Made by a program: the position numbers and the translations under genes. A model generated the notes under the pieces. That model was given only the letters and a program-made list of their open reading frames with translations, made no database searches and was not told where the DNA came from. A stretch of DNA of 64,000 nucleotides from an uncultured bacterium (GTDB taxonomy: Bacteria; Fidelibacterota; UBA2242; JAFGTP01): positions 13,321 to 77,320 of the forward strand of contig CAYYMT010000001.1 in the NCBI GenBank assembly GCA_964472715.1. The letters run 5' to 3'. Positions 1 to 64,000 of the stretch are shown here, in pieces. Numbering within the stretch: the stretch's first letter is position 1; every line of letters begins with the position of its first letter.

Positions 1-308
1 AACCCGGCAACACGAACATCTTTATTCAGATTAAGAATACAAATATCAGTTTCATGTCTTTTAAAATAGCGGGCAATTTTACCAACTTTAAAAGGAGCAA
101 AATCGGCTTTAATATCAAAAACCGTTGTTGACAATCCCGCCTTGGATGCACGATCCAAAAAAACAGACCCGTTTTTACCGGCAATAACAACATTATGACC
201 TCGCTTTGCCAGATTTTTACCAGCTGTCAGCATCCATTTTTCACCACCGCCCCATTTGTTTTTGCCGATGGAATTTGAAAACACGATGTTATAGGTTGAC
301 TTTTTCAT
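1..308 (-). CDS. Family-1 glycosyltransferase (GT4-like), N-terminal part; the gene continues past the window edge
   Basis: Reverse translation from an ATG at ~306-308 reads MKKSTYNIVFSNSIGKNKWGGGEKWMLTAGKNLAKRGHNVVIAG. This matches the GT4 N-terminal Rossmann fold. The frame is open to position 1 and overlaps the next GT4 gene by ~20 nt. Confidence 0.5.
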   Translation of the reverse strand, partial: MKKSTYNIVFSNSIGKNKWGGGEKWMLTAGKNLAKRGHNVVIAGKNGSVFLDRASKAGLSTTVFDIKADFAPFKVGKIARYFKRHETDICILNLNKDVRVAG

Positions 309-1377
309 AAAGAAGCCCTTTTTCAGTTGAATTGGTGAAGACCGATTCGATATCATCTAAAAATTTATCTAAAGTAAACTTTGTTTGTAAAGTAGTAATA
401 CCCTGAAAGCCAATTTCATTATATTTTTCAGGGTTCATTATTATGGCTTCCATTTCAGCTGCGAAACTATTCGGTTCCAGATTCACCAGAATGCCATTAA
501 TACCATGATTGATGGCTTCAGGAATACCTGCTGACCGGGCTGCGATAACCGGTTTTTTTACACTCCAGGCTTCCATCAGCACATTGGGAATGCCTTCATT
601 TCTGGAAGGAATCAAGACTGTATCACAATCTGCAAAATAGGATCGAATATCTTCAATAAATCCGTCGAACCTGACAAATTCTTCCAACTTATTTTCTTTG
701 CAATATCGTTGATATTGTCTTAAGTCCGGACCTATTCCGGCAATTTTAACGAGAAAATCACTGCGCCGATTGCTCAATTGTTTAATCGCCCGAAGCAGTA
801 TATCAAATCCTTTTTGAGGCGTTAACCGTCCGGCACAGGCAAATACATGAAAACTTTTACCTGTCTGTTTTATATCGTCTGAATATTCCGCGAAAGAATA
901 GCCATTATAAACTACATGTATTTTTGAATCTGCAATTACCCTATCTTTAATTAATTGCTGTTTAGCCTGGCTGGAATTACAAATAATACCCGATGGCAAA
1001 CTACCATAAATAACGCGTTGTAAAAATTTATACCCGGGCAAAGGTCGGACAATTCCCAAACGAAAATAGACCGGGATGTTCATTAGCCTGCCTACAATAC
1101 CGGCGATCCAATATTCTTTTCGCCGGGTGGGAATAATGAACTCCACATCATTTTCCAGCAGAATATTTATTAGTTTAAGGTAATCGAATATAACCAATTC
1201 ATGTTTTAGTTTTAATTTGTGATGAGTAATTTTTTCTGATAATTTATCATCAAATAATCTGCCCCTGCTGATAAAATGAATATTATGTCCCCGATCTGCC
1301 AGTGCATTCACAGTAGTTGCGGACCAGCGCTCATTTCCACCCCAGAATTTGCTTGAATTGATTATTAATATTTTCAT
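289..1377 (-). CDS. Family-1 (GT4) glycosyltransferase
   Basis: 362-aa ORF. N-terminal MKILIINSSKFWGGNERW is the GT4 N-domain. The C-terminal NEGIPNVLMEAWSVKKPVIA is an EX7E-type motif. Confidence 0.8.
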   Translation of the reverse strand: MKILIINSSKFWGGNERWSATTVNALADRGHNIHFISRGRLFDDKLSEKITHHKLKLKHELVIFDYLKLINILLENDVEFIIPTRRKEYWIAGIVGRLMNIPVYFRLGIVRPLPGYKFLQRVIYGSLPSGIICNSSQAKQQLIKDRVIADSKIHVVYNGYSFAEYSDDIKQTGKSFHVFACAGRLTPQKGFDILLRAIKQLSNRRSDFLVKIAGIGPDLRQYQRYCKENKLEEFVRFDGFIEDIRSYFADCDTVLIPSRNEGIPNVLMEAWSVKKPVIAARSAGIPEAINHGINGILVNLEPNSFAAEMEAIIMNPEKYNEIGFQGITTLQTKFTLDKFLDDIESVFTNSTEKGLLYEKVNL

Positions 1378-1577
1378 TATAAGAAATTACTATCTATATA
1401 TAAACTTATTGTAAACTTGTATTAAACAGTTTGAAAATGTTTGAATTCCATTCATTATGATCAATCTGGCAATTGATAATATAAAATCAAAATGGTGTTT
1501 GAATAGAATTGTTATGAAGGCATTATTTTAAAAATGATAGTTACAAACAAGAGTCGAGTACAATATGAATGAATCAC

Positions 1578-2453
1578 TCATATTTTGATATTTCTGAACC
1601 GCTGTCGTGATGTTTTGTCTTGCCCGGTGCTGTAAACAGTCTGCAATTCTTTTGCAAATTCCACAATATCATTATTTTCACTGCTATTTATATTCCGGTA
1701 AAAGACGGCCGGTGTTTTGGGGGCCGAAGAAAGAACGGTATCAAATTTTTCCAGGATTTCACATTCCGTGATATCTCTGGCAACGATGAACCAAAATCCG
1801 TTATCTTCGTCCAGAAAATGACGTCCGACATTCATAAGGTGCAGCGTATCTTCCGTGATCAATCCATATTCGAGGTATTTCCGGAAACGCGGTTTCAATC
1901 CTTTTTCACAGAGCAGACAGCCGCCACCGGGTGTTGGATAATGAAAATCCCCCAGTTCTTTCACCATATTCATTTGCTGCTCCCGGGACCGGCCGTGAAT
2001 TCCCATTTCCGCCAGAGGCCGCACGATGGGAAAATCCACATCATTGTCGATAATTTCCTGGGCCCGCCGTAATTGTGACATTGGCCGCTGTCCGGGAACC
2101 TCCCCTGTGGCCAGATAATCATAGCCATTTTCTTTGGCATACTGTTTGGCGCGCTCGAACATATAGATTTTACAGTCAATACAGGGATTGGCGCCGGCGC
2201 CGGTGCCATATTTCGGTTTTTTCATAATGGCAAGATAGTCCTGCAGTTCTTTTCCATGCCGGCAGTCAATTACTTTTAAATCAACCTTTTCATTTTTTAA
2301 AAATTCATCATTGATTTCCTTGTCGGAAATAAAGGGTAACCGGAAATGAATAGCCGTAACATCAACCGCTTTTTCTTTTAGTAATTTTATAATTAACCGT
2401 GAATCCAGGCCGCCGGAATAGAGGGCCAGGGCCTTATCTTTTTTATCAGTCAT
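1578..2453 (-). CDS. PP-loop ATP pyrophosphatase, ThiI-like tRNA sulfurtransferase family, no THUMP domain
   Basis: SGGLDS PP-loop near the N-terminus. YLATGEVPGQRPMSQ and PIVRPL resemble the ThiI C-terminal domain (ALVTGESLGQVASQT, PVLRPL). Cys motifs CIDCK and GGGCLLC are present. Only 291 aa, so there is no room for a THUMP domain. Confidence 0.5.
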   Translation of the reverse strand: MTDKKDKALALYSGGLDSRLIIKLLKEKAVDVTAIHFRLPFISDKEINDEFLKNEKVDLKVIDCRHGKELQDYLAIMKKPKYGTGAGANPCIDCKIYMFERAKQYAKENGYDYLATGEVPGQRPMSQLRRAQEIIDNDVDFPIVRPLAEMGIHGRSREQQMNMVKELGDFHYPTPGGGCLLCEKGLKPRFRKYLEYGLITEDTLHLMNVGRHFLDEDNGFWFIVARDITECEILEKFDTVLSSAPKTPAVFYRNINSSENNDIVEFAKELQTVYSTGQDKTSRQRFRNIKI

Positions 2454-2459
2454 GAAAAT

Positions 2460-4922
2460 TTAGGTCAATTCCTCGTCTATTTTGTTTTTCACTTCCTCTT
2501 TTAGATCCTCAACCTCTTTTCCCTCAGGCCGGATTGGGTCAAGATATTTAACTTCAATTTTCACACCGGGTCTCGGAAAATGTTTTCCACGGGGCAATGC
2601 TTTGAAAGCGCCGTCAATAGCCACCGGTACAATGGGAACATTCAGTTCAGCGGATAGGATTGCAAAGGTTTTCTTAAAATCATTGAGTTTACCATCAAAA
2701 GAGCGTGTTCCTTCCGGAAAAATGATAATATTTTTATCTTTGTGTATAACAGCGGCTAATTTTTGCAGGGAGCCTTTTAAATCATCATTGATGTCAACAA
2801 CAATGATATTGCTGGTGCGGGCCAGAAAGCGGATAAACCAATTCTTTACCCATCTCGCCTTGGCAAAGAAATAGGTTTCGCGCAACTGTTTTGTGCTGAG
2901 GCCTGAAACAACTAATACTCCGTCAAGAAAACTTTGATGATTGGGGGCCATGATGTAGGGCGGTTGGGGTAGTTTTTCAATATCTTTAATGGTAACTTTA
3001 AAATAGAGTTTCACGAAAAAACGGAGGATATTGCGCATGATCACGTGAGTGGCCCAACTCTTTGGCAATTTCACATCATGCACTTTTTCTTTGAACACAT
3101 CACTCAGATTCACCGCTTCATGTTTGATCTGTTTTGATTTGCTTTTAATGAATTCCGAAAGTTTATGCACGGTGGGATATTCTTTCAGATGAATTTCCTG
3201 AATATCAACATCAAAGGTTTTTTTGAGAAAAGTCTGCAGGCTGACCTTGTCCAGCGAATCCATACCCAGATCAAATTCCAGGTGGTCATTGGGAAATATC
3301 TTTTTCTCCAATTGACCGCGCATGAAATCACGAATGACAGAATACTCTTTAAATTCCGGCTCTTTGGTTTGGGATTCTTCTTTTTCTGAAATTCCCGGTA
3401 CCAGATCTTTGAGTTTGAAGCGTTTCAGTTTATCCAACCGTGTTTTGGGTAATTCTTCCTCAACAACAGTGATTTTTTTAATTTGCTTATAGGGTGCGAC
3501 ATTATCATTGAATTTACTGATGACCTCTTCCTGGATGTACTTCTTAAAGTCGGTAATTCCTTTTTCTGTTACTTTAGATTTATCAGGAGTGCATACCATT
3601 TGTAGTATGTCCTCATGCATGAATACACCAATTTCATTGATCGTATCCGTTAATTTCAAAATTTCGAATTCCAGGTTCACCGGATTGATGTTCTTGCCGT
3701 TCGGCAGTACAATAATCTCTTTTTTCCGGCCTGTGATAAAGAGATAACCGTCTTTGTCAATGTAACCAACATCGCCGGTATGCAGCCAGCCGTTGATGAT
3801 CGTTTCTTCGGTTTTTTCAGGAAGATTGTAATAACCTTTCATGACATTGGGGCCGCGATTGAGAATTTCTCCGTCAGCAGCAATTTTAATTTCATTGGAA
3901 CCCAGCGATTGACCGACCGCTCCAAAGCGCACTTTTCCCGGCCGGGGAAAGGTTATCATGGGGGCGGTTTCCGTCATTCCATAGCCGGACAATACTTCAA
4001 ACCCCAGGGTGAAAAATCCCTTTTCAACGCTTCGGTTCAAAGCGGCGCCACCGGAAACCATATATTTCAGATGTCCGCCAAATTTCTGATGAATGGTTTT
4101 AAAAACTTTTTTTGAGAAGGTCAGGGAATTGATCCTGCCCGCCAGTTTAAATAGTAATCCGGCAATCTTTTTCTGTTCAATTTTTGCTTTGATACCTTTA
4201 AATAATACGGTATAAAACCGGGGCACGCTGATTATTATAGTAACGTTATTATCATTCAGGGTTTTGACGATATCTTCGGATTCCAGGGTTGGTGTAAAAG
4301 CGACTGTTCCGCCTACATTAAGGGGACAGACAATACAGCCCAAAAGCGGCAATATATGATGCAATGGCAGCATCGCCAGCACTGTTTCATCCTTATTGAA
4401 TATCGGTACGTCTTGTGAGACTGCTTTGACATTAACCCGCAGGTTTTTAAAGGAAAGCATCACTCCTTTGGGACTGCCGGTAGTACCGGAAGAATATATA
4501 ATACAAGCGATATCCTCATCCTTTTTTTCCGGAAAATCTTCGGCTTCGATTTCATCAAAATCATTTTTCACTTCTTCGAATACAATGATTTCCGGTTTGA
4601 TATCCAATTTTTTGAGGGCTTTATTCAGGGTTTCACGATTTTTTTCAGAAGTAAAAATATAATTGGGTTCGCAATCATTCAGAATAAAGGCGACTTCATC
4701 GGGTTTGCTCAGAAAATCAATGGTTACCGGAATAGAATCACTCTTCCAGCAGGCGTAAAATGCATAAACCCATTCCAGCCGGTTTTCCGAAAAAATTGCG
4801 ATTCGCTGCCCTTCTTCCTTTTTAAATAGTTTTGTGTAATGGTCGATAGAAATTAAAAGATTGTTGTAATCAACCTTTTTTTCTCCATAAACTAGCGCTG
4901 TATTTTTACTTTTTTTGATCAC
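2460..4922 (-). CDS. Tri-domain acyl-activating protein: AMP-dependent synthetase/ligase, then an acyl-carrier domain, then a PlsC-type 1-acyl-sn-glycerol-3-phosphate acyltransferase (Aas-like, with rearranged domain order)
   Basis: 820 aa. The AMP-binding signature IIYSSGTTGSPKGVM is in the N-terminal third. A phosphopantetheine-site motif DLGMDSLDKVSL is at ~aa 555. The C-terminal LPLAT motifs are NHQSFLDG (HX4D) and FPEGTRS. Confidence 0.75.
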   Translation of the reverse strand: MIKKSKNTALVYGEKKVDYNNLLISIDHYTKLFKKEEGQRIAIFSENRLEWVYAFYACWKSDSIPVTIDFLSKPDEVAFILNDCEPNYIFTSEKNRETLNKALKKLDIKPEIIVFEEVKNDFDEIEAEDFPEKKDEDIACIIYSSGTTGSPKGVMLSFKNLRVNVKAVSQDVPIFNKDETVLAMLPLHHILPLLGCIVCPLNVGGTVAFTPTLESEDIVKTLNDNNVTIIISVPRFYTVLFKGIKAKIEQKKIAGLLFKLAGRINSLTFSKKVFKTIHQKFGGHLKYMVSGGAALNRSVEKGFFTLGFEVLSGYGMTETAPMITFPRPGKVRFGAVGQSLGSNEIKIAADGEILNRGPNVMKGYYNLPEKTEETIINGWLHTGDVGYIDKDGYLFITGRKKEIIVLPNGKNINPVNLEFEILKLTDTINEIGVFMHEDILQMVCTPDKSKVTEKGITDFKKYIQEEVISKFNDNVAPYKQIKKITVVEEELPKTRLDKLKRFKLKDLVPGISEKEESQTKEPEFKEYSVIRDFMRGQLEKKIFPNDHLEFDLGMDSLDKVSLQTFLKKTFDVDIQEIHLKEYPTVHKLSEFIKSKSKQIKHEAVNLSDVFKEKVHDVKLPKSWATHVIMRNILRFFVKLYFKVTIKDIEKLPQPPYIMAPNHQSFLDGVLVVSGLSTKQLRETYFFAKARWVKNWFIRFLARTSNIIVVDINDDLKGSLQKLAAVIHKDKNIIIFPEGTRSFDGKLNDFKKTFAILSAELNVPIVPVAIDGAFKALPRGKHFPRPGVKIEVKYLDPIRPEGKEVEDLKEEVKNKIDEELT

Positions 4923-5020
4923 AATTAAACTCCTCGTTATTAGTAAGATAGTATACGATTTATTTGGAAATGGTAAAAGAAGTTTTTCACCAGGAAATTG
5001 TAAAAGTATTGTAAAAGTAT

Positions 5021-5062
5021 AAAAAAAAACCGCGCAATTACGAATATCATAATTACGCGGTT
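5021..5062 (-). terminator. Rho-independent terminator for the beta-barrel gene
   Basis: On the minus strand there is an 11-bp stem (ccgcgcaatta / taattacgcgg, one mismatch) with a 9-nt loop, followed by U9. On the plus strand this is the A9 run at 5021-5029. It lies 24 nt past the stop at 5084. Confidence 0.6.
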
Positions 5063-5083
5063 AATGAATTGTTTTATAAAAAA

Positions 5084-6262
5084 TTAAAAACCTGTGGTGA
5101 GGCCTAATACAAACCGGTTGGCCTCATGTTCCATATCCATGGTGTATTCTCCGACAAGACGCAGATTGCGGGATAATAAATAGGTGGTGCTGAGGGTTGC
5201 GGAATGATAATCGGCATCATCCAGTTCAGAATCAATGCGATTATAAAGAAATGTGTAATAAAACCGTGAGCGGTCGTAATTTGGGCTGAAAATCAGTTCG
5301 GCAACAATACCATTGGTCATTATTTCATCACCATTCATAAACAGAGGATCGGAATCCCGGCGCATCAGTAACTGCCCGGTAAAGGCAAAGCGGTCATAGA
5401 CCATATTAACATCCGGTCCGTAATACAAAATTTCATTGGTCATATCTTTTGGCATTCCGGCAATATCCAGTTGGGCTTCTTTGCCGTAATAGACAAAACC
5501 GCCGACACCGATATTTTCACCGATTCCCTGGGCGATACGCAGGCCGAAATTTTTATATTTATCATTATCAAACATTTTTTCCGGGCCGGCGTGGGGTATG
5601 CCATTGCCGTTGACCACCATGGCGACTAAATCAGTGCCGGTTTTTTCAATGCCATAGGTCAAAATAATCCCGCGGTCATAGGCCAGAGTGGTTCCGGAAT
5701 TACCGATTTTTCGTTTATAGATCATATAATCTTCAAAAGTCAGCCGCAGTTCCCGTTTCATTAAGGGATCACAGGTTTGGAATTGCCCGACCATCAGATC
5801 CATTTCCAGTCCTTTGATATTATTAAAATGAATATATGCGTCTTCCAGCCCGGCCACTTCTCCCCTTTCTGAAAGATACATGTAGAAATAATAGCCAATA
5901 TTTTTGTATAATGAACCGCCGGACATCAATTTGACACCCCAGGGCGCCTGCAGATCATTTTTCACAGCGGTATTATCATCGGAAATGGCGTAAGCATCAA
6001 ACCGCACCGCCAGTGGAAAATCACGGCTGAGCCACATCAGATCATCACCGGCAGACACATAATCCCGCGCTCTTTCTTCTTCATCCAGTACAAATCCATT
6101 GCCGGCAAAATCATCACCATAGGGTTTTAACCTGGGAAAGGGATCATGACAGGTTGTGCAGGATATTTTATAACGCCGCGCAAAGGCCGGTATGGCATAA
6201 ACATTTTGCGCAATTAAAAACAACATCATAGTCACCATTAATAATAATTTAATTTTTCTCAT
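5084..6262 (-). CDS. Outer-membrane beta-barrel protein carrying an N-terminal CXXCH heme-binding motif (MtrB/PioB-like porin candidate)
   Basis: Signal peptide MRKIKLLLMVTMMLFLIAQNVYA, followed directly by ISCTTCHD. Alternating amphipathic beta-strand pattern throughout. C-terminal GLTTGF ends in Phe, which is the OMP sorting signature. Confidence 0.55.
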   Translation of the reverse strand: MRKIKLLLMVTMMLFLIAQNVYAIPAFARRYKISCTTCHDPFPRLKPYGDDFAGNGFVLDEEERARDYVSAGDDLMWLSRDFPLAVRFDAYAISDDNTAVKNDLQAPWGVKLMSGGSLYKNIGYYFYMYLSERGEVAGLEDAYIHFNNIKGLEMDLMVGQFQTCDPLMKRELRLTFEDYMIYKRKIGNSGTTLAYDRGIILTYGIEKTGTDLVAMVVNGNGIPHAGPEKMFDNDKYKNFGLRIAQGIGENIGVGGFVYYGKEAQLDIAGMPKDMTNEILYYGPDVNMVYDRFAFTGQLLMRRDSDPLFMNGDEIMTNGIVAELIFSPNYDRSRFYYTFLYNRIDSELDDADYHSATLSTTYLLSRNLRLVGEYTMDMEHEANRFVLGLTTGF

Positions 6263-6309
6263 ACTGTTCCTCCTTTAGTATAACCCTATTTTTTTCGATA
6301 ATGTTACAT

Positions 6310-7647
6310 TTAATCATAAACCAAAAATTCTGTTGATGTTTCATTCATAACCACGATTTCACTCTCTTCTTCCGGAACTTCCAGAAAATCCGCCACCGGT
6401 TTCACCAGTTTTTGGTAATTCAGTGAGGCCCGTACCTTTACTTTTCCAAAGGCGATGTCGTGAGGCATTTCCCAGGTAAAATTTTCGATTTTGGTTTCCC
6501 GCGGCCCAATTCTGTAGTCAACTCCCAGTGAGCGGGTGTTCCACTGCATGATCGTCATAACGCCATTCTGATCGAAGTAGGGCATGCGGAAAATTCGATT
6601 TCCTGTCGGAATGCCATCCCGCTGTACACCTTTGAAATCTTTTTTCCCCAAGGGAATTCCCATGTCTGTATAGGCCAGTTCATCGGCGGCAATTGTATAT
6701 TCTTCTCCGTCAAATCCTTTTTTGTCCACAGGTAAATGATATTCATTTCCGGCTTCGTCAGTAGCGGTTACATCGAGCCATAAAATCCTGTCCTCTACAG
6801 AACCGGTGGGTATCTTGTGTCCGGCTTTGGCATTGAATAATTCCACCTGTACTCTGACAACGCCGTCGTAGGGTACTTCCAGTTGATCACAATGCATGGA
6901 AATCTCAATTGCGCCGCGAAGTTTCGCCGGATTGTGAGCTCCCAGAAAAACATGTTGCGCCACCATTCCTTCCTTTGCCATGGGAGCGCTGCGACCCGGC
7001 GCTTTTGGCATATGGCAGGTAAAGCATTTTACACCTTCTTCGGCATAGGGGCCTTCCGCCCACTCTATTTGCGTGGATTTAACATAAATTCCGTAAGGAT
7101 TTTTTTCATTATGACAAGAGCCGCAAAGCTCGGTTTGACGGAACAGGGCATTTTCCTCTGTAATGTGATGGGGAGATTCCAGGCCCGGTTTCGCGCCGTA
7201 TTTAGTACGGCCGGGCTGTGATATCCAACTGAAATTCACGGCTTCACCGGAAATACCGGTCATGGTATGGCATATATCGCAGGAAACGCCTTCATTGGCG
7301 CGGGACCCTTCTTCGGGACGCGGCGGCGGTACATCTCCGGCCAGATAAGCAAGAGGCGCGTGACAACCATTACAATCATCCGCCACCGGTTTAAAAAAAT
7401 CATCCACTTCACCATGGGGAACAGCCAGATCAAAATATTCGATTTCATCCCAATGATGGGTAAAGGACTGCGACATCATGGAACGCTTCCACTGATAATA
7501 AATATCCACGTGGCAGCTGGCGCAGGCTTGTGGTTTTTCATACTGGCTGTATTGTTTTGACCCCTTGGCCTCTTCCCCGGCCGGCCATTCTTTGGCAAAT
7601 AATAATATGACTAATATCAGGGGAAGAAAGAGTATTATTTTTTTCAT
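6310..7647 (-). CDS. Secreted multiheme c-type cytochrome (five CXXCH motifs)
   Basis: CASCH, CNGCH, CDICH, CGSCH and CFTCH all fall in the N-terminal ~210 aa after a signal/TM segment. A ~240-aa non-heme domain follows. The likely start is the second Met, MKKIILFL, at 7647; the ORF track extends to 7671. Confidence 0.8.
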   Translation of the reverse strand: MKKIILFLPLILVILLFAKEWPAGEEAKGSKQYSQYEKPQACASCHVDIYYQWKRSMMSQSFTHHWDEIEYFDLAVPHGEVDDFFKPVADDCNGCHAPLAYLAGDVPPPRPEEGSRANEGVSCDICHTMTGISGEAVNFSWISQPGRTKYGAKPGLESPHHITEENALFRQTELCGSCHNEKNPYGIYVKSTQIEWAEGPYAEEGVKCFTCHMPKAPGRSAPMAKEGMVAQHVFLGAHNPAKLRGAIEISMHCDQLEVPYDGVVRVQVELFNAKAGHKIPTGSVEDRILWLDVTATDEAGNEYHLPVDKKGFDGEEYTIAADELAYTDMGIPLGKKDFKGVQRDGIPTGNRIFRMPYFDQNGVMTIMQWNTRSLGVDYRIGPRETKIENFTWEMPHDIAFGKVKVRASLNYQKLVKPVADFLEVPEEESEIVVMNETSTEFLVYD

Positions 7648-7878
7648 GATTTCCTCATCGCTTATTGGCACCTTTACTATAATAAGTATTTTATCTAACT
7701 AAAATCAAATAATCCCCCTTTTTTTTCTTTATAATTAAAATAATTACTAATAAAGGCTACAACGGTATTTGACAAACAGTTACCGGACAGACATGATAAA
7801 AGAGATGACTTTTAGGAGAGTCGCCGATTATTCTGTTGAAAGTTATCGGACTTTATTTTATATTGGACTATAAATATT

Positions 7879-8766
7879 ATGGGGACATTAATCATGAAAA
7901 AGAAATTACTGATCTTTTTTCAAATTTTAACACTGGTCATTATAATTTTATTGGCGATTTCTACTTTTTTCATTCAGCACCATGATCCGGCAAATTATAG
8001 TGATAATGCTATTGTCAGATTGTTATGTTTGGACCATTATTACAACTCCTGGCTGAATGTGAGCTTATTTATGCTCATGGCATTGCTGCTATTGTTTTCA
8101 CTCTTGAGTGGCGGAATAAAAAGTCGCTGCCAGCAAATATTACACATCACAATTTTAGGGTCATTTTTCATTATAATGTTTGATAAAGGTTTTAATCAGC
8201 GCACGATAGTACCCTTTCCTGAAAAAGAAACCATCAATTTTTCCGATATTATTAATGATCCCGATACGGACCATACAATTATCCTGGATAAATTTGAAAT
8301 CGATTTGCATACCGGTAGCCGGATGGTCAAAGCCTATGTCAGTCATTTGATCATCAATGAAATGGACACAGTACAATTGAAGGTGAACAAACCGGTCCAA
8401 ATCGGCAAATACAATCTCTACCAAAATGCCTATGACCGGGTACCTGTTTATGACTTAAAAATTAAGGATTATAATTATGGGATATCTCCTTTTGATACTT
8501 TATATGTGGATGGCAATCAAGTGTTTATTGACCTTTCGCAAGATTATAAACAGATGACCTTCCACTTCAATGAACAGGAACATGTCTTGTCGGTTAGAGG
8601 CGGACGCTTCCACATTGCGGAATTTCCGGTTGAAATTGAAATGGAGGGGATGAAGTATGTCAGCATTATTGAAGTCGCTGAAGTGCGTGGCATGGGGCTT
8701 TTGCTGATCTTTGGAATTGGCTATTTGATTTCCCTTGGCTATTGTTTTTGGAGGAAAAAATCATGA
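7879..8766 (+). CDS. ccsB: Cytochrome c biogenesis protein, ResB/CcsB-like (system II), short form
   Basis: N-terminal TM helices, a periplasmic domain and a C-terminal TM helix. The 3' end overlaps ccsA by 25 nt. It is divergent from the multiheme cytochrome. The assignment rests mostly on context. Confidence 0.45.
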   Translation: MGTLIMKKKLLIFFQILTLVIIILLAISTFFIQHHDPANYSDNAIVRLLCLDHYYNSWLNVSLFMLMALLLLFSLLSGGIKSRCQQILHITILGSFFIIMFDKGFNQRTIVPFPEKETINFSDIINDPDTDHTIILDKFEIDLHTGSRMVKAYVSHLIINEMDTVQLKVNKPVQIGKYNLYQNAYDRVPVYDLKIKDYNYGISPFDTLYVDGNQVFIDLSQDYKQMTFHFNEQEHVLSVRGGRFHIAEFPVEIEMEGMKYVSIIEVAEVRGMGLLLIFGIGYLISLGYCFWRKKS

Positions 8767-9518
8767 TCTATGAAACATATTTACTGCTGGCAGCCGCCTT
8801 TAGTTTTTTAATCGCGCTAATTTTTAGTATTAATCTGAACAAAGAATATACCGGCCGTGTGTTCATCTTTTTGGGAATTGCTTTGCAATTACTTTTGTTG
8901 ATCCTCCGATCTTATTACGCCAAGCATCCGCCTTTTACCAACCTTTATGAAACAATGATTCTGCTGCCTTTCCTCTTTTCCCTGCGATTGGTTTTCTGGA
9001 AGGAACAGGTGAAAGGCAATATTCAATATGGCGTAATTGGTATCATTCTGTTGCTGGATGTTATCGCCATCATGATGCCGGAACATTTGAAAATCATCAA
9101 ACCCCTGATGCCGGCCTTGAATAGTTTCTGGATGTATATCCATGTTCCCGCCTATTTTATTGCTTACGCTTCGATGCTGGTTGCCACAGTACTGGCAATA
9201 TTATTACTGGCACGCAAAGATGACCGGAATATACTGGCAAAAAAACTGGATGGCGAGGTTAAAATCGCTTTCTTCTTTCTGAATGCCGGTATGATCACCG
9301 GCGCCATCTGGGCCTATTATAGTTGGGGAACTTACTGGGGTTGGGATCCTAAGGAGGTTTGGTCGCTGATCAATATTTTGGTGCTCTCTTATTATTTTCA
9401 TATCAATAAAAAAGGGGTAATACCCAAAGCCGTCATTGTGATTATAACCTTACTGACGATTATTTTTACTTATATTGGTGTGACTTTTATTTTACCGGGA
9501 CTGCATAGTTATACATAA
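8742..9518 (+). CDS. ccsA: Cytochrome c-type biogenesis protein CcsA/ResC (system II heme handling)
   Basis: Polytopic membrane protein with the tryptophan-rich WWD motif WGTYWGWDPKEVWSL. Confidence 0.8.
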   Translation: MFLEEKIMIYETYLLLAAAFSFLIALIFSINLNKEYTGRVFIFLGIALQLLLLILRSYYAKHPPFTNLYETMILLPFLFSLRLVFWKEQVKGNIQYGVIGIILLLDVIAIMMPEHLKIIKPLMPALNSFWMYIHVPAYFIAYASMLVATVLAILLLARKDDRNILAKKLDGEVKIAFFFLNAGMITGAIWAYYSWGTYWGWDPKEVWSLINILVLSYYFHINKKGVIPKAVIVIITLLTIIFTYIGVTFILPGLHSYT

Positions 9519-9916
9519 GTTTCTTCTAATTTAAAACACCGGTGGTCAGATATAAATCTTGTAGAACGACCTTCCGGGTCGTTCAATGTTTGCCTGAGCG
9601 GTAAAATATATAACCAGAGGAATTAATTGCTTTAGATAACGCTACATAAGCAGGAGGCCTGTGCTACAAATTTATAAATCGCCAAAATACCTTTGATGAA
9701 ATATTCATGCGCAGGATTATGAATATCAACGCTCTTCCTGCGATAATTGACCAAAGACCCGGCGCGATACGTCCGCAAAATTGACCGCGGAACATTCAAA
9801 CCAATCACTTTAATTTGATGGTTTCGTATTATATCCATGAGGATTTTTGTGTAGCCGTAATTGAAACTTTCCCGGGATTTACGGTTTAACAAATTAATAA
9901 TAAACGCATTACATGA

Positions 9917-11749
9917 TTACCTGTTATGTAAACATATCCATATTTTTTCAGCCAGTTTCGGGCCGATTCCTTCCACATCACAGAGATCCTCAACTGACAG
10001 CGCTTTGATTCTCTCAATTGATTTATAGTGATTATACAGCGCCAGTTTCTTCTTCTCACCTAAACCGGGGATGTCATCCAGGATCGATCTGACAGCCGCC
10101 TTATTACGGGTTTTCCGGTGATAGGTAATGGCAAACCGGTGGGATTCGTCACGAATACGCTGCAACAAGGTCAGCGCCGGGTTATCTTTCGCTAAAATAA
10201 TCGGCTCAGATTGTCCGGGACGGAATATCTCCTCCAGCCGTTTTGCTATTCCGATGATTGGAATTTCATCCAGTTCCAGGGTATTTAATTCATATTTTGC
10301 CGCGGACAATTGCCCTTTGCCGCCGTCGATTAAGATAAGATCGGGCAATTCCAGGTTTTCTTTAAGAACCCGTGTATACCGGCGCTTCACCACTTCCGCC
10401 ATGGAGGCGAAATCATTGGCTCCTTTTACTGTCTTAATTCGATATTTGCGGTACTGACTTTTTTTAGCGGCACCATTGACAAAACAAACCATTGAAGCGA
10501 CTTTATACCGGCCGCTAATATTAGAAATATCAAACCCTTCAATTCGACGAGGCAAATCCTTTAGATTAAGTGATTCTTTTAATTTACTGATAGTCAGAGG
10601 TGTATAATTTTCAAACTTATTCTTCTTCGCGATATATTCTTTCAGTTTTAATTGAGCATTTTTTTCCGCCATTCCCAGTAACCGGCTTTTACTTTTACGG
10701 GTTCCCTTCAGAATTTTCACAGCTTTTCCGGCTCTCTGTTTTAACCAGTCATTCAGCAGCTCCCGATTTTCCGGAAGTTCTTCAACAATGATTTCATTAG
10801 GAAAATTTTGGGTATTTGCATAGTAACTTTGGATGAAATTTTCAAGGACAATAGTATAATTGTCCTCATTTTTACAATCCAGGAAGAATGAATCCTGGTT
10901 GATCACTTTTCCCTGCCGGATTTTTAGCAAAATTGCACAGGCTTTTTCCTCGTCAATGGAAATATTGACCAGATCACGGTCTTTCAAATCAGTATCTTCC
11001 ACTACCTGACGTCTATAGAGGTTGTTAATCAACTTGATGTTATCCCGGTACTTAGCCGCTAATTCAAATTTCATTGCACCTGCCGCTTCTTTCATTCGTT
11101 TCTCAAAATACGCCAGCACCTCATCTGTTTTTCCATTGAGAAAGTCTTCAATCTTATTGATCATCTCAATATAATGATCGCGGCTAATATTCTTAATACA
11201 AGGCGCTTCGCAGCGGTTAATATGAAAATTCAAGCAGACTTTCTGATGGTCGGGGCCGGTATTTTCCGGGGTTAATTTCCGGTTGCACCGCCGCACAGGA
11301 AATATTTTTTTAATCAGATTGATAGTGTTTTTCAACTTTCGCGATTCCGTATAGGGACCGAAGTATTTTCCGCCATCATCCTCTAACTTTCTGGTAGTAA
11401 ACACCCTGGGATAATAATCATTGGTGATTTTTACGTAGGGAAAGGTTTTGTCATCGCGTAAAAGGATATTGTATTTTGGTTTATGCTCCTTAATGAGATT
11501 ATTTTCCAGTATCAGGGCATCAATTTCTGAATTTGTTATGATAAATTCCACATCAGCAATATTACGTACCAGTTTACGGGTTTTCAAATCTTTGGAAGAA
11601 GTATTTATAAAATAGGAATTTACCCGTTTTTTAAGGTTTCGCGCTTTACCAATGTATATAATTTTACCCTTTTGATTTTTATAAAGGTAACAGCCGGATT
11701 CTACCGGGGCATTTTTTATTTTTTCTTTTAAATGATCATTCTGCAACAA
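9917..11749 (-). CDS. uvrC: Excinuclease ABC subunit C
   Basis: 610 aa. N-terminal GIY-YIG motif GCYLYKNQKGKIIYIGKARNLKKRVNSY. Length and the C-terminal HhH region are typical of UvrC. Confidence 0.9.
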   Translation of the reverse strand: MLQNDHLKEKIKNAPVESGCYLYKNQKGKIIYIGKARNLKKRVNSYFINTSSKDLKTRKLVRNIADVEFIITNSEIDALILENNLIKEHKPKYNILLRDDKTFPYVKITNDYYPRVFTTRKLEDDGGKYFGPYTESRKLKNTINLIKKIFPVRRCNRKLTPENTGPDHQKVCLNFHINRCEAPCIKNISRDHYIEMINKIEDFLNGKTDEVLAYFEKRMKEAAGAMKFELAAKYRDNIKLINNLYRRQVVEDTDLKDRDLVNISIDEEKACAILLKIRQGKVINQDSFFLDCKNEDNYTIVLENFIQSYYANTQNFPNEIIVEELPENRELLNDWLKQRAGKAVKILKGTRKSKSRLLGMAEKNAQLKLKEYIAKKNKFENYTPLTISKLKESLNLKDLPRRIEGFDISNISGRYKVASMVCFVNGAAKKSQYRKYRIKTVKGANDFASMAEVVKRRYTRVLKENLELPDLILIDGGKGQLSAAKYELNTLELDEIPIIGIAKRLEEIFRPGQSEPIILAKDNPALTLLQRIRDESHRFAITYHRKTRNKAAVRSILDDIPGLGEKKKLALYNHYKSIERIKALSVEDLCDVEGIGPKLAEKIWICLHNR

Positions 11750-12060
11750 TTAATATTCTCCTGATATTGCTGTAAATTACTGAAACTTTATTTATTTAAC
11801 AAAGGTTTGACAAAATGACAGACAAAAAATTCACTTTAAATATTTATCGTAACCTACTCATTTAAAGTATATTAAATTTATTAACTGTCAAGATCTTCAA
11901 GTGTTTTTATTATGTATGGTTTTTCCGTGCGTTGGCACTCATAGTTTTTGTTTTTTTAATTATGAAAATTTTTAAATTGATCTGTACGCTTGTTCTTCTG
12001 ACATTATAAAAAATTATCATTAAAAAAGGTAAATAACTGATGTTAAGAATTTTATATTGT

Positions 12061-12087
12061 TTGAGATGCTACCCAAAATGGTATAAT
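12061..12087 (+). promoter_or_regulatory. Sigma70-type promoter with an extended -10 (TTGAGA, 15 nt spacer, TGgTATAAT)
   Basis: TTGAGA at 12061-12066 and TGGTATAAT at 12079-12087, inside the ORF-free tract. Transcription would start at ~12094 and run into the palindrome at 12126. Confidence 0.4.
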
Positions 12088-12125
12088 CATTATTAAAATT
12101 CGAATCTATTTCATATTTCACTGTA

Positions 12126-12147
12126 GTGGACAATTCGAATTGTCCAC
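12126..12147. promoter_or_regulatory. Perfect 22-bp palindrome GTGGACAATTCGAATTGTCCAC (candidate operator or RNA hairpin)
   Basis: The sequence and its reverse complement are identical. It sits ~30 nt downstream of the predicted promoter and just upstream of a second TTGACA...TATAAA-like element. Confidence 0.5.
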
Positions 12148-12975
12148 AAGGTTTGACAGAGCCTCGAGTTTATAAAATTTACCGTTTTGGGGGAAGCTTA
12201 GCGAAAACAGAGGCAGTTGTTTATCTTTTCAGGTAATATTTTTTAACCAAGGAAAAGTGAAGATCGTTAGTTTTAATCAACCACTACAATCCAACAAATA
12301 TCATGTAATCTCACAGTTGTTTTTACTATAGGTAATCCGTATTACCACGTTTTACAAGTAAAGAAGAACAAAATCCAAAAATAACAACTGGTCCACCAGA
12401 CATGTAGGTTGTCAATTACTGAGTGTATATCTTTTAAGATACCAGATTGTTATAATATTTCAAATATAACTATATATTACTGTTTTTAACTTCAATCAAA
12501 CTCTATAATAGTTTGATATATAGTTTATTAAAGAATTTGGATAAAGTTAAAGTATATATGCGTTTTATTTGGATGATTTTAGTTTATTATACTGGCTGAT
12601 ACCGTGGAATTTTAAGACTCCTCTCCTACTCCCTGTTATTTTAAAATTACCTGGTTACTATTTTGGTTGATTTTTTCTTCCCTGGTTTTAGTCTGATGAT
12701 TTATAGGTACTTTTTTTGTACTGTAGATGACATTTCCGATTGTCATATTTCGGGTTATTTCATGTGACCACGAATTTTATACGAACAAGTATCCGGATGG
12801 CTATAAACAAGACATGCAAAAAGATTTTTTTCGCACGTAAAGAGGGACTTTATGAGATTTATTTGATTTATTAGAGGAGAGATTTAATTACAGGCCACCA
12901 GAGAAACGATCTCACTATGGCCTGTATTCTAAGTTGGAATTTTTGAAATCTTAAATTGATTTATGACAAAATATT

Positions 12976-13359
12976 TCATTTTGGAAAGAAAATTTTGTCC
13001 AAACTAAATTTTCCTGAACCTTTGGCGGCGATAAACAAAAAAACGAAACAGTAGAGTGCCGCTAATTCTCCCCCATTTTGAATCGGCAGCAGGGCATTGG
13101 TTCCATGCGCCATCCAATAGGCAAAAGCCATCAGGCCACTAGCCAGAAACGCAGCCCAGCGTGTCAGGAATCCGGCCATTACAAATAAGCCGCCAATGAG
13201 TTCTATCCCCCCGGCAATATATTTTACCATTGCAGGCGCGCTATTGGAAGAGGGCGGAAATCCTAATAATTTTTGACTACCATGCCATAATAATAAAAAT
13301 CCCGCGACAATCCTGAGCGCAACATAAATTTCTTCTTCATACTTTTTTAAAAACGTCAT
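12976..13359 (-). CDS. DoxX-family membrane protein
   Basis: 127 aa with 3-4 TM segments. ALRIVAGFLLLWHGSQKL and the C-terminal hydrophobic helices are typical of DoxX. Confidence 0.6.
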   Translation of the reverse strand: MTFLKKYEEEIYVALRIVAGFLLLWHGSQKLLGFPPSSNSAPAMVKYIAGGIELIGGLFVMAGFLTRWAAFLASGLMAFAYWMAHGTNALLPIQNGGELAALYCFVFLFIAAKGSGKFSLDKIFFPK

Positions 13360-13688
13360 TGCATTCCTCCCTATTTTTCATGTCAGATATGTATTTATTA
13401 AATTTTTACTTCTTCTTCCAGTTTATATTAAATTTTTTTGAAAACCACTTCTATTATCTTAAGAATGGAATACAAGACTCATGAAATGGCGTCCATTTCG
13501 CATAAACATCACCCTTTAGTGGCTGTCAGATCGCAAGGGTATACTGTATTATAAATTTCGGAGATCTTCCAAAACTCAGATATTTTTTTGTTGACTGAAA
13601 AATTAAAAACCCAAAAAAGTCCTTTTATTTTTATTTTTCCGGCAATATATTTAGTTGATGTTACCGATAACATTAGAAATAACAAGGG

Positions 13689-16379
13689 ATGAATATGAAA
13701 AAAATTTGTATCTTAGCATTAACGATCATTACCGGAGGTATGCTGATGGCTTCTGAAAATTTTCAAACAAGTTTAGCGACTAACTGGCAATTATTTTCAT
13801 CTGAAAATATTGAACAAACAGGTGATGTAATTTCTACAATTACCTTTAAACCAATTGAATATTACCCAACTAATATTCCAAACACAGTAATGGCGACACT
13901 GGTGGAAAATGGCGAATATGAAAACATTTTCTTTGGAAAAAATCTCGAAAAAGTCGATAAATCCCGCTTTGAAAAGCACTGGTGGTACCGCAAAACCTTT
14001 GATTTCGATCAACAGGACATGGAAAATATTCAGTTGATCTTCCAGGGACTAAACTACAAAGCAAACATTTGGCTGAACGGAGAAAAAATCGGAGACTCCT
14101 CGAAAATTGAACAGTCTTTTCGTATATTCAATTTTAATGTTACCGGTAAACTCAAATCTAAAAATAATGTCCTGGCAGTCGAAATTATTCCTCCTGTAAA
14201 AGGTGATCTGGCAATCGGATTTGTAGACTGGAATCCCTGGCCCCCGGATAATAATATGGGGATTTGGCGACCCGTAAAGTTACAATTTTCACGTGCTGTT
14301 TCCATGGAAAAAACCTTTGTCCAAACCGACGTTAATACCACGACACTCGAAGAAGCTGACATAAAAATTTCAACTACAGTAAAAAATCATTCCGATAAAA
14401 ATGAAACTGTCACCATTGCCGGAAAATTTGATAATATTTCTTTTTCCAAAAAACTGACCTTAAAGCCAAGTGAAAAACAAAAAGTAAATTTCTGTTCAAA
14501 GGATTATCCACAATTACATATAGAAAACCCAAAACTCTGGTGGCCCAATGGCCTGGGGGAACAACCCCTTTATGACCTGAAACTTACCGCAACCGCAAAC
14601 AAAACCCTCTCTGATATGGAAACTGTGCGTTTTGGCGTCCGTGAATTTGGTGCTTACATGAACAATCTTGGTCATAAGCAATACACCGTCAATGGCAAAC
14701 GTGTCCTTATAAAAAGCGCCGGCTGGGTGGATGATATTTTTCTCAATGATACGGACCGGAAAGTCCGCGATCAACTGGCCTATGTCAAGCACATGAATCT
14801 CAATTCTGTCCGTCTGGAAGGCTTCTGGGGAAGCAGTAAAGCCCTTTATGAAGCAGCTGATGAACTGGGGCTGATGCTGATGATCGGCTGGAGTTGTCAC
14901 TGGGAATGGGAGGGCTATTGCGGTCGGCCTGAAACCCAATATCTCTCGATCCATACCAAAGAAGATCAGGCCCTTCATACGCAAGCCTATATAGACCAGG
15001 TGGAATGGCTGAGAAATCATGCCGCCATTTTTACCTGGGTGTTTGGCAGTGACAAACTTCTTCGTCCTGAATTTGAAAAATCACTGACGGCAGCAATTGT
15101 TGACGCCGATCCTACCCGTCCGGTTTTATCCACCTGCAAAATGATGGATTATGATGTGGCATACACAATGAAAAACAGTTGGAACTATGATGAGGTTGAA
15201 GATTACCCGGATTTCGACGGCTTCCCCAATAATCCAAACTATAGTGAAATCTCCGGCAATCCCGGCGTAAAGATGTCCGGCCCTTACGCTTACACACCGC
15301 CGAAATACTGGTATGAAAACCGTAAACTCGGCGGCGCTTACGGATTCAACACAGAGACCGGTCCCGGCGCTCAGGTTCCGCCTCTGGAATCCCTGAAAAA
15401 AATGATTCCCAAAGACAAACTCTGGCCGGTAACCAATGATGTTTTTCAATTCCATAATGGCAGGAATGAGTTTCAGACCCTTGACCGTTTTCTCAATGCC
15501 TTCAATAAAAAATATGGTGAATTTGACAATATCGATGAATTCGCAAGCTACTGTCAGTTATCCAATTACGAAACCATGCGTCCGATGTATGAAGCCTTCC
15601 AGGTGAACCGCCCGGTTGCCACAGGAATCGTGCAGTGGATGCTTAATTCCGCCTGGCCGGAAACCTTCTGGCAATTATACGACTGGTATCTGATGCCCAA
15701 TGGCGCTTTTTACGGGGCTTTGCATGGTTGCCGGCCGATAAATATCGCGTTCAATTATGACGACAGAAATATCTATGCTGTGAATGAAAAACTTCATGCC
15801 CTGGAAAACTTAAGGGCAGAAATTCAGGTATTCGATATTAATTCCAACCTACTGCTATCCCATGCGACAAAAGTCAGTATTCCGGCCAATGAATCAGCAT
15901 TGATATATGACATGCCGCATATTGAAGGACTTACAAAAACCTACTTCCTGTCCTTAAAATTAAAAAATGATCAGAATGACCTGGTGGCTGATAATTTTTA
16001 CTGGCTCTCAACCCGTGAAGCGGAACTGGATTATAAAAATTCCGTCTGGTTTTTCACACCAATGACGCAATACGAAGATTTCACAGCTCTTCGCAATATG
16101 GATAGAGTGAAAATTCAAGAGTCCCATAACTTTACGAAAACCAAAGAGGGAACTGAACTATCAGTGACGTTCGAAAATCCAAGCGATAAGATCGCCTTTT
16201 TTATTGAATCGAAAATTGTCGACAAACAAACCGGCGAATCAATCCTGCCGGTATTTTTCAGCGACAATTATATCTCTCTCCTGCCGGGAGAAAAACGAAC
16301 ACTTACGGCACATATAAATGGAAGGGATCTCAACGGGAAAACTCCGGTGTTCAAATACTCCGGGATAAACCTTAAATAA
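13689..16379 (+). CDS. Glycoside hydrolase family 2 (beta-mannosidase / exo-beta-glucosaminidase-like), secreted
   Basis: 896 aa with a signal peptide. GH2 N-terminal sugar-binding region WWYRKTFD...LIFQGLNYKANIWLNGEKIG. TIM-barrel region with NSVRLEGFWG and WSCHWEW. Confidence 0.65.
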   Translation: MNMKKICILALTIITGGMLMASENFQTSLATNWQLFSSENIEQTGDVISTITFKPIEYYPTNIPNTVMATLVENGEYENIFFGKNLEKVDKSRFEKHWWYRKTFDFDQQDMENIQLIFQGLNYKANIWLNGEKIGDSSKIEQSFRIFNFNVTGKLKSKNNVLAVEIIPPVKGDLAIGFVDWNPWPPDNNMGIWRPVKLQFSRAVSMEKTFVQTDVNTTTLEEADIKISTTVKNHSDKNETVTIAGKFDNISFSKKLTLKPSEKQKVNFCSKDYPQLHIENPKLWWPNGLGEQPLYDLKLTATANKTLSDMETVRFGVREFGAYMNNLGHKQYTVNGKRVLIKSAGWVDDIFLNDTDRKVRDQLAYVKHMNLNSVRLEGFWGSSKALYEAADELGLMLMIGWSCHWEWEGYCGRPETQYLSIHTKEDQALHTQAYIDQVEWLRNHAAIFTWVFGSDKLLRPEFEKSLTAAIVDADPTRPVLSTCKMMDYDVAYTMKNSWNYDEVEDYPDFDGFPNNPNYSEISGNPGVKMSGPYAYTPPKYWYENRKLGGAYGFNTETGPGAQVPPLESLKKMIPKDKLWPVTNDVFQFHNGRNEFQTLDRFLNAFNKKYGEFDNIDEFASYCQLSNYETMRPMYEAFQVNRPVATGIVQWMLNSAWPETFWQLYDWYLMPNGAFYGALHGCRPINIAFNYDDRNIYAVNEKLHALENLRAEIQVFDINSNLLLSHATKVSIPANESALIYDMPHIEGLTKTYFLSLKLKNDQNDLVADNFYWLSTREAELDYKNSVWFFTPMTQYEDFTALRNMDRVKIQESHNFTKTKEGTELSVTFENPSDKIAFFIESKIVDKQTGESILPVFFSDNYISLLPGEKRTLTAHINGRDLNGKTPVFKYSGINLK

Positions 16380-16406
16380 AAGAATCCTTTTGTCGCACCA
16401 CTAACA

Positions 16407-16445
16407 GAAAGGCGGTTGTTAATAGCCGCCTTTCTTCTATTTTGG
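16407..16445 (+). terminator. Rho-independent terminator after the GH2 gene
   Basis: 9-bp stem gaaaggcgg / ccgcctttc with a 10-nt loop, then a T-rich run ttcttctatttt. It overlaps the 3' end of the convergent glycerate kinase gene. Confidence 0.55.
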
Positions 16446-17537
16446 ATGTTTATGGAAAACCTGTGAAATTGCCTGTGGTAAATATTTTTTAGGATTTTTA
16501 ATAGTATCCTCGGAATCGTCAAAATCAATCAATTGTATAACTTCTTGAAAATCAGAACTATCAGCAGAATCATACTTTCCAAAAATACCGGTCACCGGTT
16601 TATTTTGATTCCGGCAGCGGGATACTATTTCCGCGATGATCTTTCCCTGTCCCGATTGCTCATCAAATTTTCCTTCGCCGGTCAGGACATGATCGACATC
16701 CTTTAGAATATCATCAAATCCTAAAGTATCAAGAACAAGGTTACTGCCGGAAACCAACTGCGCATCCAGAAAAGCGATTAAACCCGCTCCCAGTCCGCCG
16801 GCGGCCCCGGCACCCGGAATATTTTTAATATTGCGGCACAGGTTTGTTTGAAACAGACTGCTTAAATTTTCCATATTTCTTTCCAGAATTGGCAGGTCTT
16901 TTTTTGTGGCGCCCTTTTGTTCCGCATAGGTAAAAACCGCGCCCCTTTTGCCCAATAACGGATTATTGACATCGCAGGCGACGTTGATTTTCAGGACCGG
17001 CAGAATTGGCGCTTTGATCTCTGCTATTTTTCCTATTAAATGACCAGTCATTTTTTCATCGATCCGATTGCCCTGCTTATCATAAAATTCAAATCCCAGC
17101 GCCTGTGCCATTCCGGCGCCGCCGTCACAGGTGGCGGAACCGCCAATTCCCAAAACAAAATTTGTAATGCCCCGGTCAACAGAATTCCTGATGATTTCAC
17201 CCAATCCATATGTCGTCGTTTTTAAAGGATTTTTTTTCCTGTCTGACAATAATTGCAGGCCGGCGGCATGTGCCATTTCTATATAAGCTGTGTCATCTTT
17301 GATACCATAGGCGGCATGAACCGGATTTCCGAGGGGCCCGGCAACATCCAGTTCTATTCGTTGCATGGAAATATTATTCATCATAATTTCCAGAAAATGC
17401 TCTCCTCCGTCGGACACCGGTAAAGTCAATATCTCAATTTCCGGCCATTTCCTGTGGATTTCATCAGCAAGAAATTCACACAAATCAATCGCGTTGATAC
17501 TTTCCTTAAAAGAATCAAAAGCAAGTAGTAGTTTCAT
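16437..17537 (-). CDS. glxK: Glycerate kinase
   Basis: MKLLLAFDSFKESINAIDLCEFL...LPVSDGGEHFLE matches the glycerate kinase N-terminus (MKIVIAPDSFKESLSA...PIADGGEGT). 366 aa. Confidence 0.85.
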   Translation of the reverse strand: MKLLLAFDSFKESINAIDLCEFLADEIHRKWPEIEILTLPVSDGGEHFLEIMMNNISMQRIELDVAGPLGNPVHAAYGIKDDTAYIEMAHAAGLQLLSDRKKNPLKTTTYGLGEIIRNSVDRGITNFVLGIGGSATCDGGAGMAQALGFEFYDKQGNRIDEKMTGHLIGKIAEIKAPILPVLKINVACDVNNPLLGKRGAVFTYAEQKGATKKDLPILERNMENLSSLFQTNLCRNIKNIPGAGAAGGLGAGLIAFLDAQLVSGSNLVLDTLGFDDILKDVDHVLTGEGKFDEQSGQGKIIAEIVSRCRNQNKPVTGIFGKYDSADSSDFQEVIQLIDFDDSEDTIKNPKKYLPQAISQVFHKHPK

Positions 17538-18346
17538 TTTTGTTTCGATAATTGGTGAACGGTTTTCAAAATGAGTTTTCGCGGTAATAACCGGTTGGAA
17601 AAGGCCATGATCTTGTTCATCAACCCGTGGACAGCCAGTCGTTTTCCTTTCATCATGGCATTAATCCCGTATGCTGCCACTTCTCCGGCGTCAGCAATTT
17701 TCGTTTGTTTGAAAAGTCCCGAATTCCCCAGTTCGGCATTGTCTTTAAAACCGGTTCCCGTGGGTCCGGGGCAAAGTGTTGTAATCGTCACATTGCTGCT
17801 GCTGATTTCCTCGGCAATCGCCTCCGACAGATAGAGTACAAAACTTTTGGTCGCATAATAAACAGCCATCAATGGGCCGGGCTGAAAAGCAGCGGTTGAA
17901 GCGACATTCATGATCCGTCCCTCATTTCTTTTCAGCATATCTTTCAGGAATAATTTGGTCAGCCAGGTCAGGGCAATAATATTGAGCTGAATCATATCAT
18001 ATTCCTTTTCCCAGTCGGTTTCGGTAAACCTGCCATAATATCCAAAACCCGCATTATTGATCAAATAATCAATCTGTATATTTTCAAGTCTGACAATGTC
18101 ATAGATGTCCTTTGCCGAGTCAATTTCACTCAGGTCGCGGATAATATTGAAAACTTTGATATTATGTTCTGCTTCCAGATCGATCTTCATTTTTTCCAAA
18201 ACATGTTCGCTGCGGGCGACCAGCACCAGGTTGATATTTTTTGCGGCCAGGATCTTTGCCATTTCATATCCTATTCCTCCGCTGGCGCCTGTAATTAATG
18301 CGGTTTTTGACATCTGCCTACCTCCTTTTTTAATTCCTTCGTTCAC
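17534..18346 (-). CDS. Short-chain dehydrogenase/reductase (SDR) family oxidoreductase
   Basis: ALITGASGGIGYEMAKILA matches the TGxxxGxG cofactor motif. NAG, YxxxK and the overall length (270 aa) also fit an SDR. Confidence 0.8.
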   Translation of the reverse strand: MNEGIKKGGRQMSKTALITGASGGIGYEMAKILAAKNINLVLVARSEHVLEKMKIDLEAEHNIKVFNIIRDLSEIDSAKDIYDIVRLENIQIDYLINNAGFGYYGRFTETDWEKEYDMIQLNIIALTWLTKLFLKDMLKRNEGRIMNVASTAAFQPGPLMAVYYATKSFVLYLSEAIAEEISSSNVTITTLCPGPTGTGFKDNAELGNSGLFKQTKIADAGEVAAYGINAMMKGKRLAVHGLMNKIMAFSNRLLPRKLILKTVHQLSKQK

Positions 18347-18365
18347 CTGTAATTTCTTTATTCTA

Positions 18366-18818
18366 TCAGGATTTATTATCCAGCAATGTGTTCATTTTTT
18401 TTATGTTATTCACCAGCCGTTGAATGATCTTATCCTTGATTTTATTTTTTATGGAAAGATGAAGTCGTTCCATGACAATATCATCAATTTTCATTACCAG
18501 GGAATCTTCATTGGCTATCACCGTTGCCGATCTGGGCTCGCGGGTCAGGAAAGACATTTCCCCAAAAAAACTGCCGGCGTTAATTCTTTTGACAATATTA
18601 TTGTCCGTTACAATCGAGACGGAGCCTGACAGGACAATATAGAAATCAAAATCCCGCTTTCCTTTACGGATTATGGGTTCGGCTTTATCATACAGAAAAA
18701 CTTCGGTTTCCCGAATCAGCATCCGTCGCAAATCCAGTTTTGAAAAATTCTCAAAAAAATCCAGCCGTGACATTATATTGAGCATTTTTTCCGTATCAAT
18801 AGTAATATTTTTTGGCAT
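18366..18818 (-). CDS. Stand-alone cyclic-nucleotide-binding domain protein
   Basis: 150 aa. FFGEMSFLTREPRSATVIA matches the cNMP-binding PBC motif FGE...R.A. There is no DNA-binding or other output domain. Confidence 0.65.
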   Translation of the reverse strand: MPKNITIDTEKMLNIMSRLDFFENFSKLDLRRMLIRETEVFLYDKAEPIIRKGKRDFDFYIVLSGSVSIVTDNNIVKRINAGSFFGEMSFLTREPRSATVIANEDSLVMKIDDIVMERLHLSIKNKIKDKIIQRLVNNIKKMNTLLDNKS

Positions 18819-18998
18819 ATAAGACTATCCTGTTTTTGAGTTTAAATATTCACATAATTCCGGTCATTATCAAGAACCAATTTATCGGTGCCGCCGGTCA
18901 CCAAAAATAAATAGAAATAATATCCTTTTTCATTGCTTGTTACGTGAATGATTAATATTTTTGTCAGCGAGGAAATTAACAATGAGGGGAATATTATA

Positions 18999-20693
18999 AT
19001 GGACTTTATTCATCGTTTTCTAACAAGTTTTGCTGATCTGATCTGGGCAACACCGGAATTTTTTCCACTGATGGTTGTCTTACTGATTTTTACCGGTTTT
19101 TTAATGACAATTAAGACGAGATTTATCCAGTTCCGGAAATTCTTTCACGGCTGGAAAGTGATGTTCGGTGTGTATGATGATCCGGAAGATCAGGGAGAAA
19201 TCTCCTCTTTTCAGGCTATTTCCGCGGCCCTGTCCGCAACGGTGGGAATTGGTAACATTGCCGGTGTGGCGACCGCCATTCACTATGGTGGCCCCGGCGC
19301 TTTATTCTGGATGTGGATCACCGCGATCTTAGGCATGTCGCTTAAATTCGCCGAAATAACCCTGGCGATCAAGTTTCGTAGTATCGATCGCGACGGTGAA
19401 GTTGCCGGCGGTCCCATGTATTACATTGAAAAGGGATTAGGCAAAAACTGGAAATGGATGGCCGTGGTTTTTGGCGGCGCTGTAATGCTGTCAGCATTAG
19501 CCACAGGAAATACGATTCAATCTTTTACAGTGGCCGACCAGTTCCGTTCCGTTTTTAATATTCCCACCTGGATCACCGGACTGGTGGTGGCTTCCCTCGT
19601 CGGTATGGTTGTCCTGGGCGGCATTAAGCGGATCGGCCGGGTGGCTTCAATTTTAGCTCCCGGAATGTGTATTATCTATATTGTCGGTGGCTTGGTAATC
19701 TTAGCCCTGAATATCACGGAAATTCCCGATACTTTTGCACTGATTTTTCGATCCGCCTTTTCAAAAACAGCAAAGATCGGCGGGTTTGCCGGCAGCGGAT
19801 TTTTATTCATGATGATGTGGGGTATCAAGCGCGGGTTGTTCTCCAATGAGGCCGGTCAGGGCAGCGCGCCGATTGTATTCGCCGCCGCCAAAAGCAGCGA
19901 ACATGTCAGAGACGGTATTTTGTCCATGCTGGGGCCCTTTATCGACACCCTCAGTGTTTGTACCATTACCGGATTAGTGATCGTTATAACAGGCGTCTGG
20001 CAGGATAAAGATGATGTGGTATTGCCAATCAACACCCAGGCAAACCTGCAGATCATTACAGCCGATTCACAGGTTGCTGAAAATTCCGAAATTGACGGCG
20101 AATTGCTGGCCAGTACAACTGTCCCTGTCTCTGATGGTATTGCAAAAAATATTTATTTTGTGCGGAATCATTCAATTGTAGAAGCAGCTCTGGTTCTGCT
20201 TGATGATAAACCTTTCAGTGGAGAATTGATACTGAATAAGAATGGCAATGTTACCAATGATTTTGATGAAAACCTGGTATTACAGGGAAAAATGATGAAA
20301 AACGGTTCCCCCCTGACCACCTGGGCTTTTAAACGGGGATTAGCGCCTGTTGCCGGTGATTATGGTGGCTACCTGATCACGATCTCGGTGTTCTTTTTTG
20401 CCATCTCCACAACAATTTCCTGGTCTTATTACGGGAACCGTGGCGCCTTTTATCTCTGGGGCCATAAAGTGAGCGAAATATACAAATGGATTTTCGTGAT
20501 CATGGTCTTTTTCGGGGCTATTGTTTCTTTGGAAACTGTCTGGGCTTTCGGTGATGTGGCCATTGGGTTTATGGCGATTCCGAATCTGATTGCTTTGATC
20601 TTGCTGTCCAATGTGGTAAAAAAAGATACCGCCGACTACACCGCCCGTAAACATTTAACCTATAAAGAAAAATTGCAACAAAGACAAAAATAA
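18999..20693 (+). CDS. agcS: Alanine/glycine:cation symporter (AGCS family) with a ~110-aa insertion
   Basis: SAALSATVGIGNIAGVATAIHYGGPGALFWMW is the AGCS signature. A good RBS (gagggga) lies 8 nt before the ATG at 18999; the ORF track starts at 18948. An extra hydrophilic segment sits at ~aa 340-450. Confidence 0.75.
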   Translation: MDFIHRFLTSFADLIWATPEFFPLMVVLLIFTGFLMTIKTRFIQFRKFFHGWKVMFGVYDDPEDQGEISSFQAISAALSATVGIGNIAGVATAIHYGGPGALFWMWITAILGMSLKFAEITLAIKFRSIDRDGEVAGGPMYYIEKGLGKNWKWMAVVFGGAVMLSALATGNTIQSFTVADQFRSVFNIPTWITGLVVASLVGMVVLGGIKRIGRVASILAPGMCIIYIVGGLVILALNITEIPDTFALIFRSAFSKTAKIGGFAGSGFLFMMMWGIKRGLFSNEAGQGSAPIVFAAAKSSEHVRDGILSMLGPFIDTLSVCTITGLVIVITGVWQDKDDVVLPINTQANLQIITADSQVAENSEIDGELLASTTVPVSDGIAKNIYFVRNHSIVEAALVLLDDKPFSGELILNKNGNVTNDFDENLVLQGKMMKNGSPLTTWAFKRGLAPVAGDYGGYLITISVFFFAISTTISWSYYGNRGAFYLWGHKVSEIYKWIFVIMVFFGAIVSLETVWAFGDVAIGFMAIPNLIALILLSNVVKKDTADYTARKHLTYKEKLQQRQK

Positions 20694-20720
20694 ATTAATT
20701 TCAAAATGATCTTTCAAATA

Positions 20721-20755
20721 AAAAGCGGCAATTTCGGTTGTCGCTTTTCTTTATT
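20721..20755 (+). terminator. Rho-independent terminator after agcS
   Basis: Stem aagcggcaa / ttgtcgctt with one G-U pair, followed by ttttctttatt. Confidence 0.5.
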
Positions 20756-20773
20756 AACAACAGGGAGTCGCAA

Positions 20774-21544
20774 ATGAATACCGGTTACATAAGAAATATT
20801 CTGCAGGAAACCGGCCGGGAAGCCGCCGGATTTATCAGAAATAATGCCGCTGATTTCGGTGATAAAAAATTCAAGGGACGGGTGGATATGGTAACGGATA
20901 TTGATCTGGGCGCCGAAAAGATCATTTTAAATAAAATCCGGCAACACTTTCCTGACCACTCAATCGTTACAGAGGAATCCGATAACAAGGATACTTCTTC
21001 GAATTATCGCTGGATCATTGACCCTCTGGACGGGACCACAAATTTTGTCCATTCCTTTCCTTTTGTGGCGGTATCAATTGGACTTGAGTACAGAAGTGAA
21101 ATGATCATGGGAATCGTGTATAATCCGTTTATGCGGGAGTATTTTTTTGCGGAGAAAGACAAAGGCGCCTTTTTAAATGATAAACCCATCCATGTTTCCG
21201 GCAATAAAACATTAAAAGCATCCCTCCTGTCAACGGGTTTCCCCTATGACCTCTCAAAGCATTTTGAACGCAATATGCAGCTTTTCAGCAAAATCTACCG
21301 GAAAACCCAGGGCATTCGCAGAGCCGGTTCGGCGGCGCTGGACTTATGCTATGTGGCTTGTGGAAGGTTTGACGGATTCTGGGAGTATGACCTCAATCCC
21401 TGGGATGTTGCGGCCGGATCGCTAATTGTCAGCGAAGCCGGAGGAAAACTTTCAAATTTTAGCGGTGATAACCTGGATATCTATAGTGATGAGATCATGG
21501 CGACAAATGGATTGATCCACAAGGAATTACTGGAAAATTTTTAG
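20774..21544 (+). CDS. suhB: Inositol monophosphatase family protein (SuhB-like)
   Basis: WIIDPLDGTTNFVHSFPFVAVSIGL is the IMPase metal-binding motif. RBS agggag sits before the ATG at 20774; the ORF track begins at 20738. Confidence 0.85.
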   Translation: MNTGYIRNILQETGREAAGFIRNNAADFGDKKFKGRVDMVTDIDLGAEKIILNKIRQHFPDHSIVTEESDNKDTSSNYRWIIDPLDGTTNFVHSFPFVAVSIGLEYRSEMIMGIVYNPFMREYFFAEKDKGAFLNDKPIHVSGNKTLKASLLSTGFPYDLSKHFERNMQLFSKIYRKTQGIRRAGSAALDLCYVACGRFDGFWEYDLNPWDVAAGSLIVSEAGGKLSNFSGDNLDIYSDEIMATNGLIHKELLENF

Positions 21545-21556
21545 CACAATCCTGAA

Positions 21557-21946
21557 TTAATTACTCTTAACAGTATTCGCGATATTATTGATCGCCTCCT
21601 CTATTAAGGAAATATCTGTTACAGGCTTGAAAAAAATTTCATTATAAACCTGGTCAAGATTGACAATTTTTTCCGATACAGTGAATTCTGTTGATCCGGT
21701 GTAAATAATATAGCCGAGATGAGGATTTTCCTGGTAAGTTTGTTCGATAAATACATCGCCGTCAATACCGGGCAGGCGTAAGTCAACAATAACAACATCG
21801 ACTTGCTCGTCTTTAATTTTTTGCAGGGCATCTTCAGCGGTTTCAGAAGTTAAAACATTATAACCGCAATCTTCCAAATAGGAAAAAAGACTGAACCGTA
21901 CTGCTTCGTCATCATCCAAAACAAGAATTGATATCTCTTGCGTCAT
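21557..21946 (-). CDS. Single-domain response regulator (CheY-like receiver)
   Basis: ILVLDDDEAVRFSL...VDVVIVDLRLPGIDG carries the phospho-acceptor Asp (DLRLP) and a conserved receiver layout. 129 aa with no output domain. Confidence 0.7.
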   Translation of the reverse strand: MTQEISILVLDDDEAVRFSLFSYLEDCGYNVLTSETAEDALQKIKDEQVDVVIVDLRLPGIDGDVFIEQTYQENPHLGYIIYTGSTEFTVSEKIVNLDQVYNEIFFKPVTDISLIEEAINNIANTVKSN

Positions 21947-22137
21947 GCTAACCTACTCCTTTATCAGCAAATTACTGCTTTTAATTATCGACATATAAGT
22001 GCGTAAGATTAATTATTTTATTAAAAAAAAACAATAAAAATCTTATTCTGTAATAAAATAATGAATTTTATTGTTTTTTATTAAATTTGTATTAAAATTA
22101 TATAAATTTTCAGTCAGTAACTATTTCCGGACATTCC

Positions 22138-24264
22138 TTAATATTCATAAATCGGTACCTCTTTAAAGGCTTTGACCCTCTCACCCGCTGTTTGGTTGAA
22201 TTCATCAATGGGTGAATAAGTCCCGCTTTTATAAGGGTAAATATGGATAGCCTGTCCGCCACTGGGTGATAAAACCGCGTGTATGTGATCCTGGCCGGTT
22301 ACCAAATATTTTCCGATTTCAATTTCAGTGGGTGACGTTTTCCAGTTTGTCAATACCGCATCGGCAAAGATATGGGCGACATATTTTGTATCATCATCAA
22401 GGAATTTTAAATCGATTTTAAAATCACGGCCCAATTCATCGGTCGTGGCGCCGATAAACCACTCTTTTCCTTTTCGCCTGGCCATTACCAAATAATCACC
22501 AACTGCCGCGGTCAGCACTTTTGACTCATCCCAGTCGGTATAAACGGCATCTATAAAATCAAAGGCCGGCTGTCCTTCATAGTTTTCAATCAGGTCAGCG
22601 GCCATTTGCCAGGGCGAATAAATATTGATGTAGTAGGACAATTGCTTGGCCAGAGTTGTGTAAACCCTGAAATCTTTTTTATAGCGGTCGAACGTAATAT
22701 CAAAAATTCCCGGTGTAAAATCCATTGGCCCGCCCAGTAAGCGCGTAAACGGTAATATCACGGTATGTTGCGGGGAAAGGCCTGCACTCCAGGCATTGTA
22801 CTCCATTCCCATGGCGCCTTCTCTGGTCATCATGTTCGGATATGTCCTGCGAATGCCGGTGGGCTTTATGGGTTCATGGGCATTGATCATAATTTTGTGA
22901 TCAGCGGCCATTTTTATCACATCCCGGTAATGATTGACCATCCACTGGCCATGATGATGCTGTCCTCTGGGAATGATGTCCCCCACATAACCGGTTTTGA
23001 TCAATGGAATATCGAGTCTTTCGTAATAGTCAAAGGCATCTTCCATCTGATCGATGTAATTTAAAACATTGGCAGCGGTTTCATGATGGCCAATAATATT
23101 GACGCCATGTTTTTTACCGTAGGCCACAACTTCTTCATAATCCATATCATCATAGGGAGTTGTATAATTCTGGGCGGTTTCACGGGCTCCAAAACCTTCC
23201 CAGCCGATGTTCCAGCCTTCGATGAGTAAACCGCTGATATCATGCTGAGCGGCAAAATCAATATAGGCTTTGGCGTTTTCTGTGGTGGCGCCATGATCCG
23301 GTCCGGCGAACCAGGTGTGTTTATTCAGGTGCATGCTCCACCAGATACCCATATATTTTCCCGTGGTGATCCAGGAGGTATCATTCAACTTGTTTGGTTC
23401 ATTCAGATTTAAGATCATACCGGATTCAATCAATCCCGCGGCATCATCGGATATTTGTATTGTGCGCCAGGGAGTTAACATAGGATAGGTGGATCTTACT
23501 TTAATTCCGTCAGGCCACGGGACCAATTCCGATTTAAGGCCCTTATCATCTTTAATCAATGTCATGCCCGCATAATCAGTCAATGCGGCCTCATGAATGC
23601 TGAGATGCCGGTGACCGGTTTTAGATTTAAAAGTTATTGGCGTATTGACAGCGACAACTTTTTCATAATCAGTTACTTCATAATTTCTTTCATAAGAATC
23701 AAAATCCTGGGGAATCCACCAGGTCAGATAATCGCCGGTAAGGTTGAACTCACTATTTTCGGAAATTACCTTAATGCTGTCCCCCGGAGTTCCCTTTACT
23801 TTATAACGAAACCCAATACCATCATCAAAAGCCCGAAAATAGATATCCATACCAAAATTTTTATCGGCCTGTGAAATCAAAGAAATTTTCATTTCATTGT
23901 AATGATTGCGAATTCTTTTGTTTTCACCCCAAACCATTTCCCAGGTATCATCCAATGAGTGTCTGGCAACTGCGCCTATTTTAAATTTCTCAAAGATCTT
24001 CTCCCGGCCCTGGATCAAAAATCCAAGTGATGAAGGCATGATTATTTGTTCTTCATTATGATTCACTGAATAACAGGGAATTCCGTCGTTTAGTGAAAAA
24101 TTTACTATAATAGTCTTATCCGGTGATGTTAGCTGTTGTTCCCGTTTAGATGAACTGCAATTACTTACTAGCAATCCGATCAAAATTACAAAAATATTGA
24201 ATTTTAAATGTTTCATTCCTAACCTCATTTTGATTCCCTGTTTTACAGTTGTTAATGCTGTCAA
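22138..24264 (-). CDS. Glycoside hydrolase family 97 (alpha-glucosidase/alpha-galactosidase-like) lipoprotein
   Basis: HHHGQWMVNHYRDVIKMAADHKIMINAHEPIKPTG resembles the GH97 catalytic core (QWMVNHY...MVNAHEA.RPTG). A lipobox LLVSNC follows MKHLKFNIFVILIG, so the true start may be an internal Met near 24216. Length is 708 aa. Confidence 0.65.
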   Translation of the reverse strand: MTALTTVKQGIKMRLGMKHLKFNIFVILIGLLVSNCSSSKREQQLTSPDKTIIVNFSLNDGIPCYSVNHNEEQIIMPSSLGFLIQGREKIFEKFKIGAVARHSLDDTWEMVWGENKRIRNHYNEMKISLISQADKNFGMDIYFRAFDDGIGFRYKVKGTPGDSIKVISENSEFNLTGDYLTWWIPQDFDSYERNYEVTDYEKVVAVNTPITFKSKTGHRHLSIHEAALTDYAGMTLIKDDKGLKSELVPWPDGIKVRSTYPMLTPWRTIQISDDAAGLIESGMILNLNEPNKLNDTSWITTGKYMGIWWSMHLNKHTWFAGPDHGATTENAKAYIDFAAQHDISGLLIEGWNIGWEGFGARETAQNYTTPYDDMDYEEVVAYGKKHGVNIIGHHETAANVLNYIDQMEDAFDYYERLDIPLIKTGYVGDIIPRGQHHHGQWMVNHYRDVIKMAADHKIMINAHEPIKPTGIRRTYPNMMTREGAMGMEYNAWSAGLSPQHTVILPFTRLLGGPMDFTPGIFDITFDRYKKDFRVYTTLAKQLSYYINIYSPWQMAADLIENYEGQPAFDFIDAVYTDWDESKVLTAAVGDYLVMARRKGKEWFIGATTDELGRDFKIDLKFLDDDTKYVAHIFADAVLTNWKTSPTEIEIGKYLVTGQDHIHAVLSPSGGQAIHIYPYKSGTYSPIDEFNQTAGERVKAFKEVPIYEY

Positions 24265-25934
24265 TATGAACTCACTGCCGACTGTCTGCGCCTGTCAGCC
24301 ACTCCCAAAAACAATCCCGCGTTTTCATCGACAGCAATTGCATTTAAATCACCCATAAATCCTCGCTCCGTCAGATCGTATCCCATTTTGATCAGCGCTT
24401 CTTCCAGTTGCGGGTACAGGCTATACCGCTCAAAATATATTTTGTCCGGAAACCACTGGTGGTGAAAGCGTGGCGCGTGGACCGCCTGCCTGATATCCAT
24501 CTTGAAATCAACCAGATTAACAATGGCCTGGGTAACGGTCGTGATAATTGTTGACCCTCCGGGTGTGCCAAGAATATATTTCAAACTGTCATTTTTAGTC
24601 ACAATGGTTGGCGTCATGGCGCTTAGCATTTTCTTTCCCGGCTGTACAGAATTTGCCTCTGAGCCCAATAGTCCGTATTGATTAGGCTCACCCGGTTTAA
24701 TTGAGAAATCATCCATCTCATTATTCATCAAAATACCTGTGCCTTCGACAACAAAGGCGCTGCCATAGGATGAATTCAGAGTTGTGGTATTGGCAATGGC
24801 AAGGCCATTTTTATCAATGATTGAAAAATGGGTGGTTTGTTCGCTCTCATCAATATAAACCGGATTGATGGCTGGGCTTTTTCCGGCGGTATTATATTTT
24901 ATTTCTGTTGCCAAGGAATCATTAAGACGGTCGGAAAGGAGATAGTCGGAATGATTATTCACAAAAGCCGGGTCTCCCAGATATTTCGACCGGTTTGCAT
25001 AGGCAAAGCGCTCGGCTTCCACCAATTTATGAATTGCGTCTTTTGAATAATAACCATAATGACCCATGGGGAAATTCTCAATAATTTTTAATATCTGTCC
25101 CATGCAGATTCCACCGCTGCTGGGCGGCCCCATGCTGATAATATCATAATCACGATAGGAAAAACCCAAAGGCTGACGTTCAATAGCGCGATATCCTTTC
25201 AGGTCCTCATAGCGGATAATTCCCCCGTTGGCAGACATGGAACGGGCGATTTTCAGGGCGGTAAGTCCGCGATAAAATTCGTCAGCGCCTTCTTCTGCTA
25301 TGCGCGTTAATGTTTCCGCCAAATCCGGAAATTTGATCAATTCACCCACCGCCGGCACTTCTTCGGAAGGAAAAAACATTGCTCTGGTAGAAGGATACTG
25401 GTTCATCTCATCATAATGACCTTTCAGACCGGTATAGATGTGGTAAGTGACCGGAAAACCATTTTCAGCCAGATCAATGGCCGGCTGGATCAGTTTGTTC
25501 CAGGGCAGAAGTCCGTATTTTTCCCAGGCCAAGGCCATTCCGGCAACGGTTCCCGGAACACCCGCCGACATAGGACCTTCGGTGGATAAGCCGGGTATCG
25601 GATTACCATTGGAATCCAGGTACATGTCTTCGGTGGCTTTTTGCGGGGCTTTTTCCCGGTAATCGATAGTTGTGGATGTGCCGTCGGGAAACCTGATAAC
25701 CATAAATCCGCCGCCGCCGATATTACCGGCTTCCGGCCAGACTACTGACAGCGCAAAACTAACAGCCACAGCCGCATCTACGCTGTTGCCGCCATCTTTC
25801 ATGATTTGGATACCGATGTCGGAAGCGATTTTTGAGGCTGATACGACAACGCCATTTTTTCCGGCTTCAAAGGTCTGTGCCTGTACCAATGAAATAATAA
25901 TCAATAAACAAAAAAGTAATTTTGGGGGTTTCAT
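24261..25934 (-). CDS. ggt: Gamma-glutamyltranspeptidase
   Basis: Signal peptide present. GGGGFMVIRF and the autoprocessing/nucleophile region TTHFSIIDKNGLAIANTTTLN are both GGT hallmarks. 557 aa. Confidence 0.85.
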   Translation of the reverse strand: MKPPKLLFCLLIIISLVQAQTFEAGKNGVVVSASKIASDIGIQIMKDGGNSVDAAVAVSFALSVVWPEAGNIGGGGFMVIRFPDGTSTTIDYREKAPQKATEDMYLDSNGNPIPGLSTEGPMSAGVPGTVAGMALAWEKYGLLPWNKLIQPAIDLAENGFPVTYHIYTGLKGHYDEMNQYPSTRAMFFPSEEVPAVGELIKFPDLAETLTRIAEEGADEFYRGLTALKIARSMSANGGIIRYEDLKGYRAIERQPLGFSYRDYDIISMGPPSSGGICMGQILKIIENFPMGHYGYYSKDAIHKLVEAERFAYANRSKYLGDPAFVNNHSDYLLSDRLNDSLATEIKYNTAGKSPAINPVYIDESEQTTHFSIIDKNGLAIANTTTLNSSYGSAFVVEGTGILMNNEMDDFSIKPGEPNQYGLLGSEANSVQPGKKMLSAMTPTIVTKNDSLKYILGTPGGSTIITTVTQAIVNLVDFKMDIRQAVHAPRFHHQWFPDKIYFERYSLYPQLEEALIKMGYDLTERGFMGDLNAIAVDENAGLFLGVADRRRQSAVSSY

Positions 25935-26923
25935 AATTGGAATGCATCCTCTATGTGTTTAATATTGAATTTATTGTTTTTTATGATAATGGAAATAATA
26001 TCAAATCTACAGTTCATATCTTCCAGCGCCTTCTCAGCCAGGTAAGCTTCGGCAATTTTATACAGCTGTGTTTGCTTGGCCTCATCCACCTTTTCCTCAG
26101 GCAGACCAAAATTGTCACTGCGCAGGGTTTTGACTTCCACAAAACTCAGCACATCATCCCTGCTGGCAATGATATCAATTTCACCAAACCTGGAAAAGTG
26201 ATAGTTCCTGTCAATTATTTTATATTTTTTTTGATGTAAATAATAGGCGGCATGATTTTCACCAATGGCGCCTAAAGTGCGGTTATTGGTAATTCGCCTG
26301 ATATCGAATTCAAAACCGGCAACCCGTTTGAAACTGAAACGATGAATAGGTGAAGCGCCATATTTTTCAATGGCGGCACAATGGTCTCTGGTACCATATC
26401 CTTTGTGTTTTCCAAAGCCATACTGCGGGAAGATCCGGTCAAAATCCTGCATCAACCGATCACGATATACTTTTGCGATAATTGAAGCCGCGGCAATGGA
26501 ATAGCATTTTCCGTCGCCGCCGACAATTGATTCCTGGGGAATAATTGCATTTTTCAGAGGTCTCCCGTCGACCAGTAATAAATCTATCGGAAGCCGTGTC
26601 TGGCCGATTGCCATTCGCATGGCTTTATGGGTGGCATTGAGAATATTGATTTTATCGATCAGGGTAAAATCTGCTATTCCGATACCAACAGCCCGGGCTT
26701 CCGCCATGATCCGGTCATAAAGAAGCGCACGTTTATTTTCTGTCAATGTTTTAGAGTCATTAACACCTTCGATGGGTGAATGGTCTTCATCGAAAATGAC
26801 TGCGGCGGCAACCACAGGGCCGGCCAGTGGACCGCGGCCCGCTTCGTCGACACCGGCAAGAATTTTTCTTCCCTGAATCCAGTGGTTTTGTTCAATATCC
26901 AGTGTTAATGTTTTCGCAGACAT
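25931..26923 (-). CDS. rnhB: Ribonuclease HII fused to a C-terminal YraN/UPF0102-family endonuclease domain
   Basis: N-terminal ILAGVDEAGRGPLAGPVVAAAVIF is the RNase HII active-site motif. C-terminal GENHAAYYLHQKKYKIIDRNYHFSRFGEIDIIASRDDVLSFVEVKTLRS matches the YraN consensus (GEiDli...vFVEVK.R). Confidence 0.8.
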   Translation of the reverse strand: MSAKTLTLDIEQNHWIQGRKILAGVDEAGRGPLAGPVVAAAVIFDEDHSPIEGVNDSKTLTENKRALLYDRIMAEARAVGIGIADFTLIDKINILNATHKAMRMAIGQTRLPIDLLLVDGRPLKNAIIPQESIVGGDGKCYSIAAASIIAKVYRDRLMQDFDRIFPQYGFGKHKGYGTRDHCAAIEKYGASPIHRFSFKRVAGFEFDIRRITNNRTLGAIGENHAAYYLHQKKYKIIDRNYHFSRFGEIDIIASRDDVLSFVEVKTLRSDNFGLPEEKVDEAKQTQLYKIAEAYLAEKALEDMNCRFDIISIIIKNNKFNIKHIEDAFQL

Positions 26924-27023
26924 TGGTTAATATATTTAGTTCCCGGCTTTTGATAATTACCCAGGGAATTTATAAATAAACTTGTTTTGTACAAAATATA
27001 AATTAAAAAGGATACCCTATTAT

Positions 27024-27056
27024 AAAAATCCCGGAAAATATTCCGGGATTTTTACG
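27024..27056 (-). terminator. Bidirectional rho-independent terminator downstream of the SDR gene
   Basis: Perfect 12-bp stem aaaatcccggaa / ttccgggatttt with a 4-nt loop, flanked by A/T runs on both sides. Confidence 0.65.
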
Positions 27057-27090
27057 GTTATTATTATTTCTGTTTTTCAGGGAACTAAAT

Positions 27091-27861
27091 TTATTGAGCG
27101 GTATATCCGCCATCTATCACAAGTTCAGCACCTGTGACAAATTTTGATTCATCGGACGCGAGATAGACAACACCATAACCAATATCGTCAGGCTCACCTA
27201 CATGGCCAATGGGATGCCTGGCATCCAGCTGTTTGCGAAATTCATCAACGCCTTCCGGTGATTCTTTAGCCAGATTCTCGACCAAAGGTGTCCAGATAAA
27301 CGCGGGATGAATTGAATTGACCCTGATTCCATCTTTGGCATAAAACAGGGCATCATTTTTACTTATCAGTGTAACGGCGCCTTTGGAAGCGTGATAGGGT
27401 GGCAAATCAGCGGCTCCCTGTATGCCATAAATCGATGACATATTGATAATGCTGCCACCGCCATTATCTTTCATATACGGGACAATATGTTTTGTGCAAT
27501 AAAAAACGCCATTGATGTTGACATCAATCACTTTCTTCCATTCATCCCTGTCAACTTTATGTGTGGGTTTATTAACTCCGGCAATTCCGGCATTATTGAC
27601 AAGGATATCAACTTTTCCAAATTCTTCTACAACTTCCGAAAACACTTTTTCGACTTCTTCTTCATTTGATGTATCCAGATGCCAGTACTTTGCTTTACCA
27701 TCGGTTTCATTTATATTATCGGCAACCTGTTTGCCTTCCGCATCTTTGATATCTGTTACAGCTACTTTTGCGCCTTCTCTGGCAAGTAATTCACAGGCGG
27801 ATTTCCCGATTCCCAGGGCTCCACCGGTAATGATTGCAACTTTATCCTGAACTCTTTTCAT
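27091..27861 (-). CDS. SDR family oxidoreductase (glucose 1-dehydrogenase / 3-oxoacyl-ACP reductase-like)
   Basis: VAIITGGALGIGKSACELLAREGAKV, NNAG, and S...Y..ASK are the classical SDR motifs. Confidence 0.8.
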   Translation of the reverse strand: MKRVQDKVAIITGGALGIGKSACELLAREGAKVAVTDIKDAEGKQVADNINETDGKAKYWHLDTSNEEEVEKVFSEVVEEFGKVDILVNNAGIAGVNKPTHKVDRDEWKKVIDVNINGVFYCTKHIVPYMKDNGGGSIINMSSIYGIQGAADLPPYHASKGAVTLISKNDALFYAKDGIRVNSIHPAFIWTPLVENLAKESPEGVDEFRKQLDARHPIGHVGEPDDIGYGVVYLASDESKFVTGAELVIDGGYTAQ

Positions 27862-28040
27862 AATACCTCCATTTTTATATTAAACTTACAACACTTCAAG
27901 ATATTGTTTATTTGAAGTTTATCTAACGAATCAATATAAACGTACAATATGCCAGCCGGAATGTCAAACGGGTGTGAAATCATCTGTTTAATAAAATCAG
28001 ATAATTATTTGTAATTTTAAAAAATCTTAAATTCTCTTTT

Positions 28041-28976
28041 ATGAGGTTAAATTCATTTAAGTCTCTAATTTTTAATATAAACATGATAATTTTTGCATTA
28101 TTAATCGCAGAGATTGAAAAAGAGAAAGCACAGCCATTGGAAAAGAAAAAACCAACCAAAAGCAACTGTCCTATTGGAATTTTTGATTCCGGCCTGGGCG
28201 GCATATCAGTGGTGAATGAAGTAGCCAAATTACTTCCCGCAGAATCAATTATCTATTTTGGCGATTCTGCAAATTGTCCATATGGTGAAAAATCAATTGA
28301 TGAAGTTATCTGGCTATCGGAAAAGATCACGGAATTCCTGATTTCCCGCAATTGTAAACTCATCATCACAGCCTGCAATACCGCCACCGGCCTGGCCATA
28401 AGGCATTTAAGAAAAAAATATGACCTGCCCTTCATTGGTATCGAGCCGGCGGTAAAACCGGCGGCAAAAGCATCCAAAACCGGCCATATCGGGGTTTTAG
28501 CCACCAGTAATACCTTCCGGAGTGATCATTTCATTAATACCAGGAGTCAACATGCCAATCATGTGAAAGTTCACGGCCAACCGGGAATTGGCCTGGCAGA
28601 AGCCGTGGAAAATAATCTTATTGAAGCGGGTTCAACAGAAGCACTGCTGACAAAATATCTGCAACCAATGATCAGTGAAAATATTGACGCCCTTGTGCTG
28701 GGATGCACCCATTATCCGTTTTTAGAGAAAAAGATACGGGGGATGCTTCCCGATGGGGTCAAAATGTACAATCCCGCGCCGGCAATTGCAGCAAGGACTC
28801 AACATGTATTGGCGGCAGACAATCTCCTAACCGAGGAAAAATCGGGTCGCTATCAATTTTTCACATCCGGAGATGTGCAGGTAATGCGATCATTTATCAG
28901 GAAAAATTTCACAGGATATAAACCCGGTGAAACAAAAGTCACAAATAACCCAATTGCCCCAGCCTCCTCAACCTAA
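28041..28976 (+). CDS. murI: Glutamate racemase with an N-terminal ~40-aa hydrophobic extension
   Basis: IGIFDSGLGGISVV and ACNTATG...FIGIEP match the two catalytic Cys regions of MurI. The start is uncertain; an alternative Met lies at 28083. Confidence 0.8.
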   Translation: MRLNSFKSLIFNINMIIFALLIAEIEKEKAQPLEKKKPTKSNCPIGIFDSGLGGISVVNEVAKLLPAESIIYFGDSANCPYGEKSIDEVIWLSEKITEFLISRNCKLIITACNTATGLAIRHLRKKYDLPFIGIEPAVKPAAKASKTGHIGVLATSNTFRSDHFINTRSQHANHVKVHGQPGIGLAEAVENNLIEAGSTEALLTKYLQPMISENIDALVLGCTHYPFLEKKIRGMLPDGVKMYNPAPAIAARTQHVLAADNLLTEEKSGRYQFFTSGDVQVMRSFIRKNFTGYKPGETKVTNNPIAPASST

Positions 28977-29023
28977 ACCTCAACCTTAACCTTAACCTCA
29001 ACCTTAACCTCAACCTTAACCTC
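28964..29023. repeat. Hexanucleotide microsatellite (CCTYAA)x10 spanning both convergent stop codons
   Basis: The sequence reads cctcaa cctaaa cctcaa ccttaa ccttaa cctcaa ccttaa cctcaa ccttaa cctcaa. The murI stop TAA (28974-28976) and the minus-strand MORN-gene stop (29022-29024) both lie inside the repeat. Confidence 0.85.
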
Positions 29024-30044
29024 AACCAACCGGATTCCCATCAGGATCATAAAAAATCGGTTTCCCCTTCTTTTCACCGGAATCATAAAAATGTTTGGAC
29101 ATGATATCACCGGATTTATAATAGGACATTTGCGGGCCGTGCTTTTGATCCTTGCGGTAGCGTTTTTCAGTTTTTATGGTACCGTCTTCGTAAAACTCTT
29201 TTGCCACACCTTCTTTTTTATCCATCTCGAAGTCGACTTCAGATTTTATTGTACCGTCGGGAAAATATTCAATTGTCTTACCGTGAATGAGATTATCCCG
29301 GTATTCGGTTTCCTTAATTAAATTTTCCTTTTCATCATATTCTTTGGTTTTGCCGTATTTGCGGCCGTCTTTGAAGTTTTCCTCACGAATTTTATTACCG
29401 CTCTTACCATCATAAAAAACCGACAGTCCGTGAGGGACGCCATTGCGAAAATTTTCTTCCGATACCAGATTGCCTGTATCTTTGTCATACGTTTTTGAAG
29501 TACCGTGAAGATGGGCGCCTTTATAGCTTTTTTCCCTTTTCACACCATTAACATCGGTTTCAATATTCATTCCGTCAATATCACCTTGCCGGTAAGTGGC
29601 GGATTTTCGTATTTTACCGTTGACACCGTAGGTTTTGACTTCACCCCAGATTTTACCCTTTTTGTAGGGAGTTTCCTGAAATAATGTGCCGTCCTGCCGG
29701 TATTCACGGAGCATGAGCAGGTTTCGAATACGGAATTGTGATGAAAAGGGAGAAGTGGCCAGATACTTTTTTTCAACCCGATAGAAATTGACCTCCCCCA
29801 TCAGGCGAAATTGTTCCAGCGAAGATTTTGTGATCACAAAGGGATTGTTTTTTTTTGTCGCATTAAAGATCATTATAGTTACCAAACTCGCTATTCCCAC
29901 TAACACCAGAAAAAGTTTAAAATCATCCAGAAACAGCCAGGCCCCAAAAGCAAAAAGAACTGTAAAAATAAAAAACAGGATTGTAATTTTTTGGATCGCA
30001 TTAAATCTCTGAAAAGATTCTTTTATATTTACTTTCTTTTTCAT
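29022..30044 (-). CDS. Membrane-anchored MORN-variant / YwqK-family repeat protein
   Basis: N-terminal TM segment, then ~9 tandem ~23-aa repeats of the pattern G.....Y..G....E..Y.DG (for example GKTIEYFPDGTIKSEVDFEMDKKEG and AKEFYEDGTIKTEKRYRKDQKHG). Confidence 0.6.
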   Translation of the reverse strand: MKKKVNIKESFQRFNAIQKITILFFIFTVLFAFGAWLFLDDFKLFLVLVGIASLVTIMIFNATKKNNPFVITKSSLEQFRLMGEVNFYRVEKKYLATSPFSSQFRIRNLLMLREYRQDGTLFQETPYKKGKIWGEVKTYGVNGKIRKSATYRQGDIDGMNIETDVNGVKREKSYKGAHLHGTSKTYDKDTGNLVSEENFRNGVPHGLSVFYDGKSGNKIREENFKDGRKYGKTKEYDEKENLIKETEYRDNLIHGKTIEYFPDGTIKSEVDFEMDKKEGVAKEFYEDGTIKTEKRYRKDQKHGPQMSYYKSGDIMSKHFYDSGEKKGKPIFYDPDGNPVG

Positions 30045-30046
30045 TT

Positions 30047-31423
30047 TTACTTTTCCTTTAAATTCTGCTGAAAGGCAATCAGCAATTGCTCAGCTTCTTC
30101 ACGGCGACCTGTTTTTGCCAGTAAACCCACCAGTTTTTTCAGAGCCTCCTGATCATTATTATCCAAAGTCAGAATTAAATCAAACACAAAAATCGCTTCG
30201 CTGTATTTATGATTTTTAATCAGCAGCGTACCGACAATAGTCAGGTATTTTATATCCTTGACAGTAAAATGTGGCTTTAATTTTTCCAGATGTTGAAAAG
30301 CCTGGTCAAAAGACTGCTTATCCATATAGTAATTTAACAGTGTTTGATGAGCAAAGATATTGTTTTTGTTTAATTTCAATATTTCTTTACAAGTGGCGAC
30401 ACAATCTTTGACATCTTTGGTTTTTAAGTCAATTTTAGCGATTTCCTGCAGTATTTTTTCATCCTCAATGATAACATCTGTTGAGCCCCGTTTCCCTGAT
30501 TTTCGCAGTAATTGATTTTTATTCAGCAGATATTTCAGCCATTTTCCGGCCTCCACCCGGTTTCCCTGTTCAAGCGCGATTTTATAGAGCAGATAGTAGG
30601 CGCCGGTCTGGTCCTTTTCCAATTTTAAGGACTGGTTGATCTTTTCTACGGCGGCCTTATATTCTGCCGTTTTCATGAGTACTTCCGCATAAGTGACCAG
30701 CAGGGATGCGGTCATTTGCTTGTTCAATTGTTTCAGTTCCAGGGCTTTTTGGAAATTTTTTGCCGCGGCTTCATAGTCATTGCTCATGGCGTAATTCTGC
30801 GCCAATGTGTAGTAACCATAGGCATAATCCGGTTCTTCATGCACCATCTGCTTCAGTAATTCCAGGTTTCTGGCATTTTTTTTCTGCTGAACTGTTTCAT
30901 CCAGATTATAGCCGTAATGCAATATTTCAATATTGGTGGTAAATTCTCTGCCGCCAAGTTTTTTTAAACCGGTAGAAATCTGTTCATGAATCCGGCCCTT
31001 GAATTCAATGCCAAAGTGATTGGCAAACAACCGGTGGGCATCGGAAATATAAAAATAATCCCCTTTTTGAAAATTCTTAATATTGACCTTGTAAATTTCC
31101 GGCCGGGAGGGCTTATTATTAATAATTGATAAGAGTTCATTTTTCGAATCAGAATCCAGCCGTTCATCGGCATCCAGCCAGAGAATCCAGGTGCCGCCGG
31201 CATATTTGATGGATTCATTACGGGCGGCGGAGAAATTCCCATTCCATTTAAAATGGTGCACATCAGCGCCATATTTCTCGGCAATGTCAATTGTCTTATC
31301 TGTTGAGCCGGTGTCAATAATGATCATTTCATCCACGATACCGGCCACGCTTTCCAGACAGCCGGACAGCATTTTTTCTTCATTTTTTACAATCATGCAG
31401 AGGGATAATTTTTTATTGGTCAT
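30047..31423 (-). CDS. Family-2 glycosyltransferase with C-terminal TPR repeats
   Basis: The N-terminal GT-A fold is LSLCMIVKNEEKMLSGCLESV...IIIDTGSTDKT...WILWLDADE, with a DxD-like DADE. The C-terminal half is TPR-like helical repeats. Confidence 0.75.
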   Translation of the reverse strand: MTNKKLSLCMIVKNEEKMLSGCLESVAGIVDEMIIIDTGSTDKTIDIAEKYGADVHHFKWNGNFSAARNESIKYAGGTWILWLDADERLDSDSKNELLSIINNKPSRPEIYKVNIKNFQKGDYFYISDAHRLFANHFGIEFKGRIHEQISTGLKKLGGREFTTNIEILHYGYNLDETVQQKKNARNLELLKQMVHEEPDYAYGYYTLAQNYAMSNDYEAAAKNFQKALELKQLNKQMTASLLVTYAEVLMKTAEYKAAVEKINQSLKLEKDQTGAYYLLYKIALEQGNRVEAGKWLKYLLNKNQLLRKSGKRGSTDVIIEDEKILQEIAKIDLKTKDVKDCVATCKEILKLNKNNIFAHQTLLNYYMDKQSFDQAFQHLEKLKPHFTVKDIKYLTIVGTLLIKNHKYSEAIFVFDLILTLDNNDQEALKKLVGLLAKTGRREEAEQLLIAFQQNLKEK

Positions 31424-34400
31424 TCATGTCCTTTGTTTTGATGGTTTTCCAGCTGACTTTTCAATTGCAATGCCAGCTCATTTTGCGGGTCACCTTCCAA
31501 TATGCGGGAAATGTACTTTCCGGCCTCATCAACCCGGCCGGTTTCCAGGCTGAATTGGGCCATTCGCGATAATGCTGTTATATCGGCGGGATGCCGCTTA
31601 ATCACCTCGATAAATTCTTTGATTCCCTCCTCATATTGTTCAGTGAGGATATAGACCTCAGCCAGGTTGCGGCGCGGGTCAAGGGAATCTTCATTGTATG
31701 CCAGTGATTTTTTCAGATTATCGATGGCTTTGTCAGGTTCTCCCAATTCAAAATAAATTATCCCGATTAAATTCAGTACGAAGGAATTGTCACCATAAAT
31801 TTTTTCTAAATGCGGTAAATATTTCCGTAATGTTTTCTCATCCTGCATATTTTTAGCACACAAAACCCATCCTAATAAGCGGTTGCTCAGAGAACTTTTC
31901 TCATATTCCCATTGGTATTGTCTGGCCAGATCTGCCAGGTTATTTTGCCCGGCTGCCTCATTCACCTCATTGATAATCTTGAATATATCCTTTTGAAAAC
32001 GGATGATCGGTTTGGAGGCCAGTTTCTGAATTCGGTTTTGAGTTAGAAAAGTAACCACATTCCAATCCCAGTTCTTTTTCACGTAATCAGCAGCATATCG
32101 TCCCATTTTGGTCATAATATCCGGATTACGCCAGGCAAATTGCATTTTTTGCGCAAGATCGATTTTATCGGCTTCCCAAAACCAGGCTTTTTCCACTAGT
32201 TTCTCATTAGAAACTTTATCAAAATTTTGCACTCTCTTTTCCGCTTTGACCAAAAGTGATGTCCGCTTATTGCAAAAATCCAGGGCGGCACCGCCATTGG
32301 TAATAATTGTGGGAATGCCACAGGCCATGGCTTCCAGGATCGGCAACCCAAACCCTTCACCACGGTACGGATGAACCAGAACGTCACAGGCGGTGTAAAG
32401 CCCGACCAGTTCTTCATCACTTAGTGTGTCGTCAATATACTCAATTTCAGGATTATTTTTCCCATGAATCATGGTAGCGATTTTTTCCTTAAAATTTTGA
32501 TTTTTATAAAAAGACTCCCCGCCGAAATCCTTGATAACCAGACAAACTTCATCAGTTCGGGAAAAAGTATTAATATAAGATTCCAGCAAAATATCAATGC
32601 CCTTGCGGTAAATTGTGCCGCCAATAAACAGGAATTTGAATTTTTTACTGGTCTGGAGTTTATATGGCATTGCCTCAGGATTAAACCTCTCAGTATCCAC
32701 CCCATTGGGAACAACGAAAACTCTTTCTCTGTCGATCCCACTGTCCAGATAGACCTGTTTGACGTAGGTGGATGGTACCCACATTTCATCAACCTGATCG
32801 TTGAATGCATTTACCCATTTCTCCGGTAAAAAGCCAAATTCCCAGGGCTGAATAACCACCCAGTGTCCGGTTTTAGGCGGTTTCAGCTTGGGCGGCCACT
32901 GGTGGCGGACATGTATATCAGCGACACCAATCTGTTTATTTTCCAGTTTTTTAAGTTGCTTCCATTTACCTTCCGGCTGAAATTGATCTTTTTTATAGGG
33001 AAATAGTGACAGATTATAACCCGTTTGTGCCAGACGCAATGATTGTTCACGGTTTACCAAAGCCAGGGAATGATAGGCGAATTGATCTCCCTCCCAGACA
33101 ACTTTAATTTCTCCGGCCGGTTGATCATAAGGATTAATGGGTATATTTTTTATGGAATTGATTTTGCCTGCCAGTTCCTGATTGACCGAAGGTTTTTTTA
33201 AAATATGAGTTCCAAGGTACAGGGCTTCACCCTTCCGGTTGGTGAACCAGTAAATTTCCATCAATTTTTCCAATGCTTCCAAATCTTCAGGATGATGCAA
33301 TAAATAGATTTCCAATAAGTTTCCGGACTCTTCAAACTCTTGTTGATAGAAGAGAGAAATTCCCAATATTTTATTTAATTGATAGTCAAAGGGATCCAGT
33401 AAAAGCGCCTGGCGAAATAATTTTTCACTTTGGTCATAAATTTTATTATAGAGGCATATCTCTCCCAGTTTTTTGGCCACAAAATAATTATTGGATTTAT
33501 CCATCCGGAGATAGTGCAATGACCGCATAATGCCATTAACATCACCTTTTTCATGATAGATATTGGCCAGTTCTTTATTGGCAACAGGATGAAAAGGATT
33601 AATTTCTAATATTTTCTGAAAATGTACAGGTTTACGGGTGGCTTGCCCTTTTTTGAGCAAGGATTTTATTTCTGTTATATTTTCAGCCATATTTTTCAGG
33701 TAATTTGAATAGTTTTGCAAATCCTTTTTTCTGCGCCGCGCTTCCTCATCATCATTACTCAGTATATCGGCATAAATCCAGCGAAAAATTTGAATTTCCT
33801 CATCTTTGCCCTGTACACGGTAGTAATTTTCATTTAAAAATGTCTGAAAACGAACAAACCCCCTGGTTTCAGCAATAACGACAATATATTTCGGCGGCCG
33901 GCTTTCCAGACTTTGCATAATATTTTCTTCTTCCCTGAAGGGAGCCGGTACATATCCGGTAACACTTGGATGGGGACAAAACAGAGTGTTTGTCGGAGAG
34001 GGCCGTTCCGCCCAGAGAAAAATTTCATATTGCGCGCCCCAGACATAAATCTCATCTTCCCTTGTTGTTACTTCCTGTAAGGATTTGCCAATTTTTTCGC
34101 CCAGTGTGAAAAAGAGCCATTCATTGGGATGATTGATGTACATTAATCCGCGCTGAACCTTTTCCCGTTTAAAAATCCCCCTGATTTCCTTGCTGGTCAG
34201 CAACAGGCTCAAAATAACAATTACCAACACAATTGGAATTGATAAGATAAAAAACTTATTCCAGACAGCATAAATCCCCAGCGCCGATAAAATAGCCATA
34301 GGGGCCGCCACAGGCAGCAAATGATATGGCATGATGTGCTTGTTCAGGTAAACGGCTATTAATGCAAAAATCAGCCAACTACCAATTATAATTACAAAGG

Positions 34401-35319
34401 TATATGCAGAAAAATTTCCAAGAAATATCAGCGGAATGAATATTGTAAAAACCAGTGTCTGGCGAAAAAATTTACCATATATATCACGGGCAAATTGTTT
34501 TTGTTGTGACTGAAACCCCTGATTTTCCTTATCAATATAAACACGACGTTCCTTATCAACCTTTATTTCCCGATCTTTTCTGCCTGCGAAATTTTTCCGC
34601 CCATAAAAAATATTGTCTAAATGCATTAAAAAGGCTTTCGGTGTGAGGGAAAATATATCGAGAAAATGAGGGAACATTCTTTTTTTGTAAAAATAGAATC
34701 CCGTTAAAAACAACCCCGGTATAGCCCCCGCAAAAAACAGCAAATAATTATTCCAGGTAAACTCAATCAGAGCAATCGCGATAAGTACCGGCGGAAAGGT
34801 GTTAATATATGCCGATTGTTTGAAAAATAACGCCATAAAACTCATCAGACCGGCCAGAACGAAAACCCAGTTGCCATTCACAGGGCTGATACAAACCAGG
34901 GCAATGGCTAAAGCAGTGAAAGCGCTTTGTTCAATTTCATCACTGGATTGCACCCACACAAAGGTGGGCAGGGAAACCAGAATACCATAGAGCAAGGTCG
35001 CCACAAAGGCAAAATTAACCGGTAAAAACGCAGATGAAATAATAAAAACGGCAATTTGTGTTATCAACATGAAAAAAATTGCGCTATAGCGAAACAGAGA
35101 CCTTGAAACAGCAAAAAAATTTAATAAAAAGGCATACAGCAGCCAGCGCCCTGGCGGATGATTTTCCTGTGTATCTCTCACCGGCATTCTTTGTTTACGT
35201 AGCCAAAAAAGTCCGTGGTATCCATAAATACCAAAATCAGCATCCAGGGGCACTTGCAGATAAGGTATCTTTATCAAAATTGTAAAAATACATATCAGTG
35301 ATAAATATAAAATAACCAT
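31420..35319 (-). CDS. Giant multi-domain glycosylation protein: polytopic GT-C-like membrane region (PMT/ArnT-like), TPR block, GT4 glycosyltransferase domain, and C-terminal TPR block
   Basis: 1299 aa. At least 10 TM helices at the N-terminus, with a first-loop LDADFGIYGYHG acidic motif. TPR repeats around aa 560-700. GT4 motifs KFKFLFIGGTIYRKGID and HPYRGEGFGLPILEAMACGIPTI (EX7E). TPR repeats again at aa ~1130-1290. Confidence 0.7.
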   Translation of the reverse strand: MVILYLSLICIFTILIKIPYLQVPLDADFGIYGYHGLFWLRKQRMPVRDTQENHPPGRWLLYAFLLNFFAVSRSLFRYSAIFFMLITQIAVFIISSAFLPVNFAFVATLLYGILVSLPTFVWVQSSDEIEQSAFTALAIALVCISPVNGNWVFVLAGLMSFMALFFKQSAYINTFPPVLIAIALIEFTWNNYLLFFAGAIPGLFLTGFYFYKKRMFPHFLDIFSLTPKAFLMHLDNIFYGRKNFAGRKDREIKVDKERRVYIDKENQGFQSQQKQFARDIYGKFFRQTLVFTIFIPLIFLGNFSAYTFVIIIGSWLIFALIAVYLNKHIMPYHLLPVAAPMAILSALGIYAVWNKFFILSIPIVLVIVILSLLLTSKEIRGIFKREKVQRGLMYINHPNEWLFFTLGEKIGKSLQEVTTREDEIYVWGAQYEIFLWAERPSPTNTLFCPHPSVTGYVPAPFREEENIMQSLESRPPKYIVVIAETRGFVRFQTFLNENYYRVQGKDEEIQIFRWIYADILSNDDEEARRRKKDLQNYSNYLKNMAENITEIKSLLKKGQATRKPVHFQKILEINPFHPVANKELANIYHEKGDVNGIMRSLHYLRMDKSNNYFVAKKLGEICLYNKIYDQSEKLFRQALLLDPFDYQLNKILGISLFYQQEFEESGNLLEIYLLHHPEDLEALEKLMEIYWFTNRKGEALYLGTHILKKPSVNQELAGKINSIKNIPINPYDQPAGEIKVVWEGDQFAYHSLALVNREQSLRLAQTGYNLSLFPYKKDQFQPEGKWKQLKKLENKQIGVADIHVRHQWPPKLKPPKTGHWVVIQPWEFGFLPEKWVNAFNDQVDEMWVPSTYVKQVYLDSGIDRERVFVVPNGVDTERFNPEAMPYKLQTSKKFKFLFIGGTIYRKGIDILLESYINTFSRTDEVCLVIKDFGGESFYKNQNFKEKIATMIHGKNNPEIEYIDDTLSDEELVGLYTACDVLVHPYRGEGFGLPILEAMACGIPTIITNGGAALDFCNKRTSLLVKAEKRVQNFDKVSNEKLVEKAWFWEADKIDLAQKMQFAWRNPDIMTKMGRYAADYVKKNWDWNVVTFLTQNRIQKLASKPIIRFQKDIFKIINEVNEAAGQNNLADLARQYQWEYEKSSLSNRLLGWVLCAKNMQDEKTLRKYLPHLEKIYGDNSFVLNLIGIIYFELGEPDKAIDNLKKSLAYNEDSLDPRRNLAEVYILTEQYEEGIKEFIEVIKRHPADITALSRMAQFSLETGRVDEAGKYISRILEGDPQNELALQLKSQLENHQNKGHE

Positions 35320-35579
35320 AACTTGCTCCCTTGAATTCTGTTTTTTATTGTTTTATCCATAATCAGCCAATATTCCAGTTACAGATTCAGCCTTCTTGCT
35401 GAAAACTTACTTTTTTAAACCCTTAGTTCGAACCATATTGGGACCGGTTTCCGGATAAAACGGAACTGCAAAAATCAATATTTTCTTTCGTTTTGTTTTC
35501 ATATCAGATTTCACTGCTGTAACAACACATACTAATTAGTGTGTACTCTAAACATAAATTATACATTATAAAGCATGTA

Positions 35580-35831
35580 TTAAGCCGACTTGTAAGTATC
35601 ATAAATTCCTTTCCAGCCGGCGGGTGTCAAAAATTTGAAATGGTAATCATCGTCTGAACAATTGGCTTTAATCGTTATTGAACCGGGGCTGTTTTGGGTT
35701 AACGGATATGTTTCAATTTCCGGAATCAATCCTGAATTATTAAATTCTGAATAGAATTCAGGGGGATGAAAAGGATCATCAGGATATTGACATTGTGGCA
35801 ACTTTGCTATAAATACATCAGGTTTTGTCAT
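35580..35831 (-). CDS. Hypothetical small protein (83 aa), probably translationally coupled to the upstream adenylating enzyme
   Basis: The ORF overlaps the preceding gene's stop by 14 nt. No recognisable motif. Pro, Asp and aromatic-rich. Confidence 0.3.
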   Translation of the reverse strand: MTKPDVFIAKLPQCQYPDDPFHPPEFYSEFNNSGLIPEIETYPLTQNSPGSITIKANCSDDDYHFKFLTPAGWKGIYDTYKSA

Positions 35832-37158
35832 TTTTCACCTTTGAAAATACAAATTGGTATTTCCCCGATTTAAGTTTGGGTAGGGACTCGATAATGTTGA
35901 ATTTTATTTCACATGGCTCTCCCATAATATAATTAATTTTATTTTTTACTTTATCTAAATTATTATCACTTACTTCACTTTTTTGGGCTTCCAGATTAAT
36001 GGTGAATTTTTGATAATCCTCCTGAATCAGTTGAAATTTTTTCACAGACCTCATGAAATAGAACAAATGGGTAAACAGTTCACCATGAATAATATTGCCG
36101 TCCTTGCGAATAATGTGGGCGTTTTCACGGCCGTTTAATCCGGATAAGGAGCGAACGGCAGTACCGTCTATAGTATGACTTTCGCCAATATCGCCGGTAT
36201 CGAATTTTATCAGCGGCATGGCATAATTATTCAGCTGCGTTATAATGACATTGCCAACGCCCGCGTTCCTGATATATTGCCGGGAATTTTTGTTAAATAA
36301 CTCCAGATAAACGGAATGGCTGAATATATCGATATCCTCAGTTCCGATTCCAATAATACCAACTTCCTTTGAACCATATTGGTTAGCAATAATGGATTCC
36401 GGAAAAGCCGCCTTGATTTCCTCTTTTAACTCCGAATACATGGTTCCGGCGGTACAAACAATAACGTGGGGCTGAAAAACCTTCAGATTGGGATTACGAT
36501 TTTTATATTTGGCGATTTCAAAGATCGAATCCACATAAGTCCAGATCATTTTGGGGCGCACCGCATTGATTACCTCAATATAGTTTTCAATCAGGCGATG
36601 ATTGAGTTTGAAACTATTAAGCAAAATCCGGTTAAAGAAGTAATTTTTTAATTTACCGGAAAAGGATTTCTTTTCGTTGAAAATATCCTTTTCCGACCCC
36701 CATAGTTTGATCTCCTGCTCGCCGGGATGTTTATCATATAATTCGCCAAAATACAAGGTGTCCGCTACCATGCGGTTATAATAGTCGCTATCTTGTATAA
36801 AAACCACCGGCTCACCCGTTGATCCGCAGGAATTATTTTTGTAAATTTTTCGGCGGTGATTGTCTTTTGAGCATATTTGCTCATAGTTTTCCCGAATAAT
36901 TTTCTTAGTCAGAAGGGGAATTTGATTAAATTTCTCCCAATTGATTTTATCGTCTTTAATCAGGCCGATTTCATTAAAAAGTCTGTGATAATAAGTAGTA
37001 TTATGATAAGCATGAAATATTAATTTTCGCAACCGGAATAATTGATAATTATAAACATTTTCCCTATTTACATAGAGTTTTCTGGTCTGACGTAAATATT
37101 TAAGCACATCGGGTTTATATAATCTCAGTAAAATTGGCGCTATTTTGGTCTTAATCAT
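35818..37158 (-). CDS. CapK / phenylacetate-CoA ligase (PaaK)-like adenylate-forming enzyme
   Basis: NSCGSTGEPVVFIQD resembles the PaaK/F390-synthetase P-loop (SSGTTGKP). The size and the C-terminal lysine region fit. The start is taken at MIKTK (37158) to avoid overlapping the asnB-like gene; the ORF track extends to 37227. Confidence 0.6.
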   Translation of the reverse strand: MIKTKIAPILLRLYKPDVLKYLRQTRKLYVNRENVYNYQLFRLRKLIFHAYHNTTYYHRLFNEIGLIKDDKINWEKFNQIPLLTKKIIRENYEQICSKDNHRRKIYKNNSCGSTGEPVVFIQDSDYYNRMVADTLYFGELYDKHPGEQEIKLWGSEKDIFNEKKSFSGKLKNYFFNRILLNSFKLNHRLIENYIEVINAVRPKMIWTYVDSIFEIAKYKNRNPNLKVFQPHVIVCTAGTMYSELKEEIKAAFPESIIANQYGSKEVGIIGIGTEDIDIFSHSVYLELFNKNSRQYIRNAGVGNVIITQLNNYAMPLIKFDTGDIGESHTIDGTAVRSLSGLNGRENAHIIRKDGNIIHGELFTHLFYFMRSVKKFQLIQEDYQKFTINLEAQKSEVSDNNLDKVKNKINYIMGEPCEIKFNIIESLPKLKSGKYQFVFSKVKNDKT

Positions 37159-39031
37159 AATATACATCCAGCCATTTTTGAAAGACATAAAGCGTCCACA
37201 ATAATTTCCGGTTATCCTTTTTTTCATTTAGATGATCCTGCATGAGACTGTCGATATAATCGTAATTAAAAATATTATAATGCTGAATATTTTGCCTGGA
37301 CAGCGTTTGCAGAAATTCTGATTTCAAATCTGATTTTATCCACTTGGTAACGGGAATGCCAAATCCTTTTTTGGGACGATTGATAATTTTTTCCGGAAGA
37401 TATTTTTTGGCCAGGCGTTTCAGTAAATATTTTGACGTCAGGCCGCGATATTTTAGCCGGGCCGGCACTTTCGCCATGAACTCCACCACTTCCTTGTCCA
37501 AAAACGGAACCCTAACCTCCAGGGAATTCATCATACTGGCGCGGTCAACCTTGACCAGCATATTATCCTGCAGATAAAAGCGCATGTCCAGCCACAAAGA
37601 CCGCTCCCAGTTATTTTCTGTCTGGCACCGTTTCATATGCTGCCTGATGATTTCTAATTTTTGAACCTTCTTACCCAGCACATTCAATAATTCAGGTGAT
37701 AGCAGATGTTTTTTTTGGTTAGTATCAAAGGAGCCGAGCCATATCTGATGGCGAATATCAGGATCATACTTCAGGCCTGCAACAAATTTCTTGGCTTTAA
37801 AATCAAAACTTATATTCTCGTCTGATGTTGGTAACAAATTCACCACCGGATTAAGCAGATAATGTGAAAATCGCGGCATAAAACCACCGATTTTCCGGGC
37901 TAAATAAGTTGGATATCCGGCAAATATTTCGTCACCCCCATCACCGCTCAGAGCAACAGTGACATTTTCCCTGGTGAGTTGCGACAGCAGATAAGTGGGC
38001 AAAATGGAATCGTCAGCAAAGGGTTCGTCCATATTGCGGACAATTTCCGGCAGGATGTCCATCATTTCACCAGGTGTAAAAATTTTTTCAAAGTGTTCCG
38101 TATCCAGATAGCCCGACATAAACCGGGCGTAACTGGTTTCATCAAAAGAATCTTCGGCAAATCCAATACTGAAGGTTTTCAGGTTATTTTTCATGCTTCT
38201 TGATAAGTAGGCCGCAATCAGGCTGGAATCAAGGCCACCGCTGAGGAAAGACCCCAACGGCACATCACTGACTTTGCGGCGCTCCACGGCCTTCCTGATC
38301 AGCCAATCCAGTTCCTGAACATAAAAATCAACATCACGGGAGCTATACTTTGGCTGAAATTCTAAAAAATAATATTGATGCCTGGTTAATTTATTCCTTG
38401 ATAATTCCAGATAATGGCCCTGTTCAAGCTTATGAATATTATTAAAGATCGATAAGGGAGCCGGTACCGATTCGAATGTCAGGTAATAATTCAGCGCTTC
38501 ATAGTTGAGTTCTTTTTTGAAAGCAGGAAAAGTGAGAATGGATTTTAGTTCCGAAGCAAAAATGAAATCGCCATCTTTATGGTAATAATATAACGGCTTG
38601 ATGCCAAAGCGGTCCCGGGCCAGGAAAAGTGAGTCCCGGTTGAGATCAAGAATAGCAAAAGCAAACATGCCGTTCAGTTTATCCAGGCAGTTCACCCCTT
38701 CTTCTTCATAAAGATGCAAAATGACTTCTGTATCGGATTGGGTTTTAAATTGATGACCCGCCGCCTGTAACCTTTTTCTCAGTTCCCGGAAATTATAGAT
38801 TTCGCCGTTAAAAACAATCGCCAGTGATCTGTCCTCATTAAAAATCGGCTGGTCTCCGGTGTTGATATCAATCACCCGCAACCTGCGCATGCCAATGGCA
38901 AAATCATCGATCACAAAATATCCGCTGTCATCCGGGCCGCGATAAGCGATTTTATCGCACATTTTTTCCAGTATATTGGATTTTTCCTGCTGTGAAAATT
39001 TTTTTGATATGAATCCGGCTATCCCACACAT
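37151..39031 (-). CDS. asnB: Asparagine synthetase (glutamine-hydrolysing) family amidotransferase (AsnB/PseA-like)
   Basis: N-terminal MCGIAG Ntn-Cys. PP-loop SGGLDSS in the synthetase domain. 626 aa. Confidence 0.85.
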   Translation of the reverse strand: MCGIAGFISKKFSQQEKSNILEKMCDKIAYRGPDDSGYFVIDDFAIGMRRLRVIDINTGDQPIFNEDRSLAIVFNGEIYNFRELRKRLQAAGHQFKTQSDTEVILHLYEEEGVNCLDKLNGMFAFAILDLNRDSLFLARDRFGIKPLYYYHKDGDFIFASELKSILTFPAFKKELNYEALNYYLTFESVPAPLSIFNNIHKLEQGHYLELSRNKLTRHQYYFLEFQPKYSSRDVDFYVQELDWLIRKAVERRKVSDVPLGSFLSGGLDSSLIAAYLSRSMKNNLKTFSIGFAEDSFDETSYARFMSGYLDTEHFEKIFTPGEMMDILPEIVRNMDEPFADDSILPTYLLSQLTRENVTVALSGDGGDEIFAGYPTYLARKIGGFMPRFSHYLLNPVVNLLPTSDENISFDFKAKKFVAGLKYDPDIRHQIWLGSFDTNQKKHLLSPELLNVLGKKVQKLEIIRQHMKRCQTENNWERSLWLDMRFYLQDNMLVKVDRASMMNSLEVRVPFLDKEVVEFMAKVPARLKYRGLTSKYLLKRLAKKYLPEKIINRPKKGFGIPVTKWIKSDLKSEFLQTLSRQNIQHYNIFNYDYIDSLMQDHLNEKKDNRKLLWTLYVFQKWLDVYYD

Positions 39032-40137
39032 TGTTTCAGCATCTCCTCATATTTTGGATATAAATTGTCCCAGTTATTGTTCCGGACAATAAATTTTCTC
39101 ATTTGTTGACCCGACTGATTGATTAGAGCGGGATTCTCAAGCAGGTATTGCAATTTTTCTTTCCATGCCATAGGATTTTGATAATCACTGACCACCCAAT
39201 TACTTATGATCGTCTCATCCTCCCACTGAAGATGAGCATTGGCAGAGCTTAAAAGCGCGCATTGATTAGCCACGGCTTCCAGAGCGGAATTTGACATCCC
39301 TTCATCCAGCGAGGGTAAGACAAAAATGTGAGCGTCCCGGTATTGTCGCACCAATGCTTCCCGGTTTTTCCAGGTATCAAATATCACTTTTTCCCCAAGA
39401 CCTTTTTCCCTGACCAGGGATTGTAAGTTCGTTTTGCAAGGCCCGTCGCCAATTAGTTTAAATTGGAAATCCTTTTGCAATAATGCCAATGCTTTTATGA
39501 AAACCCCGAGATTTTTTTGTTCCGATAAGCGGCCGGTGTAAAGGAATTTAATTTTACACTGCTGCAAATTGTCACGCGCCGGCATCTCCCGAATCGTAAT
39601 TCCGTTGGGTAATATTTTGATTTTTCCGGAATTAATACCGGTTTGCCCGGCTAAATATGCCAGCCGCCGGGAATTGACATGCACAACAGCGGCATGATTA
39701 CAGACCATCTTAATAAAAGGCCGGGCGAAAAACTGTAACCGATTATACCGGGCGCCTAATTGAAAACCGGGCACATCACCACCGCGGAGGGAGACAATAT
39801 AAGGAACTTTAAATAAAAATTTATACCACATGGCAAGAAAGCCGCCGGGAATAGTGAAAAAGGCCAGGATAATATCCGGCGAAAAAGACCGGTTGACAGG
39901 TCTTAATTTCAAAAATCCCTTAACAATAAATAACAAAAATTCATTGACAGAGCCTTTTGAGGCCGCTTTTCGTCCTGATTGAACAGTCGTCATTTCTTCA
40001 TTTTTCTGATCAACAGGCCCGGTCAGTAAATGAACCTTGTGGTTATGTTGTTTTAATCGCTTGTATAATTCCTTTGTAATAGTTGCAGCGCCGCCGCCAT
40101 TGGGTGGAAACTCGTGATTGATCAATAATATTTTCAT
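39019..40137 (-). CDS. Family-1 (GT4) glycosyltransferase
   Basis: MKILLINHEFPPNGGGAATITKELYKRL is the GT4 N-domain. LPSLDEGMSNSALEAVA is an EX7E-type motif. Confidence 0.75.
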   Translation of the reverse strand: MKILLINHEFPPNGGGAATITKELYKRLKQHNHKVHLLTGPVDQKNEEMTTVQSGRKAASKGSVNEFLLFIVKGFLKLRPVNRSFSPDIILAFFTIPGGFLAMWYKFLFKVPYIVSLRGGDVPGFQLGARYNRLQFFARPFIKMVCNHAAVVHVNSRRLAYLAGQTGINSGKIKILPNGITIREMPARDNLQQCKIKFLYTGRLSEQKNLGVFIKALALLQKDFQFKLIGDGPCKTNLQSLVREKGLGEKVIFDTWKNREALVRQYRDAHIFVLPSLDEGMSNSALEAVANQCALLSSANAHLQWEDETIISNWVVSDYQNPMAWKEKLQYLLENPALINQSGQQMRKFIVRNNNWDNLYPKYEEMLKQCVG

Positions 40138-40167
40138 TCATATGTCCCGGTTATATCTTACTTAAAA

Positions 40168-41241
40168 TCAATAATAAATGGTATTATTGTTCATTAAAAA
40201 ATTATAAGCCTCAGAAACGTCATTGTTTTCCGGAAGACTTTTCTGAAAAATGCCATAGACCTTTGCAGCCTGTGTCTTCATATCCAGTCTAAACAAAGTA
40301 TTTATAAACAATCTGACAATTTCAGGGTTCAATGGATTTTTTTCATACAGCGGCTTTAGCTTGTTCATTACTTGCATTAGGTTGTTATTTTGCAAATCAT
40401 GAATTACCAGTTCATATTCATCAGTGGAAGAACTTCTGTTTCCAGGAGAAACAATGGGGTTATGGAATAAATATTCCCAACCATTTAGTTCGAGAAACAA
40501 TTTAGACTCAGAATAATTATTAAGTAAATCCTGAAGATTATCTGGATTTGTCTTAATCAGGTCCGTTTTCAGATTAAAATTATAATCAATTGCAAAAAAA
40601 TCATAAATTCGTTTCAAAACGCCACTGTTTATTTTACCGCTATCCAGAGAGTTAGGATCGAAGAAATCCTCATAATAAATTTCCAGATAATTATCTTTAA
40701 ATAAATTTTTAAATCTGTTTCTATTTTCTGTAATACTCCTTTTAATAATAGCAAGATCATTAAGTAAACGTTGGTCAATTGGGAGGGTTATTTTATGAGG
40801 TGCATATTTTTCCGTGCTGTGGGATTTCCGGCCTAATTGTTCTTTCCTGATATTTAAAATAGTTGAAATCAACGTTTTGAGACTATTTTTTCTGATCAGG
40901 TGAATTACTTTATTAAATTTACGATTCAGAATGTGCATTTGATCAGGAATGATCGCCAACTGGTCATATTTGATATTCATACCAACAATTTTACAGTTCT
41001 TTTTCTTTTTAAATGTTGTATCAAAAAATTCACTTAACACCTGTTTCTGGCCGGGCGGCGTAATGTTGACGGCTGATTTCTTGACTTTTTTTCTCCAGAA
41101 ATGGAAATAATTATCTTTTTCCATAAAATCCTGCCACAGAAGTAATTCCGGATAAACATGAATTTCAGGATGGCTGGTAAGCAGTGAGGAAAGAAATCCT
41201 GTACCGGATCGCTGAGTGGCAAGTAATATAAATTTTTCCAT
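40168..41241 (-). CDS. Sulfotransferase (Stf0-like PAPS-dependent sulfotransferase domain) with a C-terminal helical extension
   Basis: MEKFILLATQRSGTGFLSSLL resembles the 5'-phosphosulfate-binding loop of Stf0-type sulfotransferases (ATQRSGS). 357 aa. Confidence 0.6.
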   Translation of the reverse strand: MEKFILLATQRSGTGFLSSLLTSHPEIHVYPELLLWQDFMEKDNYFHFWRKKVKKSAVNITPPGQKQVLSEFFDTTFKKKKNCKIVGMNIKYDQLAIIPDQMHILNRKFNKVIHLIRKNSLKTLISTILNIRKEQLGRKSHSTEKYAPHKITLPIDQRLLNDLAIIKRSITENRNRFKNLFKDNYLEIYYEDFFDPNSLDSGKINSGVLKRIYDFFAIDYNFNLKTDLIKTNPDNLQDLLNNYSESKLFLELNGWEYLFHNPIVSPGNRSSSTDEYELVIHDLQNNNLMQVMNKLKPLYEKNPLNPEIVRLFINTLFRLDMKTQAAKVYGIFQKSLPENNDVSEAYNFLMNNNTIYY

Positions 41242-41256
41242 ATTTATTTATTTTTT

Positions 41257-43143
41257 TTATTTTATTATTTGTTCAACCAAATATTCATCACTTTTTTTCG
41301 CCTCAAAAAATCCGCGGGTAATGATTTCACTCAGCAGGCCGACGATAATAAATTGTAATCCCCCGAGCATTGTAAAGATCAGAAATATTAAAAAGGTCTG
41401 TCCGGTTATGCCAATCCCCAACAGCCGGTGTGAGAAAAAAAGGAGCAGGGACAATGTAAACCCGCTGAAGATCGTCATCAGGGCAAATTTTCCAAAAAAC
41501 AACAGCGGATGGGTACGAAAACCGGTATAAAAGCGTAAAGTGATCAGGTCGAGAATCACTCGCCAGACCCGCTCCAGTCCGTATTTTGCTTCCCCGAATT
41601 TCCGGCTGTGATGGGTGACCGGAATTTCCGCTACTTTGATGCCCAGCCAGGCGGCATAGGCGGGAATGAAACGATGCATTTCACCGTAGAGTTTAATGCG
41701 CTTGACAATCGCTTTTTTATAAGCTTTCAGGGAGCAGCCAAAATCATGAATTCGAATGCCTGTGCCTTCAATCAGTTTATTAATGATCCTGTTGGCTATT
41801 TTTGAAGGTATTTTTCGTGTCAATTTCTTGTCCTGCCGGTTTTTGCGCCAGCCGCTGACCAGATCATAGCCTTCACTCATTTTAGCCAGCAATTTGGGAA
41901 TATCCACGGGATCATTTTGCAAGTCCGCATCCATAGTGATCACGATATCGCCGGAAGCATACTTAAATCCGGCAGCAAAGGCCGCGGTCTGTCCGTAATT
42001 GCGGCGAAACTTCAGGGTAACCACATTGTCATTCTGCCGGGACAAACTTTCCAGTATTGTCAGGGAATTATCCGTGCTGCCGTCATCAATAAATATAATT
42101 TCATAGTTTTTTCCCAGTTCCTGCAAAACCGATTTGATTTTATCGAACAGGATGATCAGGGATTCCTCTTCATTGTAAACCGGTATAACGATGGATAATT
42201 CAGTGCTCTTTTGCTTTTCCTGACTATCAAAAGTATCAATAATTTTCATAGGCTGAATTTTTCCGATCACTGCCTGCCGGGACTTTGGGCCGGCCTGTTT
42301 GGTTAAAATCGGAAAAAATTCTTTCCACACATCGATCGAATGGGATACTTTCCCTTCTAAAGTGTAGGTTAGGGCCAGGGTCGCGTGGATGTCATCGGCA
42401 TCGGGTTTGAGTTTCAGACAGTTTTGAAAATCTTCCCGGGCTTTTTGCACTTCATTGAGATTCAAATAGCAAAAACCACGGTGATACAGCGCGTCGACTG
42501 CATTGCCGGAAAGATTAAGAATTTGTGTAAAAGTTTGAATGGCTGTTTCATAATCATTGTCTTGTATGTCAATGATTCCTTTTCGAAAGAGCAGATCCCT
42601 GTTTTTGGTATTTTTGTTAAAATACCGGTGTATCAAAGTTTTGGCTTTATCCAGTTCATTGGATTCGGAATAGAATTCCAGCAGATAGACCAGGGATTCA
42701 TTGTTGTAATTTACAATTTCAGCCGCTTGCAGATAGAAGGATTCAGCCTTGGCGCGGTTATTCTGATCACTGTAAATTTCTGCCAGGTCCCGGCAAATAT
42801 CATATTTTCCCGGCGCCAGGCTGTAGGCTTTTTCCATAGCTGTCAGGCCGTCATCAATTTTTCCCCGGAGATAGAGTGTTTTTCCCATTCCGTAAAGGGC
42901 CTGAAAATGGTTGTCGTCTATATTCATAGCATTGTGAAAATATTTTTCCGCTTCCCGCATCTGACCGATAGCCAGATGCATTTCCCCGATCAATAGATTA
43001 ATATGCAGATCAGCACTATTATGAATATAAACAGACTCCAGCAGGTCGAGAGCGGCCACATACTCCCGGTTGCGGATCTTTTCCTCAATTAAATTTAATT
43101 TTGAATTCAGGGAATTCTGGGGTTTCATAAAATCCTCCGGCAT
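41257..43143 (-). CDS. TPR-repeat protein fused to a polyprenyl-phosphate-type GT2 glycosyltransferase (DPM1/ArnC/GtrB-like) with C-terminal TM helices
   Basis: The N-terminal ~300 aa are TPR repeats. Then SIVIPVYNEEESLIILF...IIFIDDGSTDNS...DADLQN follow, which is the GT2 DXD pattern. The C-terminal hydrophobic helices end in GLLSEIITRG. A GGAGG RBS sits 7 nt before the ATG, and the gene starts only 9 nt after csrA. Confidence 0.75.
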   Translation of the reverse strand: MPEDFMKPQNSLNSKLNLIEEKIRNREYVAALDLLESVYIHNSADLHINLLIGEMHLAIGQMREAEKYFHNAMNIDDNHFQALYGMGKTLYLRGKIDDGLTAMEKAYSLAPGKYDICRDLAEIYSDQNNRAKAESFYLQAAEIVNYNNESLVYLLEFYSESNELDKAKTLIHRYFNKNTKNRDLLFRKGIIDIQDNDYETAIQTFTQILNLSGNAVDALYHRGFCYLNLNEVQKAREDFQNCLKLKPDADDIHATLALTYTLEGKVSHSIDVWKEFFPILTKQAGPKSRQAVIGKIQPMKIIDTFDSQEKQKSTELSIVIPVYNEEESLIILFDKIKSVLQELGKNYEIIFIDDGSTDNSLTILESLSRQNDNVVTLKFRRNYGQTAAFAAGFKYASGDIVITMDADLQNDPVDIPKLLAKMSEGYDLVSGWRKNRQDKKLTRKIPSKIANRIINKLIEGTGIRIHDFGCSLKAYKKAIVKRIKLYGEMHRFIPAYAAWLGIKVAEIPVTHHSRKFGEAKYGLERVWRVILDLITLRFYTGFRTHPLLFFGKFALMTIFSGFTLSLLLFFSHRLLGIGITGQTFLIFLIFTMLGGLQFIIVGLLSEIITRGFFEAKKSDEYLVEQIIK

Positions 43144-43152
43144 TAGCCAGGG

Positions 43153-43383
43153 CTATTTTTTTTTGCTGAAGGATTTTAGTATATCAGCATTCAAGGTGCT
43201 GTTAAAAACGGAAGCGCGATTTTTTGCCTTGATTCGTTCGTATACCTCTTCACGATGCACCGGAACCTCGCGGGGCGCGTTAATTCCGATTTTGGTGTGG
43301 CCGTTACTGCATTCCAAAACTCTGATGACGATGTTGCTTCCAATTCTGATACTCTCTTCGGTTTTTCTGGTTAAAACAAGCAT
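43153..43383 (-). CDS. csrA: Carbon storage regulator CsrA
   Basis: MLVLTRKTEESIRIGSNIVIRVLECSNGHTKIGINAPREVPVHREEVYERIK matches CsrA almost along its full length, including the GxxG RNA-binding region. Confidence 0.9.
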   Translation of the reverse strand: MLVLTRKTEESIRIGSNIVIRVLECSNGHTKIGINAPREVPVHREEVYERIKAKNRASVFNSTLNADILKSFSKKK

Positions 43384-43413
43384 ACTCCCTCCATGGAATA
43401 TTATTAAAATAGT

Positions 43414-43848
43414 TTAAAATTTGTCTAATTTGTGTTCCTCGGACAATTTCGGATCATCCAATATGATCTGTTTGCCATTGCCTGTAAAGGTATTCAATAT
43501 CAATGGCGCTTTGGTATTGGCCACAAAATGTTTTGTTTCTTCGTCAATCCGCAGGATTACAAAAAGGCGTAAATACTTTTGATCCTCAATTTCAAGATTA
43601 CGCATTTCATTTTTTGGAAATGAAATATCGTCAAAAATATTCAGAAGGCTTCCATCCAGAACGATCATGGATATATCCGGCAATTCTGTGGATTGAAACA
43701 ATTTGAAGGGTGGAAAGTCTTCCAGGTTTTTGAATTCAAATTCTGACAAATGTTCAAATCCCGGCAAGCCATATTCAAAATTGAATATTGTCGCACTTCC
43801 GGTTTTTGCTTCTTTAGTCATTACATTGCTCATCTTCATATCTTTCAT
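43414..43848 (-). CDS. fliW: Flagellar assembly factor FliW
   Basis: IFNFEYGLPGFEHLSEFEF...FKLFQSTE...MIVLD follows the FliW pattern. It sits immediately upstream of csrA in the conserved fliW-csrA pair. The true start may be an internal Met near 43821. Confidence 0.75.
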   Translation of the reverse strand: MKDMKMSNVMTKEAKTGSATIFNFEYGLPGFEHLSEFEFKNLEDFPPFKLFQSTELPDISMIVLDGSLLNIFDDISFPKNEMRNLEIEDQKYLRLFVILRIDEETKHFVANTKAPLILNTFTGNGKQIILDDPKLSEEHKLDKF

Positions 43849-43852
43849 TTAG

Positions 43853-44734
43853 TTATCGGAGAAAATTCAATATATTGAGATTGATCGCATTTGAGGTGGA
43901 ATGCAAAGCAGCCTGATAAGCGGTTTCTTCATTCTTGTAATTGGTAATCGCTTCAGCCATATCCGCATCCTCCAGGTTGGATAAATAGGACTTCAGATTC
44001 ACATTGGCGGTGTTCAGACGGTTTTCCGTATTGATGATCTGAATTTTTGACGAACCAATAGCTGAACTGCGTTTGCCGATTTCCGCCGATGAATCATCGA
44101 GCAGGTCAATGGCTTTGGTAATCGCGTCAGTATCACCATTATCCAGAGCATTCTTAAAATTGATCAAATTTTCAAAAGCCTCTGTTTCAATTAATTCCTG
44201 ACCGGTGGTATTAATATCCACATAATAATTATCAGCTATTTTACGGTTCACTTTTTTATCATTACCCGTGTAAGTGATTGAATTGCCATTGTATATAAAA
44301 GCTTTGTCTGTTTTGGATTTTGTGCCGGCAAAGACAGCTTTACCCATGAATGTTGAGTTTGACAAGGAAACAGTATCCTCAATAATATCATTGACCTGAT
44401 CCCGGAAAGTTTCCCAATTGTCGCCATTATTGGATATATCAGCCGCGCGAATGGCGATTTCCTTGGCTGTTACCAGTCCTTCATTGATCTGGTCCAAAGC
44501 AGACAGGGATACATCGATCCAGCCTTTTGCCAGACTAATGCCCTCCAGGTATTGGCTGTTGTTGGAAATAGCATTCCGGAAAGATTCCACTTTCGTGTAA
44601 TCCACAGGATCATCGGAAACTTTTTCCAGTTTTTTCCCGGTGGCAGTCTGATTTTGGTATACCGCCATTTTTTCACGGCTTGAATTAATGTTGGTTAATA
44701 AATTTCTTGATATCATACCTTCTGTTATTCGCAT
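43853..44734 (-). CDS. flgL: Flagellar hook-associated protein 3 (FlgL)
   Basis: MRITEGMISRNLLTNINSSREKM...ATGKKLEKVSDDPV matches the flagellin-N/FlgL N-terminus. The C-terminal ...AINLNILNFLR fits as well. 293 aa. Confidence 0.8.
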   Translation of the reverse strand: MRITEGMISRNLLTNINSSREKMAVYQNQTATGKKLEKVSDDPVDYTKVESFRNAISNNSQYLEGISLAKGWIDVSLSALDQINEGLVTAKEIAIRAADISNNGDNWETFRDQVNDIIEDTVSLSNSTFMGKAVFAGTKSKTDKAFIYNGNSITYTGNDKKVNRKIADNYYVDINTTGQELIETEAFENLINFKNALDNGDTDAITKAIDLLDDSSAEIGKRSSAIGSSKIQIINTENRLNTANVNLKSYLSNLEDADMAEAITNYKNEETAYQAALHSTSNAINLNILNFLR

Positions 44735-44746
44735 AATTACCTCTGA

Positions 44747-46105
44747 TTAGATCAAAGTTAATATTGTATCTACCAGCGTTTGCACCGTACCGATAACTTT
44801 GGCTGAGGCCTGGTAGGCTTGCTGATATTTTGATAAATTGACAAGTTCTTCATCGAGACTGACCCCGGATTCGGAATCCTGCTGGTTCTTGATAGTCATC
44901 ACTATTTTTTCCTGGCTGGACATCAGATCTTCGGATTTTTTTACCTTAGCGCCTACATCCGTCGCAATTCCACTATAATAATTATTTAAAGAAACGCCAT
45001 TCAGGGTGTTCCGGTTTTGGATTTCATTGATCTGCCGGGCAATATTGGAGTTGGCGCTCTCCCCTATTTGATCGGAAGTGGCGACTAAGTAGGGATTTGT
45101 GGCAATCAGATTATTCACGGCAAAATTACCGGCGCTATTAATGTTTTCCTTAAAAAATGGAATTCCGGTGTGGTCTTCCAGGTCATAGCCCTTTTGATGA
45201 ATTTTATTGACTTCATTGGCTAAATTGGTAGCCACCCGGTCCAGCCGGGAACGATAATCCGGAAGATGCTGATTGGATATGGCAAGTAAACTTCCTAATT
45301 CACCGGATTTGAGGTTAATATTCTTATCATTTTTTTTCAATCGGATGTGATAATTACTGGAATTGCCGATATTCTCGGAAACCACTTCCAATTCATTAAC
45401 CTGGTCACCGGATACTAAAATCTGTCCCGCTGCGGCGACAGTGACATCACCGAATTTTCCCGCTGATGTTTGAATCTCAAAATATTCAGACAGGTTACTG
45501 ACCAAGCGGTCCCGTTCATCCATAATAGCATCGGAATTATTAGCTGTGATTTCCTTGTTGATTTCCGCCAGAGCGTGGAGTTTGTTATTTATGTCTTCCA
45601 CATTACCGTTCATATTCGTGGCAATATTTTTTTTCAGGTTGATCAGATCATTGTTGACACGATTAAAGGCTTTTTCCAAGGCAACGGCTTTGTCTACTAC
45701 CACCATTCGGGCCGGTTCACTTTCCGGATCAGAAGCCAAATCTCCCCAGGCGCCCCAAAATTCATTGAGATGCTGCGAAATCCCGCTTGCGCCGGGTTCA
45801 CCAAAAATATCCTCAATCTGGGTAAACATCTGGGAATCCATGGAATATTTTGCCAGATTCGGATTCTGTGTCAAAAATTGTTCATCAATAAAATCATTGC
45901 GCTTTCGTGCCAGTTCTTTACTGATCTGACTGTTGGTAATTGTGCCAAATTTAGCCGTTTGAGAATTCATGTCGGAAAAAGTTGCCAGCCGCCGGGAATA
46001 TCCCGGTGTATTGATATTGGCAATATTTTCAGAGGTGAGTTCCAGCGCGGATTTATTCGACTGAACGCCTCGTTTTGAATGATCTAATATTCCTGAGATT
46101 GACAT
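44747..46105 (-). CDS. flgK: Flagellar hook-associated protein 1 (FlgK)
   Basis: GVQSNKSALELTSENIANINTPGYSRR is the rod/hook N-terminal motif. 452 aa. The C-terminal YQQAYQASAKVIGTVQTLVDTIL is the conserved FlgK C-terminus. Confidence 0.85.
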   Translation of the reverse strand: MSISGILDHSKRGVQSNKSALELTSENIANINTPGYSRRLATFSDMNSQTAKFGTITNSQISKELARKRNDFIDEQFLTQNPNLAKYSMDSQMFTQIEDIFGEPGASGISQHLNEFWGAWGDLASDPESEPARMVVVDKAVALEKAFNRVNNDLINLKKNIATNMNGNVEDINNKLHALAEINKEITANNSDAIMDERDRLVSNLSEYFEIQTSAGKFGDVTVAAAGQILVSGDQVNELEVVSENIGNSSNYHIRLKKNDKNINLKSGELGSLLAISNQHLPDYRSRLDRVATNLANEVNKIHQKGYDLEDHTGIPFFKENINSAGNFAVNNLIATNPYLVATSDQIGESANSNIARQINEIQNRNTLNGVSLNNYYSGIATDVGAKVKKSEDLMSSQEKIVMTIKNQQDSESGVSLDEELVNLSKYQQAYQASAKVIGTVQTLVDTILTLI

Positions 46106-46117
46106 AAATACTCCGAA

Positions 46118-46627
46118 TTAAATTTGCTGATTAACAAATTTTTGATTCACTTCCTTGATATATTTCTTCCCCTTGATACTGTACATATTGTTCTCTTCTT
46201 TTCCCGAATGTAGAAAAATATTGGTCATTTGCCGAATATGATCGATGGAAAAATGCAGCAGGCTTTCATTTTGGCGATTGACGGTCTTGATTTCATTGAG
46301 GATATTTTTCAGATCGTAGTGCAAAACTTCCATTTTTTTCTTTTCCGGTTCCGGACTAAAGCCGACAAAATCCCTAAGCGGTATATTCACGCCCCTGATA
46401 TTTCTCCGCTCGCAAAAATCATTGATAAAATCCACCCGTTCCTGAGCTACGGTAACACTATCATTGATGGTTTTCTTTTCTTTCATGATAAGATCGCGTA
46501 ACTCGTCAACCTTTCCCCGAATCACACAAGATTGTTTATCTTTCAGTAAATTCAAAAGGAGTTTGTATACATCTTTTTCCTTTTCCAGTATATTTATCAT
46601 GGTGATATAATCATTATGAGAGTCCAT
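46118..46627 (-). CDS. flgN: FlgN-family flagellar export chaperone (putative)
   Basis: 169 aa, coiled-coil rich. It occupies the position immediately upstream of flgK, as in the Bacillus flgN-flgK-flgL-fliW-csrA arrangement. Confidence 0.45.
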   Translation of the reverse strand: MDSHNDYITMINILEKEKDVYKLLLNLLKDKQSCVIRGKVDELRDLIMKEKKTINDSVTVAQERVDFINDFCERRNIRGVNIPLRDFVGFSPEPEKKKMEVLHYDLKNILNEIKTVNRQNESLLHFSIDHIRQMTNIFLHSGKEENNMYSIKGKKYIKEVNQKFVNQQI

Positions 46628-47025
46628 TATTTAAACACCTCGCTGTCAAGATTAAAGCCCTGGGTTTTATCCTGGTTTAAACTTTCATTGATTTTTGACA
46701 ATTCTTCGCCAATATCCATATCCCTGTCCTGCAAGGACTGATAAATGATCTTAGCCAGTCCGATACCGCCATTTTTCGCCATGGATTTTCCCATTTCCGA
46801 ACTGAACATCATGGAACTCAAAGATCCTGAAGAACTGTTTTCATCTTTTGGAATTGTCTTTTCCATAGTTTTAATTAGTTTGGTTAAAAATATCGCTTCC
46901 ATTTCCTCGGCCTGAGCCTTTAGTTTTCGTTCCCGTTTTAATTGGGGATCGGCAAAATCTGTCCGATTTTTATGAATTTTGGTGGAATTGATTATATTTT
47001 CTGCTGATTTGTCATTTATTTTCAT
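46627..47025 (-). CDS. flgJ: Flagellar rod-binding protein (FlgJ N-terminal-domain type, no muramidase domain)
   Basis: AEEMEAIFLTKLIKTMEKT and GGIGLAKIIYQSL match the Rod_binding family pattern (FEAmFL..mLKsMR...GGlGLa). It follows flgI directly. Confidence 0.7.
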   Translation of the reverse strand: MKINDKSAENIINSTKIHKNRTDFADPQLKRERKLKAQAEEMEAIFLTKLIKTMEKTIPKDENSSSGSLSSMMFSSEMGKSMAKNGGIGLAKIIYQSLQDRDMDIGEELSKINESLNQDKTQGFNLDSEVFK

Positions 47026-47040
47026 GATTATTCACCTGAT

Positions 47041-48168
47041 TTATATAATTATTAAATCGGCATTTAAGGCACCGGCCTGCTTAATGGATTGAAAAATCGC
47101 GATGACATCCCGGGGCCGGAGTCCCAGTTCATTCAAGGCGGCGGCCAGGTCCTGCACGCTGGATGTTTCACGAACCGCGGCGGTTTGGGCAATATCTTCC
47201 TGGGTGGTGGTTTCAGTTACATATTCCACCACTGTGCGGCCAGTATTGGCAAAAGAAGCTGATGGTTGTGAAATAACCGGACGACGTCGAATGTGAATGG
47301 TCAGTGAACCGTGACTGATCATGATTTCGCTGATCGTGACATCACCGCCGGCAACCACTGTTCCTGTTCTCTCGTTGATCACGACACGGGCTTCCACATC
47401 AGGATCGACCTGCAAAGTTTCGATCTCCGCGATAAACTGCACAGCCTGGTGATTGCTTTGCAGATTAGCCGGAACAAGTATTTCAACAACACCGGCGTTT
47501 AATGTAGTTGCCAGTGTGGTATCGATGTTTGGCAATCCGTTAATGGACTCGGCGATTCGGGTAGCAGTTACAAAATCCGGTTCATTGAGTAAAAATCTGA
47601 TGGGCTGGGAAAAATCAAAGCGATTGTTGGGGTCAATCCGGTTCATCACCGCGCCACCGGGAATTCTGCCGACCTGGGCGTGATTTTTTCGCACCTTTTC
47701 ACCGGCGGCAGTTTCGATATTGAATCCACCGACAGAGATCGGGCCCTGAGCCATAGCGTACTGCTGTCCGTCATCGGCCAATAATGGCGCCATCAATAAT
47801 ATGCCCCCTTCAAGACTGGTGGCATCGCCCAGCGAACTGACTGTAACGTCAAAACGGGAGCCGATACGACCAAAGGCCGGCGCATTTGCTGTCACCATGA
47901 CAGCGGCCACATTTCGTGTCCGCAGGTTTTCACGCGGCACAGTAATACCGAAACGTTCCAACATATTAGTAATGGTTTGAACCGTAAAAACCGATCCGTA
48001 GTTGCGGCTGGCTCTGTCACCGGAACCGTCAAGACCGGTTACCAGTCCGTAGCCGATAAGTGATTTGGATGTGGCATTTTCCATGCTCACAATATCTTTG
48101 ATCCGAACCTGACCGGACAAAGTAAGGTTCATAAATATGACAGTTGATATCAGTATTAATTTCTTCAT
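47041..48168 (-). CDS. flgI: Flagellar P-ring protein FlgI
   Basis: Signal peptide present. LIGYGLVTGLDGSGD is the FlgI hallmark. 375 aa. Confidence 0.9.
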   Translation of the reverse strand: MKKLILISTVIFMNLTLSGQVRIKDIVSMENATSKSLIGYGLVTGLDGSGDRASRNYGSVFTVQTITNMLERFGITVPRENLRTRNVAAVMVTANAPAFGRIGSRFDVTVSSLGDATSLEGGILLMAPLLADDGQQYAMAQGPISVGGFNIETAAGEKVRKNHAQVGRIPGGAVMNRIDPNNRFDFSQPIRFLLNEPDFVTATRIAESINGLPNIDTTLATTLNAGVVEILVPANLQSNHQAVQFIAEIETLQVDPDVEARVVINERTGTVVAGGDVTISEIMISHGSLTIHIRRRPVISQPSASFANTGRTVVEYVTETTTQEDIAQTAAVRETSSVQDLAAALNELGLRPRDVIAIFQSIKQAGALNADLIII

Positions 48169-48800
48169 TATGCAAAAAATCCTATATATGCTAAAGCCAT
48201 TAGACCGGCACCAATTCCAACAGTTAATAATTGTTGAATTGCACCGGGTTTGATAAACCGTTTATGTAAATTTCCTTTTTGGTAAGAAATTTCCGCATCA
48301 GCGATATTGTAGGAATAGACTGTGTTGTCAGTGAGAATATCTTTGGGACGAACCATTCCTTTTACCTGCATCAGATTTTTTTCGCCGTTCACTTCCAACA
48401 TGCGGCGCCCTTTGATTTCCAGGATCCCATTATCACTTCGCCCGGTGATCGTTGCAGTGACTTTTCCCACCAGTTTTTCATTTTGCTCCGTCCCTTCCTG
48501 GCCGTCGTGTTCATTTTTAATTGTGCTGCTGGTACCGAAAAGAGGTAAAAAGGACATAATATTTCCTGAAGATTTGCCTTCGGCGCTCATGGAGGATTGG
48601 CTCATGTTTTCGGTTTTGGAATTCTGTTCGGCTTTTGTCTGCTCCACAATAATGACAGTGATTACATCGCCGATATTATGGGCTTTGATATCCGAGAACA
48701 TTGAATTTCTCATACCTTCAAAAACCTGTGCTGACAGACTTGAAAAGGCTAAAATTAAGACAATTGTGATACTACTCATTTTTCTCATTTTCTTACTCAA
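48168..48800 (-). CDS. flgH: Flagellar L-ring lipoprotein FlgH
   Basis: Signal/lipoprotein N-terminus. NIGDVITVIIVEQTKAEQNSKTE matches the FlgH DIITV.I.E motif. 210 aa. Confidence 0.8.
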   Translation of the reverse strand: MSKKMRKMSSITIVLILAFSSLSAQVFEGMRNSMFSDIKAHNIGDVITVIIVEQTKAEQNSKTENMSQSSMSAEGKSSGNIMSFLPLFGTSSTIKNEHDGQEGTEQNEKLVGKVTATITGRSDNGILEIKGRRMLEVNGEKNLMQVKGMVRPKDILTDNTVYSYNIADAEISYQKGNLHKRFIKPGAIQQLLTVGIGAGLMALAYIGFFA

Positions 48801-49479
48801 TATTTATTACCACGGTTTGTGGCGATTCAACAATTCCAAAATAATGTTTGCGTGTTTCCCTGTTGTATACACGAATTTTTTCTCCCCGGCTTCCTTCTTC
48901 TTTGGCAATGCCATTCATTTCGATGAGGATGTTACCGCTTTTTACCTTTAAAGAAACATCCTGTCCCCGGTCTATGACCGGTTTTGTGCGCAGGTCTGTT
49001 TTCATTAAAATGTCGCCTTTGCGAAGAATTGTCTTGGCGATCATGTTATCCGGGATTTTTGTATCCCGTAAATATTTATCATAGTTGTTGCTGACAGAGC
49101 GCTTTTCCAGGCTTAGATCTGCAGCAGTTATGATCCTGCCAAATTTCACATCACGGGTCAATACGGGAGTTAATATTTCAATTTTCGCTGTATAGGTTAT
49201 TCTGATTTCATTCTGGACCCGGTCATTTTTCAGTATCTGGAGTTTAAGACGATTATAACCCACTTCCAGGTCTCTGCTCCGGTTGACAATTTGCAACTCC
49301 CTATTACGAAAATCCAATTCCGGTAAATGGTAGAGTTTCATCTCTACATCGGACTGCTCAATATCATATTTTTCCGCCATTGCATCGATAAGGAAATTTT
49401 TCACAATCCCATGGGAATCATTTTCCCCGGCCAGGAGGAAAAACGCAAATATTAATGATATGAAAATCAGTCGTTTCAT
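48793..49479 (-). CDS. flgA: Flagellar P-ring assembly chaperone FlgA
   Basis: Signal peptide present. The C-terminal SAF-like region reads GDILMKTDL...GQDVSLKVKSGNILIEMNGIAKEEGSRGEKIRVYN. Confidence 0.7.
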   Translation of the reverse strand: MKRLIFISLIFAFFLLAGENDSHGIVKNFLIDAMAEKYDIEQSDVEMKLYHLPELDFRNRELQIVNRSRDLEVGYNRLKLQILKNDRVQNEIRITYTAKIEILTPVLTRDVKFGRIITAADLSLEKRSVSNNYDKYLRDTKIPDNMIAKTILRKGDILMKTDLRTKPVIDRGQDVSLKVKSGNILIEMNGIAKEEGSRGEKIRVYNRETRKHYFGIVESPQTVVINIE

Positions 49480-49482
49480 AGT

Positions 49483-50271
49483 TTACCGCTTCAGGTTATT
49501 GGTCATTGACAGTAATTCATCCGAGGTTTTTATGGCCTTGGAATTGATTTCATAGGCACGCTGGGCCACAATCAGTCCGACCATTTCTTTGACAACATCA
49601 ACATTGGATTTTTCCAGATAGGATTGCACTACTGTTCCAACGCCTTCTTCACCGGGCATTGAAAAAATCGGTTCTCCGGAAGCGGCAGTTTTATCAAACA
49701 AGTTTCCGCCGACAGATTCCAGGCCCGCGGGATTAACAAAAGTCGCCAGTTCAATTTGTCCGATCTCTTCCGGTTGAATTTCATCGGGATATTTGATGGA
49801 AATAATACCGTCTTCACTGATATTGATGCTTTCGGCATTATCAGGAATCGAGATTTCCGGATATACGGAAAGTCCGGAAGCCGTCACCAGGTTGCCGGTG
49901 CTGTCAAGTCTGAGGGAGCCATCCCGTGTAAATCCAATAGTTCCGTCGGGTTTCATCACCTGGAGAAAGCCGCGTCCGTTGATGGCAACATCCAGAGGAT
50001 TACCGGTTTCTTCCAGGTTACCCTTAGTAAAAGAACGAAAAGAAGCAACCGGCTTGTTACCGTGTCCCACCTGAATGGTACCGGGTTTTTCTTTGCCATT
50101 GCGCTGATCAATGTTGCCTGACTGAATATTCTGATACATCAGATCCTGAAACTGAACATCTGATTTTTTATAACCGGTGGTATTCACATTGGCTAAATTA
50201 TTGGAAATTGTGTCAACTTTTAATTGTTGTGCTGACATTCCCAGTGCGGCTGATCTTAATGAACGTATCAT
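49483..50271 (-). CDS. flgG: Flagellar distal rod protein FlgG
   Basis: MIRSLRSAALGMSAQQLKVDTISNNLANVNTTGYKK, with the C-terminal VDVVKEMVGLIVAQRAYEINSKAIKTSDELL, fits FlgG. 262 aa. Confidence 0.9.
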   Translation of the reverse strand: MIRSLRSAALGMSAQQLKVDTISNNLANVNTTGYKKSDVQFQDLMYQNIQSGNIDQRNGKEKPGTIQVGHGNKPVASFRSFTKGNLEETGNPLDVAINGRGFLQVMKPDGTIGFTRDGSLRLDSTGNLVTASGLSVYPEISIPDNAESINISEDGIISIKYPDEIQPEEIGQIELATFVNPAGLESVGGNLFDKTAASGEPIFSMPGEEGVGTVVQSYLEKSNVDVVKEMVGLIVAQRAYEINSKAIKTSDELLSMTNNLKR

Positions 50272-50286
50272 TTATATTACTCCTTT

Positions 50287-51006
50287 TTATACCCTACTGA
50301 TTTGAGTGGACGCCTTACTTAAGGCTTCATCGAGGATTCGAATTGTTCGCTGGGAACTTTCAAAGCCACGTTGCAACTCAATCAGGTTAACCATTTCTTT
50401 AACAGGATTTACATTGGACTGTTCTATTTTTCCCTGCACGACGACCGCATCGCTCTGTTGCTCCGAAACGGCATCTGGGTTCTTCAATCTAAATACACTG
50501 CCGGACAATCTTTCCACCTGCGCGCTATCATTAAAACCGGACAGTTTGAACTGGTCAGCCAGTATATTATCAACATAAATCTCACCTTCGCCATTAACAA
50601 AAATATTATTAACGGTTTCAAAATTTGTCTGCAGATTGATTCTTCCGTTTTCACCTAATACGTAATTTCCCTGATTATCCACCAGATATCCTTCATCATT
50701 CAGTTCAAAATGTCCGTTTCGTGTGTAAACCGTTTCACCATCCGCGTCAATATTAAAAAAACCATCGCCGGAGATTGCAAAATCCAAAGGGTTGTTGGTA
50801 TCTTCAAATTCTCCCTGGGAGAAATCTTTTACCGTTTGAATCGAAAGATTATTGACCTTAGCCATTTTTTTCTCATAGGCATCGAAAAATGTATAGTCTT
50901 TTTTGAAACCAATGGTGTTAACATTCGCCAGATTGTTCGATACAATATCGTTTTTCTTAGTCTGGATTAACATTGCTGATTTCAATTCGTCTAAAGTAAA
51001 GTCCAT
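50287..51006 (-). CDS. flgF: Flagellar proximal rod protein FlgF
   Basis: SNNLANVNTIGFKKDYTFF, with the C-terminal VNPVKEMVNLIELQRGFE, fits a rod protein. It lies immediately upstream of flgG. Confidence 0.8.
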   Translation of the reverse strand: MDFTLDELKSAMLIQTKKNDIVSNNLANVNTIGFKKDYTFFDAYEKKMAKVNNLSIQTVKDFSQGEFEDTNNPLDFAISGDGFFNIDADGETVYTRNGHFELNDEGYLVDNQGNYVLGENGRINLQTNFETVNNIFVNGEGEIYVDNILADQFKLSGFNDSAQVERLSGSVFRLKNPDAVSEQQSDAVVVQGKIEQSNVNPVKEMVNLIELQRGFESSQRTIRILDEALSKASTQISRV

Positions 51007-51042
51007 TATTCTTAATTCTCCTTTTTTCTGGTTTTGACTATA

Positions 51043-51058
51043 CGCAAATCGATTGCCA
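51043..51058 (-). promoter_or_regulatory. Sigma54-type -24/-12 promoter element (TGGCAA-N5-TTGCG) upstream of flgF
   Basis: The minus strand reads TGGCAATCGATTTGCG, giving GG-N10-GC spacing. It sits ~37 nt upstream of the flgF ATG, with an AGGAG RBS in between. Confidence 0.5.
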
Positions 51059-51133
51059 TAAATGCCATTGATTTATATATTTTTATTTAAATTCTTGTTT
51101 TATAGTGGATTATAAAGAATGAAAGAGGTGAGA

Positions 51134-51210
51134 GTTATTACTGTTTGTTGAATTTTATAGAATTTTATTATTTGTTAGCGGAATTTTATTACTGTTTGTG
51201 GAATTTTTTT
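51134..51210. promoter_or_regulatory. Three tandem imperfect ~26-bp direct repeats (TTATTACTGTTTGTKGAATTTT) upstream of the flgF operon, candidate activator/enhancer sites
   Basis: Copies at 51135-51157 and 51187-51209 are 22/23 identical. A degenerate middle copy lies at 51161-51186. They are ~130-200 bp upstream of flgF. Confidence 0.5.
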
Positions 51211-51220
51211 CCATCATAGG

Positions 51221-51793
51221 TTATTCAATTATCTTTTTAGTGATTCTTGCGGCGCGGTCAGTACTTAATGCTTTTAAAACCATGGGGCGTTTTCTGGAAC
51301 TCATATTATTGTACAGGGCAATGATCGTTTCATCGTCCAATTGAGTAAAAATCGGTTTGATCTCACTGACTTTCATGCTCTCATAGGTCTTTGCCATCTG
51401 TTTTATCTGTTCACTGGTTATGCCGGCATTTTGATCGGGTTGGTTGTTGGCCTGTGCGAGTTCTTCTTCCAGTTTTTTTATTTCCAGACTATCGGCGATA
51501 ATCTCTCTGTTTTGTTGTTGTGCAAGCCCGGTCAAACTATCGATATCGGATTGCAATGTGTCCCGGGCCAACAAATGTTCCTGATTTAACGCTTGCAAGG
51601 AATCAATAATAGTTTGCTTCTCTGATAACAATAATCCCAGAATCGAATTATCCTCCTCCACCGGCCCGCTGTTCACCGGAACAATATTCGGCTTTGCCAA
51701 TCCATCCATCAAACTCAGTACGCCAAAGACCAATCCCACAAGGATCAGAAAAAAGAGTAAGCCGCCGACAATTAATAAAATTATTCTTTTCAT
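51221..51793 (-). CDS. Flagellar operon membrane protein with an MgtE_N-like domain (YlxF/MotE/FlbB-like)
   Basis: N-terminal TM helix, a coiled coil, and a C-terminal KPIFTQLDDETIIALYNNMSSRKRPMVLKALSTDRAARITKKI. It occupies the position after fliJ, as ylxF does in Bacillus-type operons. Confidence 0.4.
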   Translation of the reverse strand: MKRIILLIVGGLLFFLILVGLVFGVLSLMDGLAKPNIVPVNSGPVEEDNSILGLLLSEKQTIIDSLQALNQEHLLARDTLQSDIDSLTGLAQQQNREIIADSLEIKKLEEELAQANNQPDQNAGITSEQIKQMAKTYESMKVSEIKPIFTQLDDETIIALYNNMSSRKRPMVLKALSTDRAARITKKIIE

Positions 51794-51794
51794 A

Positions 51795-52247
51795 TTATAG
51801 TGTACTTTTGATAGTTTTTCTCAAGGCAATCTCACTATTATCTTTTTCTTCTTTGCGGCGCAGGTCTTTTTTGAACAACTCCATTTGCCGCTCTTTGAGT
51901 TTTTCCAGGATCTTTTTCTTTTTGGTTTCTTCGTTCAGATCGTCTGTGGCCTGCATAACCTTTGTTCGTGAATGGTCAACACGCTGATGTTGCTTTGTGA
52001 TAGATTCATTTATTTGATCCACGTAGCCATCATAAATTTTGCGGTGCAAAAGGCTGAACTGCTCATTCTGATTACCGGTTATTGCTTCAGACAGAGTTTT
52101 TTCTTTCAGGGTTCTGATATTTTGTAATTTTGACTCTTCATTGTCAAGTTCAATTTTTTTATTATGCAATTTCAGGGTTTTATCGTCCTGTAAATTTTTT
52201 CTGTACCGCAAAATATTTTCCAATGAAAAACTGAACTTTTTTGGCAT
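51795..52247 (-). CDS. fliJ: Flagellar export protein FliJ
   Basis: 150-aa coiled-coil protein immediately downstream of fliI. The N-terminal FSLENILRYRKNLQDDKTL fits FliJ. Confidence 0.6.
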   Translation of the reverse strand: MPKKFSFSLENILRYRKNLQDDKTLKLHNKKIELDNEESKLQNIRTLKEKTLSEAITGNQNEQFSLLHRKIYDGYVDQINESITKQHQRVDHSRTKVMQATDDLNEETKKKKILEKLKERQMELFKKDLRRKEEKDNSEIALRKTIKSTL

Positions 52248-52250
52248 GGA

Positions 52251-53570
52251 TTATCCCCGGGCTAATTGTTGTAATTCCTGTTTGGTCGTTTCCATATCAC
52301 AGGATTCATTCATATCTTGCTTCAAAAAATCATTAACCGGTTCGATCTTTTGCAATGCTTCGTCAATTTTAGGATTGGTTCCTTCCTGATATGCCCCGAT
52401 ATTGATCAGGTCTTCGGATTCATAGTAGCTGGACAAAATCTCCAGCAACTTAATAGAGTTTTTACGGTGTTCTTCTTCGACCACTTCGTTTTTTAATCGC
52501 GATACACTTTCCAATACATCAATCGCCGGATAGTGCCCACGGTTCGCCAGTCGCCTGGACAGAACAATATGACCGTCGAGTATCGAGCGGGCCGCGTCAC
52601 TGATCGGCTCATCCATATCATCACTTTCCACCAGTACGGTATAAAGCCCGGTAATTGTTCCTTTGGCGGAAGTTCCGGCGCGTTCCAGCAATCTTGGCAA
52701 CGCCGCAAAAACCGAGGGTGTATAGCCTTTTGTAGCCGGCGGTTCACCGGCTGCCAGTCCGATTTCCCGCTGAGCCATGGCAAAGCGTGTCAGCGAATCC
52801 ATCATCAGCATGACATTCCTGCCCCGGTCACGAAAATATTCCGCAATCGCAGTGGTCATGAAGGAGGCTTTGACCCGCACCATGGCCGCCTGGTCTGATG
52901 TTGCCACAACGACAACCGACCTTTTCAACCCTTCTTCTCCCAGGTCCCGCTCAATAAATTCTTTTACTTCACGGCCACGTTCACCAATCAGGCCGATGAC
53001 ATTGATCTCGGCATTGGTATATTTGGCAATCATCCCCAGGGTGACACTTTTGCCCACGCCGCTACCGGCAAATATTCCCACACGTTGACCATGGCCAATG
53101 GTGATCATTCCGTCAATAGCGCGAATACCGGTTGTCAGAGGTTCCGTGATACGTGCCCTTTCCATTGGTCCGGGTGGCGTATTATAGACCGGAACTTTAT
53201 GTTTTGTTGTAATGGGGCCTTTGCCATCGATGGGATTACCGAAACCATCAATAATTCGTCCCAGAAGTTCTTTTCCCGCCATGGTAGAAAGCGGTTTTCT
53301 GCTTTTGATCACTCTGCTGCCAGGAGAGATACCAACAGTTTCGTCCAGAGGCATCAGCAGGATTTTATTTTCCCTGAAGCCGACAACTTCCGCCCTGACA
53401 AATTTTCCATCGCGTTTATATATCTCACATAATTCACCCAGTGTGGCATCCGGTAGTGTGGCCTCTATGACCAGGCCCACAACTTTTGTGACCTTGCCGA
53501 TAATTTTATCAGCGGTCATCAATGGAATTTGTTCATAGTAGGATTTTATTTCGTCTAAGAAAAAATTCAT
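52251..53570 (-). CDS. fliI: Flagellum-specific ATP synthase FliI
   Basis: Walker A GIFAGSGVGKSVTLGMIA. The T3SS/F1-ATPase-like core includes LMMDSLTRFAMAQREI. 439 aa. Confidence 0.9.
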   Translation of the reverse strand: MNFFLDEIKSYYEQIPLMTADKIIGKVTKVVGLVIEATLPDATLGELCEIYKRDGKFVRAEVVGFRENKILLMPLDETVGISPGSRVIKSRKPLSTMAGKELLGRIIDGFGNPIDGKGPITTKHKVPVYNTPPGPMERARITEPLTTGIRAIDGMITIGHGQRVGIFAGSGVGKSVTLGMIAKYTNAEINVIGLIGERGREVKEFIERDLGEEGLKRSVVVVATSDQAAMVRVKASFMTTAIAEYFRDRGRNVMLMMDSLTRFAMAQREIGLAAGEPPATKGYTPSVFAALPRLLERAGTSAKGTITGLYTVLVESDDMDEPISDAARSILDGHIVLSRRLANRGHYPAIDVLESVSRLKNEVVEEEHRKNSIKLLEILSSYYESEDLINIGAYQEGTNPKIDEALQKIEPVNDFLKQDMNESCDMETTKQELQQLARG

Positions 53571-53572
53571 GA

Positions 53573-54289
53573 TTAACTATTCAGTAATTGTGATTCGATA
53601 TTATCCAATTGTTGCGCAAACTTTCCTTCCACCAGAAGATTTGTAGATTCCAGGATACACTCGCCCGGTTTCAACTTTCTGTCTTCATAAAATTTGACTT
53701 TCAGGCTTCCGGGCAAATGAAACTCCTTTTCCAGGTCCTTGTTCATAATCCATTCGATTTGTGATGAGGAAACGTGAATGGTAATGGTCTCCTGGTCAAT
53801 TAATTCATGCAAAATCCTGCTGATCTGTTCCAGCAAAATATCATTATACAGGTCTTCATTTTGTAATTCCGCATTTAATATTTTTTCGGCGATTATCCGC
53901 CCCAGTTTGACAATATGGGGATGCAGTTTTTTTAATTCTTTAGTAAAATCCTCACGAACTGTATTGATGACAGTACGCAGAGATTCAACTTCTTTATAAA
54001 CCTGGCTTTCCAGTTCATGACGTAACTGTTCTTTGCCTTCTTCAATACCGGAAAGAAAGGTTTCTTCACGGGCTTGTTGCAGGGATTGTTCCAGAATTTC
54101 GACCCGTTTTCTAAGGTCATTGTTTTCCTTTTGAAGGTCTTTGTGGTGTGTGCTGAGATTTAGCTGTAAAGGCTTATTTTTATCTGTTTCCGGGGATTTT
54201 AGTGAAGCGGAATTTTTTTTTTGCGGCTGATTGTTTGATCCCTGTATACCTTTTACTTTGGATTTTAAAGGAATTCGAATCTGTGTCAT
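53573..54289 (-). CDS. fliH: Flagellar assembly protein FliH
   Basis: Coiled-coil N-terminus plus a C-terminal FliH-type domain. It lies between fliG and fliI. Confidence 0.6.
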   Translation of the reverse strand: MTQIRIPLKSKVKGIQGSNNQPQKKNSASLKSPETDKNKPLQLNLSTHHKDLQKENNDLRKRVEILEQSLQQAREETFLSGIEEGKEQLRHELESQVYKEVESLRTVINTVREDFTKELKKLHPHIVKLGRIIAEKILNAELQNEDLYNDILLEQISRILHELIDQETITIHVSSSQIEWIMNKDLEKEFHLPGSLKVKFYEDRKLKPGECILESTNLLVEGKFAQQLDNIESQLLNS

Positions 54290-55308
54290 TCAATCATCTC
54301 CTCTTCACCGGCAGCCATGTTGATTTCTCCGGACTCATCAAGTTCACGAATAGCATCCAGAATAACCGACTGGGCGTTTTCCACTTCTTTGACACGAACC
54401 GGCCCGAGATACTGCAATTCATCTTTGAGCATTTCGGAAGCGCGTTCAGACATATTGCGCATGATCTTATCCTTTAATGTGGGTGAAGCGGCTTTGAGTG
54501 AGAGCGCCAGTGTCTTGGAATCAATCTCGCGGGTGATCCGCTGAATGGTTGCATCACCGAGTTTTTCAACATCTTCAAAAGTAAACATGAGGTTCTTAAT
54601 TTCTTCATAAAGAGTAGGATTACGGCCTTCAATAGATTCAAGAATATTTTTCTCAGCGGTCCGGCTGGTAGAATTGAGAATCTCCGCAATGGCCTCTGTT
54701 CCGCCGATTTTGCTCATCTGGCCGCCAAAAACAGAACCTAATTGTTCCCGCAGGGCATTTTCAATTTCCCGGATCAATTCCGGCGATGTTTTTTCCATAG
54801 TTGCCAGACGGTAGGAAATTTCTCCCTGCATTTCTTCCGGCAAATCGGAAAGAATTGCTGCCGCCTGAATGGATTTTAAATTAGCCAGAATCAGGGCCAC
54901 AGTCTGGGGGTGTTCATTGGATAAAAAGTTCAGTAATTGTTTATCATCAACTGTCTGGAGCAGATAAAAGGCGCTGACTTCTGTGGTGGCTTCCACCCGC
55001 TGAATGATTTCATCGGCCTTTTTATGTCCCCAGGCATCTTCCAGAATCTTTTTTGCATAACTCAAACCACCGGAAAGAATGTGCTTTTTGCCTTCGATCA
55101 TTTGATAATATTCTTCAATTGCCCCGCCAATTTTATCGGCTTCAACATTTCTGTTGCGGGCGATTTCGATTGTAATCCGTTCAGTTTCGCTGTCAGTAAA
55201 ATGTTTGATCACTTCCGAAGCGTGCTCCTCACCAAGAGCAATCAGCACTAAGGCTGCTTTCTGAATTGGCGGTGTTGCCTTGGGTGCTTTTTCTGGTACT
55301 GTTTCCAT
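54286..55308 (-). CDS. fliG: Flagellar motor switch protein FliG
   Basis: 340 aa. FliG middle and C-terminal domain pattern (EEHASEVIKHF...ERITIEIA... ...FTFEDVEKLGDATIQRI). Downstream of fliF. Confidence 0.85.
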   Translation of the reverse strand: METVPEKAPKATPPIQKAALVLIALGEEHASEVIKHFTDSETERITIEIARNRNVEADKIGGAIEEYYQMIEGKKHILSGGLSYAKKILEDAWGHKKADEIIQRVEATTEVSAFYLLQTVDDKQLLNFLSNEHPQTVALILANLKSIQAAAILSDLPEEMQGEISYRLATMEKTSPELIREIENALREQLGSVFGGQMSKIGGTEAIAEILNSTSRTAEKNILESIEGRNPTLYEEIKNLMFTFEDVEKLGDATIQRITREIDSKTLALSLKAASPTLKDKIMRNMSERASEMLKDELQYLGPVRVKEVENAQSVILDAIRELDESGEINMAAGEEEMIE

Positions 55309-56952
55309 TTATTTTTCCCTCTGTGTTATCCAAAGTCTAAATAACTGGGAAGCGTCATCCGGATTAGTTTTACAGAAATCACGGACTGCATCTACCATTT
55401 TTTCTTTGGCTTTTAAGCGGGCTTTTGCTTCCGGACTTAAATGAGCGATGAATTGGTCTTCATCGATTTCAATCTCTTCTTCCCTTTCCTGAATTTTTTT
55501 CCTGGACTTCAGTTTTTTAACATCCTCACCTTCGCCTAATTGTCCCTGCCCATCTTCCCCGCCACCGGTGGCCAGCGCCAAACGCTGACCTGGTTCCGGC
55601 AGACCAAGCGCCTGAGCAGAACTTTTTGTTAACCGTCGAATAATAATGAAAGCGATGATTATGGTTAATACGATCACTCCCCTGGTTATCATTGTGTTAA
55701 TAAATTCTTTGCGCTCCATTTGTGCAAAATATTCCTGGTTTTCTTCAATTTCGCTGCGATCAAATTGTAGATTCCGTACTTCAATCAGATCATCACGCTG
55801 TTGGTCAAACCCAACCGCGCCGCGCACCAAACCGGCAATAAAATCAAGTTCTTCCTGTGTACGGGGCTGGTATTCCCGGCTCACTTCACCTTCATCATTT
55901 TCAACCCTTGTAAAACGTCCGTTAACTAACACAGCAACACTAACTCTCTTCAGGTTACCGGTTCCACTGGAGAATCGTTCTTCGATCTGTGCGGTTTCAT
56001 AATTAGTGATTATATTTTCTCTGCTAATATTTTCGTTCAGATTATCAGTCGTCGTATCCACATTAGTGCGGGTCTCGATTTGTGATTCTTCACTGATCAC
56101 CGCTACATTTTCAGGATCAACCCGGCGGGCAGTGCGTTCGAGTCGATCCATATTTAATTCAGCGGACACCTGCACCACAGTATTGCCTTTGCCCACAATA
56201 TTTTCCACAATTTTTTCAACCTTGTTCTGCAACTGGTTTTCAATACTGGACCGCAGTTCCCAATGGCTGCCGGCGCTGGTGATATTGGACTCATCATTAC
56301 CCTGGGAAAGCATATTGCCGTCATTATCAACAATGACCACATTTTCCCGTTCAATTCCCTTAACGCTGTTAGCCACCAGCATTTCGATGCCTTTAATTTG
56401 CGTATCTTTCAAATAGCGGCCCTCTTCCAGATAAAGGACCACCGAGGCGCTGCCATTTTTTTCTTCTTCAAATAGTTTTTCTTCCGGAAGTACCAGGTGA
56501 ACCCGGGAATTTCGGACAACGGGAAATTCATTGATTGACTTTGCCAGCTCGCCTTCCAGTGCCCGCTTCATATTCAACTGCTGCATAAAGGATGTCATAC
56601 CGATTCGCTGCTCATCAAAAACATCATAGCCTTTTTCGGTAATGTCGGCTGTAAGTCCTTTTTCCGCCAGATCAAGACGTACTTCCGAGACATGCTTTGC
56701 CGGAATTTTAATTGTTTCACCGCCATGATCTAGTTTATATTTGATACTGCGGTCTCTTAATTCCGTCAATATTTTGCTGGCTTTGGCCGGGTCCAGATCT
56801 GAATAAAGCACCTGGTATTCCGGTCTGTTAGCCCAGAAAAAAAGCGTCACAACCGAACTGATAATCCCCAGAAATACTAACAGTATAAGGATTCTCTGAA
56901 CAGGTGTAAATCGTCTTAAAAATTGAATTATTTGTGCAAATACTTGGTCCAT
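55309..56952 (-). CDS. fliF: Flagellar MS-ring protein FliF
   Basis: 547 aa. N-terminal QRILILLVFLGIISSVVTLFFW TM helix, a periplasmic ring-building region, and a second TM near the C-terminus. Confidence 0.85.
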   Translation of the reverse strand: MDQVFAQIIQFLRRFTPVQRILILLVFLGIISSVVTLFFWANRPEYQVLYSDLDPAKASKILTELRDRSIKYKLDHGGETIKIPAKHVSEVRLDLAEKGLTADITEKGYDVFDEQRIGMTSFMQQLNMKRALEGELAKSINEFPVVRNSRVHLVLPEEKLFEEEKNGSASVVLYLEEGRYLKDTQIKGIEMLVANSVKGIERENVVIVDNDGNMLSQGNDESNITSAGSHWELRSSIENQLQNKVEKIVENIVGKGNTVVQVSAELNMDRLERTARRVDPENVAVISEESQIETRTNVDTTTDNLNENISRENIITNYETAQIEERFSSGTGNLKRVSVAVLVNGRFTRVENDEGEVSREYQPRTQEELDFIAGLVRGAVGFDQQRDDLIEVRNLQFDRSEIEENQEYFAQMERKEFINTMITRGVIVLTIIIAFIIIRRLTKSSAQALGLPEPGQRLALATGGGEDGQGQLGEGEDVKKLKSRKKIQEREEEIEIDEDQFIAHLSPEAKARLKAKEKMVDAVRDFCKTNPDDASQLFRLWITQREK

Positions 56953-56976
56953 GGTTTTCCGATTTTTTTATTTCAA

Positions 56977-57294
56977 TTAAACTTGCATTCTGTTGAGTTC
57001 ATTATAAGCATCCACCAGCTTGTTTTTTATCTCAAGCATAAGTTGAAAACTGAGATTGGCTTCTTCCAGTTTCGTCATGGCATCTGCCAGGGTTTCAGAT
57101 TCACCCAGGATAAAATTTTCAACGGACTGGGATGCCTCCTTTTGATCTTTATTTACGGCATCCAGAAAGTCCTTGATTGTATCGGAGAAATTTAATTTTG
57201 AAGACCCTTCGCTTTTTTCGCCGGGTTTTGCATTCTGTGTATTTTCCACACCTGGAAGATTTCTGGATCGGATTATATCATTTATTGTAGCCAT
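56977..57294 (-). CDS. fliE: Flagellar hook-basal body protein FliE
   Basis: 105 aa. The C-terminal LEEANLSFQLMLEIKNKLVDAYNELNRMQV is the FliE signature. Confidence 0.8.
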   Translation of the reverse strand: MATINDIIRSRNLPGVENTQNAKPGEKSEGSSKLNFSDTIKDFLDAVNKDQKEASQSVENFILGESETLADAMTKLEEANLSFQLMLEIKNKLVDAYNELNRMQV

Positions 57295-57299
57295 AAGAA

Positions 57300-57584
57300 T
57301 TAACCTCGTAAGTCCAGTAATTGACCTTTGTTAATTTGTTTGATATCATTGTGTCCGTATAATTTCATATCATCGGGCATTTGTGTGCCGAAAAACATGT
57401 GCAGGGTACTTTTTTCATTATTGGATAGCAATTTTGCTGTTTTATCTTTTCTTTCCTGCATAGCCGCCGGGTCCATCAACAGCTCGTTATCATCATTAAA
57501 ATTTTGATTGTTGACCTGACGTTCATTTTGGTCTTTATAAAAGTTGCCGGAAAGGTTGTTTTGTATGGATGATAAAATACTCAT
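57300..57584 (-). CDS. Hypothetical N/Q-rich small protein inserted between flgC and fliE
   Basis: 94-aa ORF sitting exactly in the gap between two tightly spaced flagellar genes. No recognisable motif. Confidence 0.35.
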   Translation of the reverse strand: MSILSSIQNNLSGNFYKDQNERQVNNQNFNDDNELLMDPAAMQERKDKTAKLLSNNEKSTLHMFFGTQMPDDMKLYGHNDIKQINKGQLLDLRG

Positions 57585-57591
57585 AATTCAC

Positions 57592-58083
57592 CTATATCTT
57601 CAAGGTATCCTGGGCCATTTTTTTCCCAGCGTTCATTACGTTAATATTGGCTTCATAAGCCCGGCTGGCCGCCATCAGATCCACCATTTCTTCTACCATA
57701 TTTATTTTTGGCATTCTGACATACCCATTTTCATCGGCTCTTGGATGGGCCGGATTATAAACAAGTTTTTCGTCGGCTATTTCCATAACTTCCAATATAT
57801 CTTTGGATTTTCTTTTCTCGATTTCATCACTATCGGAAAAAGTGGACCGATGGCGGTTTTCATTTCCCTTTAATTGCAGATTCATCTGTGATTCGAAATC
57901 CAGGTCGCGATTCGCTTTGGCATATTTGGACAAAACAACTTTTTTGTTGTAAACCCGACCGTTTTCATCGGGAGCGCGTTCGGCATTGGCAACATTCTCG
58001 GAAATTGTTTCCAATTTTTTCATCTCCGTGCGAAGTCCCCGCAATGTTGTCTGAAATGCTGAAAATATTCCTTCTACTGCCAT
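57592..58083 (-). CDS. flgC: Flagellar basal-body rod protein FlgC
   Basis: ISENVANAERAPDENGRVYNKKVV, with the C-terminal AYEANINVMNAGKKMAQDTLKI. 163 aa. Follows flgB. Confidence 0.85.
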   Translation of the reverse strand: MAVEGIFSAFQTTLRGLRTEMKKLETISENVANAERAPDENGRVYNKKVVLSKYAKANRDLDFESQMNLQLKGNENRHRSTFSDSDEIEKRKSKDILEVMEIADEKLVYNPAHPRADENGYVRMPKINMVEEMVDLMAASRAYEANINVMNAGKKMAQDTLKI

Positions 58084-58084
58084 T

Positions 58085-58462
58085 TTACATCCGTCCTTTT
58101 ATACTGAGTTCCATTTTTTTAAACCATCTTGACAATCGCTTTGTGGCAAATTCATTACGGATTTGGTTTTCCGCCAGGTCCGCCATTTCTTTGGTTACCT
58201 CAACTTTCTCTTTTCCCCGGTCTTCCGGAAATAAAGTTGCCTGATAATGGGGAGAGGTAATATGCTTTGTATTGGATTTTTTCAGTGCTGAATTTTCCTG
58301 AGCGATTTTCAATTCTTCAGAAAAATCGGTTTTGGTCCTTCTGTAATAGGGATCATTGACATTGGCAATATTCCTGGAGATTGCCTGATGTTGCTTATTA
58401 TAAACGTCAACTGCATTTTTGACTAGTTTTTTTTGATTTGTTCCAAATATATCAAATTCCAT
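58085..58462 (-). CDS. flgB: Flagellar basal-body rod protein FlgB
   Basis: AISRNIANVNDPYYRR rod N-terminal motif. 125 aa. First gene of the flgB-to-fliJ block. Confidence 0.8.
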   Translation of the reverse strand: MEFDIFGTNQKKLVKNAVDVYNKQHQAISRNIANVNDPYYRRTKTDFSEELKIAQENSALKKSNTKHITSPHYQATLFPEDRGKEKVEVTKEMADLAENQIRNEFATKRLSRWFKKMELSIKGRM

Positions 58463-58949
58463 AGCACTTCTCTTTTTTTATTGGCTTTGAAAATGTCAAG
58501 AGCTATGCCAAAAAAAATTATCTCAATATATAAAAAATATACAAAATGAGATAATCCTCTAGTATACATTCAGATAGAATAAATTATCAGGGATTATTTT
58601 TTTACCGGGAAAGACTACGGCAATATAAAATATAGAATAAATTCGCTGGAATTTTTTTCCAATTCAAATCAAAAACCGTATTTTTTACTGCCGGACACGC
58701 ACTTTCCATTATCGGTTATTGAATAAATTTCTTTAATATTTTATTGTGACTTTATTGTTTTTTATCAAAAAATGAGATTTTTTATTGTAATGTTAACTTT
58801 TTACCCGCTTTTATGAAAAATATTCCTGTTTACTGGAAAAATATTATGTCTCAATCTTACGTTTATTAAGTTTTCAACCTGCCAGACTACTTTTTTTTTA
58901 AAATCTATTGTATTAAATTGACCGGTCAAAAATTAAATTATGAAGGAGA

Positions 58950-61052
58950 ATGAGAATGAAGAATTTACCAATTTTATTGCTGTTAATCGTATTGGTAGCA
59001 ATATCCTGTACCAGGGAAACAAATCCCTTTTTCAGGGAATGGGATACCCCTTTTGGAATCCCCCCTTTTGAAGATATTGAAATTGCCCATTACATGCCCG
59101 CTTTTGAAGAAGGGATCAAGCAGGAAAAAGCAGAAATCAAAGCCATTGTCAATAACCAGGAAGCGCCTACTTTTGACAACACTATTGTGGAACTTGAAAA
59201 GACCGGCCAGTTGCTGGACAAAGTTTCCGGTGTTTTTTATAATTTAAAGTCGGCCCATACCAATGATGCCATGAATGACCTGGCTAAAGAACTGGCGCCC
59301 ATGTTATCCAATCATAATGACGAAATCGCGCTGAATGATAAACTTTTTCAACGGATAAAAACCGTTTATGACAACCAGGACCAGGAAGACCTGACTGCTG
59401 AGGAAAAAACAGTTCTTGAAAAATATTACAAAGATTTCGTTCGCGCCGGCGCTCTGCTTTCCGAAAAAAATAAAGAACGGATCAAAGAAATCAACAGTCA
59501 ATTAAGTTCATTAACACTCGAATTCGGGGACAATGTACTCAAGGAAGTTAATAATTTCGAACTGGTGATCCGGGATGAAAAAGACCTGGCCGGTTTACCG
59601 GAAAATGTCCGTACCCTTGGACGTGAAAATGCTGAAGAAAAAGGATATGAAGATGTCTGGGTTTACACTATTCAGCGAACCAGCCTCTACCCTTTCCTGA
59701 CCTATTCCGAACGACGTGACCTGCGTGAAAAATTATTCAAAGGGTATATCAATAAAGGTGACAACAACAACGAATATGACAACAAGGAAAACATCAAAAA
59801 AATCCTTAAACTGCGTCTGGAAAAAGCAAATATGCTGGGTTATGATACCCATGCCGATTATGTGCTGGAAAAAACCATGGCCAAAACGCCGGAACGTGTC
59901 AATGACCTGCTGATGAAAATCTGGGACCCGGCCCTTGAAAAAGCAAAAGTAGAAGCTTATGACCTGCAAAAAATGATCGATGCCGAAGGTAAAGATTTTG
60001 ATCTGAAACCCTGGGACTGGTGGTATTACGCGGAAAAACTGAAAAAAGAAAGATACGGACTGGAAGAAAGTATGCTGACACCTTATTTCCAGATGGAAAA
60101 TGTCCGACAGGGAGCTTTTGACCTGGCCACAAAACTCTGGGGAATAAAATTCAAAAAAATCGAAGATGTTGTCCTCTATCATGAAGATGTCGAAGCCTTT
60201 GAAGTGATTGACAAGGACGGCAGCCATATTGGTGTTTTTATGACCGATTATTATCCCCGCGCCAGTAAACGTGGCGGCGCCTGGATGAACAGCTGGCGAA
60301 AACAGCATAACATTGATGGCAATTCGGTAAGACCGATCGTATATAATGTAGGTAACTTTGCGAAACCCAGTGGTGATGATCCGTCATTATTAAGTTTTGA
60401 CCAGGTGATGACGCTTTTTCATGAATTTGGCCACGGGTTGCACGGATTATTAACAGATTGTCATTATCCACGTGTATCAGGTACAAGTGTACCCCGAGAT
60501 TTTGTGGAACTCCCGTCACAGATTATGGAAAACTGGGCCGGCGATCCGGAATACATCAAAGAATATGCAAAACACTATAAAACCGGCGAACCGATTCCCG
60601 ATGAATTGATTGAAAAAATCAAAGAAGTCGGTACCTTTAACCAGGGATTTGCAACCGTCGAATACACAGCCGCCGCCCTGTTGGATATGGCTTATCATAC
60701 AAAAACCGACTATACCGCTCTGGATGTCAATGAATTTGAAAATAAAACACTGGATGAACTGGGACTGATCCCGGAAATCGTGGTCCGCTACAGAAGCACT
60801 TATTTCAACCACATTTTTGCCGGTGGTTATTCTTCCGGATATTATTCATACATCTGGGCCGGTGTTTTGGATACCGATGGCTATCAGGCCTTTAAAGAGA
60901 CCGGTAATATCTTTGACCAGGAAACAGCCCGCAGTTACCGGGAAAATATCCTTGAAAAAGGCGGATCCGAAGATGCAATGGAAATGTATATTAAATTCCG
61001 CGGCAGAGAACCAAAACCCGACGCTTTACTGGAAAAACGCGGATTAAAATAA
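58950..61052 (+). CDS. dcp: M3-family zinc metallopeptidase (peptidyl-dipeptidase Dcp / oligopeptidase A-like) lipoprotein
   Basis: LFHEFGHGLHGLL contains the HEXXH zinc motif in M3 context. 700 aa. Signal peptide with a lipobox AISC. Confidence 0.8.
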   Translation: MRMKNLPILLLLIVLVAISCTRETNPFFREWDTPFGIPPFEDIEIAHYMPAFEEGIKQEKAEIKAIVNNQEAPTFDNTIVELEKTGQLLDKVSGVFYNLKSAHTNDAMNDLAKELAPMLSNHNDEIALNDKLFQRIKTVYDNQDQEDLTAEEKTVLEKYYKDFVRAGALLSEKNKERIKEINSQLSSLTLEFGDNVLKEVNNFELVIRDEKDLAGLPENVRTLGRENAEEKGYEDVWVYTIQRTSLYPFLTYSERRDLREKLFKGYINKGDNNNEYDNKENIKKILKLRLEKANMLGYDTHADYVLEKTMAKTPERVNDLLMKIWDPALEKAKVEAYDLQKMIDAEGKDFDLKPWDWWYYAEKLKKERYGLEESMLTPYFQMENVRQGAFDLATKLWGIKFKKIEDVVLYHEDVEAFEVIDKDGSHIGVFMTDYYPRASKRGGAWMNSWRKQHNIDGNSVRPIVYNVGNFAKPSGDDPSLLSFDQVMTLFHEFGHGLHGLLTDCHYPRVSGTSVPRDFVELPSQIMENWAGDPEYIKEYAKHYKTGEPIPDELIEKIKEVGTFNQGFATVEYTAAALLDMAYHTKTDYTALDVNEFENKTLDELGLIPEIVVRYRSTYFNHIFAGGYSSGYYSYIWAGVLDTDGYQAFKETGNIFDQETARSYRENILEKGGSEDAMEMYIKFRGREPKPDALLEKRGLK

Positions 61053-61073
61053 TAAAAATATATTTATAAAAAT

Positions 61074-61110
61074 AAAAGGGCTGTTCATAAAACAGCCCTT
61101 TTATTTTTTA
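61074..61110 (+). terminator. Bidirectional rho-independent terminator
   Basis: 10-bp stem aagggctgtt / aacagccctt with a 5-nt loop, followed by ttattttttatttt. An A-rich run upstream lets it serve the minus-strand kinase gene too. Confidence 0.65.
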
Positions 61111-61135
61111 TTTTCCACTAGGAAAAAAATCGTTA

Positions 61136-62242
61136 TTATTTACCGATCTGTTGCAGCGCAAAGGCATAAGCGCCGATGCTGATGGCTTCCGATGTACCAA
61201 TTTTTGAAACGCCGACACCAATTCGCATCATCGGATCATAAGTGATTTTTTTATGGGAAAATGGCACGGCTATCTCTTTTTTCTCCCCTTTTAAGAAGGA
61301 TTGTAATTCTTCAGGGTCATCGGTGTTAAAAGCTTTTACCGCCATACGCGGAAAACTGCTTCCGTCAAAATCCTGAAAATTGCTGTTCATTTCTTTAATC
61401 ACATCCGGCATAAAAATATCCCTGGCCCCGGAAAGTCCACCGCCAAATACAACCAGTCCGTCAATCAATGTGGCAACATTAGCCGCCGCGTCACCGATGG
61501 CTTCCGCCATATGTTGAAAGGCGCGGACAGCAGCTGCTTGGTTGCCGGATTGTTTTCTTGTGGCTATTTCATAAATATCTTTGGGTTGCGGCACCTCATT
61601 CATATCCAATTCCGCATTTTTTGCATATTCCCGTCTGATTGCCCGAATTGAAGCAGAGGCCTCGGCATTAATATTTTTGAAAAACTTATTTCTCAGCAAC
61701 CAGACTTCACCGGCATTGGAATTGTCACCAATGATCAACTGGTTGTTGATCACAATTCCGGCTCCAAAACCGGTACCTAGGGTAAACCCGACCAAATTTT
61801 TAAACCGGCGCGGACTGCGGCTATCAGCCAGTTTTTGATTGATTTCCGGTAAATAGCCGGCAATGGCTTCGCCGTATGCATAAAGATTGCCGTCATTATT
61901 AATATAAACCGGAATATTGAACTTTTCTTCCAGCATCGGGCCCAGTGCCACTCCGCCTTTAAATGCCGGTAAATTAGCAAGCTCTGCAATAATGCCGGTT
62001 TTGTAGTCTGCCGGTCCCGGAAAGGCAAAACTGATAGCCACCGGTTTCGCTTTGCCCAATTGTTTCTTTACATCATTAAAACCCTTGATAATATTTTTCA
62101 GGCAAGGTTCCAGTTCGTCAGCCATGGCGGGAGTTCTGATGGGTTCAATGATCATTTTATTGCGCTGCATGGCGGAAAACACAAAATTTGTTCCTCCGGC
62201 ATCCAGTGTCATAACAATTCTATCGTCATTTTCAAAATTCAT
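61136..62242 (-). CDS. ROK-family-like sugar kinase (glucokinase / N-acetylglucosamine kinase-like)
   Basis: VMTLDAGGTNFVFSAM is a phosphate-1 motif. FTLGTGFGAGIVINNQLIIGDNSNAGEVW fits a ROK-like glycine-rich pattern. 368 aa. Confidence 0.55.
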   Translation of the reverse strand: MNFENDDRIVMTLDAGGTNFVFSAMQRNKMIIEPIRTPAMADELEPCLKNIIKGFNDVKKQLGKAKPVAISFAFPGPADYKTGIIAELANLPAFKGGVALGPMLEEKFNIPVYINNDGNLYAYGEAIAGYLPEINQKLADSRSPRRFKNLVGFTLGTGFGAGIVINNQLIIGDNSNAGEVWLLRNKFFKNINAEASASIRAIRREYAKNAELDMNEVPQPKDIYEIATRKQSGNQAAAVRAFQHMAEAIGDAAANVATLIDGLVVFGGGLSGARDIFMPDVIKEMNSNFQDFDGSSFPRMAVKAFNTDDPEELQSFLKGEKKEIAVPFSHKKITYDPMMRIGVGVSKIGTSEAISIGAYAFALQQIGK

Positions 62243-63396
62243 GATATATTCTTTTCACTGCTAAAGTTTTTGAAAGAGAGCAATGCGATGTAAACCAGCG
62301 CCGCCAGGGGTACCAGAAAACCAATGGAAATAGTGGTCAAATCCTGCAGAAATCCCATTAATAAAGGCACAAAAGCACCGCCCACAATAGCGGTCACCAT
62401 TAATCCGGATAGCTCATTGGTCTTTTCCGGAAGACGTTCAATTGTAATGGAAAAGATTAAAGGAAAAATATTGGCAAATCCCAGCCCGATAATGATAACA
62501 CTTAAGATTGCGATACCCTGGTTGCCCAGAAACAGCCCGAGTATTCCGAAAATTGACAGCAAACTGGTGATCATAAAAAACTTCTCAGGCTTTAGCCAGT
62601 TCAGGATCATGCCGCCCAGGAAACGGCCAATCATCAAAGTCGTGAAAAACAGACCAGTGCCAAGCACACCAAATTTCACAATATCAATGCCAAAATTATA
62701 TTCCAGATACAGCGGAATGCCGGAACTCATACATACTTCAGCGCCGACATAGAGGAAAATTCCGGCCACCATCATCAGAACATATTTATCGGAAAGAAGG
62801 AGTAAACTGGATTTCAGAGTTGTCGGTTCACGATGGGCTTCTTTTTCTTCCTCAATATTGGTAACAGCCAGCATTAACAGGGTCACCAGCAATCCCACAC
62901 TGAAGACAGGAAAAATAACTTTCCAGTCAGCGCCAAACCAGGCTGCAGCCAAAGGCGGAATAACCGGGCCGGCCAGAGAACCAATGGCTTTCACAAATTG
63001 CCCGATGGAAAGATTTCTGGAATATTTACCTTCCCGGGATACATCGCGCATAATCGGATTGCCGGCAACCTGCAATATAGTCGCCCCTCCCCCAAGCATT
63101 AAAATTGTCAGTAGAAAAAGGGGAAAAGTATTCAAGTTGAATAAAGGCAAAATCATACCCGCCAGCGCGATCAGCAGGCCCAGCATCAGGGTGAATTTTT
63201 TTCCTTTCCGATCCTGAAAAATTCCCATCGGCACTGAGAGTAAACCAAACATAATAAACCCCATGAATGGAATGACCATAGCCATAAAATTACTCAGATT
63301 GAATTCTGTTTTTGCTAATCCCACAAAGGGACCCACCGCATCACCAAAGCCCATACATAGAAAGGCCAATAAAATCGGCACAACTTTTTTATTCAT
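62239..63396 (-). CDS. MFS transporter, FucP / glucose-galactose (GluP) family
   Basis: 12-TM layout with typical loops. The N-terminal half (GFGDAVGPFVGLAK...FMAMVIPFMGFIMFGLLSVPMG) is characteristic of the FucP/GluP subfamily. It overlaps the kinase gene by 4 nt. Confidence 0.65.
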   Translation of the reverse strand: MNKKVVPILLAFLCMGFGDAVGPFVGLAKTEFNLSNFMAMVIPFMGFIMFGLLSVPMGIFQDRKGKKFTLMLGLLIALAGMILPLFNLNTFPLFLLTILMLGGGATILQVAGNPIMRDVSREGKYSRNLSIGQFVKAIGSLAGPVIPPLAAAWFGADWKVIFPVFSVGLLVTLLMLAVTNIEEEKEAHREPTTLKSSLLLLSDKYVLMMVAGIFLYVGAEVCMSSGIPLYLEYNFGIDIVKFGVLGTGLFFTTLMIGRFLGGMILNWLKPEKFFMITSLLSIFGILGLFLGNQGIAILSVIIIGLGFANIFPLIFSITIERLPEKTNELSGLMVTAIVGGAFVPLLMGFLQDLTTISIGFLVPLAALVYIALLSFKNFSSEKNIS

Positions 63397-63906
63397 TCAA
63401 TTCTCCTTTTTTAGCGATTAATTTTGCACTAATTTATATTTTTATGAATAGTTCCATAACGTTACGCACTGTTATATGAAATATAAAGACTAAGTGTCAA
63501 CTTATGCAAAGATTTTCTTTTATAATCTGGTTCCCAAAACAATTATTATTTTACAATAAATGGAAATTTTTTCCTCATAATTAATAAACAATTTAATTTA
63601 AAGGAAAATAATCCGGGTTTCTTTCCGGGATAATAGCAAATATTTTATGTACTTTGTTATTATTGAAAAGATAATACAAAAACCCGTTATTTTATGTCAT
63701 TTTTCTGAGGGAACAATTAGATTACAGAGGATCAATTATTTCGCAAAGCTGATAAATTTTCAGGTGCGCAGCAAAAAACATTTAACATCTGTTATCAATT
63801 GGCAGGCTTTATGATAGTAGAAAAATTCTGACATATAGTTAATTAATTTTAAAGTTTGCGACCTATAATATTTATTAAGTATTGACTATAAGAATCTTGA
63901 GGGTAT

Positions 63907-64000
63907 GAATAAAAAAGTTAAAATCAAAAATAGTATAGTTAATAATTTGATCCTGTGGCTGACCATCACAGTTGCAATATTGATGATTCTCATCAATTTT
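63907..64000 (+). CDS. 5' end of a membrane-protein ORF that continues beyond the window
   Basis: The ATG at 63907 opens a frame reading MNKKVKIKNSIVNNLILWLTITVAILMILINF, with a hydrophobic helix. The window ends before any stop. Confidence 0.25.

Follow-up and report, generated by a model that had tools for sequence, protein, structure and literature searches.

A Cyc2-like heme-porin and its pentaheme cytochrome partner in FCB-group bacteria: a candidate module for iron and oxygen stress

Does an outer membrane (OM) barrel carrying a heme motif of its own, encoded beside a small multiheme cytochrome, form a path for electrons across the OM, and what would such a path serve? The question is raised by a locus of the Marinimicrobia lineage, located in a stretch of 64 kb analysed as a whole (the window), where barrel and cytochrome are the only CXXCH-bearing ORFs of at least 80 aa. 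A preliminary description had recognized a four-gene module at 5084-9518, and all four ORFs are indeed there. The features of the locus are as follows:

5028..5062, minus strand: predicted intrinsic terminator with a 16-bp stem (6 GC pairs), a 3-nt loop and a T-run, 22 nt past the barrel stop
5084..6262, minus strand: Cyc2-like fused monoheme cytochrome-porin, 392 aa (ORF, motif, AF2 model, Foldseek, hhalign)
6269..6275, minus strand: putative Shine-Dalgarno AAGGAGG of the barrel gene, 6 nt ahead of its ATG (sequence reading)
6310..7647, minus strand: secreted pentaheme c-type cytochrome, 445 aa from ATG 7647 (ORF, alignment, profile, Foldseek)
7648..7878, no strand: divergent AT-rich intergenic region with the presumed promoters of both transcription units (sequence reading)
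7879..8766, plus strand: short ResB/CcsB-like cytochrome c biogenesis protein, 295 aa (Pfam ResB)
8763..9518, plus strand: CcsA, heme-handling subunit of system II (PF01578; WWD motif WGWDPKEVWSL)

The gap between the cytochrome and barrel genes is 47 nt, it holds the barrel Shine-Dalgarno, and a single terminator follows the two genes. On this reading of the sequence they form a two-gene operon, with a promoter in 7648-7878 and the terminator at 5062-5028. The divergent intergenic region showed no operator conserved between loci. The cytochrome had been given as 453 aa from a GTG at 7671; the ATG at 7647, with GAGGA 5 nt upstream, gives 445 aa as in the homologues and is the likely start. For ccsA, the start is most likely the ATG at 8763, so that start and resB stop overlap in ATGA. 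The assignment of these two divergent genes to system II was upheld by profile matches: Pfam ResB for the first (34.8 bits, cutoff 24.6) and Cytochrom_C_asm for the second (103 bits), which scores 152.9 bits with TIGR03144, under the cutoff of 187.6.

The barrel protein displays a hydrophobic N-terminus ending VYA-IPAF and a C-terminal GLTTGF. Its heme region, AIPAFARRY-KIS-CTTCH-DPF-PRL, lies just after the signal peptide, CTTCH being residues 35-39. The AF2 model (pTM 0.70) has 16 strands and its Foldseek matches are 16-strand porins, OprO among them, while searches against Pfam and NCBIfam matched no family. An alignment of 29 homologues, drawn from at least five phyla, shows the CXXCH and its flanking motif (about 15 residues) to be invariant, with the signature AxPxFAR, five residues, CxxCH and PxL at +4, and remote relatives keep both. 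Thus the proposal of an OM beta-barrel with its own heme motif is well supported, the Cys pair and the His being invariant, and the barrel is no generic porin. The heme would be attached covalently.

These properties echo those of Cyc2, the fused cytochrome-porins represented by A. ferrooxidans Cyc2, Mariprofundus Cyc2PV-1 and Leptospirillum Cyt572, for which a defining motif and a length limit have been published (Keffer et al. 2021, PMC8406198). Common to both are a signal peptide, a single N-terminal CXXCH after AxPxFAR and followed by PxL, a length of about 400 aa (the 392 aa here exceed the 365-aa limit of the definition) and a 16-strand barrel like OprO/OprP. Over its full length the barrel is homologous to proteins bearing the canonical AIPAFARQY, a clade which takes in proteins from Gallionellaceae and Acidiferrobacterales genomes (hhalign probability 100, E 9.2e-84). 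Two features set the barrel apart: it has Arg at a position where the published regular expression requires Gln or Lys, and members of its family from different phyla are about 60% identical, while the porin domains of Cyc2 are said to be little conserved. From the published definition, we infer that the barrel is a Cyc2-family protein; its putative assignment to a Cyc2 cluster follows the literature. Earlier studies, at least one of them using FeGenie, reported Cyc2 homologues in Calditrichota, KSB1, Krumholzibacteriota, Eisenbacteria and Gemmatimonadota (PMC9769843, PMC7914226). The barrel design is therefore already known as Cyc2, and what looks new is its pairing with the cytochrome.

This pairing, noted in the preliminary description, is obligate. 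Among 80 species-level genomes of FCB-group phyla (Marinimicrobia, KSB1, Calditrichota, Latescibacterota and others), all homologues found deriving from metagenome-assembled genomes, the cytochrome gene lies directly upstream of the barrel gene on the same strand in 77, and the remaining three loci are cut off on the upstream side. In NCBI records the two genes bear neighbouring locus tags. While a barrel gene of this type would always be co-transcribed with the pentaheme gene, the distant Cyc2-like genes inspected stand alone, without such a cytochrome. The link with ccs genes recurs as well: ccsA is found near the pair in 17-18 of the 80 loci, most often with all genes on one strand and arranged as resB-ccsA-cytochrome-barrel. 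It is in the Marinimicrobia that resB-ccsA are members of the cluster, and short ResB-like ORFs adjoin the pair in other loci of this phylum (248 aa in L007, 295 aa in L009).

The cytochrome carries, as first described, exactly five CXXCH motifs packed into about 170 aa (CASCH, CNGCH, CDICH, CGSCH and CFTCH, residues 42-212), followed by a heme-motif-free C-terminal part of about 235 aa with a beta-sandwich holding the invariant GHK.PTGSVEDR. In its alignment (A2) the mean column identity reaches 73% across phyla, the invariant His suffice for five bis-His hemes, and the only conserved Cys are the ten of the CXXCH motifs. Besides a Pfam Cytochrome_C554 match, the protein matches PDB 5ze8_A both by profile (E 1.1e-12) and as top Foldseek hit (E 1e-10). 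By profile and model it belongs to the superfamily of this structure, MccSep and ExtKL; no well-known enzyme family unrelated to the barrel emerged. 5ZE8 is the penta-heme cytochrome c552 of Thermochromatium tepidum, of unknown function and, according to the title of its description, low-potential (Chen et al. 2019). The two proteins share the five CXXCH, a similar length (435 versus 445 aa), the C-terminal beta-sandwich, an H-x-x-P-T-G loop and a His rather than a Cys after heme motif 5, but they are only about 22% identical, the FCB cytochrome forming its own very tight family.

Other members of the superfamily occur in an iron-handling genetic setting. A homologue from Shinella pShin-02 (hhalign probability 99.1, E 1e-18, with the loop GAGH.LPTG common to both) and another from Aeromonas caviae sit between DUF4405 and FTR1 iron-permease genes; DUF4405 is annotated only in Shinella, its place in A. 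caviae being taken by a small membrane ORF without Pfam match, and the Shinella cluster also includes imelysin. Although the partner there is an inner-membrane FTR1 permease and not an OM heme-porin, these clusters would link the cytochrome superfamily to iron, and we count them in favour of the reading proposed below.

Unbiased clustering of the genes around the pair in the 80 loci revealed as recurrent families peroxiredoxin/redoxin, nitroreductase (12 loci), superoxide reductase (SOR, 9-10), Tat-signal superoxide dismutase (SOD, 8, mostly directly downstream), a flavodiiron/ODP-type di-iron protein (7, directly upstream) and ferritin (6). At least one stress-type gene lies within 3 kb in 28 of the 80 loci, and the density of such genes falls from 0.134 per kb within 3 kb to 0.029 per kb at 3-10 kb (binomial p 5e-9, uncorrected for shared ancestry). 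Arrangements vary between phyla; the locus L081 has the Pfam-confirmed order ferritin, SOR, peroxiredoxin, cytochrome, barrel, SOD. In the Marinimicrobia, the neighbours are resB-ccsA and, in two loci, DJ-1/PfpI. The stress link is carried over to the window from other phyla, since its 64 kb contain no ROS-defence gene. The hosts of the pair we take to be anaerobic or microaerophilic heterotrophs, mainly of sulfidic or saline sediments. Taken together, the neighbourhoods suggest a role in iron and oxygen stress, not in respiration.

We therefore propose, with about an even chance of being right, that the pair forms an Fe(II)-oxidizing electron path across the OM devoted to the management of iron and oxygen stress and not to growth; the stress role follows from the stress-defence and iron-storage neighbours and the apparent lifestyle of the hosts. 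Dissolved Fe2+ would enter or dock in the pore and be oxidized at the porin heme, from which the electron would pass to the pentaheme cytochrome, acting as periplasmic partner in contact with the barrel, and on to periplasmic or inner-membrane acceptors. All five hemes of the cytochrome could be bis-His, the conserved His loop (GHK.PTG) of its beta-sandwich would point to the heme domain, and the divergent resB-ccsA pair would attach six hemes, five in the cytochrome and one in the porin. Such a module could clear the cell surface of Fenton-active Fe(II), supply electrons for oxidant removal, or both.

The same Cyc2 membership could instead suggest that iron oxidation conserves energy, as it does in Zetaproteobacteria or Acidithiobacillus, with a Cyc2-like oxidase heading a lithotrophic or mixotrophic chain and the pentaheme replacing Cyc1 or rusticyanin as carrier to a terminal oxidase or nitrate reductase. 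Such matches are normally interpreted in this way in MAG studies (PMC9769843, PMC7914226), and one remote barrel relative does adjoin cupredoxin, Rieske and cytochrome b genes. Yet oxidase, bc1, cupredoxin and carbon-fixation genes are absent from the frequent neighbour families of the 80 loci, where stress-defence genes recur instead. Moreover, the hosts appear mainly to be anaerobic heterotrophs, judging from record titles, and the partner's nearest relative with a solved structure is a cytochrome of low potential. We consider this explanation unlikely.

Electrons might also flow outward. The preliminary description envisaged a minimal extracellular electron transfer conduit and saw a resemblance of the barrel to MtrB/PioB. 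MtrCAB, MtoAB and PioAB likewise combine an OM barrel with c-type cytochromes that move electrons across the OM, but they have a separate decaheme in a 26-strand sheath and reach solids (PMC8406198), whereas here a 16-strand pore has one heme motif and a multiheme partner too small to span the membrane. The likeness is weak. Such a porin can probably serve soluble species only, which makes a conduit to metal oxides or electrodes unlikely; export through the pentaheme and the porin heme to a soluble acceptor (chelated Fe(III), a shuttle or O2) keeps a small probability. Low-potential bis-His hemes, for which the closest solved relative and the invariant His of the partner speak, would be poor acceptors of Fe(II)-derived electrons (Cyc2PV-1 has a potential of +208 mV), which counts against our proposed path and favours outward flow. 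The apparent anaerobiosis of the hosts also suits export, and the periplasmic Tat-SOD directly downstream fits reduced hemes leaking superoxide when O2 arrives. On the other hand, all three characterized Cyc2 proteins oxidize Fe(II) (PMC8406198), and no quinol dehydrogenase gene (CymA, NapC or CbcL) lies beside the pair in the loci examined.

Alternatively, the pentaheme could be a periplasmic enzyme acting on a small substrate other than iron (a sulfur, nitrogen or oxygen species), with the barrel mainly a substrate channel and its heme accessory; we give this a slim chance. The very high conservation of the cytochrome is more suggestive of an enzyme than of a simple relay, which also counts against our proposed path, and its invariant GH loop (275-277) is the sole low-confidence spot in an otherwise confident beta-sandwich. 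In Geobacter, extHIJKL also places a c552-like pentaheme beside a porin gene. By their record titles, many host genomes originate in the sulfidic Zodletone spring, and MccSep/ExtKL, the polysulfide-reducing pentaheme selenoprotein of Geobacter structurally similar to 5ZE8, is likewise periplasmic, with five hemes and an Ig-like domain reaching into the heme domain, a residue of which completes the active site (bioRxiv 10.1101/2025.11.18.688581). However, the window cytochrome lacks its catalytic hallmarks, the heme 2 Cys ligand and the Sec or Cys residue, and its weak ExtKL match (NCBIfam, 55 bits) is far below the cutoff of 250; NrfA is matched only marginally, over a single motif (E 0.025-0.19). 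A c552-like pentaheme gene also stands beside a porin gene in ptdAB, compared here by description only, of the ptdABCDEFG cluster of marine Alpha- and Gammaproteobacteria, Nitrospirales and Planctomycetes (bioRxiv 10.1101/2023.11.21.568154); tetraheme and decaheme genes, which would correspond to ptdC-G, are lacking in the window. The enzyme explanation would also leave the invariant Cyc2 heme motif in the pore unaccounted for. Finally, an ordinary diffusion porin with a chance CXXCH beside an unrelated cytochrome, as the porin-like fold and the lack of a Pfam or NCBIfam family might suggest, is contradicted by the motif, invariant across phyla and retained in remote relatives, by the adjacency in 77 of 80 genomes and by a barrel identity unusual for a porin, and can practically be dismissed.

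We return to Fe(II) oxidation for defence. In contrast to what the respiratory use of Cyc2 would imply, the pair adjoins stress genes and not respiratory ones. Since it often lies among oxygen-stress genes, a gene widely read as a marker of iron oxidation may, if our proposal is true, serve in these phyla for defence against iron and oxygen.

The four open reading frames proposed in the preliminary description are all present as described, and are arranged with a terminator as follows:

5062-5028, minus strand: strong terminator, 3' of the cytochrome-barrel pair
5084-6262, minus strand: the barrel, a Cyc2-like heme-porin of 392 aa
6310-7647, minus strand: the cytochrome, a pentaheme protein
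7879-8766, plus strand: resB
8763-9518, plus strand: ccsA

The cytochrome reading frame stands, but the length of 453 aa first attributed to it is probably too long: the likelier start is ATG 7647, with GAGGA five bases upstream, which gives a protein of 445 aa, the length of its homologues. Its CXXCH motifs, said to number five within about 170 residues, were counted as exactly five, and the stretch of about 235 residues after them lacks any heme motif. Between the cytochrome and barrel genes there is a gap of 47 nt with an AAGGAGG; because of this gap and the single downstream terminator, we consider the pair as a bicistronic operon divergent from resB-ccsA. Within the 64-kb window, no other CXXCH ORF of at least 80 aa was found besides these two. 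The remaining genes encode ordinary heterotrophic functions (glycoside hydrolases, flagellar genes, glycosyltransferases, UvrC), and the window gave no matches when scanned for tRNAs or against Rfam.

The divergent promoter region includes an AT-rich near-repeat (7729-7760, minus strand), TAGTAATTATTTTAATTATAAAG (TAATTATTTTAATTA), loosely like Fur/PerR-type boxes. No conserved counterpart of it was found in the other loci, and k-mer counting for a shared PerR/Fur operator in the 250 bp 5' of the cytochrome gene in 56 loci returned AT-rich words only. Directly downstream of the operon (2460-4922, minus strand), an 820-aa fusion of AMP-binding acyl-ACP synthetase, phosphopantetheine-binding and acyltransferase domains resembles Aas-type lysophospholipid re-acylation enzymes. 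Elsewhere, a stretch adjoining the flagellin and FlgK genes (30047-46105, minus strand) carries large TPR-glycosyltransferase fusions (458, 1299 and 628 aa), an asparagine synthase and a sulfotransferase-like protein, and may be a flagellin glycosylation island.

The barrel begins with a hydrophobic leader ending in VYA, followed by IPAFARRYKISCTTCHDPFPRL, and terminates in GLTTGF. By inspection, the signal peptide MRKIKLLLMVTMMLFLIAQNVYA is cut before IPAF, CTTCH occupies residues 35-39 and there is no second CXXCH. The signature unique to Cyc2 consists of AXPXFAR[Q/K][T/Y], in which FAR precedes CXXCH by five residues, and of PXL four residues after it (Keffer et al., PMC8406198). In the barrel, the heme region A-I-P-A-F-A-R-R-Y-KIS-CTTCH fits this motif in spacing and at eight of nine positions, the sole deviation being Arg30, invariant in the FCB clade (the barrel homologues of Marinimicrobia, KSB1, Calditrichota, Latescibacterota and relatives), where the published motif has Q/K. 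The PXL element is found as CTTCH-DPF-P43-R-L45. Among 29 aligned homologues, P25, F27, R29, R30, S34, C35, T37, C38, H39, P43 and L45 are invariant. The protein also agrees with Cyc2 in length and porin domain (392 aa and 16 predicted strands, for at least 365 aa and 16 strands expected). The AF2 model (pLDDT 67, pTM 0.70) places 16 strands at residues 84-391, and its confidence is low solely at the heme region, heme being absent from the model. Foldseek retrieved 16-strand general and phosphate porins, among them OprO (4rjx, TM 0.54), the template reported for Cyc2.

Pfam and NCBIfam scans assigned the barrel to no family, and its profile retrieved nothing meaningful among PDB sequences, where no Cyc2 structure is deposited. 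Homologues are numerous: 2155 in the databases, the best being 94% identical in a Fidelibacterota (Marinimicrobia) MAG, and identity is still about 60% in proteins of KSB1, Latescibacterota, Calditrichia and Eisenbacteria, which is remarkable for a porin. An exhaustive profile search extended the family to 2523 cluster representatives. Remote full-length homologues retain IPxFAR[KQ]Y..C..CH..P.LN.FG, i.e. FARQY or FARKY, and their profile aligns with that of the FCB clade over 388 columns (hhalign, probability 100, E 9.2e-84). Relatives of these remote members in Gallionellaceae, Acidiferrobacterales, Chromatiales, Microbulbifer and Persephonella display the exact published motif. On the basis of this motif and of homology to canonical-motif proteins, the barrel is probably a member of the Cyc2 family, or at least a close sister. 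Cyc2 homologues, mostly of cluster 3, are on record in MAGs of Calditrichota, KSB1, Krumholzibacteriota, Eisenbacteria and Gemmatimonadota (PMC9769843, PMC7914226). In a tblastn search of plasmids, the barrel gave a single weak partial match, in Methylocystis.

The N-terminal Cys motif of the barrel had been likened to the CXXC of MtrB/PioB porins. A sheath of the MtrB/PioB type is rejected on the strand number, 16 predicted instead of 26, and on the partner type, a cytochrome with five hemes and not a decaheme; decaheme models gave only weak partial matches. A chance occurrence of CXXCH in the barrel is rejected by its invariance in the 29 homologues and its retention in remote relatives.

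The cytochrome family is even tighter than that of the barrel: across 26 sequences, drawn from several phyla, mean column identity is 73%. No cysteine is conserved other than the ten within the five CXXCH motifs; the family also has eight additional invariant histidines, a number sufficient for five bis-His hemes, and the C-terminal domain contains an invariant GHK.PTGSVEDR loop. When the family profile was run against PDB sequences, a single match was significant, the penta-heme c552 of Thermochromatium tepidum (5ZE8, E 1.1e-12), which aligns in the heme domain as well as at the H-x-x-P-T-G loop. In the AlphaFold model the heme domain is poor and the beta-sandwich 240-445 confident, the GH loop (275-277) being its only weak spot; Foldseek again places 5ZE8 on top (E 1e-10), followed by generic Ig-like domains. 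Five CXXCH motifs, a C-terminal Ig-like beta-sandwich and homology to 5ZE8 place the protein in the c552 superfamily. The titles of the papers on 5ZE8 present it as low-potential and of unknown function. In one Marinimicrobia MAG (locus L007, 6652-7988), gene calling splits the pentaheme gene into two ORFs (188 and 257 aa), probably due to a frameshift or an assembly error.

Within this c552/MccSep superfamily, function is known for MccSep only. MccSep, or ExtKL, is a periplasmic pentaheme polysulfide reductase that has been structurally compared with 5ZE8; Cys239 is a ligand of its heme 2, and its Ig-like domain contributes Sec325, which projects inwards (bioRxiv 10.1101/2025.11.18.688581). 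The ExtKL model NF040886 scores 55.4 bits against our cytochrome, for a cutoff of 250. In contrast to MccSep, the cytochrome family has neither the heme-2 Cys nor the Sec, so it belongs to the His type, like c552, and an MccSep-type sulfur enzyme is rejected, there being no conserved Cys outside CXXCH and no Sec. Nor is it one of the well-known reductases (nitrite, tetrathionate) considered at the outset: NrfA matches are marginal and confined to one heme motif, and identity with NrfA, HAO or tetrathionate reductase is dismissed on such single-motif matches.

A scan with one genome per species detected the barrel in at least 251 genomes, from Marinimicrobia, KSB1, Calditrichota, Latescibacterota, Krumholzibacteriota and relatives. 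The best 80 are all MAGs of FCB-group phyla. In 77 of these 80 loci, the barrel gene is immediately preceded, in the same orientation, by the pentaheme gene, the other three loci being cut off upstream. No such partner was found beside remote Cyc2-like genes in the five contexts inspected; in Microbulbifer, a Pseudomonadota MAG and two other assemblies, the Cyc2-like gene is on its own. The pentaheme partner thus appears specific to the FCB clade. At one remote locus (L093, 579-7772), the Cyc2-like gene P0387 is followed by CarboxypepD_reg, one unassigned gene, cupredoxin-like, Rieske, ferredoxin-like and cytochrome b genes, a layout that recalls an iron-oxidising respiratory cluster.

The divergent genes in the window correspond to system II (CcsBA/ResBC) maturation. 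CcsA matches PF01578 (103 bits) and carries the WWD motif WGWDPKEVWSL, its score against TIGR03144 being 152.9 bits, below the cutoff of 187.6. Its ResB/CcsB-type partner is short (295 aa) and matches PF05140 above cutoff (34.8 bits). The ccsA start is most likely ATG 8763, overlapping the resB stop as ATGA. In the 80 best loci, ccsA occurs near the pair in 17-18 and resB in 9-12, mostly in Marinimicrobia or unclassified MAGs. The usual order is resB-ccsA-cytochrome-barrel, all on one strand, and the divergent layout of the window is a local variant.

An unbiased clustering of all ORFs adjoining the pair revealed the following recurrent neighbours:

peroxiredoxin/redoxin: frequent
nitroreductase: 12 loci
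desulfoferrodoxin-type superoxide reductase: 9-10 loci, in many cases immediately upstream
Fe/Mn superoxide dismutase carrying a twin-arginine signal: 8 loci, in most of them immediately downstream
flavodiiron/ODP-type di-iron protein: 7 loci, immediately upstream in loci of the Calditrichaceae type
ferritin: 6 loci

At least one stress gene is located within 3 kb of the pair in 28 of the 80 loci. The density of such genes reaches 0.134/kb within 3 kb, against 0.029/kb at 3-10 kb in the same loci (binomial p 5e-9, uncorrected for shared ancestry). Since four differing arrangements are encountered across different phyla, a single inherited accident is unlikely. The window's own lineage exhibits the ccsBA association only, the stress-gene association being absent from the window itself. 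In several KSB1-type loci (L031, 11299-12102; L046, 12200-13003; L062, 1300-2115; L076, 2358-2642), the barrel or SOD gene is followed by a gene for a secreted protein of about 267 aa, bearing a C-terminal sorting domain for type IX secretion and, in its N-terminal part, the conserved motif GKTG.T..GC.CHG; its CxCH is a non-standard heme c motif and the remainder is without Pfam domain.

Members of the cytochrome superfamily were also found by tblastn in annotated plasmid records, of Shinella sp. HZN7 (pShin-02) and Aeromonas caviae:

Shinella pShin-02 (L095), 4203-9674: imelysin, DUF4405, multiheme cytochrome, FTR1 iron permease, in that order
Aeromonas caviae (L094), 3888-8150: small membrane ORF, 989-aa fusion, FTR1 gene, in that order

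Alignment of the Shinella protein to the FCB cytochrome profile (probability 99.1, E 1e-18) extends over 332 columns and takes in the GAGH.LPTG loop. In Aeromonas, the cytochrome forms the C-terminal part of the fusion, and the small membrane ORF is DUF4405-like by inspection, with a negative Pfam scan. This Aeromonas record (NZ_AP026896.1, 4.94 Mb, 18 annotated features) is labelled as a plasmid in PLSDB and, judging from its size, is evidently a chromosome. FTR1-type permeases couple transport to Fe(II) oxidation, so these cytochrome cousins plausibly take electrons from Fe(II), and the clusters look like an uncharacterised cytochrome-dependent iron uptake system.

Among known systems, the pair resembles ptdAB, a pentaheme-plus-porin couple of marine Proteobacteria, Nitrospirales and Planctomycetes that opens a longer cluster with no known function, ordered ptdABCDEFG: c552-like pentaheme, porin, flavoprotein, tetraheme, FeS protein, ferric-reductase-like protein and decaheme (bioRxiv 10.1101/2023.11.21.568154). 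Compared by description, the two genes match in kind; however, the window has no further CXXCH ORF and its flanking genes are unrelated, so that it does not contain the ptd cluster. The Cyc2 type of the barrel and the c552/MccSep-superfamily fold of the cytochrome are already known. In the literature searched we found no description of an obligate operon of Cyc2-like heme-porin and c552-type pentaheme across FCB phyla, of its clustering with ccsBA in Marinimicrobia, or of its embedding in O2/ROS defence clusters, and these three features appear undescribed.

In the model best supported by these comparisons, the pair would constitute a two-component electron path. Fe2+ would be oxidised at the single heme of the Cyc2-type pore and the electron would then pass to the periplasmic pentaheme cytochrome, the six hemes presumably being attached by the products of the adjacent system II genes. 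We infer a role in iron and oxygen stress management, not in lithotrophic growth, from the gene neighbourhoods, the link to ferritin and hosts that appear to be anaerobic heterotrophs. Iron detoxification was raised without evidence by Garber et al. as an alternative role of cluster-3 cyc2 (PMC8446621), and the syntenic context described here provides genomic support for an idea that had received only a passing mention. The partner cytochrome may be low-potential, in which case outward electron flow or catalysis would be favoured, and its extreme conservation hints that it is perhaps an enzyme. A bolder reading, which we regard as rather unlikely, is an envelope antioxidant device of anaerobic FCB bacteria, in which the pentaheme would reduce periplasmic O2, H2O2 or superoxide with electrons drawn by the heme-porin from extracellular Fe(II). 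If true, a Fenton hazard would be converted into a reductant for detoxification, and many 'Cyc2' matches in sediment metagenomes would reflect oxygen defence, not iron-based energy metabolism.

Cyc2 is the main metagenomic marker for microbial iron oxidation, and cluster-3-type matches dominate marine sediments (PMC8446621). The pentaheme partner and the frequent O2/ROS defence neighbours call for caution in reading FCB-clade matches as lithotrophy. The two-component path also names a concrete candidate periplasmic partner for a Cyc2-type protein, so that electron transfer beyond the porin heme could be tested directly, and links the poorly understood c552/MccSep/PtdA cytochrome superfamily to iron handling.

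Follow-up and report, generated by a model that had tools for sequence, protein, structure and literature searches.

A long noncoding spacer upstream of uvrC in a Fidelibacterota subclade carries a conserved module that may specify a small regulatory RNA

By comparing the tract at positions 11750-12975 of the window (the whole 64,000-nt stretch of DNA analysed here) with related loci, we found a noncoding module of ~190 nt (12447-12637) that faces the same way with respect to uvrC in at least six species. Its blocks are conserved in sequence as well as in order, spacing and orientation, and it shows no coding signal and belongs to no known RNA family. The tract as a whole is best explained as a long-lived intergenic spacer before uvrC that is specific to a small subclade of the Fidelibacterota (Marinimicrobia), most of it being fast-evolving, AT-rich and insertion-tolerant DNA. 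Judging from sequence comparison, we put at about 40% the probability that this spacer holds a lineage-specific small RNA or regulatory module that would be transcribed on the plus strand and whose CU-rich box would regulate translation. Three islands in the spacer may be functional: the uvrC promoter region, the module, and a hairpin at the 3' end of DoxX. Members of the Fidelibacterota (Marinimicrobia/SAR406) are abundant and have hardly been cultured; the description of one isolate dates from 2024 (PMC11652737). Our search of the literature on regulatory RNAs in this phylum found nothing; the module with its anti-Shine-Dalgarno box, if true, would be among the first candidate riboregulators for the phylum, and it offers a concrete target for metatranscriptome studies.

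The tract lies between the start of uvrC (9917-11749, minus strand; its TTG start codon at 11749 follows AGGAGA) and the stop of DoxX (12976-13359, minus strand). A preliminary description of the window had placed it downstream of uvrC, which is wrong; in the sense of the genes it is upstream of uvrC and downstream of DoxX. The same description correctly reported that no frame reaches 60 codons, the longest ORF being 44 aa. It had also singled out the tract as AT-rich, and so it is (GC 0.29 versus ~0.40 for coding DNA), but this composition is ordinary for the intergenic DNA of the window (0.288 compared with 0.21-0.34 in the other intergenic stretches). What sets the tract apart is its length alone, the next-longest gaps in the window being ~500 nt. 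A consensus scan found 15 promoter-like sites in the region compared with 11.2 +/- 3.6 in shuffled sequences, thus no enrichment, and a scan of 11500-13800 gave a single terminator-like site (12812-12838, minus strand). No regulator gene was found adjoining the tract.

Searches for coding sequence and known families came back empty. Comparison of the tracts with one another by tblastx gave stop-ridden matches alone, with no coding signal and no transposase remnant, and none of the eight small ORFs of the tract matched Pfam. The Rfam scan that the preliminary description had suggested turned up no family in the window or the relatives: there were 0 matches in the 64-kb window at the gathering threshold, chance-level matches only in 11500-13800 at E up to 10, and none in the tracts of seven related loci at E up to 1. 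The tract likewise had no blastn match among phages and plasmids. Together with the ORF-free state of the relatives and the GC content, the tblastx and Pfam results support the earlier idea that this is a functional noncoding locus and not a pseudogene.

In every close relative examined, uvrC is preceded by a long stretch free of ORFs. It measures 873 nt (L001), ~900 nt (L081/L162) and 1207 nt (L161) in the loci assembled through both flanking genes; in L164 and L166 the contigs end inside the stretch, so that their lengths of at least 542 and at least 497 nt are lower bounds. The UvrC proteins of the relatives with a long stretch are 64-75% identical, and in a more distant relative (57% identity) the gap before uvrC is just 168 nt. 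The distal neighbor varies, being GH2 in L001 and L081 and DoxX in the window, L161, L167 and L169, and the module stays on the uvrC side when this neighbor changes. Outside the conserved blocks, tract lengths differ and the sequence is not alignable between relatives, several of whose assemblies break inside the tract. For the relative at 95% identity (L167/L168), the contigs break off within the tract and within uvrC, leaving the 12061-12147 region unassembled. AT-rich sequence inflates apparent similarity in comparisons of this kind. In a footprint of the tract, just 11808-11829 and 12447-12472 match several genomes above shuffled controls. The comparison covered six or seven genomes, several of them represented by contig ends.

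At 12449-12470 (plus strand) the module carries a conserved island, GTTATAATATTTCAAATATAAC, containing TATAAT at 12451-12456 and preceded in the window by TGt, which makes an extended -10 (TGnTATAAT, 12448-12456). The island is identical at 19 of 19 positions between the window and L001. The pattern TATAATANTNCAAATAT occurred once each in L001, L081/L162 and L164, each time before uvrC and with one and the same orientation; it was absent from the other 161 of the 165 loci fetched by then; L166, fetched later, carries the same island sequence, and L169 has TATTAT instead. An nhmmer profile of the island found members of the clade alone, without recovering the L161 copy, which is a doubtful site. 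The TG of the extended -10 is present only in the window (and at the doubtful L161 site), and no conserved -35 was found before the island.

Including the island, four conserved blocks make up the module, over the whole of which the window and L169 align. The second block, the 18-mer GATAAAGTTAAAGTATAT with its TTAAAGT core (12540-12557, plus strand), follows the island by ~90-100 nt and is identical in L169; L166 and L001 have TTAAAGT at that distance too, L081 has TTAATTT there, and an alignment of five genomes with hardly any gaps puts this position at ~+100. Next comes TTTTAGTTTATTATACT (12577-12593), which read on the minus strand is AGTATAATAAAC and holds a TATAAT (12586-12591) facing the island, giving two conserved, facing TATAAT motifs ~135 nt apart. 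The best promoter-like match of the tract (TTAAAA-18-TATAAT, 10/12, minus strand) falls at this block, and L169 and L166 share AGTATAATA, with related forms in L161 and L081. The last block is a CU-rich box, CTCCTCTCCTACTCCCT (12618-12634, plus strand), the most C-rich pyrimidine 12-mer of the tract and complementary to the AGGAG Shine-Dalgarno sequence that is common in the clade. It is always on the plus strand, between +155 and +182 after the TATAAT of the island (+167 to +182 nt for the similar boxes in L161, L081 and L166, ~+168 in L169 and ~+155 in L001), and is kept in the 95% relative.

We infer from this arrangement that the module could be the gene of a small, weakly structured RNA. 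Its transcript would start from the conserved TATAAT at 12451-12456 and run on the plus strand, away from uvrC, and the CU-rich box (two CUCCU and one CUCC) would pair with AGGAG ribosome-binding sites and so regulate translation, either in trans or on its own transcript. The TATAAT on the opposite strand may give rise to an overlapping antisense transcript. C-rich or CU-rich trans-acting sRNAs that pair with Shine-Dalgarno regions are known, for example RsaE/RoxS of Bacillota. Similar to these, the module is an intergenic unit of ~150-250 nt with a conserved promoter-like -10 and a C-rich pyrimidine motif complementary to AGGAG, positionally kept in six genomes. Unlike them, it has no Rfam match (RsaE included), no conserved hairpins presenting the C-rich motif and no recognisable terminator, since neither the scan nor reading of the sequence found a canonical one after the box. 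The fullest form of this proposal, in which the module would represent an undescribed RNA family of the subclade, a sense/antisense pair with a triple anti-Shine-Dalgarno box on the plus-strand RNA, whose anchoring beside uvrC would hint at a part in controlling DNA-damage or stress genes, strikes us as improbable.

The island is followed by a long imperfect AT-rich hairpin (12470-12560), with z-scores of -3.4 and -5.2 on the minus strand and, in a second run, of -6.8 on the minus and -1.7 on the plus strand. In the relatives its z-scores are not significant, so that significance is confined to the window and to the minus strand. RNAalifold predicted 0 consensus pairs on either strand of the module across five genomes, a weak test because the alignment is poor outside the blocks. 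This lack of conserved structure fits a weakly structured RNA and a DNA-level element equally well. We also considered 6S RNA, a long imperfect hairpin of ~185 nt with a central bubble that is conserved across relatives, and rejected it given that no Rfam 6S match was obtained and the long hairpin of the tract is significant in the window only.

A somewhat unlikely alternative is that the tract is mostly a functionless graveyard of small mobile elements and indels, kept as a harmless landing zone. Several observations favor it: lengths vary, sequence outside the blocks resists alignment, assemblies break inside the tract, and insertions are directly visible. A segment of ~130 nt (12707-12835), which in the window holds a degenerate second palindrome, ACTGTAGATGACATTTCCGATTGTC (12720-12744), is replaced in L167 by ~125 nt of unrelated sequence, with the flanks 12622-12706 and 12836-12950 still aligning (blastn identity 85% over 12622-12701 and 91% over 12827-12964). 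At 12950-12956 the window has the sequence CTTAAAT, the empty target site of an element that L167/L168 carry as a ~192-nt insert bounded by terminal inverted repeats of 17 nt, with TTAA duplicated. A copy 85% identical to it lies in the same tract of L161 (5027-5220), in opposite orientation and at another position. The element of these relatives resembles bacterial intergenic MITEs, and has their diagnostic features, in its size (~195 nt), terminal inverted repeats of 17-20 nt, TTAA duplication and GC-rich hairpin core. The tract of the window cannot itself be called a MITE, because its site is empty and none of its segments is repeated in the data, either elsewhere in the window or in the loci. 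The mobile-element scar that the preliminary description had offered as an alternative is therefore partly borne out by the insertion and the 130-nt replacement in relatives, but it leaves the conserved module unexplained. The same holds for the graveyard as a whole, which accounts neither for the module nor for a long stretch in all close relatives examined (compared with 168 nt in the distant one), and which is further weakened by the missing transposase remnant and the missing copies of tract sequence. For the non-conserved parts, this explanation and the one we prefer are compatible.

We consider it unlikely that the conserved blocks work only as DNA, being protein-binding sites or promoter architecture for uvrC and, ancestrally, for the divergent GH2 gene, with no independent RNA product and with the constant block spacing reflecting the phasing of bound proteins. 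Short blocks of primary sequence at fixed spacing, free of conserved structure, are what it would predict; the island has a partly palindromic sequence in L001, L164 and L166, and the module remains on the uvrC side despite the change of distal neighbor. In addition, a TTAAAGT-like motif recurs, inverted, beside the uvrC promoter block. A putative uvrC core promoter, TTGTCA-17-TAAAGT (11785-11813, minus strand), was located there by the consensus scan, and its TTGTCA hexamer is kept in L164, L161 and L166, with ATGTCA or AAGTCA in L081 and L001. Overlapping its -35 is a conserved motif of the form TGWCA-N3-TGTCA (TGTCATTTTGTCA, 11808-11820, minus strand), a candidate regulator site with a single match in the 64-kb window. 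The corresponding sequences are TGACATATTGTCA in L081, TGACAAATTGTCA in L166, TGACTTTTTGTCA in L001, GACAAAATGTC in L161 and, in plus orientation, TGACAAAATGACA in L164. On the other hand, the distance from the island to the uvrC start varies from ~240 to 700 nt across genomes, far for promoter control in bacteria, no regulator gene is adjacent, and a strictly strand-specific CU-rich box is easier to explain as RNA. As for the promoter type of the clade, a sigma-70-type sequence, TTGACA-17-TAAAAT, is conserved before a LysM gene. A Bacteroidetes-type promoter (TAnnTTTG) was also tried; it occurred 7 times in sense and 2 times in antisense among 41 upstream regions, numbers too few to decide.

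The most conspicuous elements of the tract are a promoter-like site and a palindrome, and neither has a detectable conserved counterpart; the conserved part consists of plainer AT-rich blocks 300 nt away. The preliminary description had seen here an extended -10 promoter with a palindrome ~30 nt downstream, and had proposed an unannotated RNA or an operator-controlled promoter; as a model, the promoter would drive the RNA, and the palindrome would be its operator or an RNA hairpin. Both sequences are present as it described them. The site TTGAGA-N15-TGgTATAAT (12061-12087, plus strand) combines TTGAGA (12061-12066) with a perfect extended -10, TGgTATAAT (12079-12087), and the clade uses sigma-70-type promoters. 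Our consensus scan did not call this pairing because its 15-nt spacer is outside the usual range of 16-18, and in the second, TTGACA...TATAAA-like element also noted in that description the spacer, read from the sequence, is merely 12-14 nt. The perfect 22-bp palindrome GTGGACAATTCGAATTGTCCAC (12126-12147), with a GACA-N8-TGTC core and TTCGAA at its center, is the sole perfect palindrome with arms of at least 8 in the 64-kb window and is statistically non-random: arms of at least 11 turned up in two out of 100 shuffled windows and in none of 1000 shuffled tracts. Its core form is found 3 times in the window versus 0.5 expected, two of these in the tract. As RNA it would form a hairpin of ~-13 kcal/mol on either strand.

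Against this model, no counterpart of the promoter-like site was detectable in L161, L001, L081, L164, L166 or L169. The comparison of the palindrome with related genomes, which the preliminary description had itself suggested, likewise revealed no homolog by alignment or blastn among the relatives' loci, and viral contigs gave no match. The elements that are conserved occupy other positions, 11806-11840 and 12447-12637. On neither strand does the hairpin carry the U-tail of an intrinsic terminator, and Rfam offers no match; promoter-like sites are, as noted, not enriched. The second palindrome copy lies in the segment replaced in the 95% relative, and the 25-nt repeat that it forms with 12120-12144 (ACTGTAG..GACA..TGTC, spaced by 600 nt) is at chance level in a tract-wide self-comparison and not significant on its own. 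Compared with known extended -10 promoters with a palindromic operator, the locus is alike in its TGnTATAAT and in a palindrome ~30-50 nt downstream, and differs in the 15-nt -35 spacing, in the lack of conservation of both elements and in having no cognate regulator gene nearby. We therefore regard transcription of an RNA from 12061-12087 as a poor candidate explanation. Most simply, the promoter-like site and the palindrome, as the non-conserved part of the tract, are a lineage-specific protein-binding site or recently acquired sequence. A visual likeness of the palindrome region to a GC-richer inverted repeat of L161 was dropped because its Smith-Waterman scores were below the shuffled means.

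The two facing TATAATs, conserved ~135 nt apart, could also be read as convergent promoters of a type I toxin-antitoxin-like locus or of a gene for a small hydrophobic protein, which we think very improbable. Type I loci such as par/Fst consist of convergently transcribed sense/antisense RNA pairs, and here too an AT-rich hairpin lies between facing TATAATs, with U-rich runs beside it on both strands; moreover, in the window, L169, L001 and L161 the CU-rich box is overlapped by plus-strand ORFs of 33-57 aa that contain hydrophobic stretches. In contrast to par/Fst-type pairs, the locus has no conserved small ORF or Shine-Dalgarno sequence and is present in a single copy. The ORFs agree neither in their frame with respect to the conserved box, nor in length (13-57 aa overall, and just 15-17 aa in L081 and L166), nor in start codon, no Shine-Dalgarno sequence precedes them, and the codon changes between the window and L167 (3 synonymous, 4 non-synonymous) show no synonymous bias, on which grounds we rejected a type I toxin or small ORF.

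That the tract, long and ORF-free as it is, might be a decayed pseudogene or a replication origin or terminus (oriC/dif) has a next to negligible probability, since the tblastx comparison among tracts shows no frameshifted gene remnant of the kind raised in the preliminary description, Pfam is silent, and the GC of 0.29 argues against a recent pseudogene, while the sequence TTGTCCACA within the palindrome, one mismatch from a DnaA box, is one among two such boxes in the tract and 30 in the window (20 +/- 5 expected) with no enrichment in the tract; neither GC skew nor gene orientation switches here, the genes on both sides being mostly on the minus strand.

At the other end of the spacer, 54-87 nt after the DoxX stop, a strong nested hairpin (12889-12922) has an outer stem of 9-10 bp and an inner GAGA/UCUC stem, with z-scores of -4.1 and -4.2 on the two strands and no adjoining U-run of the kind expected of an intrinsic terminator. 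The hairpin had been noted before with a 7-bp stem; it is real, and its outer stem is longer. The inner GAGAAACGATCTC is kept in L169, and the hairpin itself is kept in L167/L168, where an A-to-G change completes a ninth pair.

The ORF-free tract at 11750-12975 was placed downstream of uvrC in the preliminary description, but because uvrC (9917-11749, with UvrC domains) is on the minus strand, the tract lies upstream of that gene and downstream of the DoxX gene (12976-13359, minus strand, 127 aa). A GH2 glycosidase gene follows the DoxX gene on the plus strand, from 13689. No frame in the tract reaches 60 codons, as had been reported, the longest ORF being 44 aa. Its AT-richness is real (GC 0.288 versus about 0.40-0.43 in the flanking genes) but not distinguishing, given that other intergenic stretches have GC contents of 0.21-0.34; the unusual property is length, at 1226 nt where the next-longest gaps in the window are about 500 nt. 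The best reading of the tract is a spacer tolerant of insertions, with three functional pieces, which would be a uvrC promoter/operator region, a hairpin 3' of the DoxX gene and a lineage-specific noncoding module of about 190 nt.

By its UvrC relatives, the window belongs to Candidatus Neomarinimicrobiota / Marinimicrobia, now Fidelibacterota (PMC11652737). Close relatives are few. All of those whose sequence extends upstream of uvrC have a long AT-rich ORF-free stretch there: 873 nt in locus L001 (UvrC 72-73% identical), about 900 nt in L081 and L162, which are one species (70-73%), 1207 nt in L161 (75%), and at least 542 nt in L164 (64%) and 497 nt in L166 (72%), whose contigs end within the stretch. 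With a relative of 57% UvrC identity having an ordinary 168-nt gap, these comparisons mark the long noncoding stretch before uvrC as a stably kept feature of a single subclade. The far-side neighbour varies between a divergent GH2 gene (L001, L081) and a co-directional DoxX gene (the window, L161, L169 with 78% DoxX identity, and L167, which like L163 and L168 is a fragment of what is hereafter called the 95% relative). Downstream of uvrC, the relatives' LysM-domain gene keeps a TTGACA-17-TAAAAT promoter in three species (L001 ~12040-12108; L162 ~8060-8132; L161 ~8050-8123, with TAATAT), from which it follows that canonical sigma-70 promoters are in use in the clade. The window lacks the LysM gene, and the genes converging on uvrC are instead a ResB/CcsA-like pair for cytochrome c biogenesis.

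Whole-tract alignments with relatives were essentially noise, and a footprint that compared 14-mers with four relatives and with shuffled controls left only two blocks, 11808-11829 and 12447-12472, that matched several genomes. The first is the putative uvrC promoter region and reads TGTCATTTTGTCA on the uvrC strand, the sole TGWCA-N3-TGTCA in the window; TGACA-N3-TGTCA variants occur in all relatives, and the TTGTCA half forms the -35 of a TTGTCA-17-TAAAGT promoter predicted by consensus scan. The second is a TATAAT-bearing island, GTTATAATATTTCAAATATAAC, identical to L001 at 19 of 19 positions and present as a single copy with its orientation relative to uvrC kept in L081/L162, L164 and L166; L169 has TATTAT in place of TATAAT. 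It was not found in 161 other uvrC loci, and its distance to uvrC ranges from about 240 to 700 nt. Between uvrC and the island, the L164 stretch has three ATGCAGG repeats about 45 nt apart (reverse strand, 283-372), in a locally GC-richer patch.

The module (12447-12637) includes this island, 3' of which, on the plus strand, the alignment with L169 covers its whole length, with three further blocks. GATAAAGTTAAAGTATAT (12540-12557, plus) is shared with L169, and in an almost gapless five-genome alignment TTAAAGT is equally distant from the island in L166 and L001. TTTTAGTTTATTATACT (12577-12593, plus) reads on the minus strand as AGTATAATAAAC, the top-scoring promoter-like match in the tract by consensus scan. 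The CU-rich box CTCCTCTCCTACTCCCT (12618-12634, plus) is kept in the 95% relative, and a C-rich pyrimidine box lies +155 to +182 nt from the island TATAAT on the plus strand of the window, L169, L161, L081, L166 and L001, outranking all other 12-mers of both strands in C content in several tracts. The window can also form an imperfect AT-rich hairpin of about 90 nt after the island, significant on the minus strand only (z -6.8 vs -1.7). Since the hairpins formable after the island in each relative were all non-significant and RNAalifold gave no consensus pairs on either strand of the module, we make no claim of a conserved structured RNA; what is conserved is short sequence blocks, their order, spacing and strand.

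We favour the reading that the module encodes a small RNA on the plus strand, starting from the island TATAAT, because the clade uses sigma-70 promoters, 14 nt past the -10 are conserved as expected of an RNA 5' end, the CU box is strictly strand-specific, and its CUCCU exactly complements the clade's AGGAG ribosome-binding sites. Against this reading, the module has no conserved -35, terminator or conserved structure, and it may instead be a DNA-level regulatory element; the module in the window also folds better on the minus strand, and two facing TATAATs may give a sense/antisense pair. The locus probably holds an unclassified regulatory element of a known kind, either a small RNA or a cis-acting module. 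We rejected a pseudogene (tblastx among tracts gave only short, stop-containing matches, and Pfam none for eight small ORFs), a known RNA (no Rfam family matched the window or seven related loci, whether gathering or permissive thresholds were applied) and oriC (DnaA boxes not enriched, GC skew without a switch, gene orientation unchanged). ORFs across the module vary from genome to genome in their frame, length and start, and none has an SD sequence.

The preliminary description had also proposed an operator-controlled promoter. Its TTGAGA-N15-TGgTATAAT is present at 12061-12087, but the case for a promoter is weaker than that for the palindrome: the spacer is 15 nt, and consensus scanning found 15 promoter-like sites in 11500-13800 versus 11.2 +/- 3.6 in shuffles; the second TTGACA/TATAAA element exists with a spacer of only 12-14 nt. 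The 22-bp palindrome (12126-12147) is the sole perfect palindrome with arms of at least 8 in 64 kb and exceeds chance expectation (arms of at least 11 in 2 of 100 window shuffles and 0 of 1000 tract shuffles). Neither promoter-like site nor palindrome has a counterpart in the relatives by k-mer footprint, blastn or Smith-Waterman, every Smith-Waterman score for this region being at or below the shuffled-control mean. Overall, the original observation is partly confirmed and its interpretation partly supported; the specific promoter-operator model is not borne out by comparative evidence. Being unconserved and with no regulator gene adjoining the tract, the palindrome, itself real, would most simply be a protein-binding site particular to the lineage, or else sequence acquired recently. 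GACA-N8-TGTC is mildly over-represented in the window (3 vs 0.5 expected, two in the tract), and a 25-nt repeat at 12120 and 12720, 600 nt apart, is at chance level. AATTCGAAT occurs twice, 33 nt apart, just past the -10 (12099-12107) and at the palindrome centre (12132-12140). Elsewhere in the window, a 150-aa protein (18366-18818, minus) has a cyclic-nucleotide-binding domain only, apparently without the DNA-binding half of Crp/Fnr regulators.

Towards the DoxX gene, 12622-12706 and 12836-12950 align well with the 95% relative (blastn: 85% over 12622-12701, 91% over 12827-12964), and unrelated sequence replaces 12707-12835, a segment in which the palindrome motif occurs a second time in degenerate form. 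That relative has a MITE-like insertion of about 192-195 nt (3476-3676 in both L167 and L168). It is bounded by 17-nt terminal inverted repeats, CCTGAATTATTCATGAA, shows a TTAA duplication and has a core hairpin rich in GC (CCGATAGTTTCCGCAGGAAACGTATCGG); the corresponding window site, ~12953, is empty. The L161 copy (5027-5220) lies elsewhere in the tract before uvrC in the opposite orientation. Identity between the copies is 85%, compared with about 70-75% for the genes of these species. Breaks in or beside the tract recur in metagenome assemblies of relatives (the ends of L167, at window 12622, L168, at ~12780, and L164, at the island; the start of L163, inside uvrC; and contig P0006, 272 nt upstream of uvrC), which suggests repeats or low coverage of AT-rich DNA. 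The previously described hairpin after the DoxX gene is found at ~12889-12922; an A-to-G change in the 95% relative (L167) converts a C.A mismatch to a ninth C-G pair, and L169, which is more distant, also retains the inner GAGAAACGATCTC hairpin. Beyond the DoxX gene, three species keep a near-palindromic TGTTACCGATAACA 35-45 nt ahead of the start of GH2 glycosidase (window ~13655-13668; L001 ~9135-9150 and L081 ~5128-5141, reverse strand), which resembles a LacI/CcpA-type operator (TGnnAnCGnTnnCA).

Follow-up and report, generated by a model that had tools for sequence, protein, structure and literature searches.

Transferases fused to TPR modules are known to act on flagellin. Listeria GmaR puts GlcNAc on flagellin, and its TPR has been proposed to recognise that protein (PMC9638930), and the Caulobacter flagellin transferase FlmG likewise combines TPRs with a transferase (PMC7591256). 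Sulfonated, amide-linked glycans are described for C. difficile type B flagellin (PMC5207245), and streptococci have an established protein O-glycosylation system of GtrB together with a GT-C enzyme (PMC11092751). The sole cultured representative of the Fidelibacterota (Marinimicrobia), the phylum from which the DNA analysed here derives, is non-motile (PMC11652737). The whole stretch analysed (the window) spans 64 kb and carries nine co-directional genes directly after csrA. With moderate confidence, close to an even chance for the reading as a whole, we interpret these genes as a flagellum-coupled protein glycosylation island that would make an amidated, probably sulfated glycan, and that would be conserved in flagellated Fidelibacterota and expressed as a 3′ extension of the late operon flgN-flgK-flgL-fliW-csrA. 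Its enzyme types have not previously been seen in flagellar glycosylation islands.

The flagellar genes and the nine genes that follow, the last ending at 29022, are all encoded on the minus strand. Between 46627 and 43153, flgN (46118–46627), flgK (44747–46105; NCBIfam TIGR02492, score 293.6 against a cutoff of 170.75), flgL (43853–44734; TIGR02550, 187.7 against 127.2), fliW (43414–43848), and csrA (43153–43383; TIGR00202, 79.4 against 70.1) form the final part of a co-directional flagellar array beginning at flgB (58462). Pfam supports all five identities and NCBIfam those of FlgK, FlgL, and CsrA, in the order read in the initial annotation, whose ORFs, coordinates, and domain calls for the glycosylation block were all borne out. 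The array is unbroken from flgB to the MORN-repeat gene that closes the island, with no minus-strand terminator-like sites above chance; block genes overlap or lie ≤30 nt apart, with the sole exception of a 260-nt gap (35320–35579), the largest in the array. The proposed coupling of the block to flgKL-fliW-csrA holds physically, and co-transcription is only probable. Its placement where flagellin normally lies applies to the Bacillus-type gene order only. When searched by tblastn with Hag of Bacillus and FliC of E. coli, the 64-kb window yielded no flagellin, and no flagellin gene was found in any of the related loci retrieved either.

A link to a described flagellin transferase comes from the GT2-TPR gene (30047–31423), which encodes a soluble protein glycosyltransferase of the GmaR/SunS type in which a GT-A domain of ~190 aa at the N-terminus precedes the TPRs. 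In the PDB it best matches the glycosyltransferase domain of GmaR (22ao; 9e-34, aa 6–194, 38% identity over 187 residues), with SunS and ThuS next. The GT2-then-TPR order is common to this protein and Listeria GmaR, its closest relative of solved structure, and the fusion of TPRs to a transferase is likewise shared between FlmG and the island enzymes. TPR-bearing glycosyltransferases are present as first described, one of them closest among solved structures to a flagellin O-GlcNAc transferase. Orthologues of GT2-TPR occur in the related locus L088 and on TPR-GT2 contigs of three further Fidelibacterota. In Ignavibacteria, a homologue is found 722 nt beyond flgC-fliE-fliF-fliG-fliH-fliI-fliJ, separated from it by a single short gene on the opposite strand, and a Kapabacteria homologue does not adjoin flagellar structural genes.

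Several enzymes with potential glycan-modifying activity accompany GT2-TPR. A sulfotransferase with a C-terminal two-repeat TPR (40168–41241) matches Pfam Sulfotransfer_3 marginally (30.3 against a cutoff of 27); its PAPS-binding motifs, QRSGT and IHLIRxNxLKTxIS, show no variation among five orthologues, and TPR profiles match its last 90 aa. Neither a TM segment nor a signal peptide was found in this protein, which is therefore predicted to be cytoplasmic, and orthologues were identified in L081, L083, L087, and L085. A soluble GT4 (GT-B) glycosyltransferase (39019–40137; Pfam Glycos_transf_1 and Glyco_transf_4) has orthologues in every related island. The adjacent gene (37151–39031) encodes a full AsnB-type glutamine-dependent amidotransferase, with both a GATase domain (Pfam GATase_7) and an Asn_synthase domain (1e-99). 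A PaaK/CapK-type adenylate-forming enzyme (35818–37227) matches NCBIfam PaaK-family models, all below their cutoffs, and phenylacetate-CoA ligases in the PDB (2.6e-12); its orthologues have a precomputed Pfam CapK_C match, and, as in L081, it probably starts at a later ATG that overlaps the stop of AsnB by a few nt. The final gene (29022–30044) encodes a MORN-repeat membrane protein (Pfam MORN_2, 2e-15) with two N-terminal TM segments and repeats predicted to be cytoplasmic; its orthologue in L088 has 57% identity and the same position. The amidation and sulfation chemistry suggested earlier is plausible, and the C. difficile type B flagellin glycan is a precedent for it.

TPR-GT2, which opens the island and is its best-conserved gene, belongs to another enzyme class. 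Its ORF was called as 41257–43143, with a GGAGG (43138–43134) inside it that lies 5 nt upstream of ATG 43128; because of this position and the 623-aa length of an orthologue of 95% identity, the true start is probably ATG 43128 (gene 41257–43128), and the gap to csrA is probably 24 nt rather than the 9 nt originally given. The protein opens with ~300 aa of TPRs, continues with a polyprenyl-phosphate glycosyltransferase domain of ArnC/GtrB type, and closes with a two-TM hairpin (aa 550–609); the motifs DDGSTD and MDADLQND can be read in its sequence. It matches NCBIfam PRK10714 (ArnC) over positions 4–312 of 316 with 250 bits, below the equivalog cutoff of 529, and its alignment to ArnC (PDB 9hwj, 3e-66) and GtrB (PDB 5ekp, 1e-40) is full-length, TM hairpin included. 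By these matches, TPR-GT2 is assigned as an ArnC/GtrB-type undecaprenyl-phosphate sugar synthase, not a classical flagellin transferase.

A possible partner is the 1299-aa multidomain protein (31420–35319), which combines a GT-C membrane domain (aa 1–520, nt 33760–35319) having an invariant D28 with TPRs (~aa 560–700), a GT4 domain (~aa 800–1090) retaining an intact EX7E motif (EGFGLPILE), and further TPRs (aa 1150–1299). The GT-C-like enzyme suspected in this protein has a true GT-C fold: its N-terminal domain has 490 homologues, with a PMT_2 match in 25 of 32 sampled, and its AF2 model (pLDDT 91.8, pTM 0.92) retrieved ArnT in Foldseek (5f15, E 5e-7, TM 0.55), then STT3, PglB, AglB, DPY19, and PMT. 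Its orthologue in L088, P0131, occupies the same island position. Other GT-C-like membrane proteins, of 542 aa in L088 and 626 aa in L092, are encoded in related islands; neither has a Pfam match, and in a single alignment read by eye both show the first-loop Asp motif and C-terminal domain of the giant protein's GT-C. Members of the GT-C subfamily of the 1299-aa protein are fused to Leloir-type nucleotide-sugar transferases and have lost positive charges from normally cytoplasmic loops, which together hint at an inverted, cytoplasm-facing GT-C. These unexplained features may be the most novel aspect of the island.

The periplasmic face, where ArnC-type enzymes together with GT-C enzymes normally work, is never encountered by exported flagellin, and their presence counts against the flagellum-coupled reading. 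The main rival reading is a cell-envelope glycoconjugate pathway merely co-transcribed with, or parked beside, the flagellar operon, with flagellin not among its substrates. An undecaprenyl-phosphate sugar made by the ArnC/GtrB-type enzyme, whose full-length match includes the hairpin, would be flipped, perhaps after amidation, sulfation, or lipid extension as in archaeal AglJ-type pathways, and then transferred in the periplasm by GT-C enzymes, with LPS, lipid A, a further glycan, or periplasmic or outer-membrane proteins rich in Ser/Thr as the acceptor. The established GT-C fold, the additional GT-C-like proteins of L088 and L092, and the streptococcal GtrB and GT-C precedent (PMC11092751) are consistent with such a pathway, as is the nearest NCBIfam model of the AsnB protein, the XrtA/PEP-CTERM EPS amidotransferase TIGR03108 (586 bits against a cutoff of 817). 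What makes this reading the main rival is that other phyla carry the GT2-AsnB pair in polysaccharide loci unrelated to flagella: AsnB is adjacent in 34 of 102 non-TPR ArnC-like loci, and one pair (L069, Pyrinomonadaceae) lies inside a Bac_transf/Wzy_C polysaccharide locus. TPR-fused versions of the pair without flagellar genes nearby occur in L085 and L086, which likewise counts against the flagellum-coupled reading. The pairing, judged from these neighbourhoods, predates the link to flagella and does not depend on it. However, the block contains no flippase, ligase, polymerase, or exporter; it does contain the GmaR-type soluble protein glycosyltransferase, and the sister island L084 encodes an MptE-like/DUF115 protein (47.5 bits against a cutoff of 34.6), a domain found in Maf flagellin transferases. 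The fused Leloir transferases, moreover, would need cytoplasmic nucleotide sugars, and the usual cytoplasmic-loop charges are missing. Together with the gene order in relatives described below, this leaves the envelope pathway possible but rather unlikely.

In all six Fidelibacterota contexts seen, csrA is followed by TPR-GT2, at protein identities of 95% (L081/L082), 68% (L001), 59% (L083), 53% (L084), and 50% (L087). The genes upstream of flgF are replaced by sensor kinases in L083, L084, and L087 with the csrA junction intact, and the junction therefore survives rearrangement, which argues against an envelope pathway parked there. L083 has 301 nt between csrA and the GT2 gene, room enough for a separate promoter. 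AsnB comes next after TPR-GT2 or one to two genes on in the six relatives, usually followed by the TPR-sulfotransferase and GT4, and it lies ≤3 kb downstream of TPR-GT2 in all seven loci with enough downstream sequence to score. Distal genes vary, and even close relatives have markedly different island contents, a typical trait of glycosylation islands. This variability, and a slightly lower G+C content of 0.36–0.37 at 34–37 kb and 39–42 kb against ~0.40–0.44 nearby, might suggest that an O-antigen or capsule cassette without functional ties to flagella was inserted by chance, or recently acquired by horizontal transfer, downstream of csrA. Such an origin is highly improbable, and conserved synteny brings it close to refuted: the junction is kept down to 50% protein identity, and L088 shares the gene order of the far flank (rnhB, GGT, GH97, response regulator). 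The window contains no tRNAs or Rfam matches, and no integrase domain was found among the ORFs scanned. Pfam and NCBIfam detected no Wzx, Wzy, Wza, Wzc, Bac_transf, or WecA domains in the block, and no ABC transporter or priming transferase.

TPR modules on four different enzymes suggest recognition of protein substrates, and could also serve general protein O-glycosylation, with flagellar proteins one substrate class of many and the late-operon placement only providing expression in the motile state. The co-occurrence of cytoplasmic-type and GT-C-type transferases fits this reading, as do two TPR-fused GT2 copies in other organisms (L085, L086) that have no flagellar neighbours. Nothing in the locus points to other substrates, however, and the block encodes neither an oligosaccharyltransferase of PglL, PglB, or O-antigen-ligase type nor a priming phosphoglycosyltransferase; we consider a general system improbable, though sequence alone cannot tell it from the flagellum-coupled reading.

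Under the preferred reading, that of a flagellum-coupled island, the island most likely decorates the flagellum, and we infer that flagellin is the acceptor. The soluble catalytic domains (GmaR-type GT2-TPR, GT4, TPR-sulfotransferase, AsnB, and PaaK/CapK-type ligase), the catalytic half of the ArnC-type TPR-GT2, and the MORN anchor would all lie at the cytoplasmic face of the inner membrane, where TPR modules may dock the enzymes onto the protein substrate or onto one another. The substrate, most likely flagellin, would be glycosylated prior to export, with an O-linked glycan attached and extended by the GmaR-type enzyme or the GT4s. AsnB and the adenylating enzyme could convert a sugar carboxylate to an amide or to an amino-acid or acyl amide, and the sulfotransferase would add sulfate from PAPS. 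No nonulosonate pathway or other dedicated sugar-nucleotide genes were found in the block. The ArnC-type enzyme may load sugar on undecaprenyl phosphate for the giant protein's GT-C domain.

The small ORF and the 260-bp gap noted in the initial annotation are both present, as deletion scars instead of an intact gene and a plain spacer. Compared with L088, the window lacks ~4.9 kb comprising the interior of a DUF362 gene, a GT4, glf, and a stand-alone GT-C-like gene, and its island copy is read as a reduced, partly degraded version that has lost these genes, the last being a second one of GT-C-like type. The 83-aa ORF (35580–35831) is a DUF362 pseudogene remnant that joins, in frame, the two ends of a gene encoding ~485 aa in relatives, its N-terminus and its C-terminus: in tblastn against L001, aa 5–41 match 16187–16297 and aa 35–76 match 17477–17620, with a like pattern against L088. 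Within the gap, 31 codons of a GT4 N-terminus (MKTKRKKILIFAVPFYPETG...) remain at 35407–35502; the source gene follows DUF362 in L088, where the remnant matches 6095–6145 by tblastx as part of a chained match (E 8.5e-19).

On the minus strand, an uninterrupted co-directional array begins with flgB (58462) and ends with a MORN-repeat gene (29022), with the flagellar genes in the order flgB-flgC, fliF-fliG-fliH-fliI-fliJ, a gene for a 190-aa protein, and flgF-flgG-flgA-flgH-flgI-flgJ-flgN-flgK-flgL-fliW-csrA, followed by a block of nine ORFs (29022-43128). These are the ones that the initial annotation had listed after csrA, and each of its domain calls was reproduced in Pfam and NCBIfam profile searches: a TPR-GT2, a sulfotransferase, a GT4, an AsnB, a CapK-like protein, a small ORF, a 1299-aa giant protein, a GT2-TPR and the MORN protein. 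FlgL, FlgK and CsrA score above curated NCBIfam cutoffs. FliW and CsrA, encoded side by side at the end of the late flagellar genes, are well supported by Pfam (80.4 vs 25 and 85.6 vs 27, respectively), while FliW falls below the NCBIfam equivalog cutoffs. Intergenic spacing in the block ranges from -13 to +30 nt except for a single 260-nt gap, and terminator-like sites do not exceed the frequency seen in shuffled sequence, no minus-strand site being convincing. At 58710-58735 (-), some 250 nt ahead of flgB, which opens the 29-kb array, is a sigma-28-like motif, TAAAGAAATTTATTCAATAACCGATA, although 0.94 chance occurrences of the pattern are expected per window and the position alone is suggestive. 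The 190-aa protein between fliJ and flgF (51221-51793, -) has a weak MgtE_N match and no NCBIfam match, and is kept in the same position in L081, the locus of a close relative.

The order flgN-flgK-flgL-fliW-csrA is identical to that of the Bacillus-type flgM-flgN-flgK-flgL-fliW-csrA-hag operon, where the gene for a FliW-partnered CsrA likewise stands at the end of the late flagellar genes. Unlike in that operon, the site after csrA is occupied by a putative glycosylation island instead of flagellin, which is presumably encoded in another part of the genome, and the presence of the L- and P-ring genes flgH and flgI indicates that the organism is a diderm with external flagella. The initial annotation had the first island gene follow csrA after only 9 nt, behind a GGAGG ribosome binding site. 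The close co-directional junction and the motif are both real, but GGAGG falls inside the ORF as called from the ATG at 43143, 5 nt before a second ATG at 43128. Because of this position, and because a 95%-identical orthologue is 623 aa long and fits the shorter form, we place the start of TPR-GT2 at 43128, so that the gap to csrA is probably 24 nt. No CsrA-binding signature was found upstream of TPR-GT2: the leaders of the window and of two relatives (L001 and L081) share only the GGAGGA Shine-Dalgarno sequence, and their small hairpins differ and carry no GGA in the loop. We therefore do not claim CsrA control of the island.

Comparison with L088, a related locus that covers the far end of the island, changes the reading of its middle. 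The 83-aa small ORF is no separate gene but fuses the two ends of a DUF362 protein of approximately 485 aa, its first 40 residues resembling the N-terminus and its last 45 the C-terminus; the protein is intact in L001 and L088. Within the 260-nt gap, 31 codons remain from the N-terminus of a GT4 gene, the one located after DUF362 in L088. In total, approximately 4.9 kb present in L088 is missing from the window, comprising the DUF362 interior, the GT4, a UDP-galactopyranose mutase and a 542-aa GT-C-like membrane protein, while the sulfotransferase of the window is absent from L088 and L001. An Asp/Glu racemase (+) and an SDR (-) lie between the MORN gene and rnhB in the window (27091-28976), where in L088 the MORN gene is followed directly by rnhB.

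The nearest proteins to those of the window come from Fidelibacterota (Marinimicrobia) MAGs, and in every Fidelibacterota locus that could be viewed the genes flgF to csrA are followed directly by TPR-GT2, with identities to the window protein of 95% (L081/L082), 68% (L001), 59% (L083), 53% (L084) and 50% (L087). In these loci AsnB comes next or one to two genes further, and a sulfotransferase and at least one GT4 are usual. Upstream of flgF, sensor kinases take the place of fliJ in L083, L084 and L087, indicating that the flagellar block has been rearranged while the junction of csrA with the island was kept. The far end is anchored as well, since L088 and the window share the succession of the giant protein, GT2-TPR and MORN genes and, further on, rnhB-GGT-GH97-response regulator. 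The genes between the two anchors differ among relatives, which carry radical SAM, methyltransferase, MptE-like/DUF115, glf, GT9 and extra GT2, GT4 and GT-C genes. Conserved anchors with a variable interior argue against chance or recent insertion, and this synteny at both island ends makes mere adjacency to the flagellar genes a very improbable explanation. A reading by horizontal transfer was also ruled out by the synteny kept on both flanks. These comparisons of gene order identify a predicted glycosylation island that is conserved in the lineage and joined to the late flagellar operon.

Outside the Fidelibacterota, the TPR-fused core was encountered in two loci (L085, 10001-15904, and L086, 10001-13560) with no flagellar neighbours. 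In one case, a 3.9-Mb genome, TPR-GT2, AsnB, a sulfotransferase-TPR and a GT4 adjoin two-component regulators; in the other, a bare TPR-GT2 and AsnB pair lies among housekeeping genes. An exact-sequence look-up of TPR-GT2 returned no record, and a metagenome scan recovered no full-length relatives of it, generic ArnC-like GT2s dominating the hits since the search patterns fell in the catalytic domain; the scan served only to count how often AsnB adjoins such a GT2.

The first island enzyme, TPR-GT2 (41257-43128), has approximately 300 aa of TPRs and, as its catalytic half, a domain that can be aligned over its full length to ArnC and GtrB, the transmembrane hairpin included (aa 550-572 and 581-609). 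It matches positions 4-312 of the 316 of PRK10714 and the PDB structures of ArnC (9hwj, 3e-66) and GtrB (5ekp, 1e-40), and carries the motifs DDGSTD and MDADLQND. From its sequence the protein is a member of the polyprenyl-phosphate glycosyltransferase family (ArnC/GtrB/DPM1-type), and at 250.5 bits against an equivalog cutoff of 529 it is not an ArnC orthologue. The sulfotransferase is a marginal Pfam Sulfotransfer_3 match (30.3 vs 27), but five orthologues keep its PAPS-binding motifs QRSGT (aa 10-14) and IHLIRxNxLKTxIS (aa 113-126) unchanged, and the orthologue in L087 matches Sulfotransfer_3 without a marginal flag. Its C-terminus is a two-repeat TPR; a single-sequence search of the PDB gave no match for the enzyme, and a profile search reached only this TPR. 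AsnB is complete, with glutamine amidotransferase and Asn-synthase domains. Its nearest curated model is TIGR03108, the PEP-CTERM EPS amidotransferase, but the score of 586 bits misses the cutoff of 816.9 and no exosortase domain occurs among the window ORFs scanned, which does not place it in an XrtA/PEP-CTERM system. The CapK-like protein is a PaaK-type adenylate-forming enzyme, and the MORN protein has an N-terminal transmembrane hairpin whose Lys-rich flanks are predicted to place the repeats in the cytoplasm.

The initial annotation had named homology to a conventional O-antigen or capsule locus as one alternative. None of the nine block proteins contains a priming phosphoglycosyltransferase, flippase/ABC transporter, polymerase/ligase or export domain, and the only multi-TM elements in the block are a GT-C domain in the giant protein, the TPR-GT2 hairpin and the MORN anchor. 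Pfam and NCBIfam searches of the block proteins also found no NeuB/PseI, aminotransferase or dehydratase domains; in place of a dedicated activated-sugar pathway, the islands of relatives carry glf, epimerase or radical SAM genes.

The GT2-TPR (30047-31423), a different gene from TPR-GT2, links the island to a known flagellin-modifying enzyme. In the PDB it is closest to the glycosyltransferase domain of GmaR from Listeria (9e-34, 187 residues aligned at 38% identity), ahead of the peptide glycosyltransferases SunS and ThuS; the alignment spans GmaR residues 11-199. The protein consists of a Pfam Glycos_transf_2 domain (aa 7-120) and TPRs at approximately aa 190-450. As in GmaR of Listeria monocytogenes, an N-terminal GT-A domain of approximately 190 aa precedes the TPRs, but the linker and anti-repressor domain are lacking and the organism is a diderm of another phylum. 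GmaR also acts as the anti-repressor of MogR, and no MogR system is known in the organism of the window. GmaR is a flagellin O-GlcNAc transferase with the same GT-then-TPR order and is longer (637 aa vs 458 aa for GT2-TPR; PMC9638930). In another three Fidelibacterota a GmaR-type GT2-TPR gene shares its contig with TPR-GT2, and an Ignavibacteria homologue is found 722 nt downstream of fliJ, a single short gene on the opposite strand lying between them. On sequence grounds GT2-TPR is homologous to the GmaR GT domain, its activity on flagellin being putative.

The pairing of the first enzyme with AsnB has a wider distribution, as an ArnC-like GT2 followed by AsnB is a widespread pair (loci L019-L078 and L100-L172). 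A census took in 109 loci that have an ArnC-like GT2 and extend far enough downstream to be scored; an AsnB homologue was encoded within 3 kb downstream on the same strand at 41, including all seven with a TPR-fused GT2 and 34 of the other 102, mostly in Acidobacteriota. The GT2-AsnB core is thus older than the flagellar link. On a Pyrinomonadaceae chromosome (L069, 9956-19187) the pair occurs with DUF354, Bac_transf and Wzy_C genes, in what its domain content identifies as a conventional polysaccharide locus. The priming, flippase or transporter, polymerase or ligase and export components that the island lacks all surround the pair there. Compared with such pairs in Acidobacteriota and in PEP-CTERM/XrtA-type EPS loci, the window has the same two genes, each protein being 42-50% identical, and TIGR03108 is the best NCBIfam model for its AsnB. 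However, in the window the GT2 has acquired a TPR domain, AsnB does not reach the TIGR03108 cutoff, the pair adjoins flagellar genes, and no priming transferase, Wzy or exporter accompanies it.

These observations bear on what the island modifies. The initial annotation had proposed a flagellin-directed glycan pathway, and part of this stands, in that the island is linked to the late flagellar genes and is conserved in the lineage, but no flagellin is adjacent and this is not a standard flagellin island. In tblastn searches with the N- and C-terminal regions of B. subtilis Hag and E. coli FliC, the 64-kb window and the fetched loci yielded FlgL and no flagellin. A 293-aa Flagellin_N/C protein considered as a short flagellin was rejected, as it passes the curated NCBIfam cutoff for FlgL. 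Clustering and co-orientation of glycosylation genes with flagellar genes, as in flagellin islands, was found kept in six relatives. In favour of a flagellin target we count this conserved operon position, the GmaR-type enzyme and its Ignavibacteria homologue, the Maf-type domain of an MptE-like/DUF115 protein in the L084 island, the FlmG-like TPR-transferase architecture, and the lack of a priming transferase, flippase, polymerase or exporter. ArnC-type and GT-C enzymes act in the periplasm according to the textbook topology, where exported flagellin never passes. This topology instead suits an envelope pathway that is merely co-expressed with the flagellar genes, as do the 34 non-TPR loci at which the GT2-AsnB core occurs without the flagellar link, the Bac_transf/Wzy_C setting of the L069 pair, and the two TPR-fused cores elsewhere that lack flagellar neighbours. 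Weighing both sets of genomic evidence, we regard it as about as likely as not that the island serves the flagellum, probably with flagellin as its substrate, and an envelope pathway as possible, if somewhat unlikely.

The layout as a whole was said to match no standard description. It is neither a conventional O-antigen/capsule locus nor a standard flagellin island, and no published description was found in the literature on csrA/fliW and flagellin glycosylation or on Marinimicrobia flagella and glycosylation. Like the flagellin islands of Caulobacter (FlmG) and C. difficile type B, the window clusters glycosyltransferase genes with flagellar genes, and gene content among relatives is hypervariable. 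It differs from them in lacking an adjacent flagellin and a nonulosonate pathway, in being joined to fliW-csrA and not to fliC, and in containing an ArnC/GtrB-type lipid-phosphate sugar synthase and GT-C domains, which to our knowledge occur in no described flagellin island. The TPR-transferase architecture of the island is shared with FlmG, a transferase that carries a TPR domain (PMC7591256). The predicted chemistry would fit decorations similar to those of C. difficile type B flagellin, which are amide-linked and sulfur-containing (PMC5207245).

A second comparison is with the ArnC/ArnT, GtrB/GtrC and streptococcal GtrB-PgtC2/Pgf systems, in which an undecaprenyl-phosphate sugar is made inside and a GT-C enzyme transfers it outside. 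The window pairs both enzyme types in one cluster, as the C-terminal half of TPR-GT2 aligns with ArnC and GtrB and the N-terminal domain of the giant protein has the ArnT/PMT/STT3 fold and first-loop Asp. Unlike in those systems, the GT2 carries a 300-aa TPR domain, the GT-C domain is fused to a GT4 (a GT2 in sister proteins) and TPRs and lacks the positive cytoplasmic-loop charges of stand-alone relatives, no flippase gene is present in the island, and the cluster lies inside a flagellar operon. The streptococcal system glycosylates proteins (PMC11092751); for the island, we consider a broader protein glycosylation system improbable.

The giant protein (31420-35319) bears on the topological objection. 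Homologues of aa 1-520 numbered one in a word-indexed search and 490 in an exhaustive HMMER search. The region has no direct Pfam match, but 25 of 32 sampled homologues match PMT_2, making its PMT_2 membership transitive. All 100 aligned homologues keep Asp28, which lies in the first loop after TM1, and G30, P56, E128 and K167 are nearly invariant. An AlphaFold (AF2) model built from 100 homologues (pLDDT 91.8, pTM 0.92) has ArnT as its top Foldseek match (5f15, E 5e-7, TM 0.55), followed by STT3, PglB, AglB, DPY19 and PMT. The GT-C-like membrane enzyme proposed in the initial annotation is confirmed in kind by these results. The nearest relatives are all fusions, either GT-C-TPR-GT4-TPR (the window protein and its homologues P0131 and P0137) or GT-C-GT2-TPR (P0132, P0133, P0134, P0136 and, in locus L090, P0130). 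In every subfamily member examined, the C-terminal domain of the GT-C part is followed, with no intervening TM, by a Leloir transferase, which is either a GT2 or a GT4 whose EX7E motif is intact. Leloir transferases require cytoplasmic nucleotide sugars.

In order to compare orientation, we used the contrast between fused and stand-alone proteins in the short loops and not an absolute prediction, because positive-inside counting over all loops is poorly calibrated for GT-C enzymes: with the long first loop included, stand-alone relatives too show more Lys/Arg on the canonically periplasmic side. In stand-alone relatives (n=90) the N-terminal tail is rich in Lys/Arg, and the short loops that should be cytoplasmic carry Lys/Arg as well, with means of 1.0, 1.3, 3.1 and 2.6 at window positions 99-100, 147-152, 186-190 and 352-357. 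For the fused proteins (n=7) the corresponding means are 0, 0, 0.1 and 0.3, and the N-terminal tail is a single residue. Summed over the canonical cytoplasmic loops, the fused proteins have 0-2 Lys/Arg against a stand-alone mean of 6.9 (Mann-Whitney p = 2e-5, the seven sequences being related and not independent). Conversely, the canonically "periplasmic" loop 212-287 is doubled in length in fused proteins, with approximately 14 Lys/Arg, and a strongly basic segment (6 Lys/Arg in 15 residues) follows the last TM.

This loop-charge pattern is that expected of a GT-C domain inserted the other way round, and suggests such an orientation; possible alternatives are that the domain is only partly rearranged, or that the Leloir domain is periplasmic and inactive. 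With an inverted GT-C domain, the active site and C-terminal domain would face the cytoplasm, the undecaprenyl-phosphate sugar from TPR-GT2 would be taken on the inner leaflet with no flippase, and the acceptor would be flagellin awaiting export, held by the TPR modules. Inversion of the whole domain assumes that the C-terminal alpha/beta domain is packed on the D28 side. The retained catalytic-loop Asp and the lack of a flippase gene in the island are compatible with inversion, and use of the lipid-linked sugar at the cytoplasmic face would remove the main objection to a flagellin target. We offer as a tentative and rather unlikely proposal that the giant protein and its Fidelibacterota sisters act in this manner to glycosylate flagellin. 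If true, they would be the first GT-C enzymes to face the cytoplasm and would represent the first route to flagellin glycosylation in bacteria that uses a lipid-linked sugar, and a GT-C domain in this orientation would overturn the working rule that these enzymes act only on the far side of the membrane. The Leloir-fused, charge-inverted GT-C could prove to be new in kind.

Flagellin glycosylation is known almost only from cultured Proteobacteria, Campylobacterota and Firmicutes, where soluble cytoplasmic transferases carry it out. With a flagellar role of the island, it would be found as well in an abundant ocean and subsurface phylum that has almost no cultured members, glycosylation genes would be physically linked to the FliW-CsrA checkpoint, and the TPR-fused undecaprenyl-phosphate sugar synthase, Leloir-fused GT-C domains and TPR-sulfotransferase would be enzyme classes new to such islands. 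If the island serves the envelope instead, the regulation of surface glycans would be coupled to motility. In both cases the four conserved core genes, TPR-GT2, AsnB, sulfotransferase and GT4, constitute a defined module found in several phyla. The sole cultured member of the phylum is non-motile (PMC11652737).

Elsewhere in the window, no Rfam families or tRNAs were found. The ORF-poor, AT-rich interval between uvrC and a DoxX gene (11750-12975, G+C approximately 0.32) contains no ORF of at least 60 aa, no Rfam family and no tRNA. Downstream of the island, RNase HII and a UPF0102/YraN domain (a NERD-like nuclease) are fused in a 330-aa protein (25931-26923, -), and L088 keeps this fusion. The genes at 289-4922 (-) encode a GT4, a PP-loop ATPase that weakly matches ThiI, QueC and LarE-like models, and an 820-aa fusion protein with AMP-binding, carrier-protein and acyltransferase domains, and may form a separate lipid or glycolipid module. 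At 5084-9518, a multihaem cytochrome (c554/MtrC-like, 453 aa) adjoins a 392-aa protein and lies beside divergently transcribed ResB/CcsA cytochrome c maturation genes.
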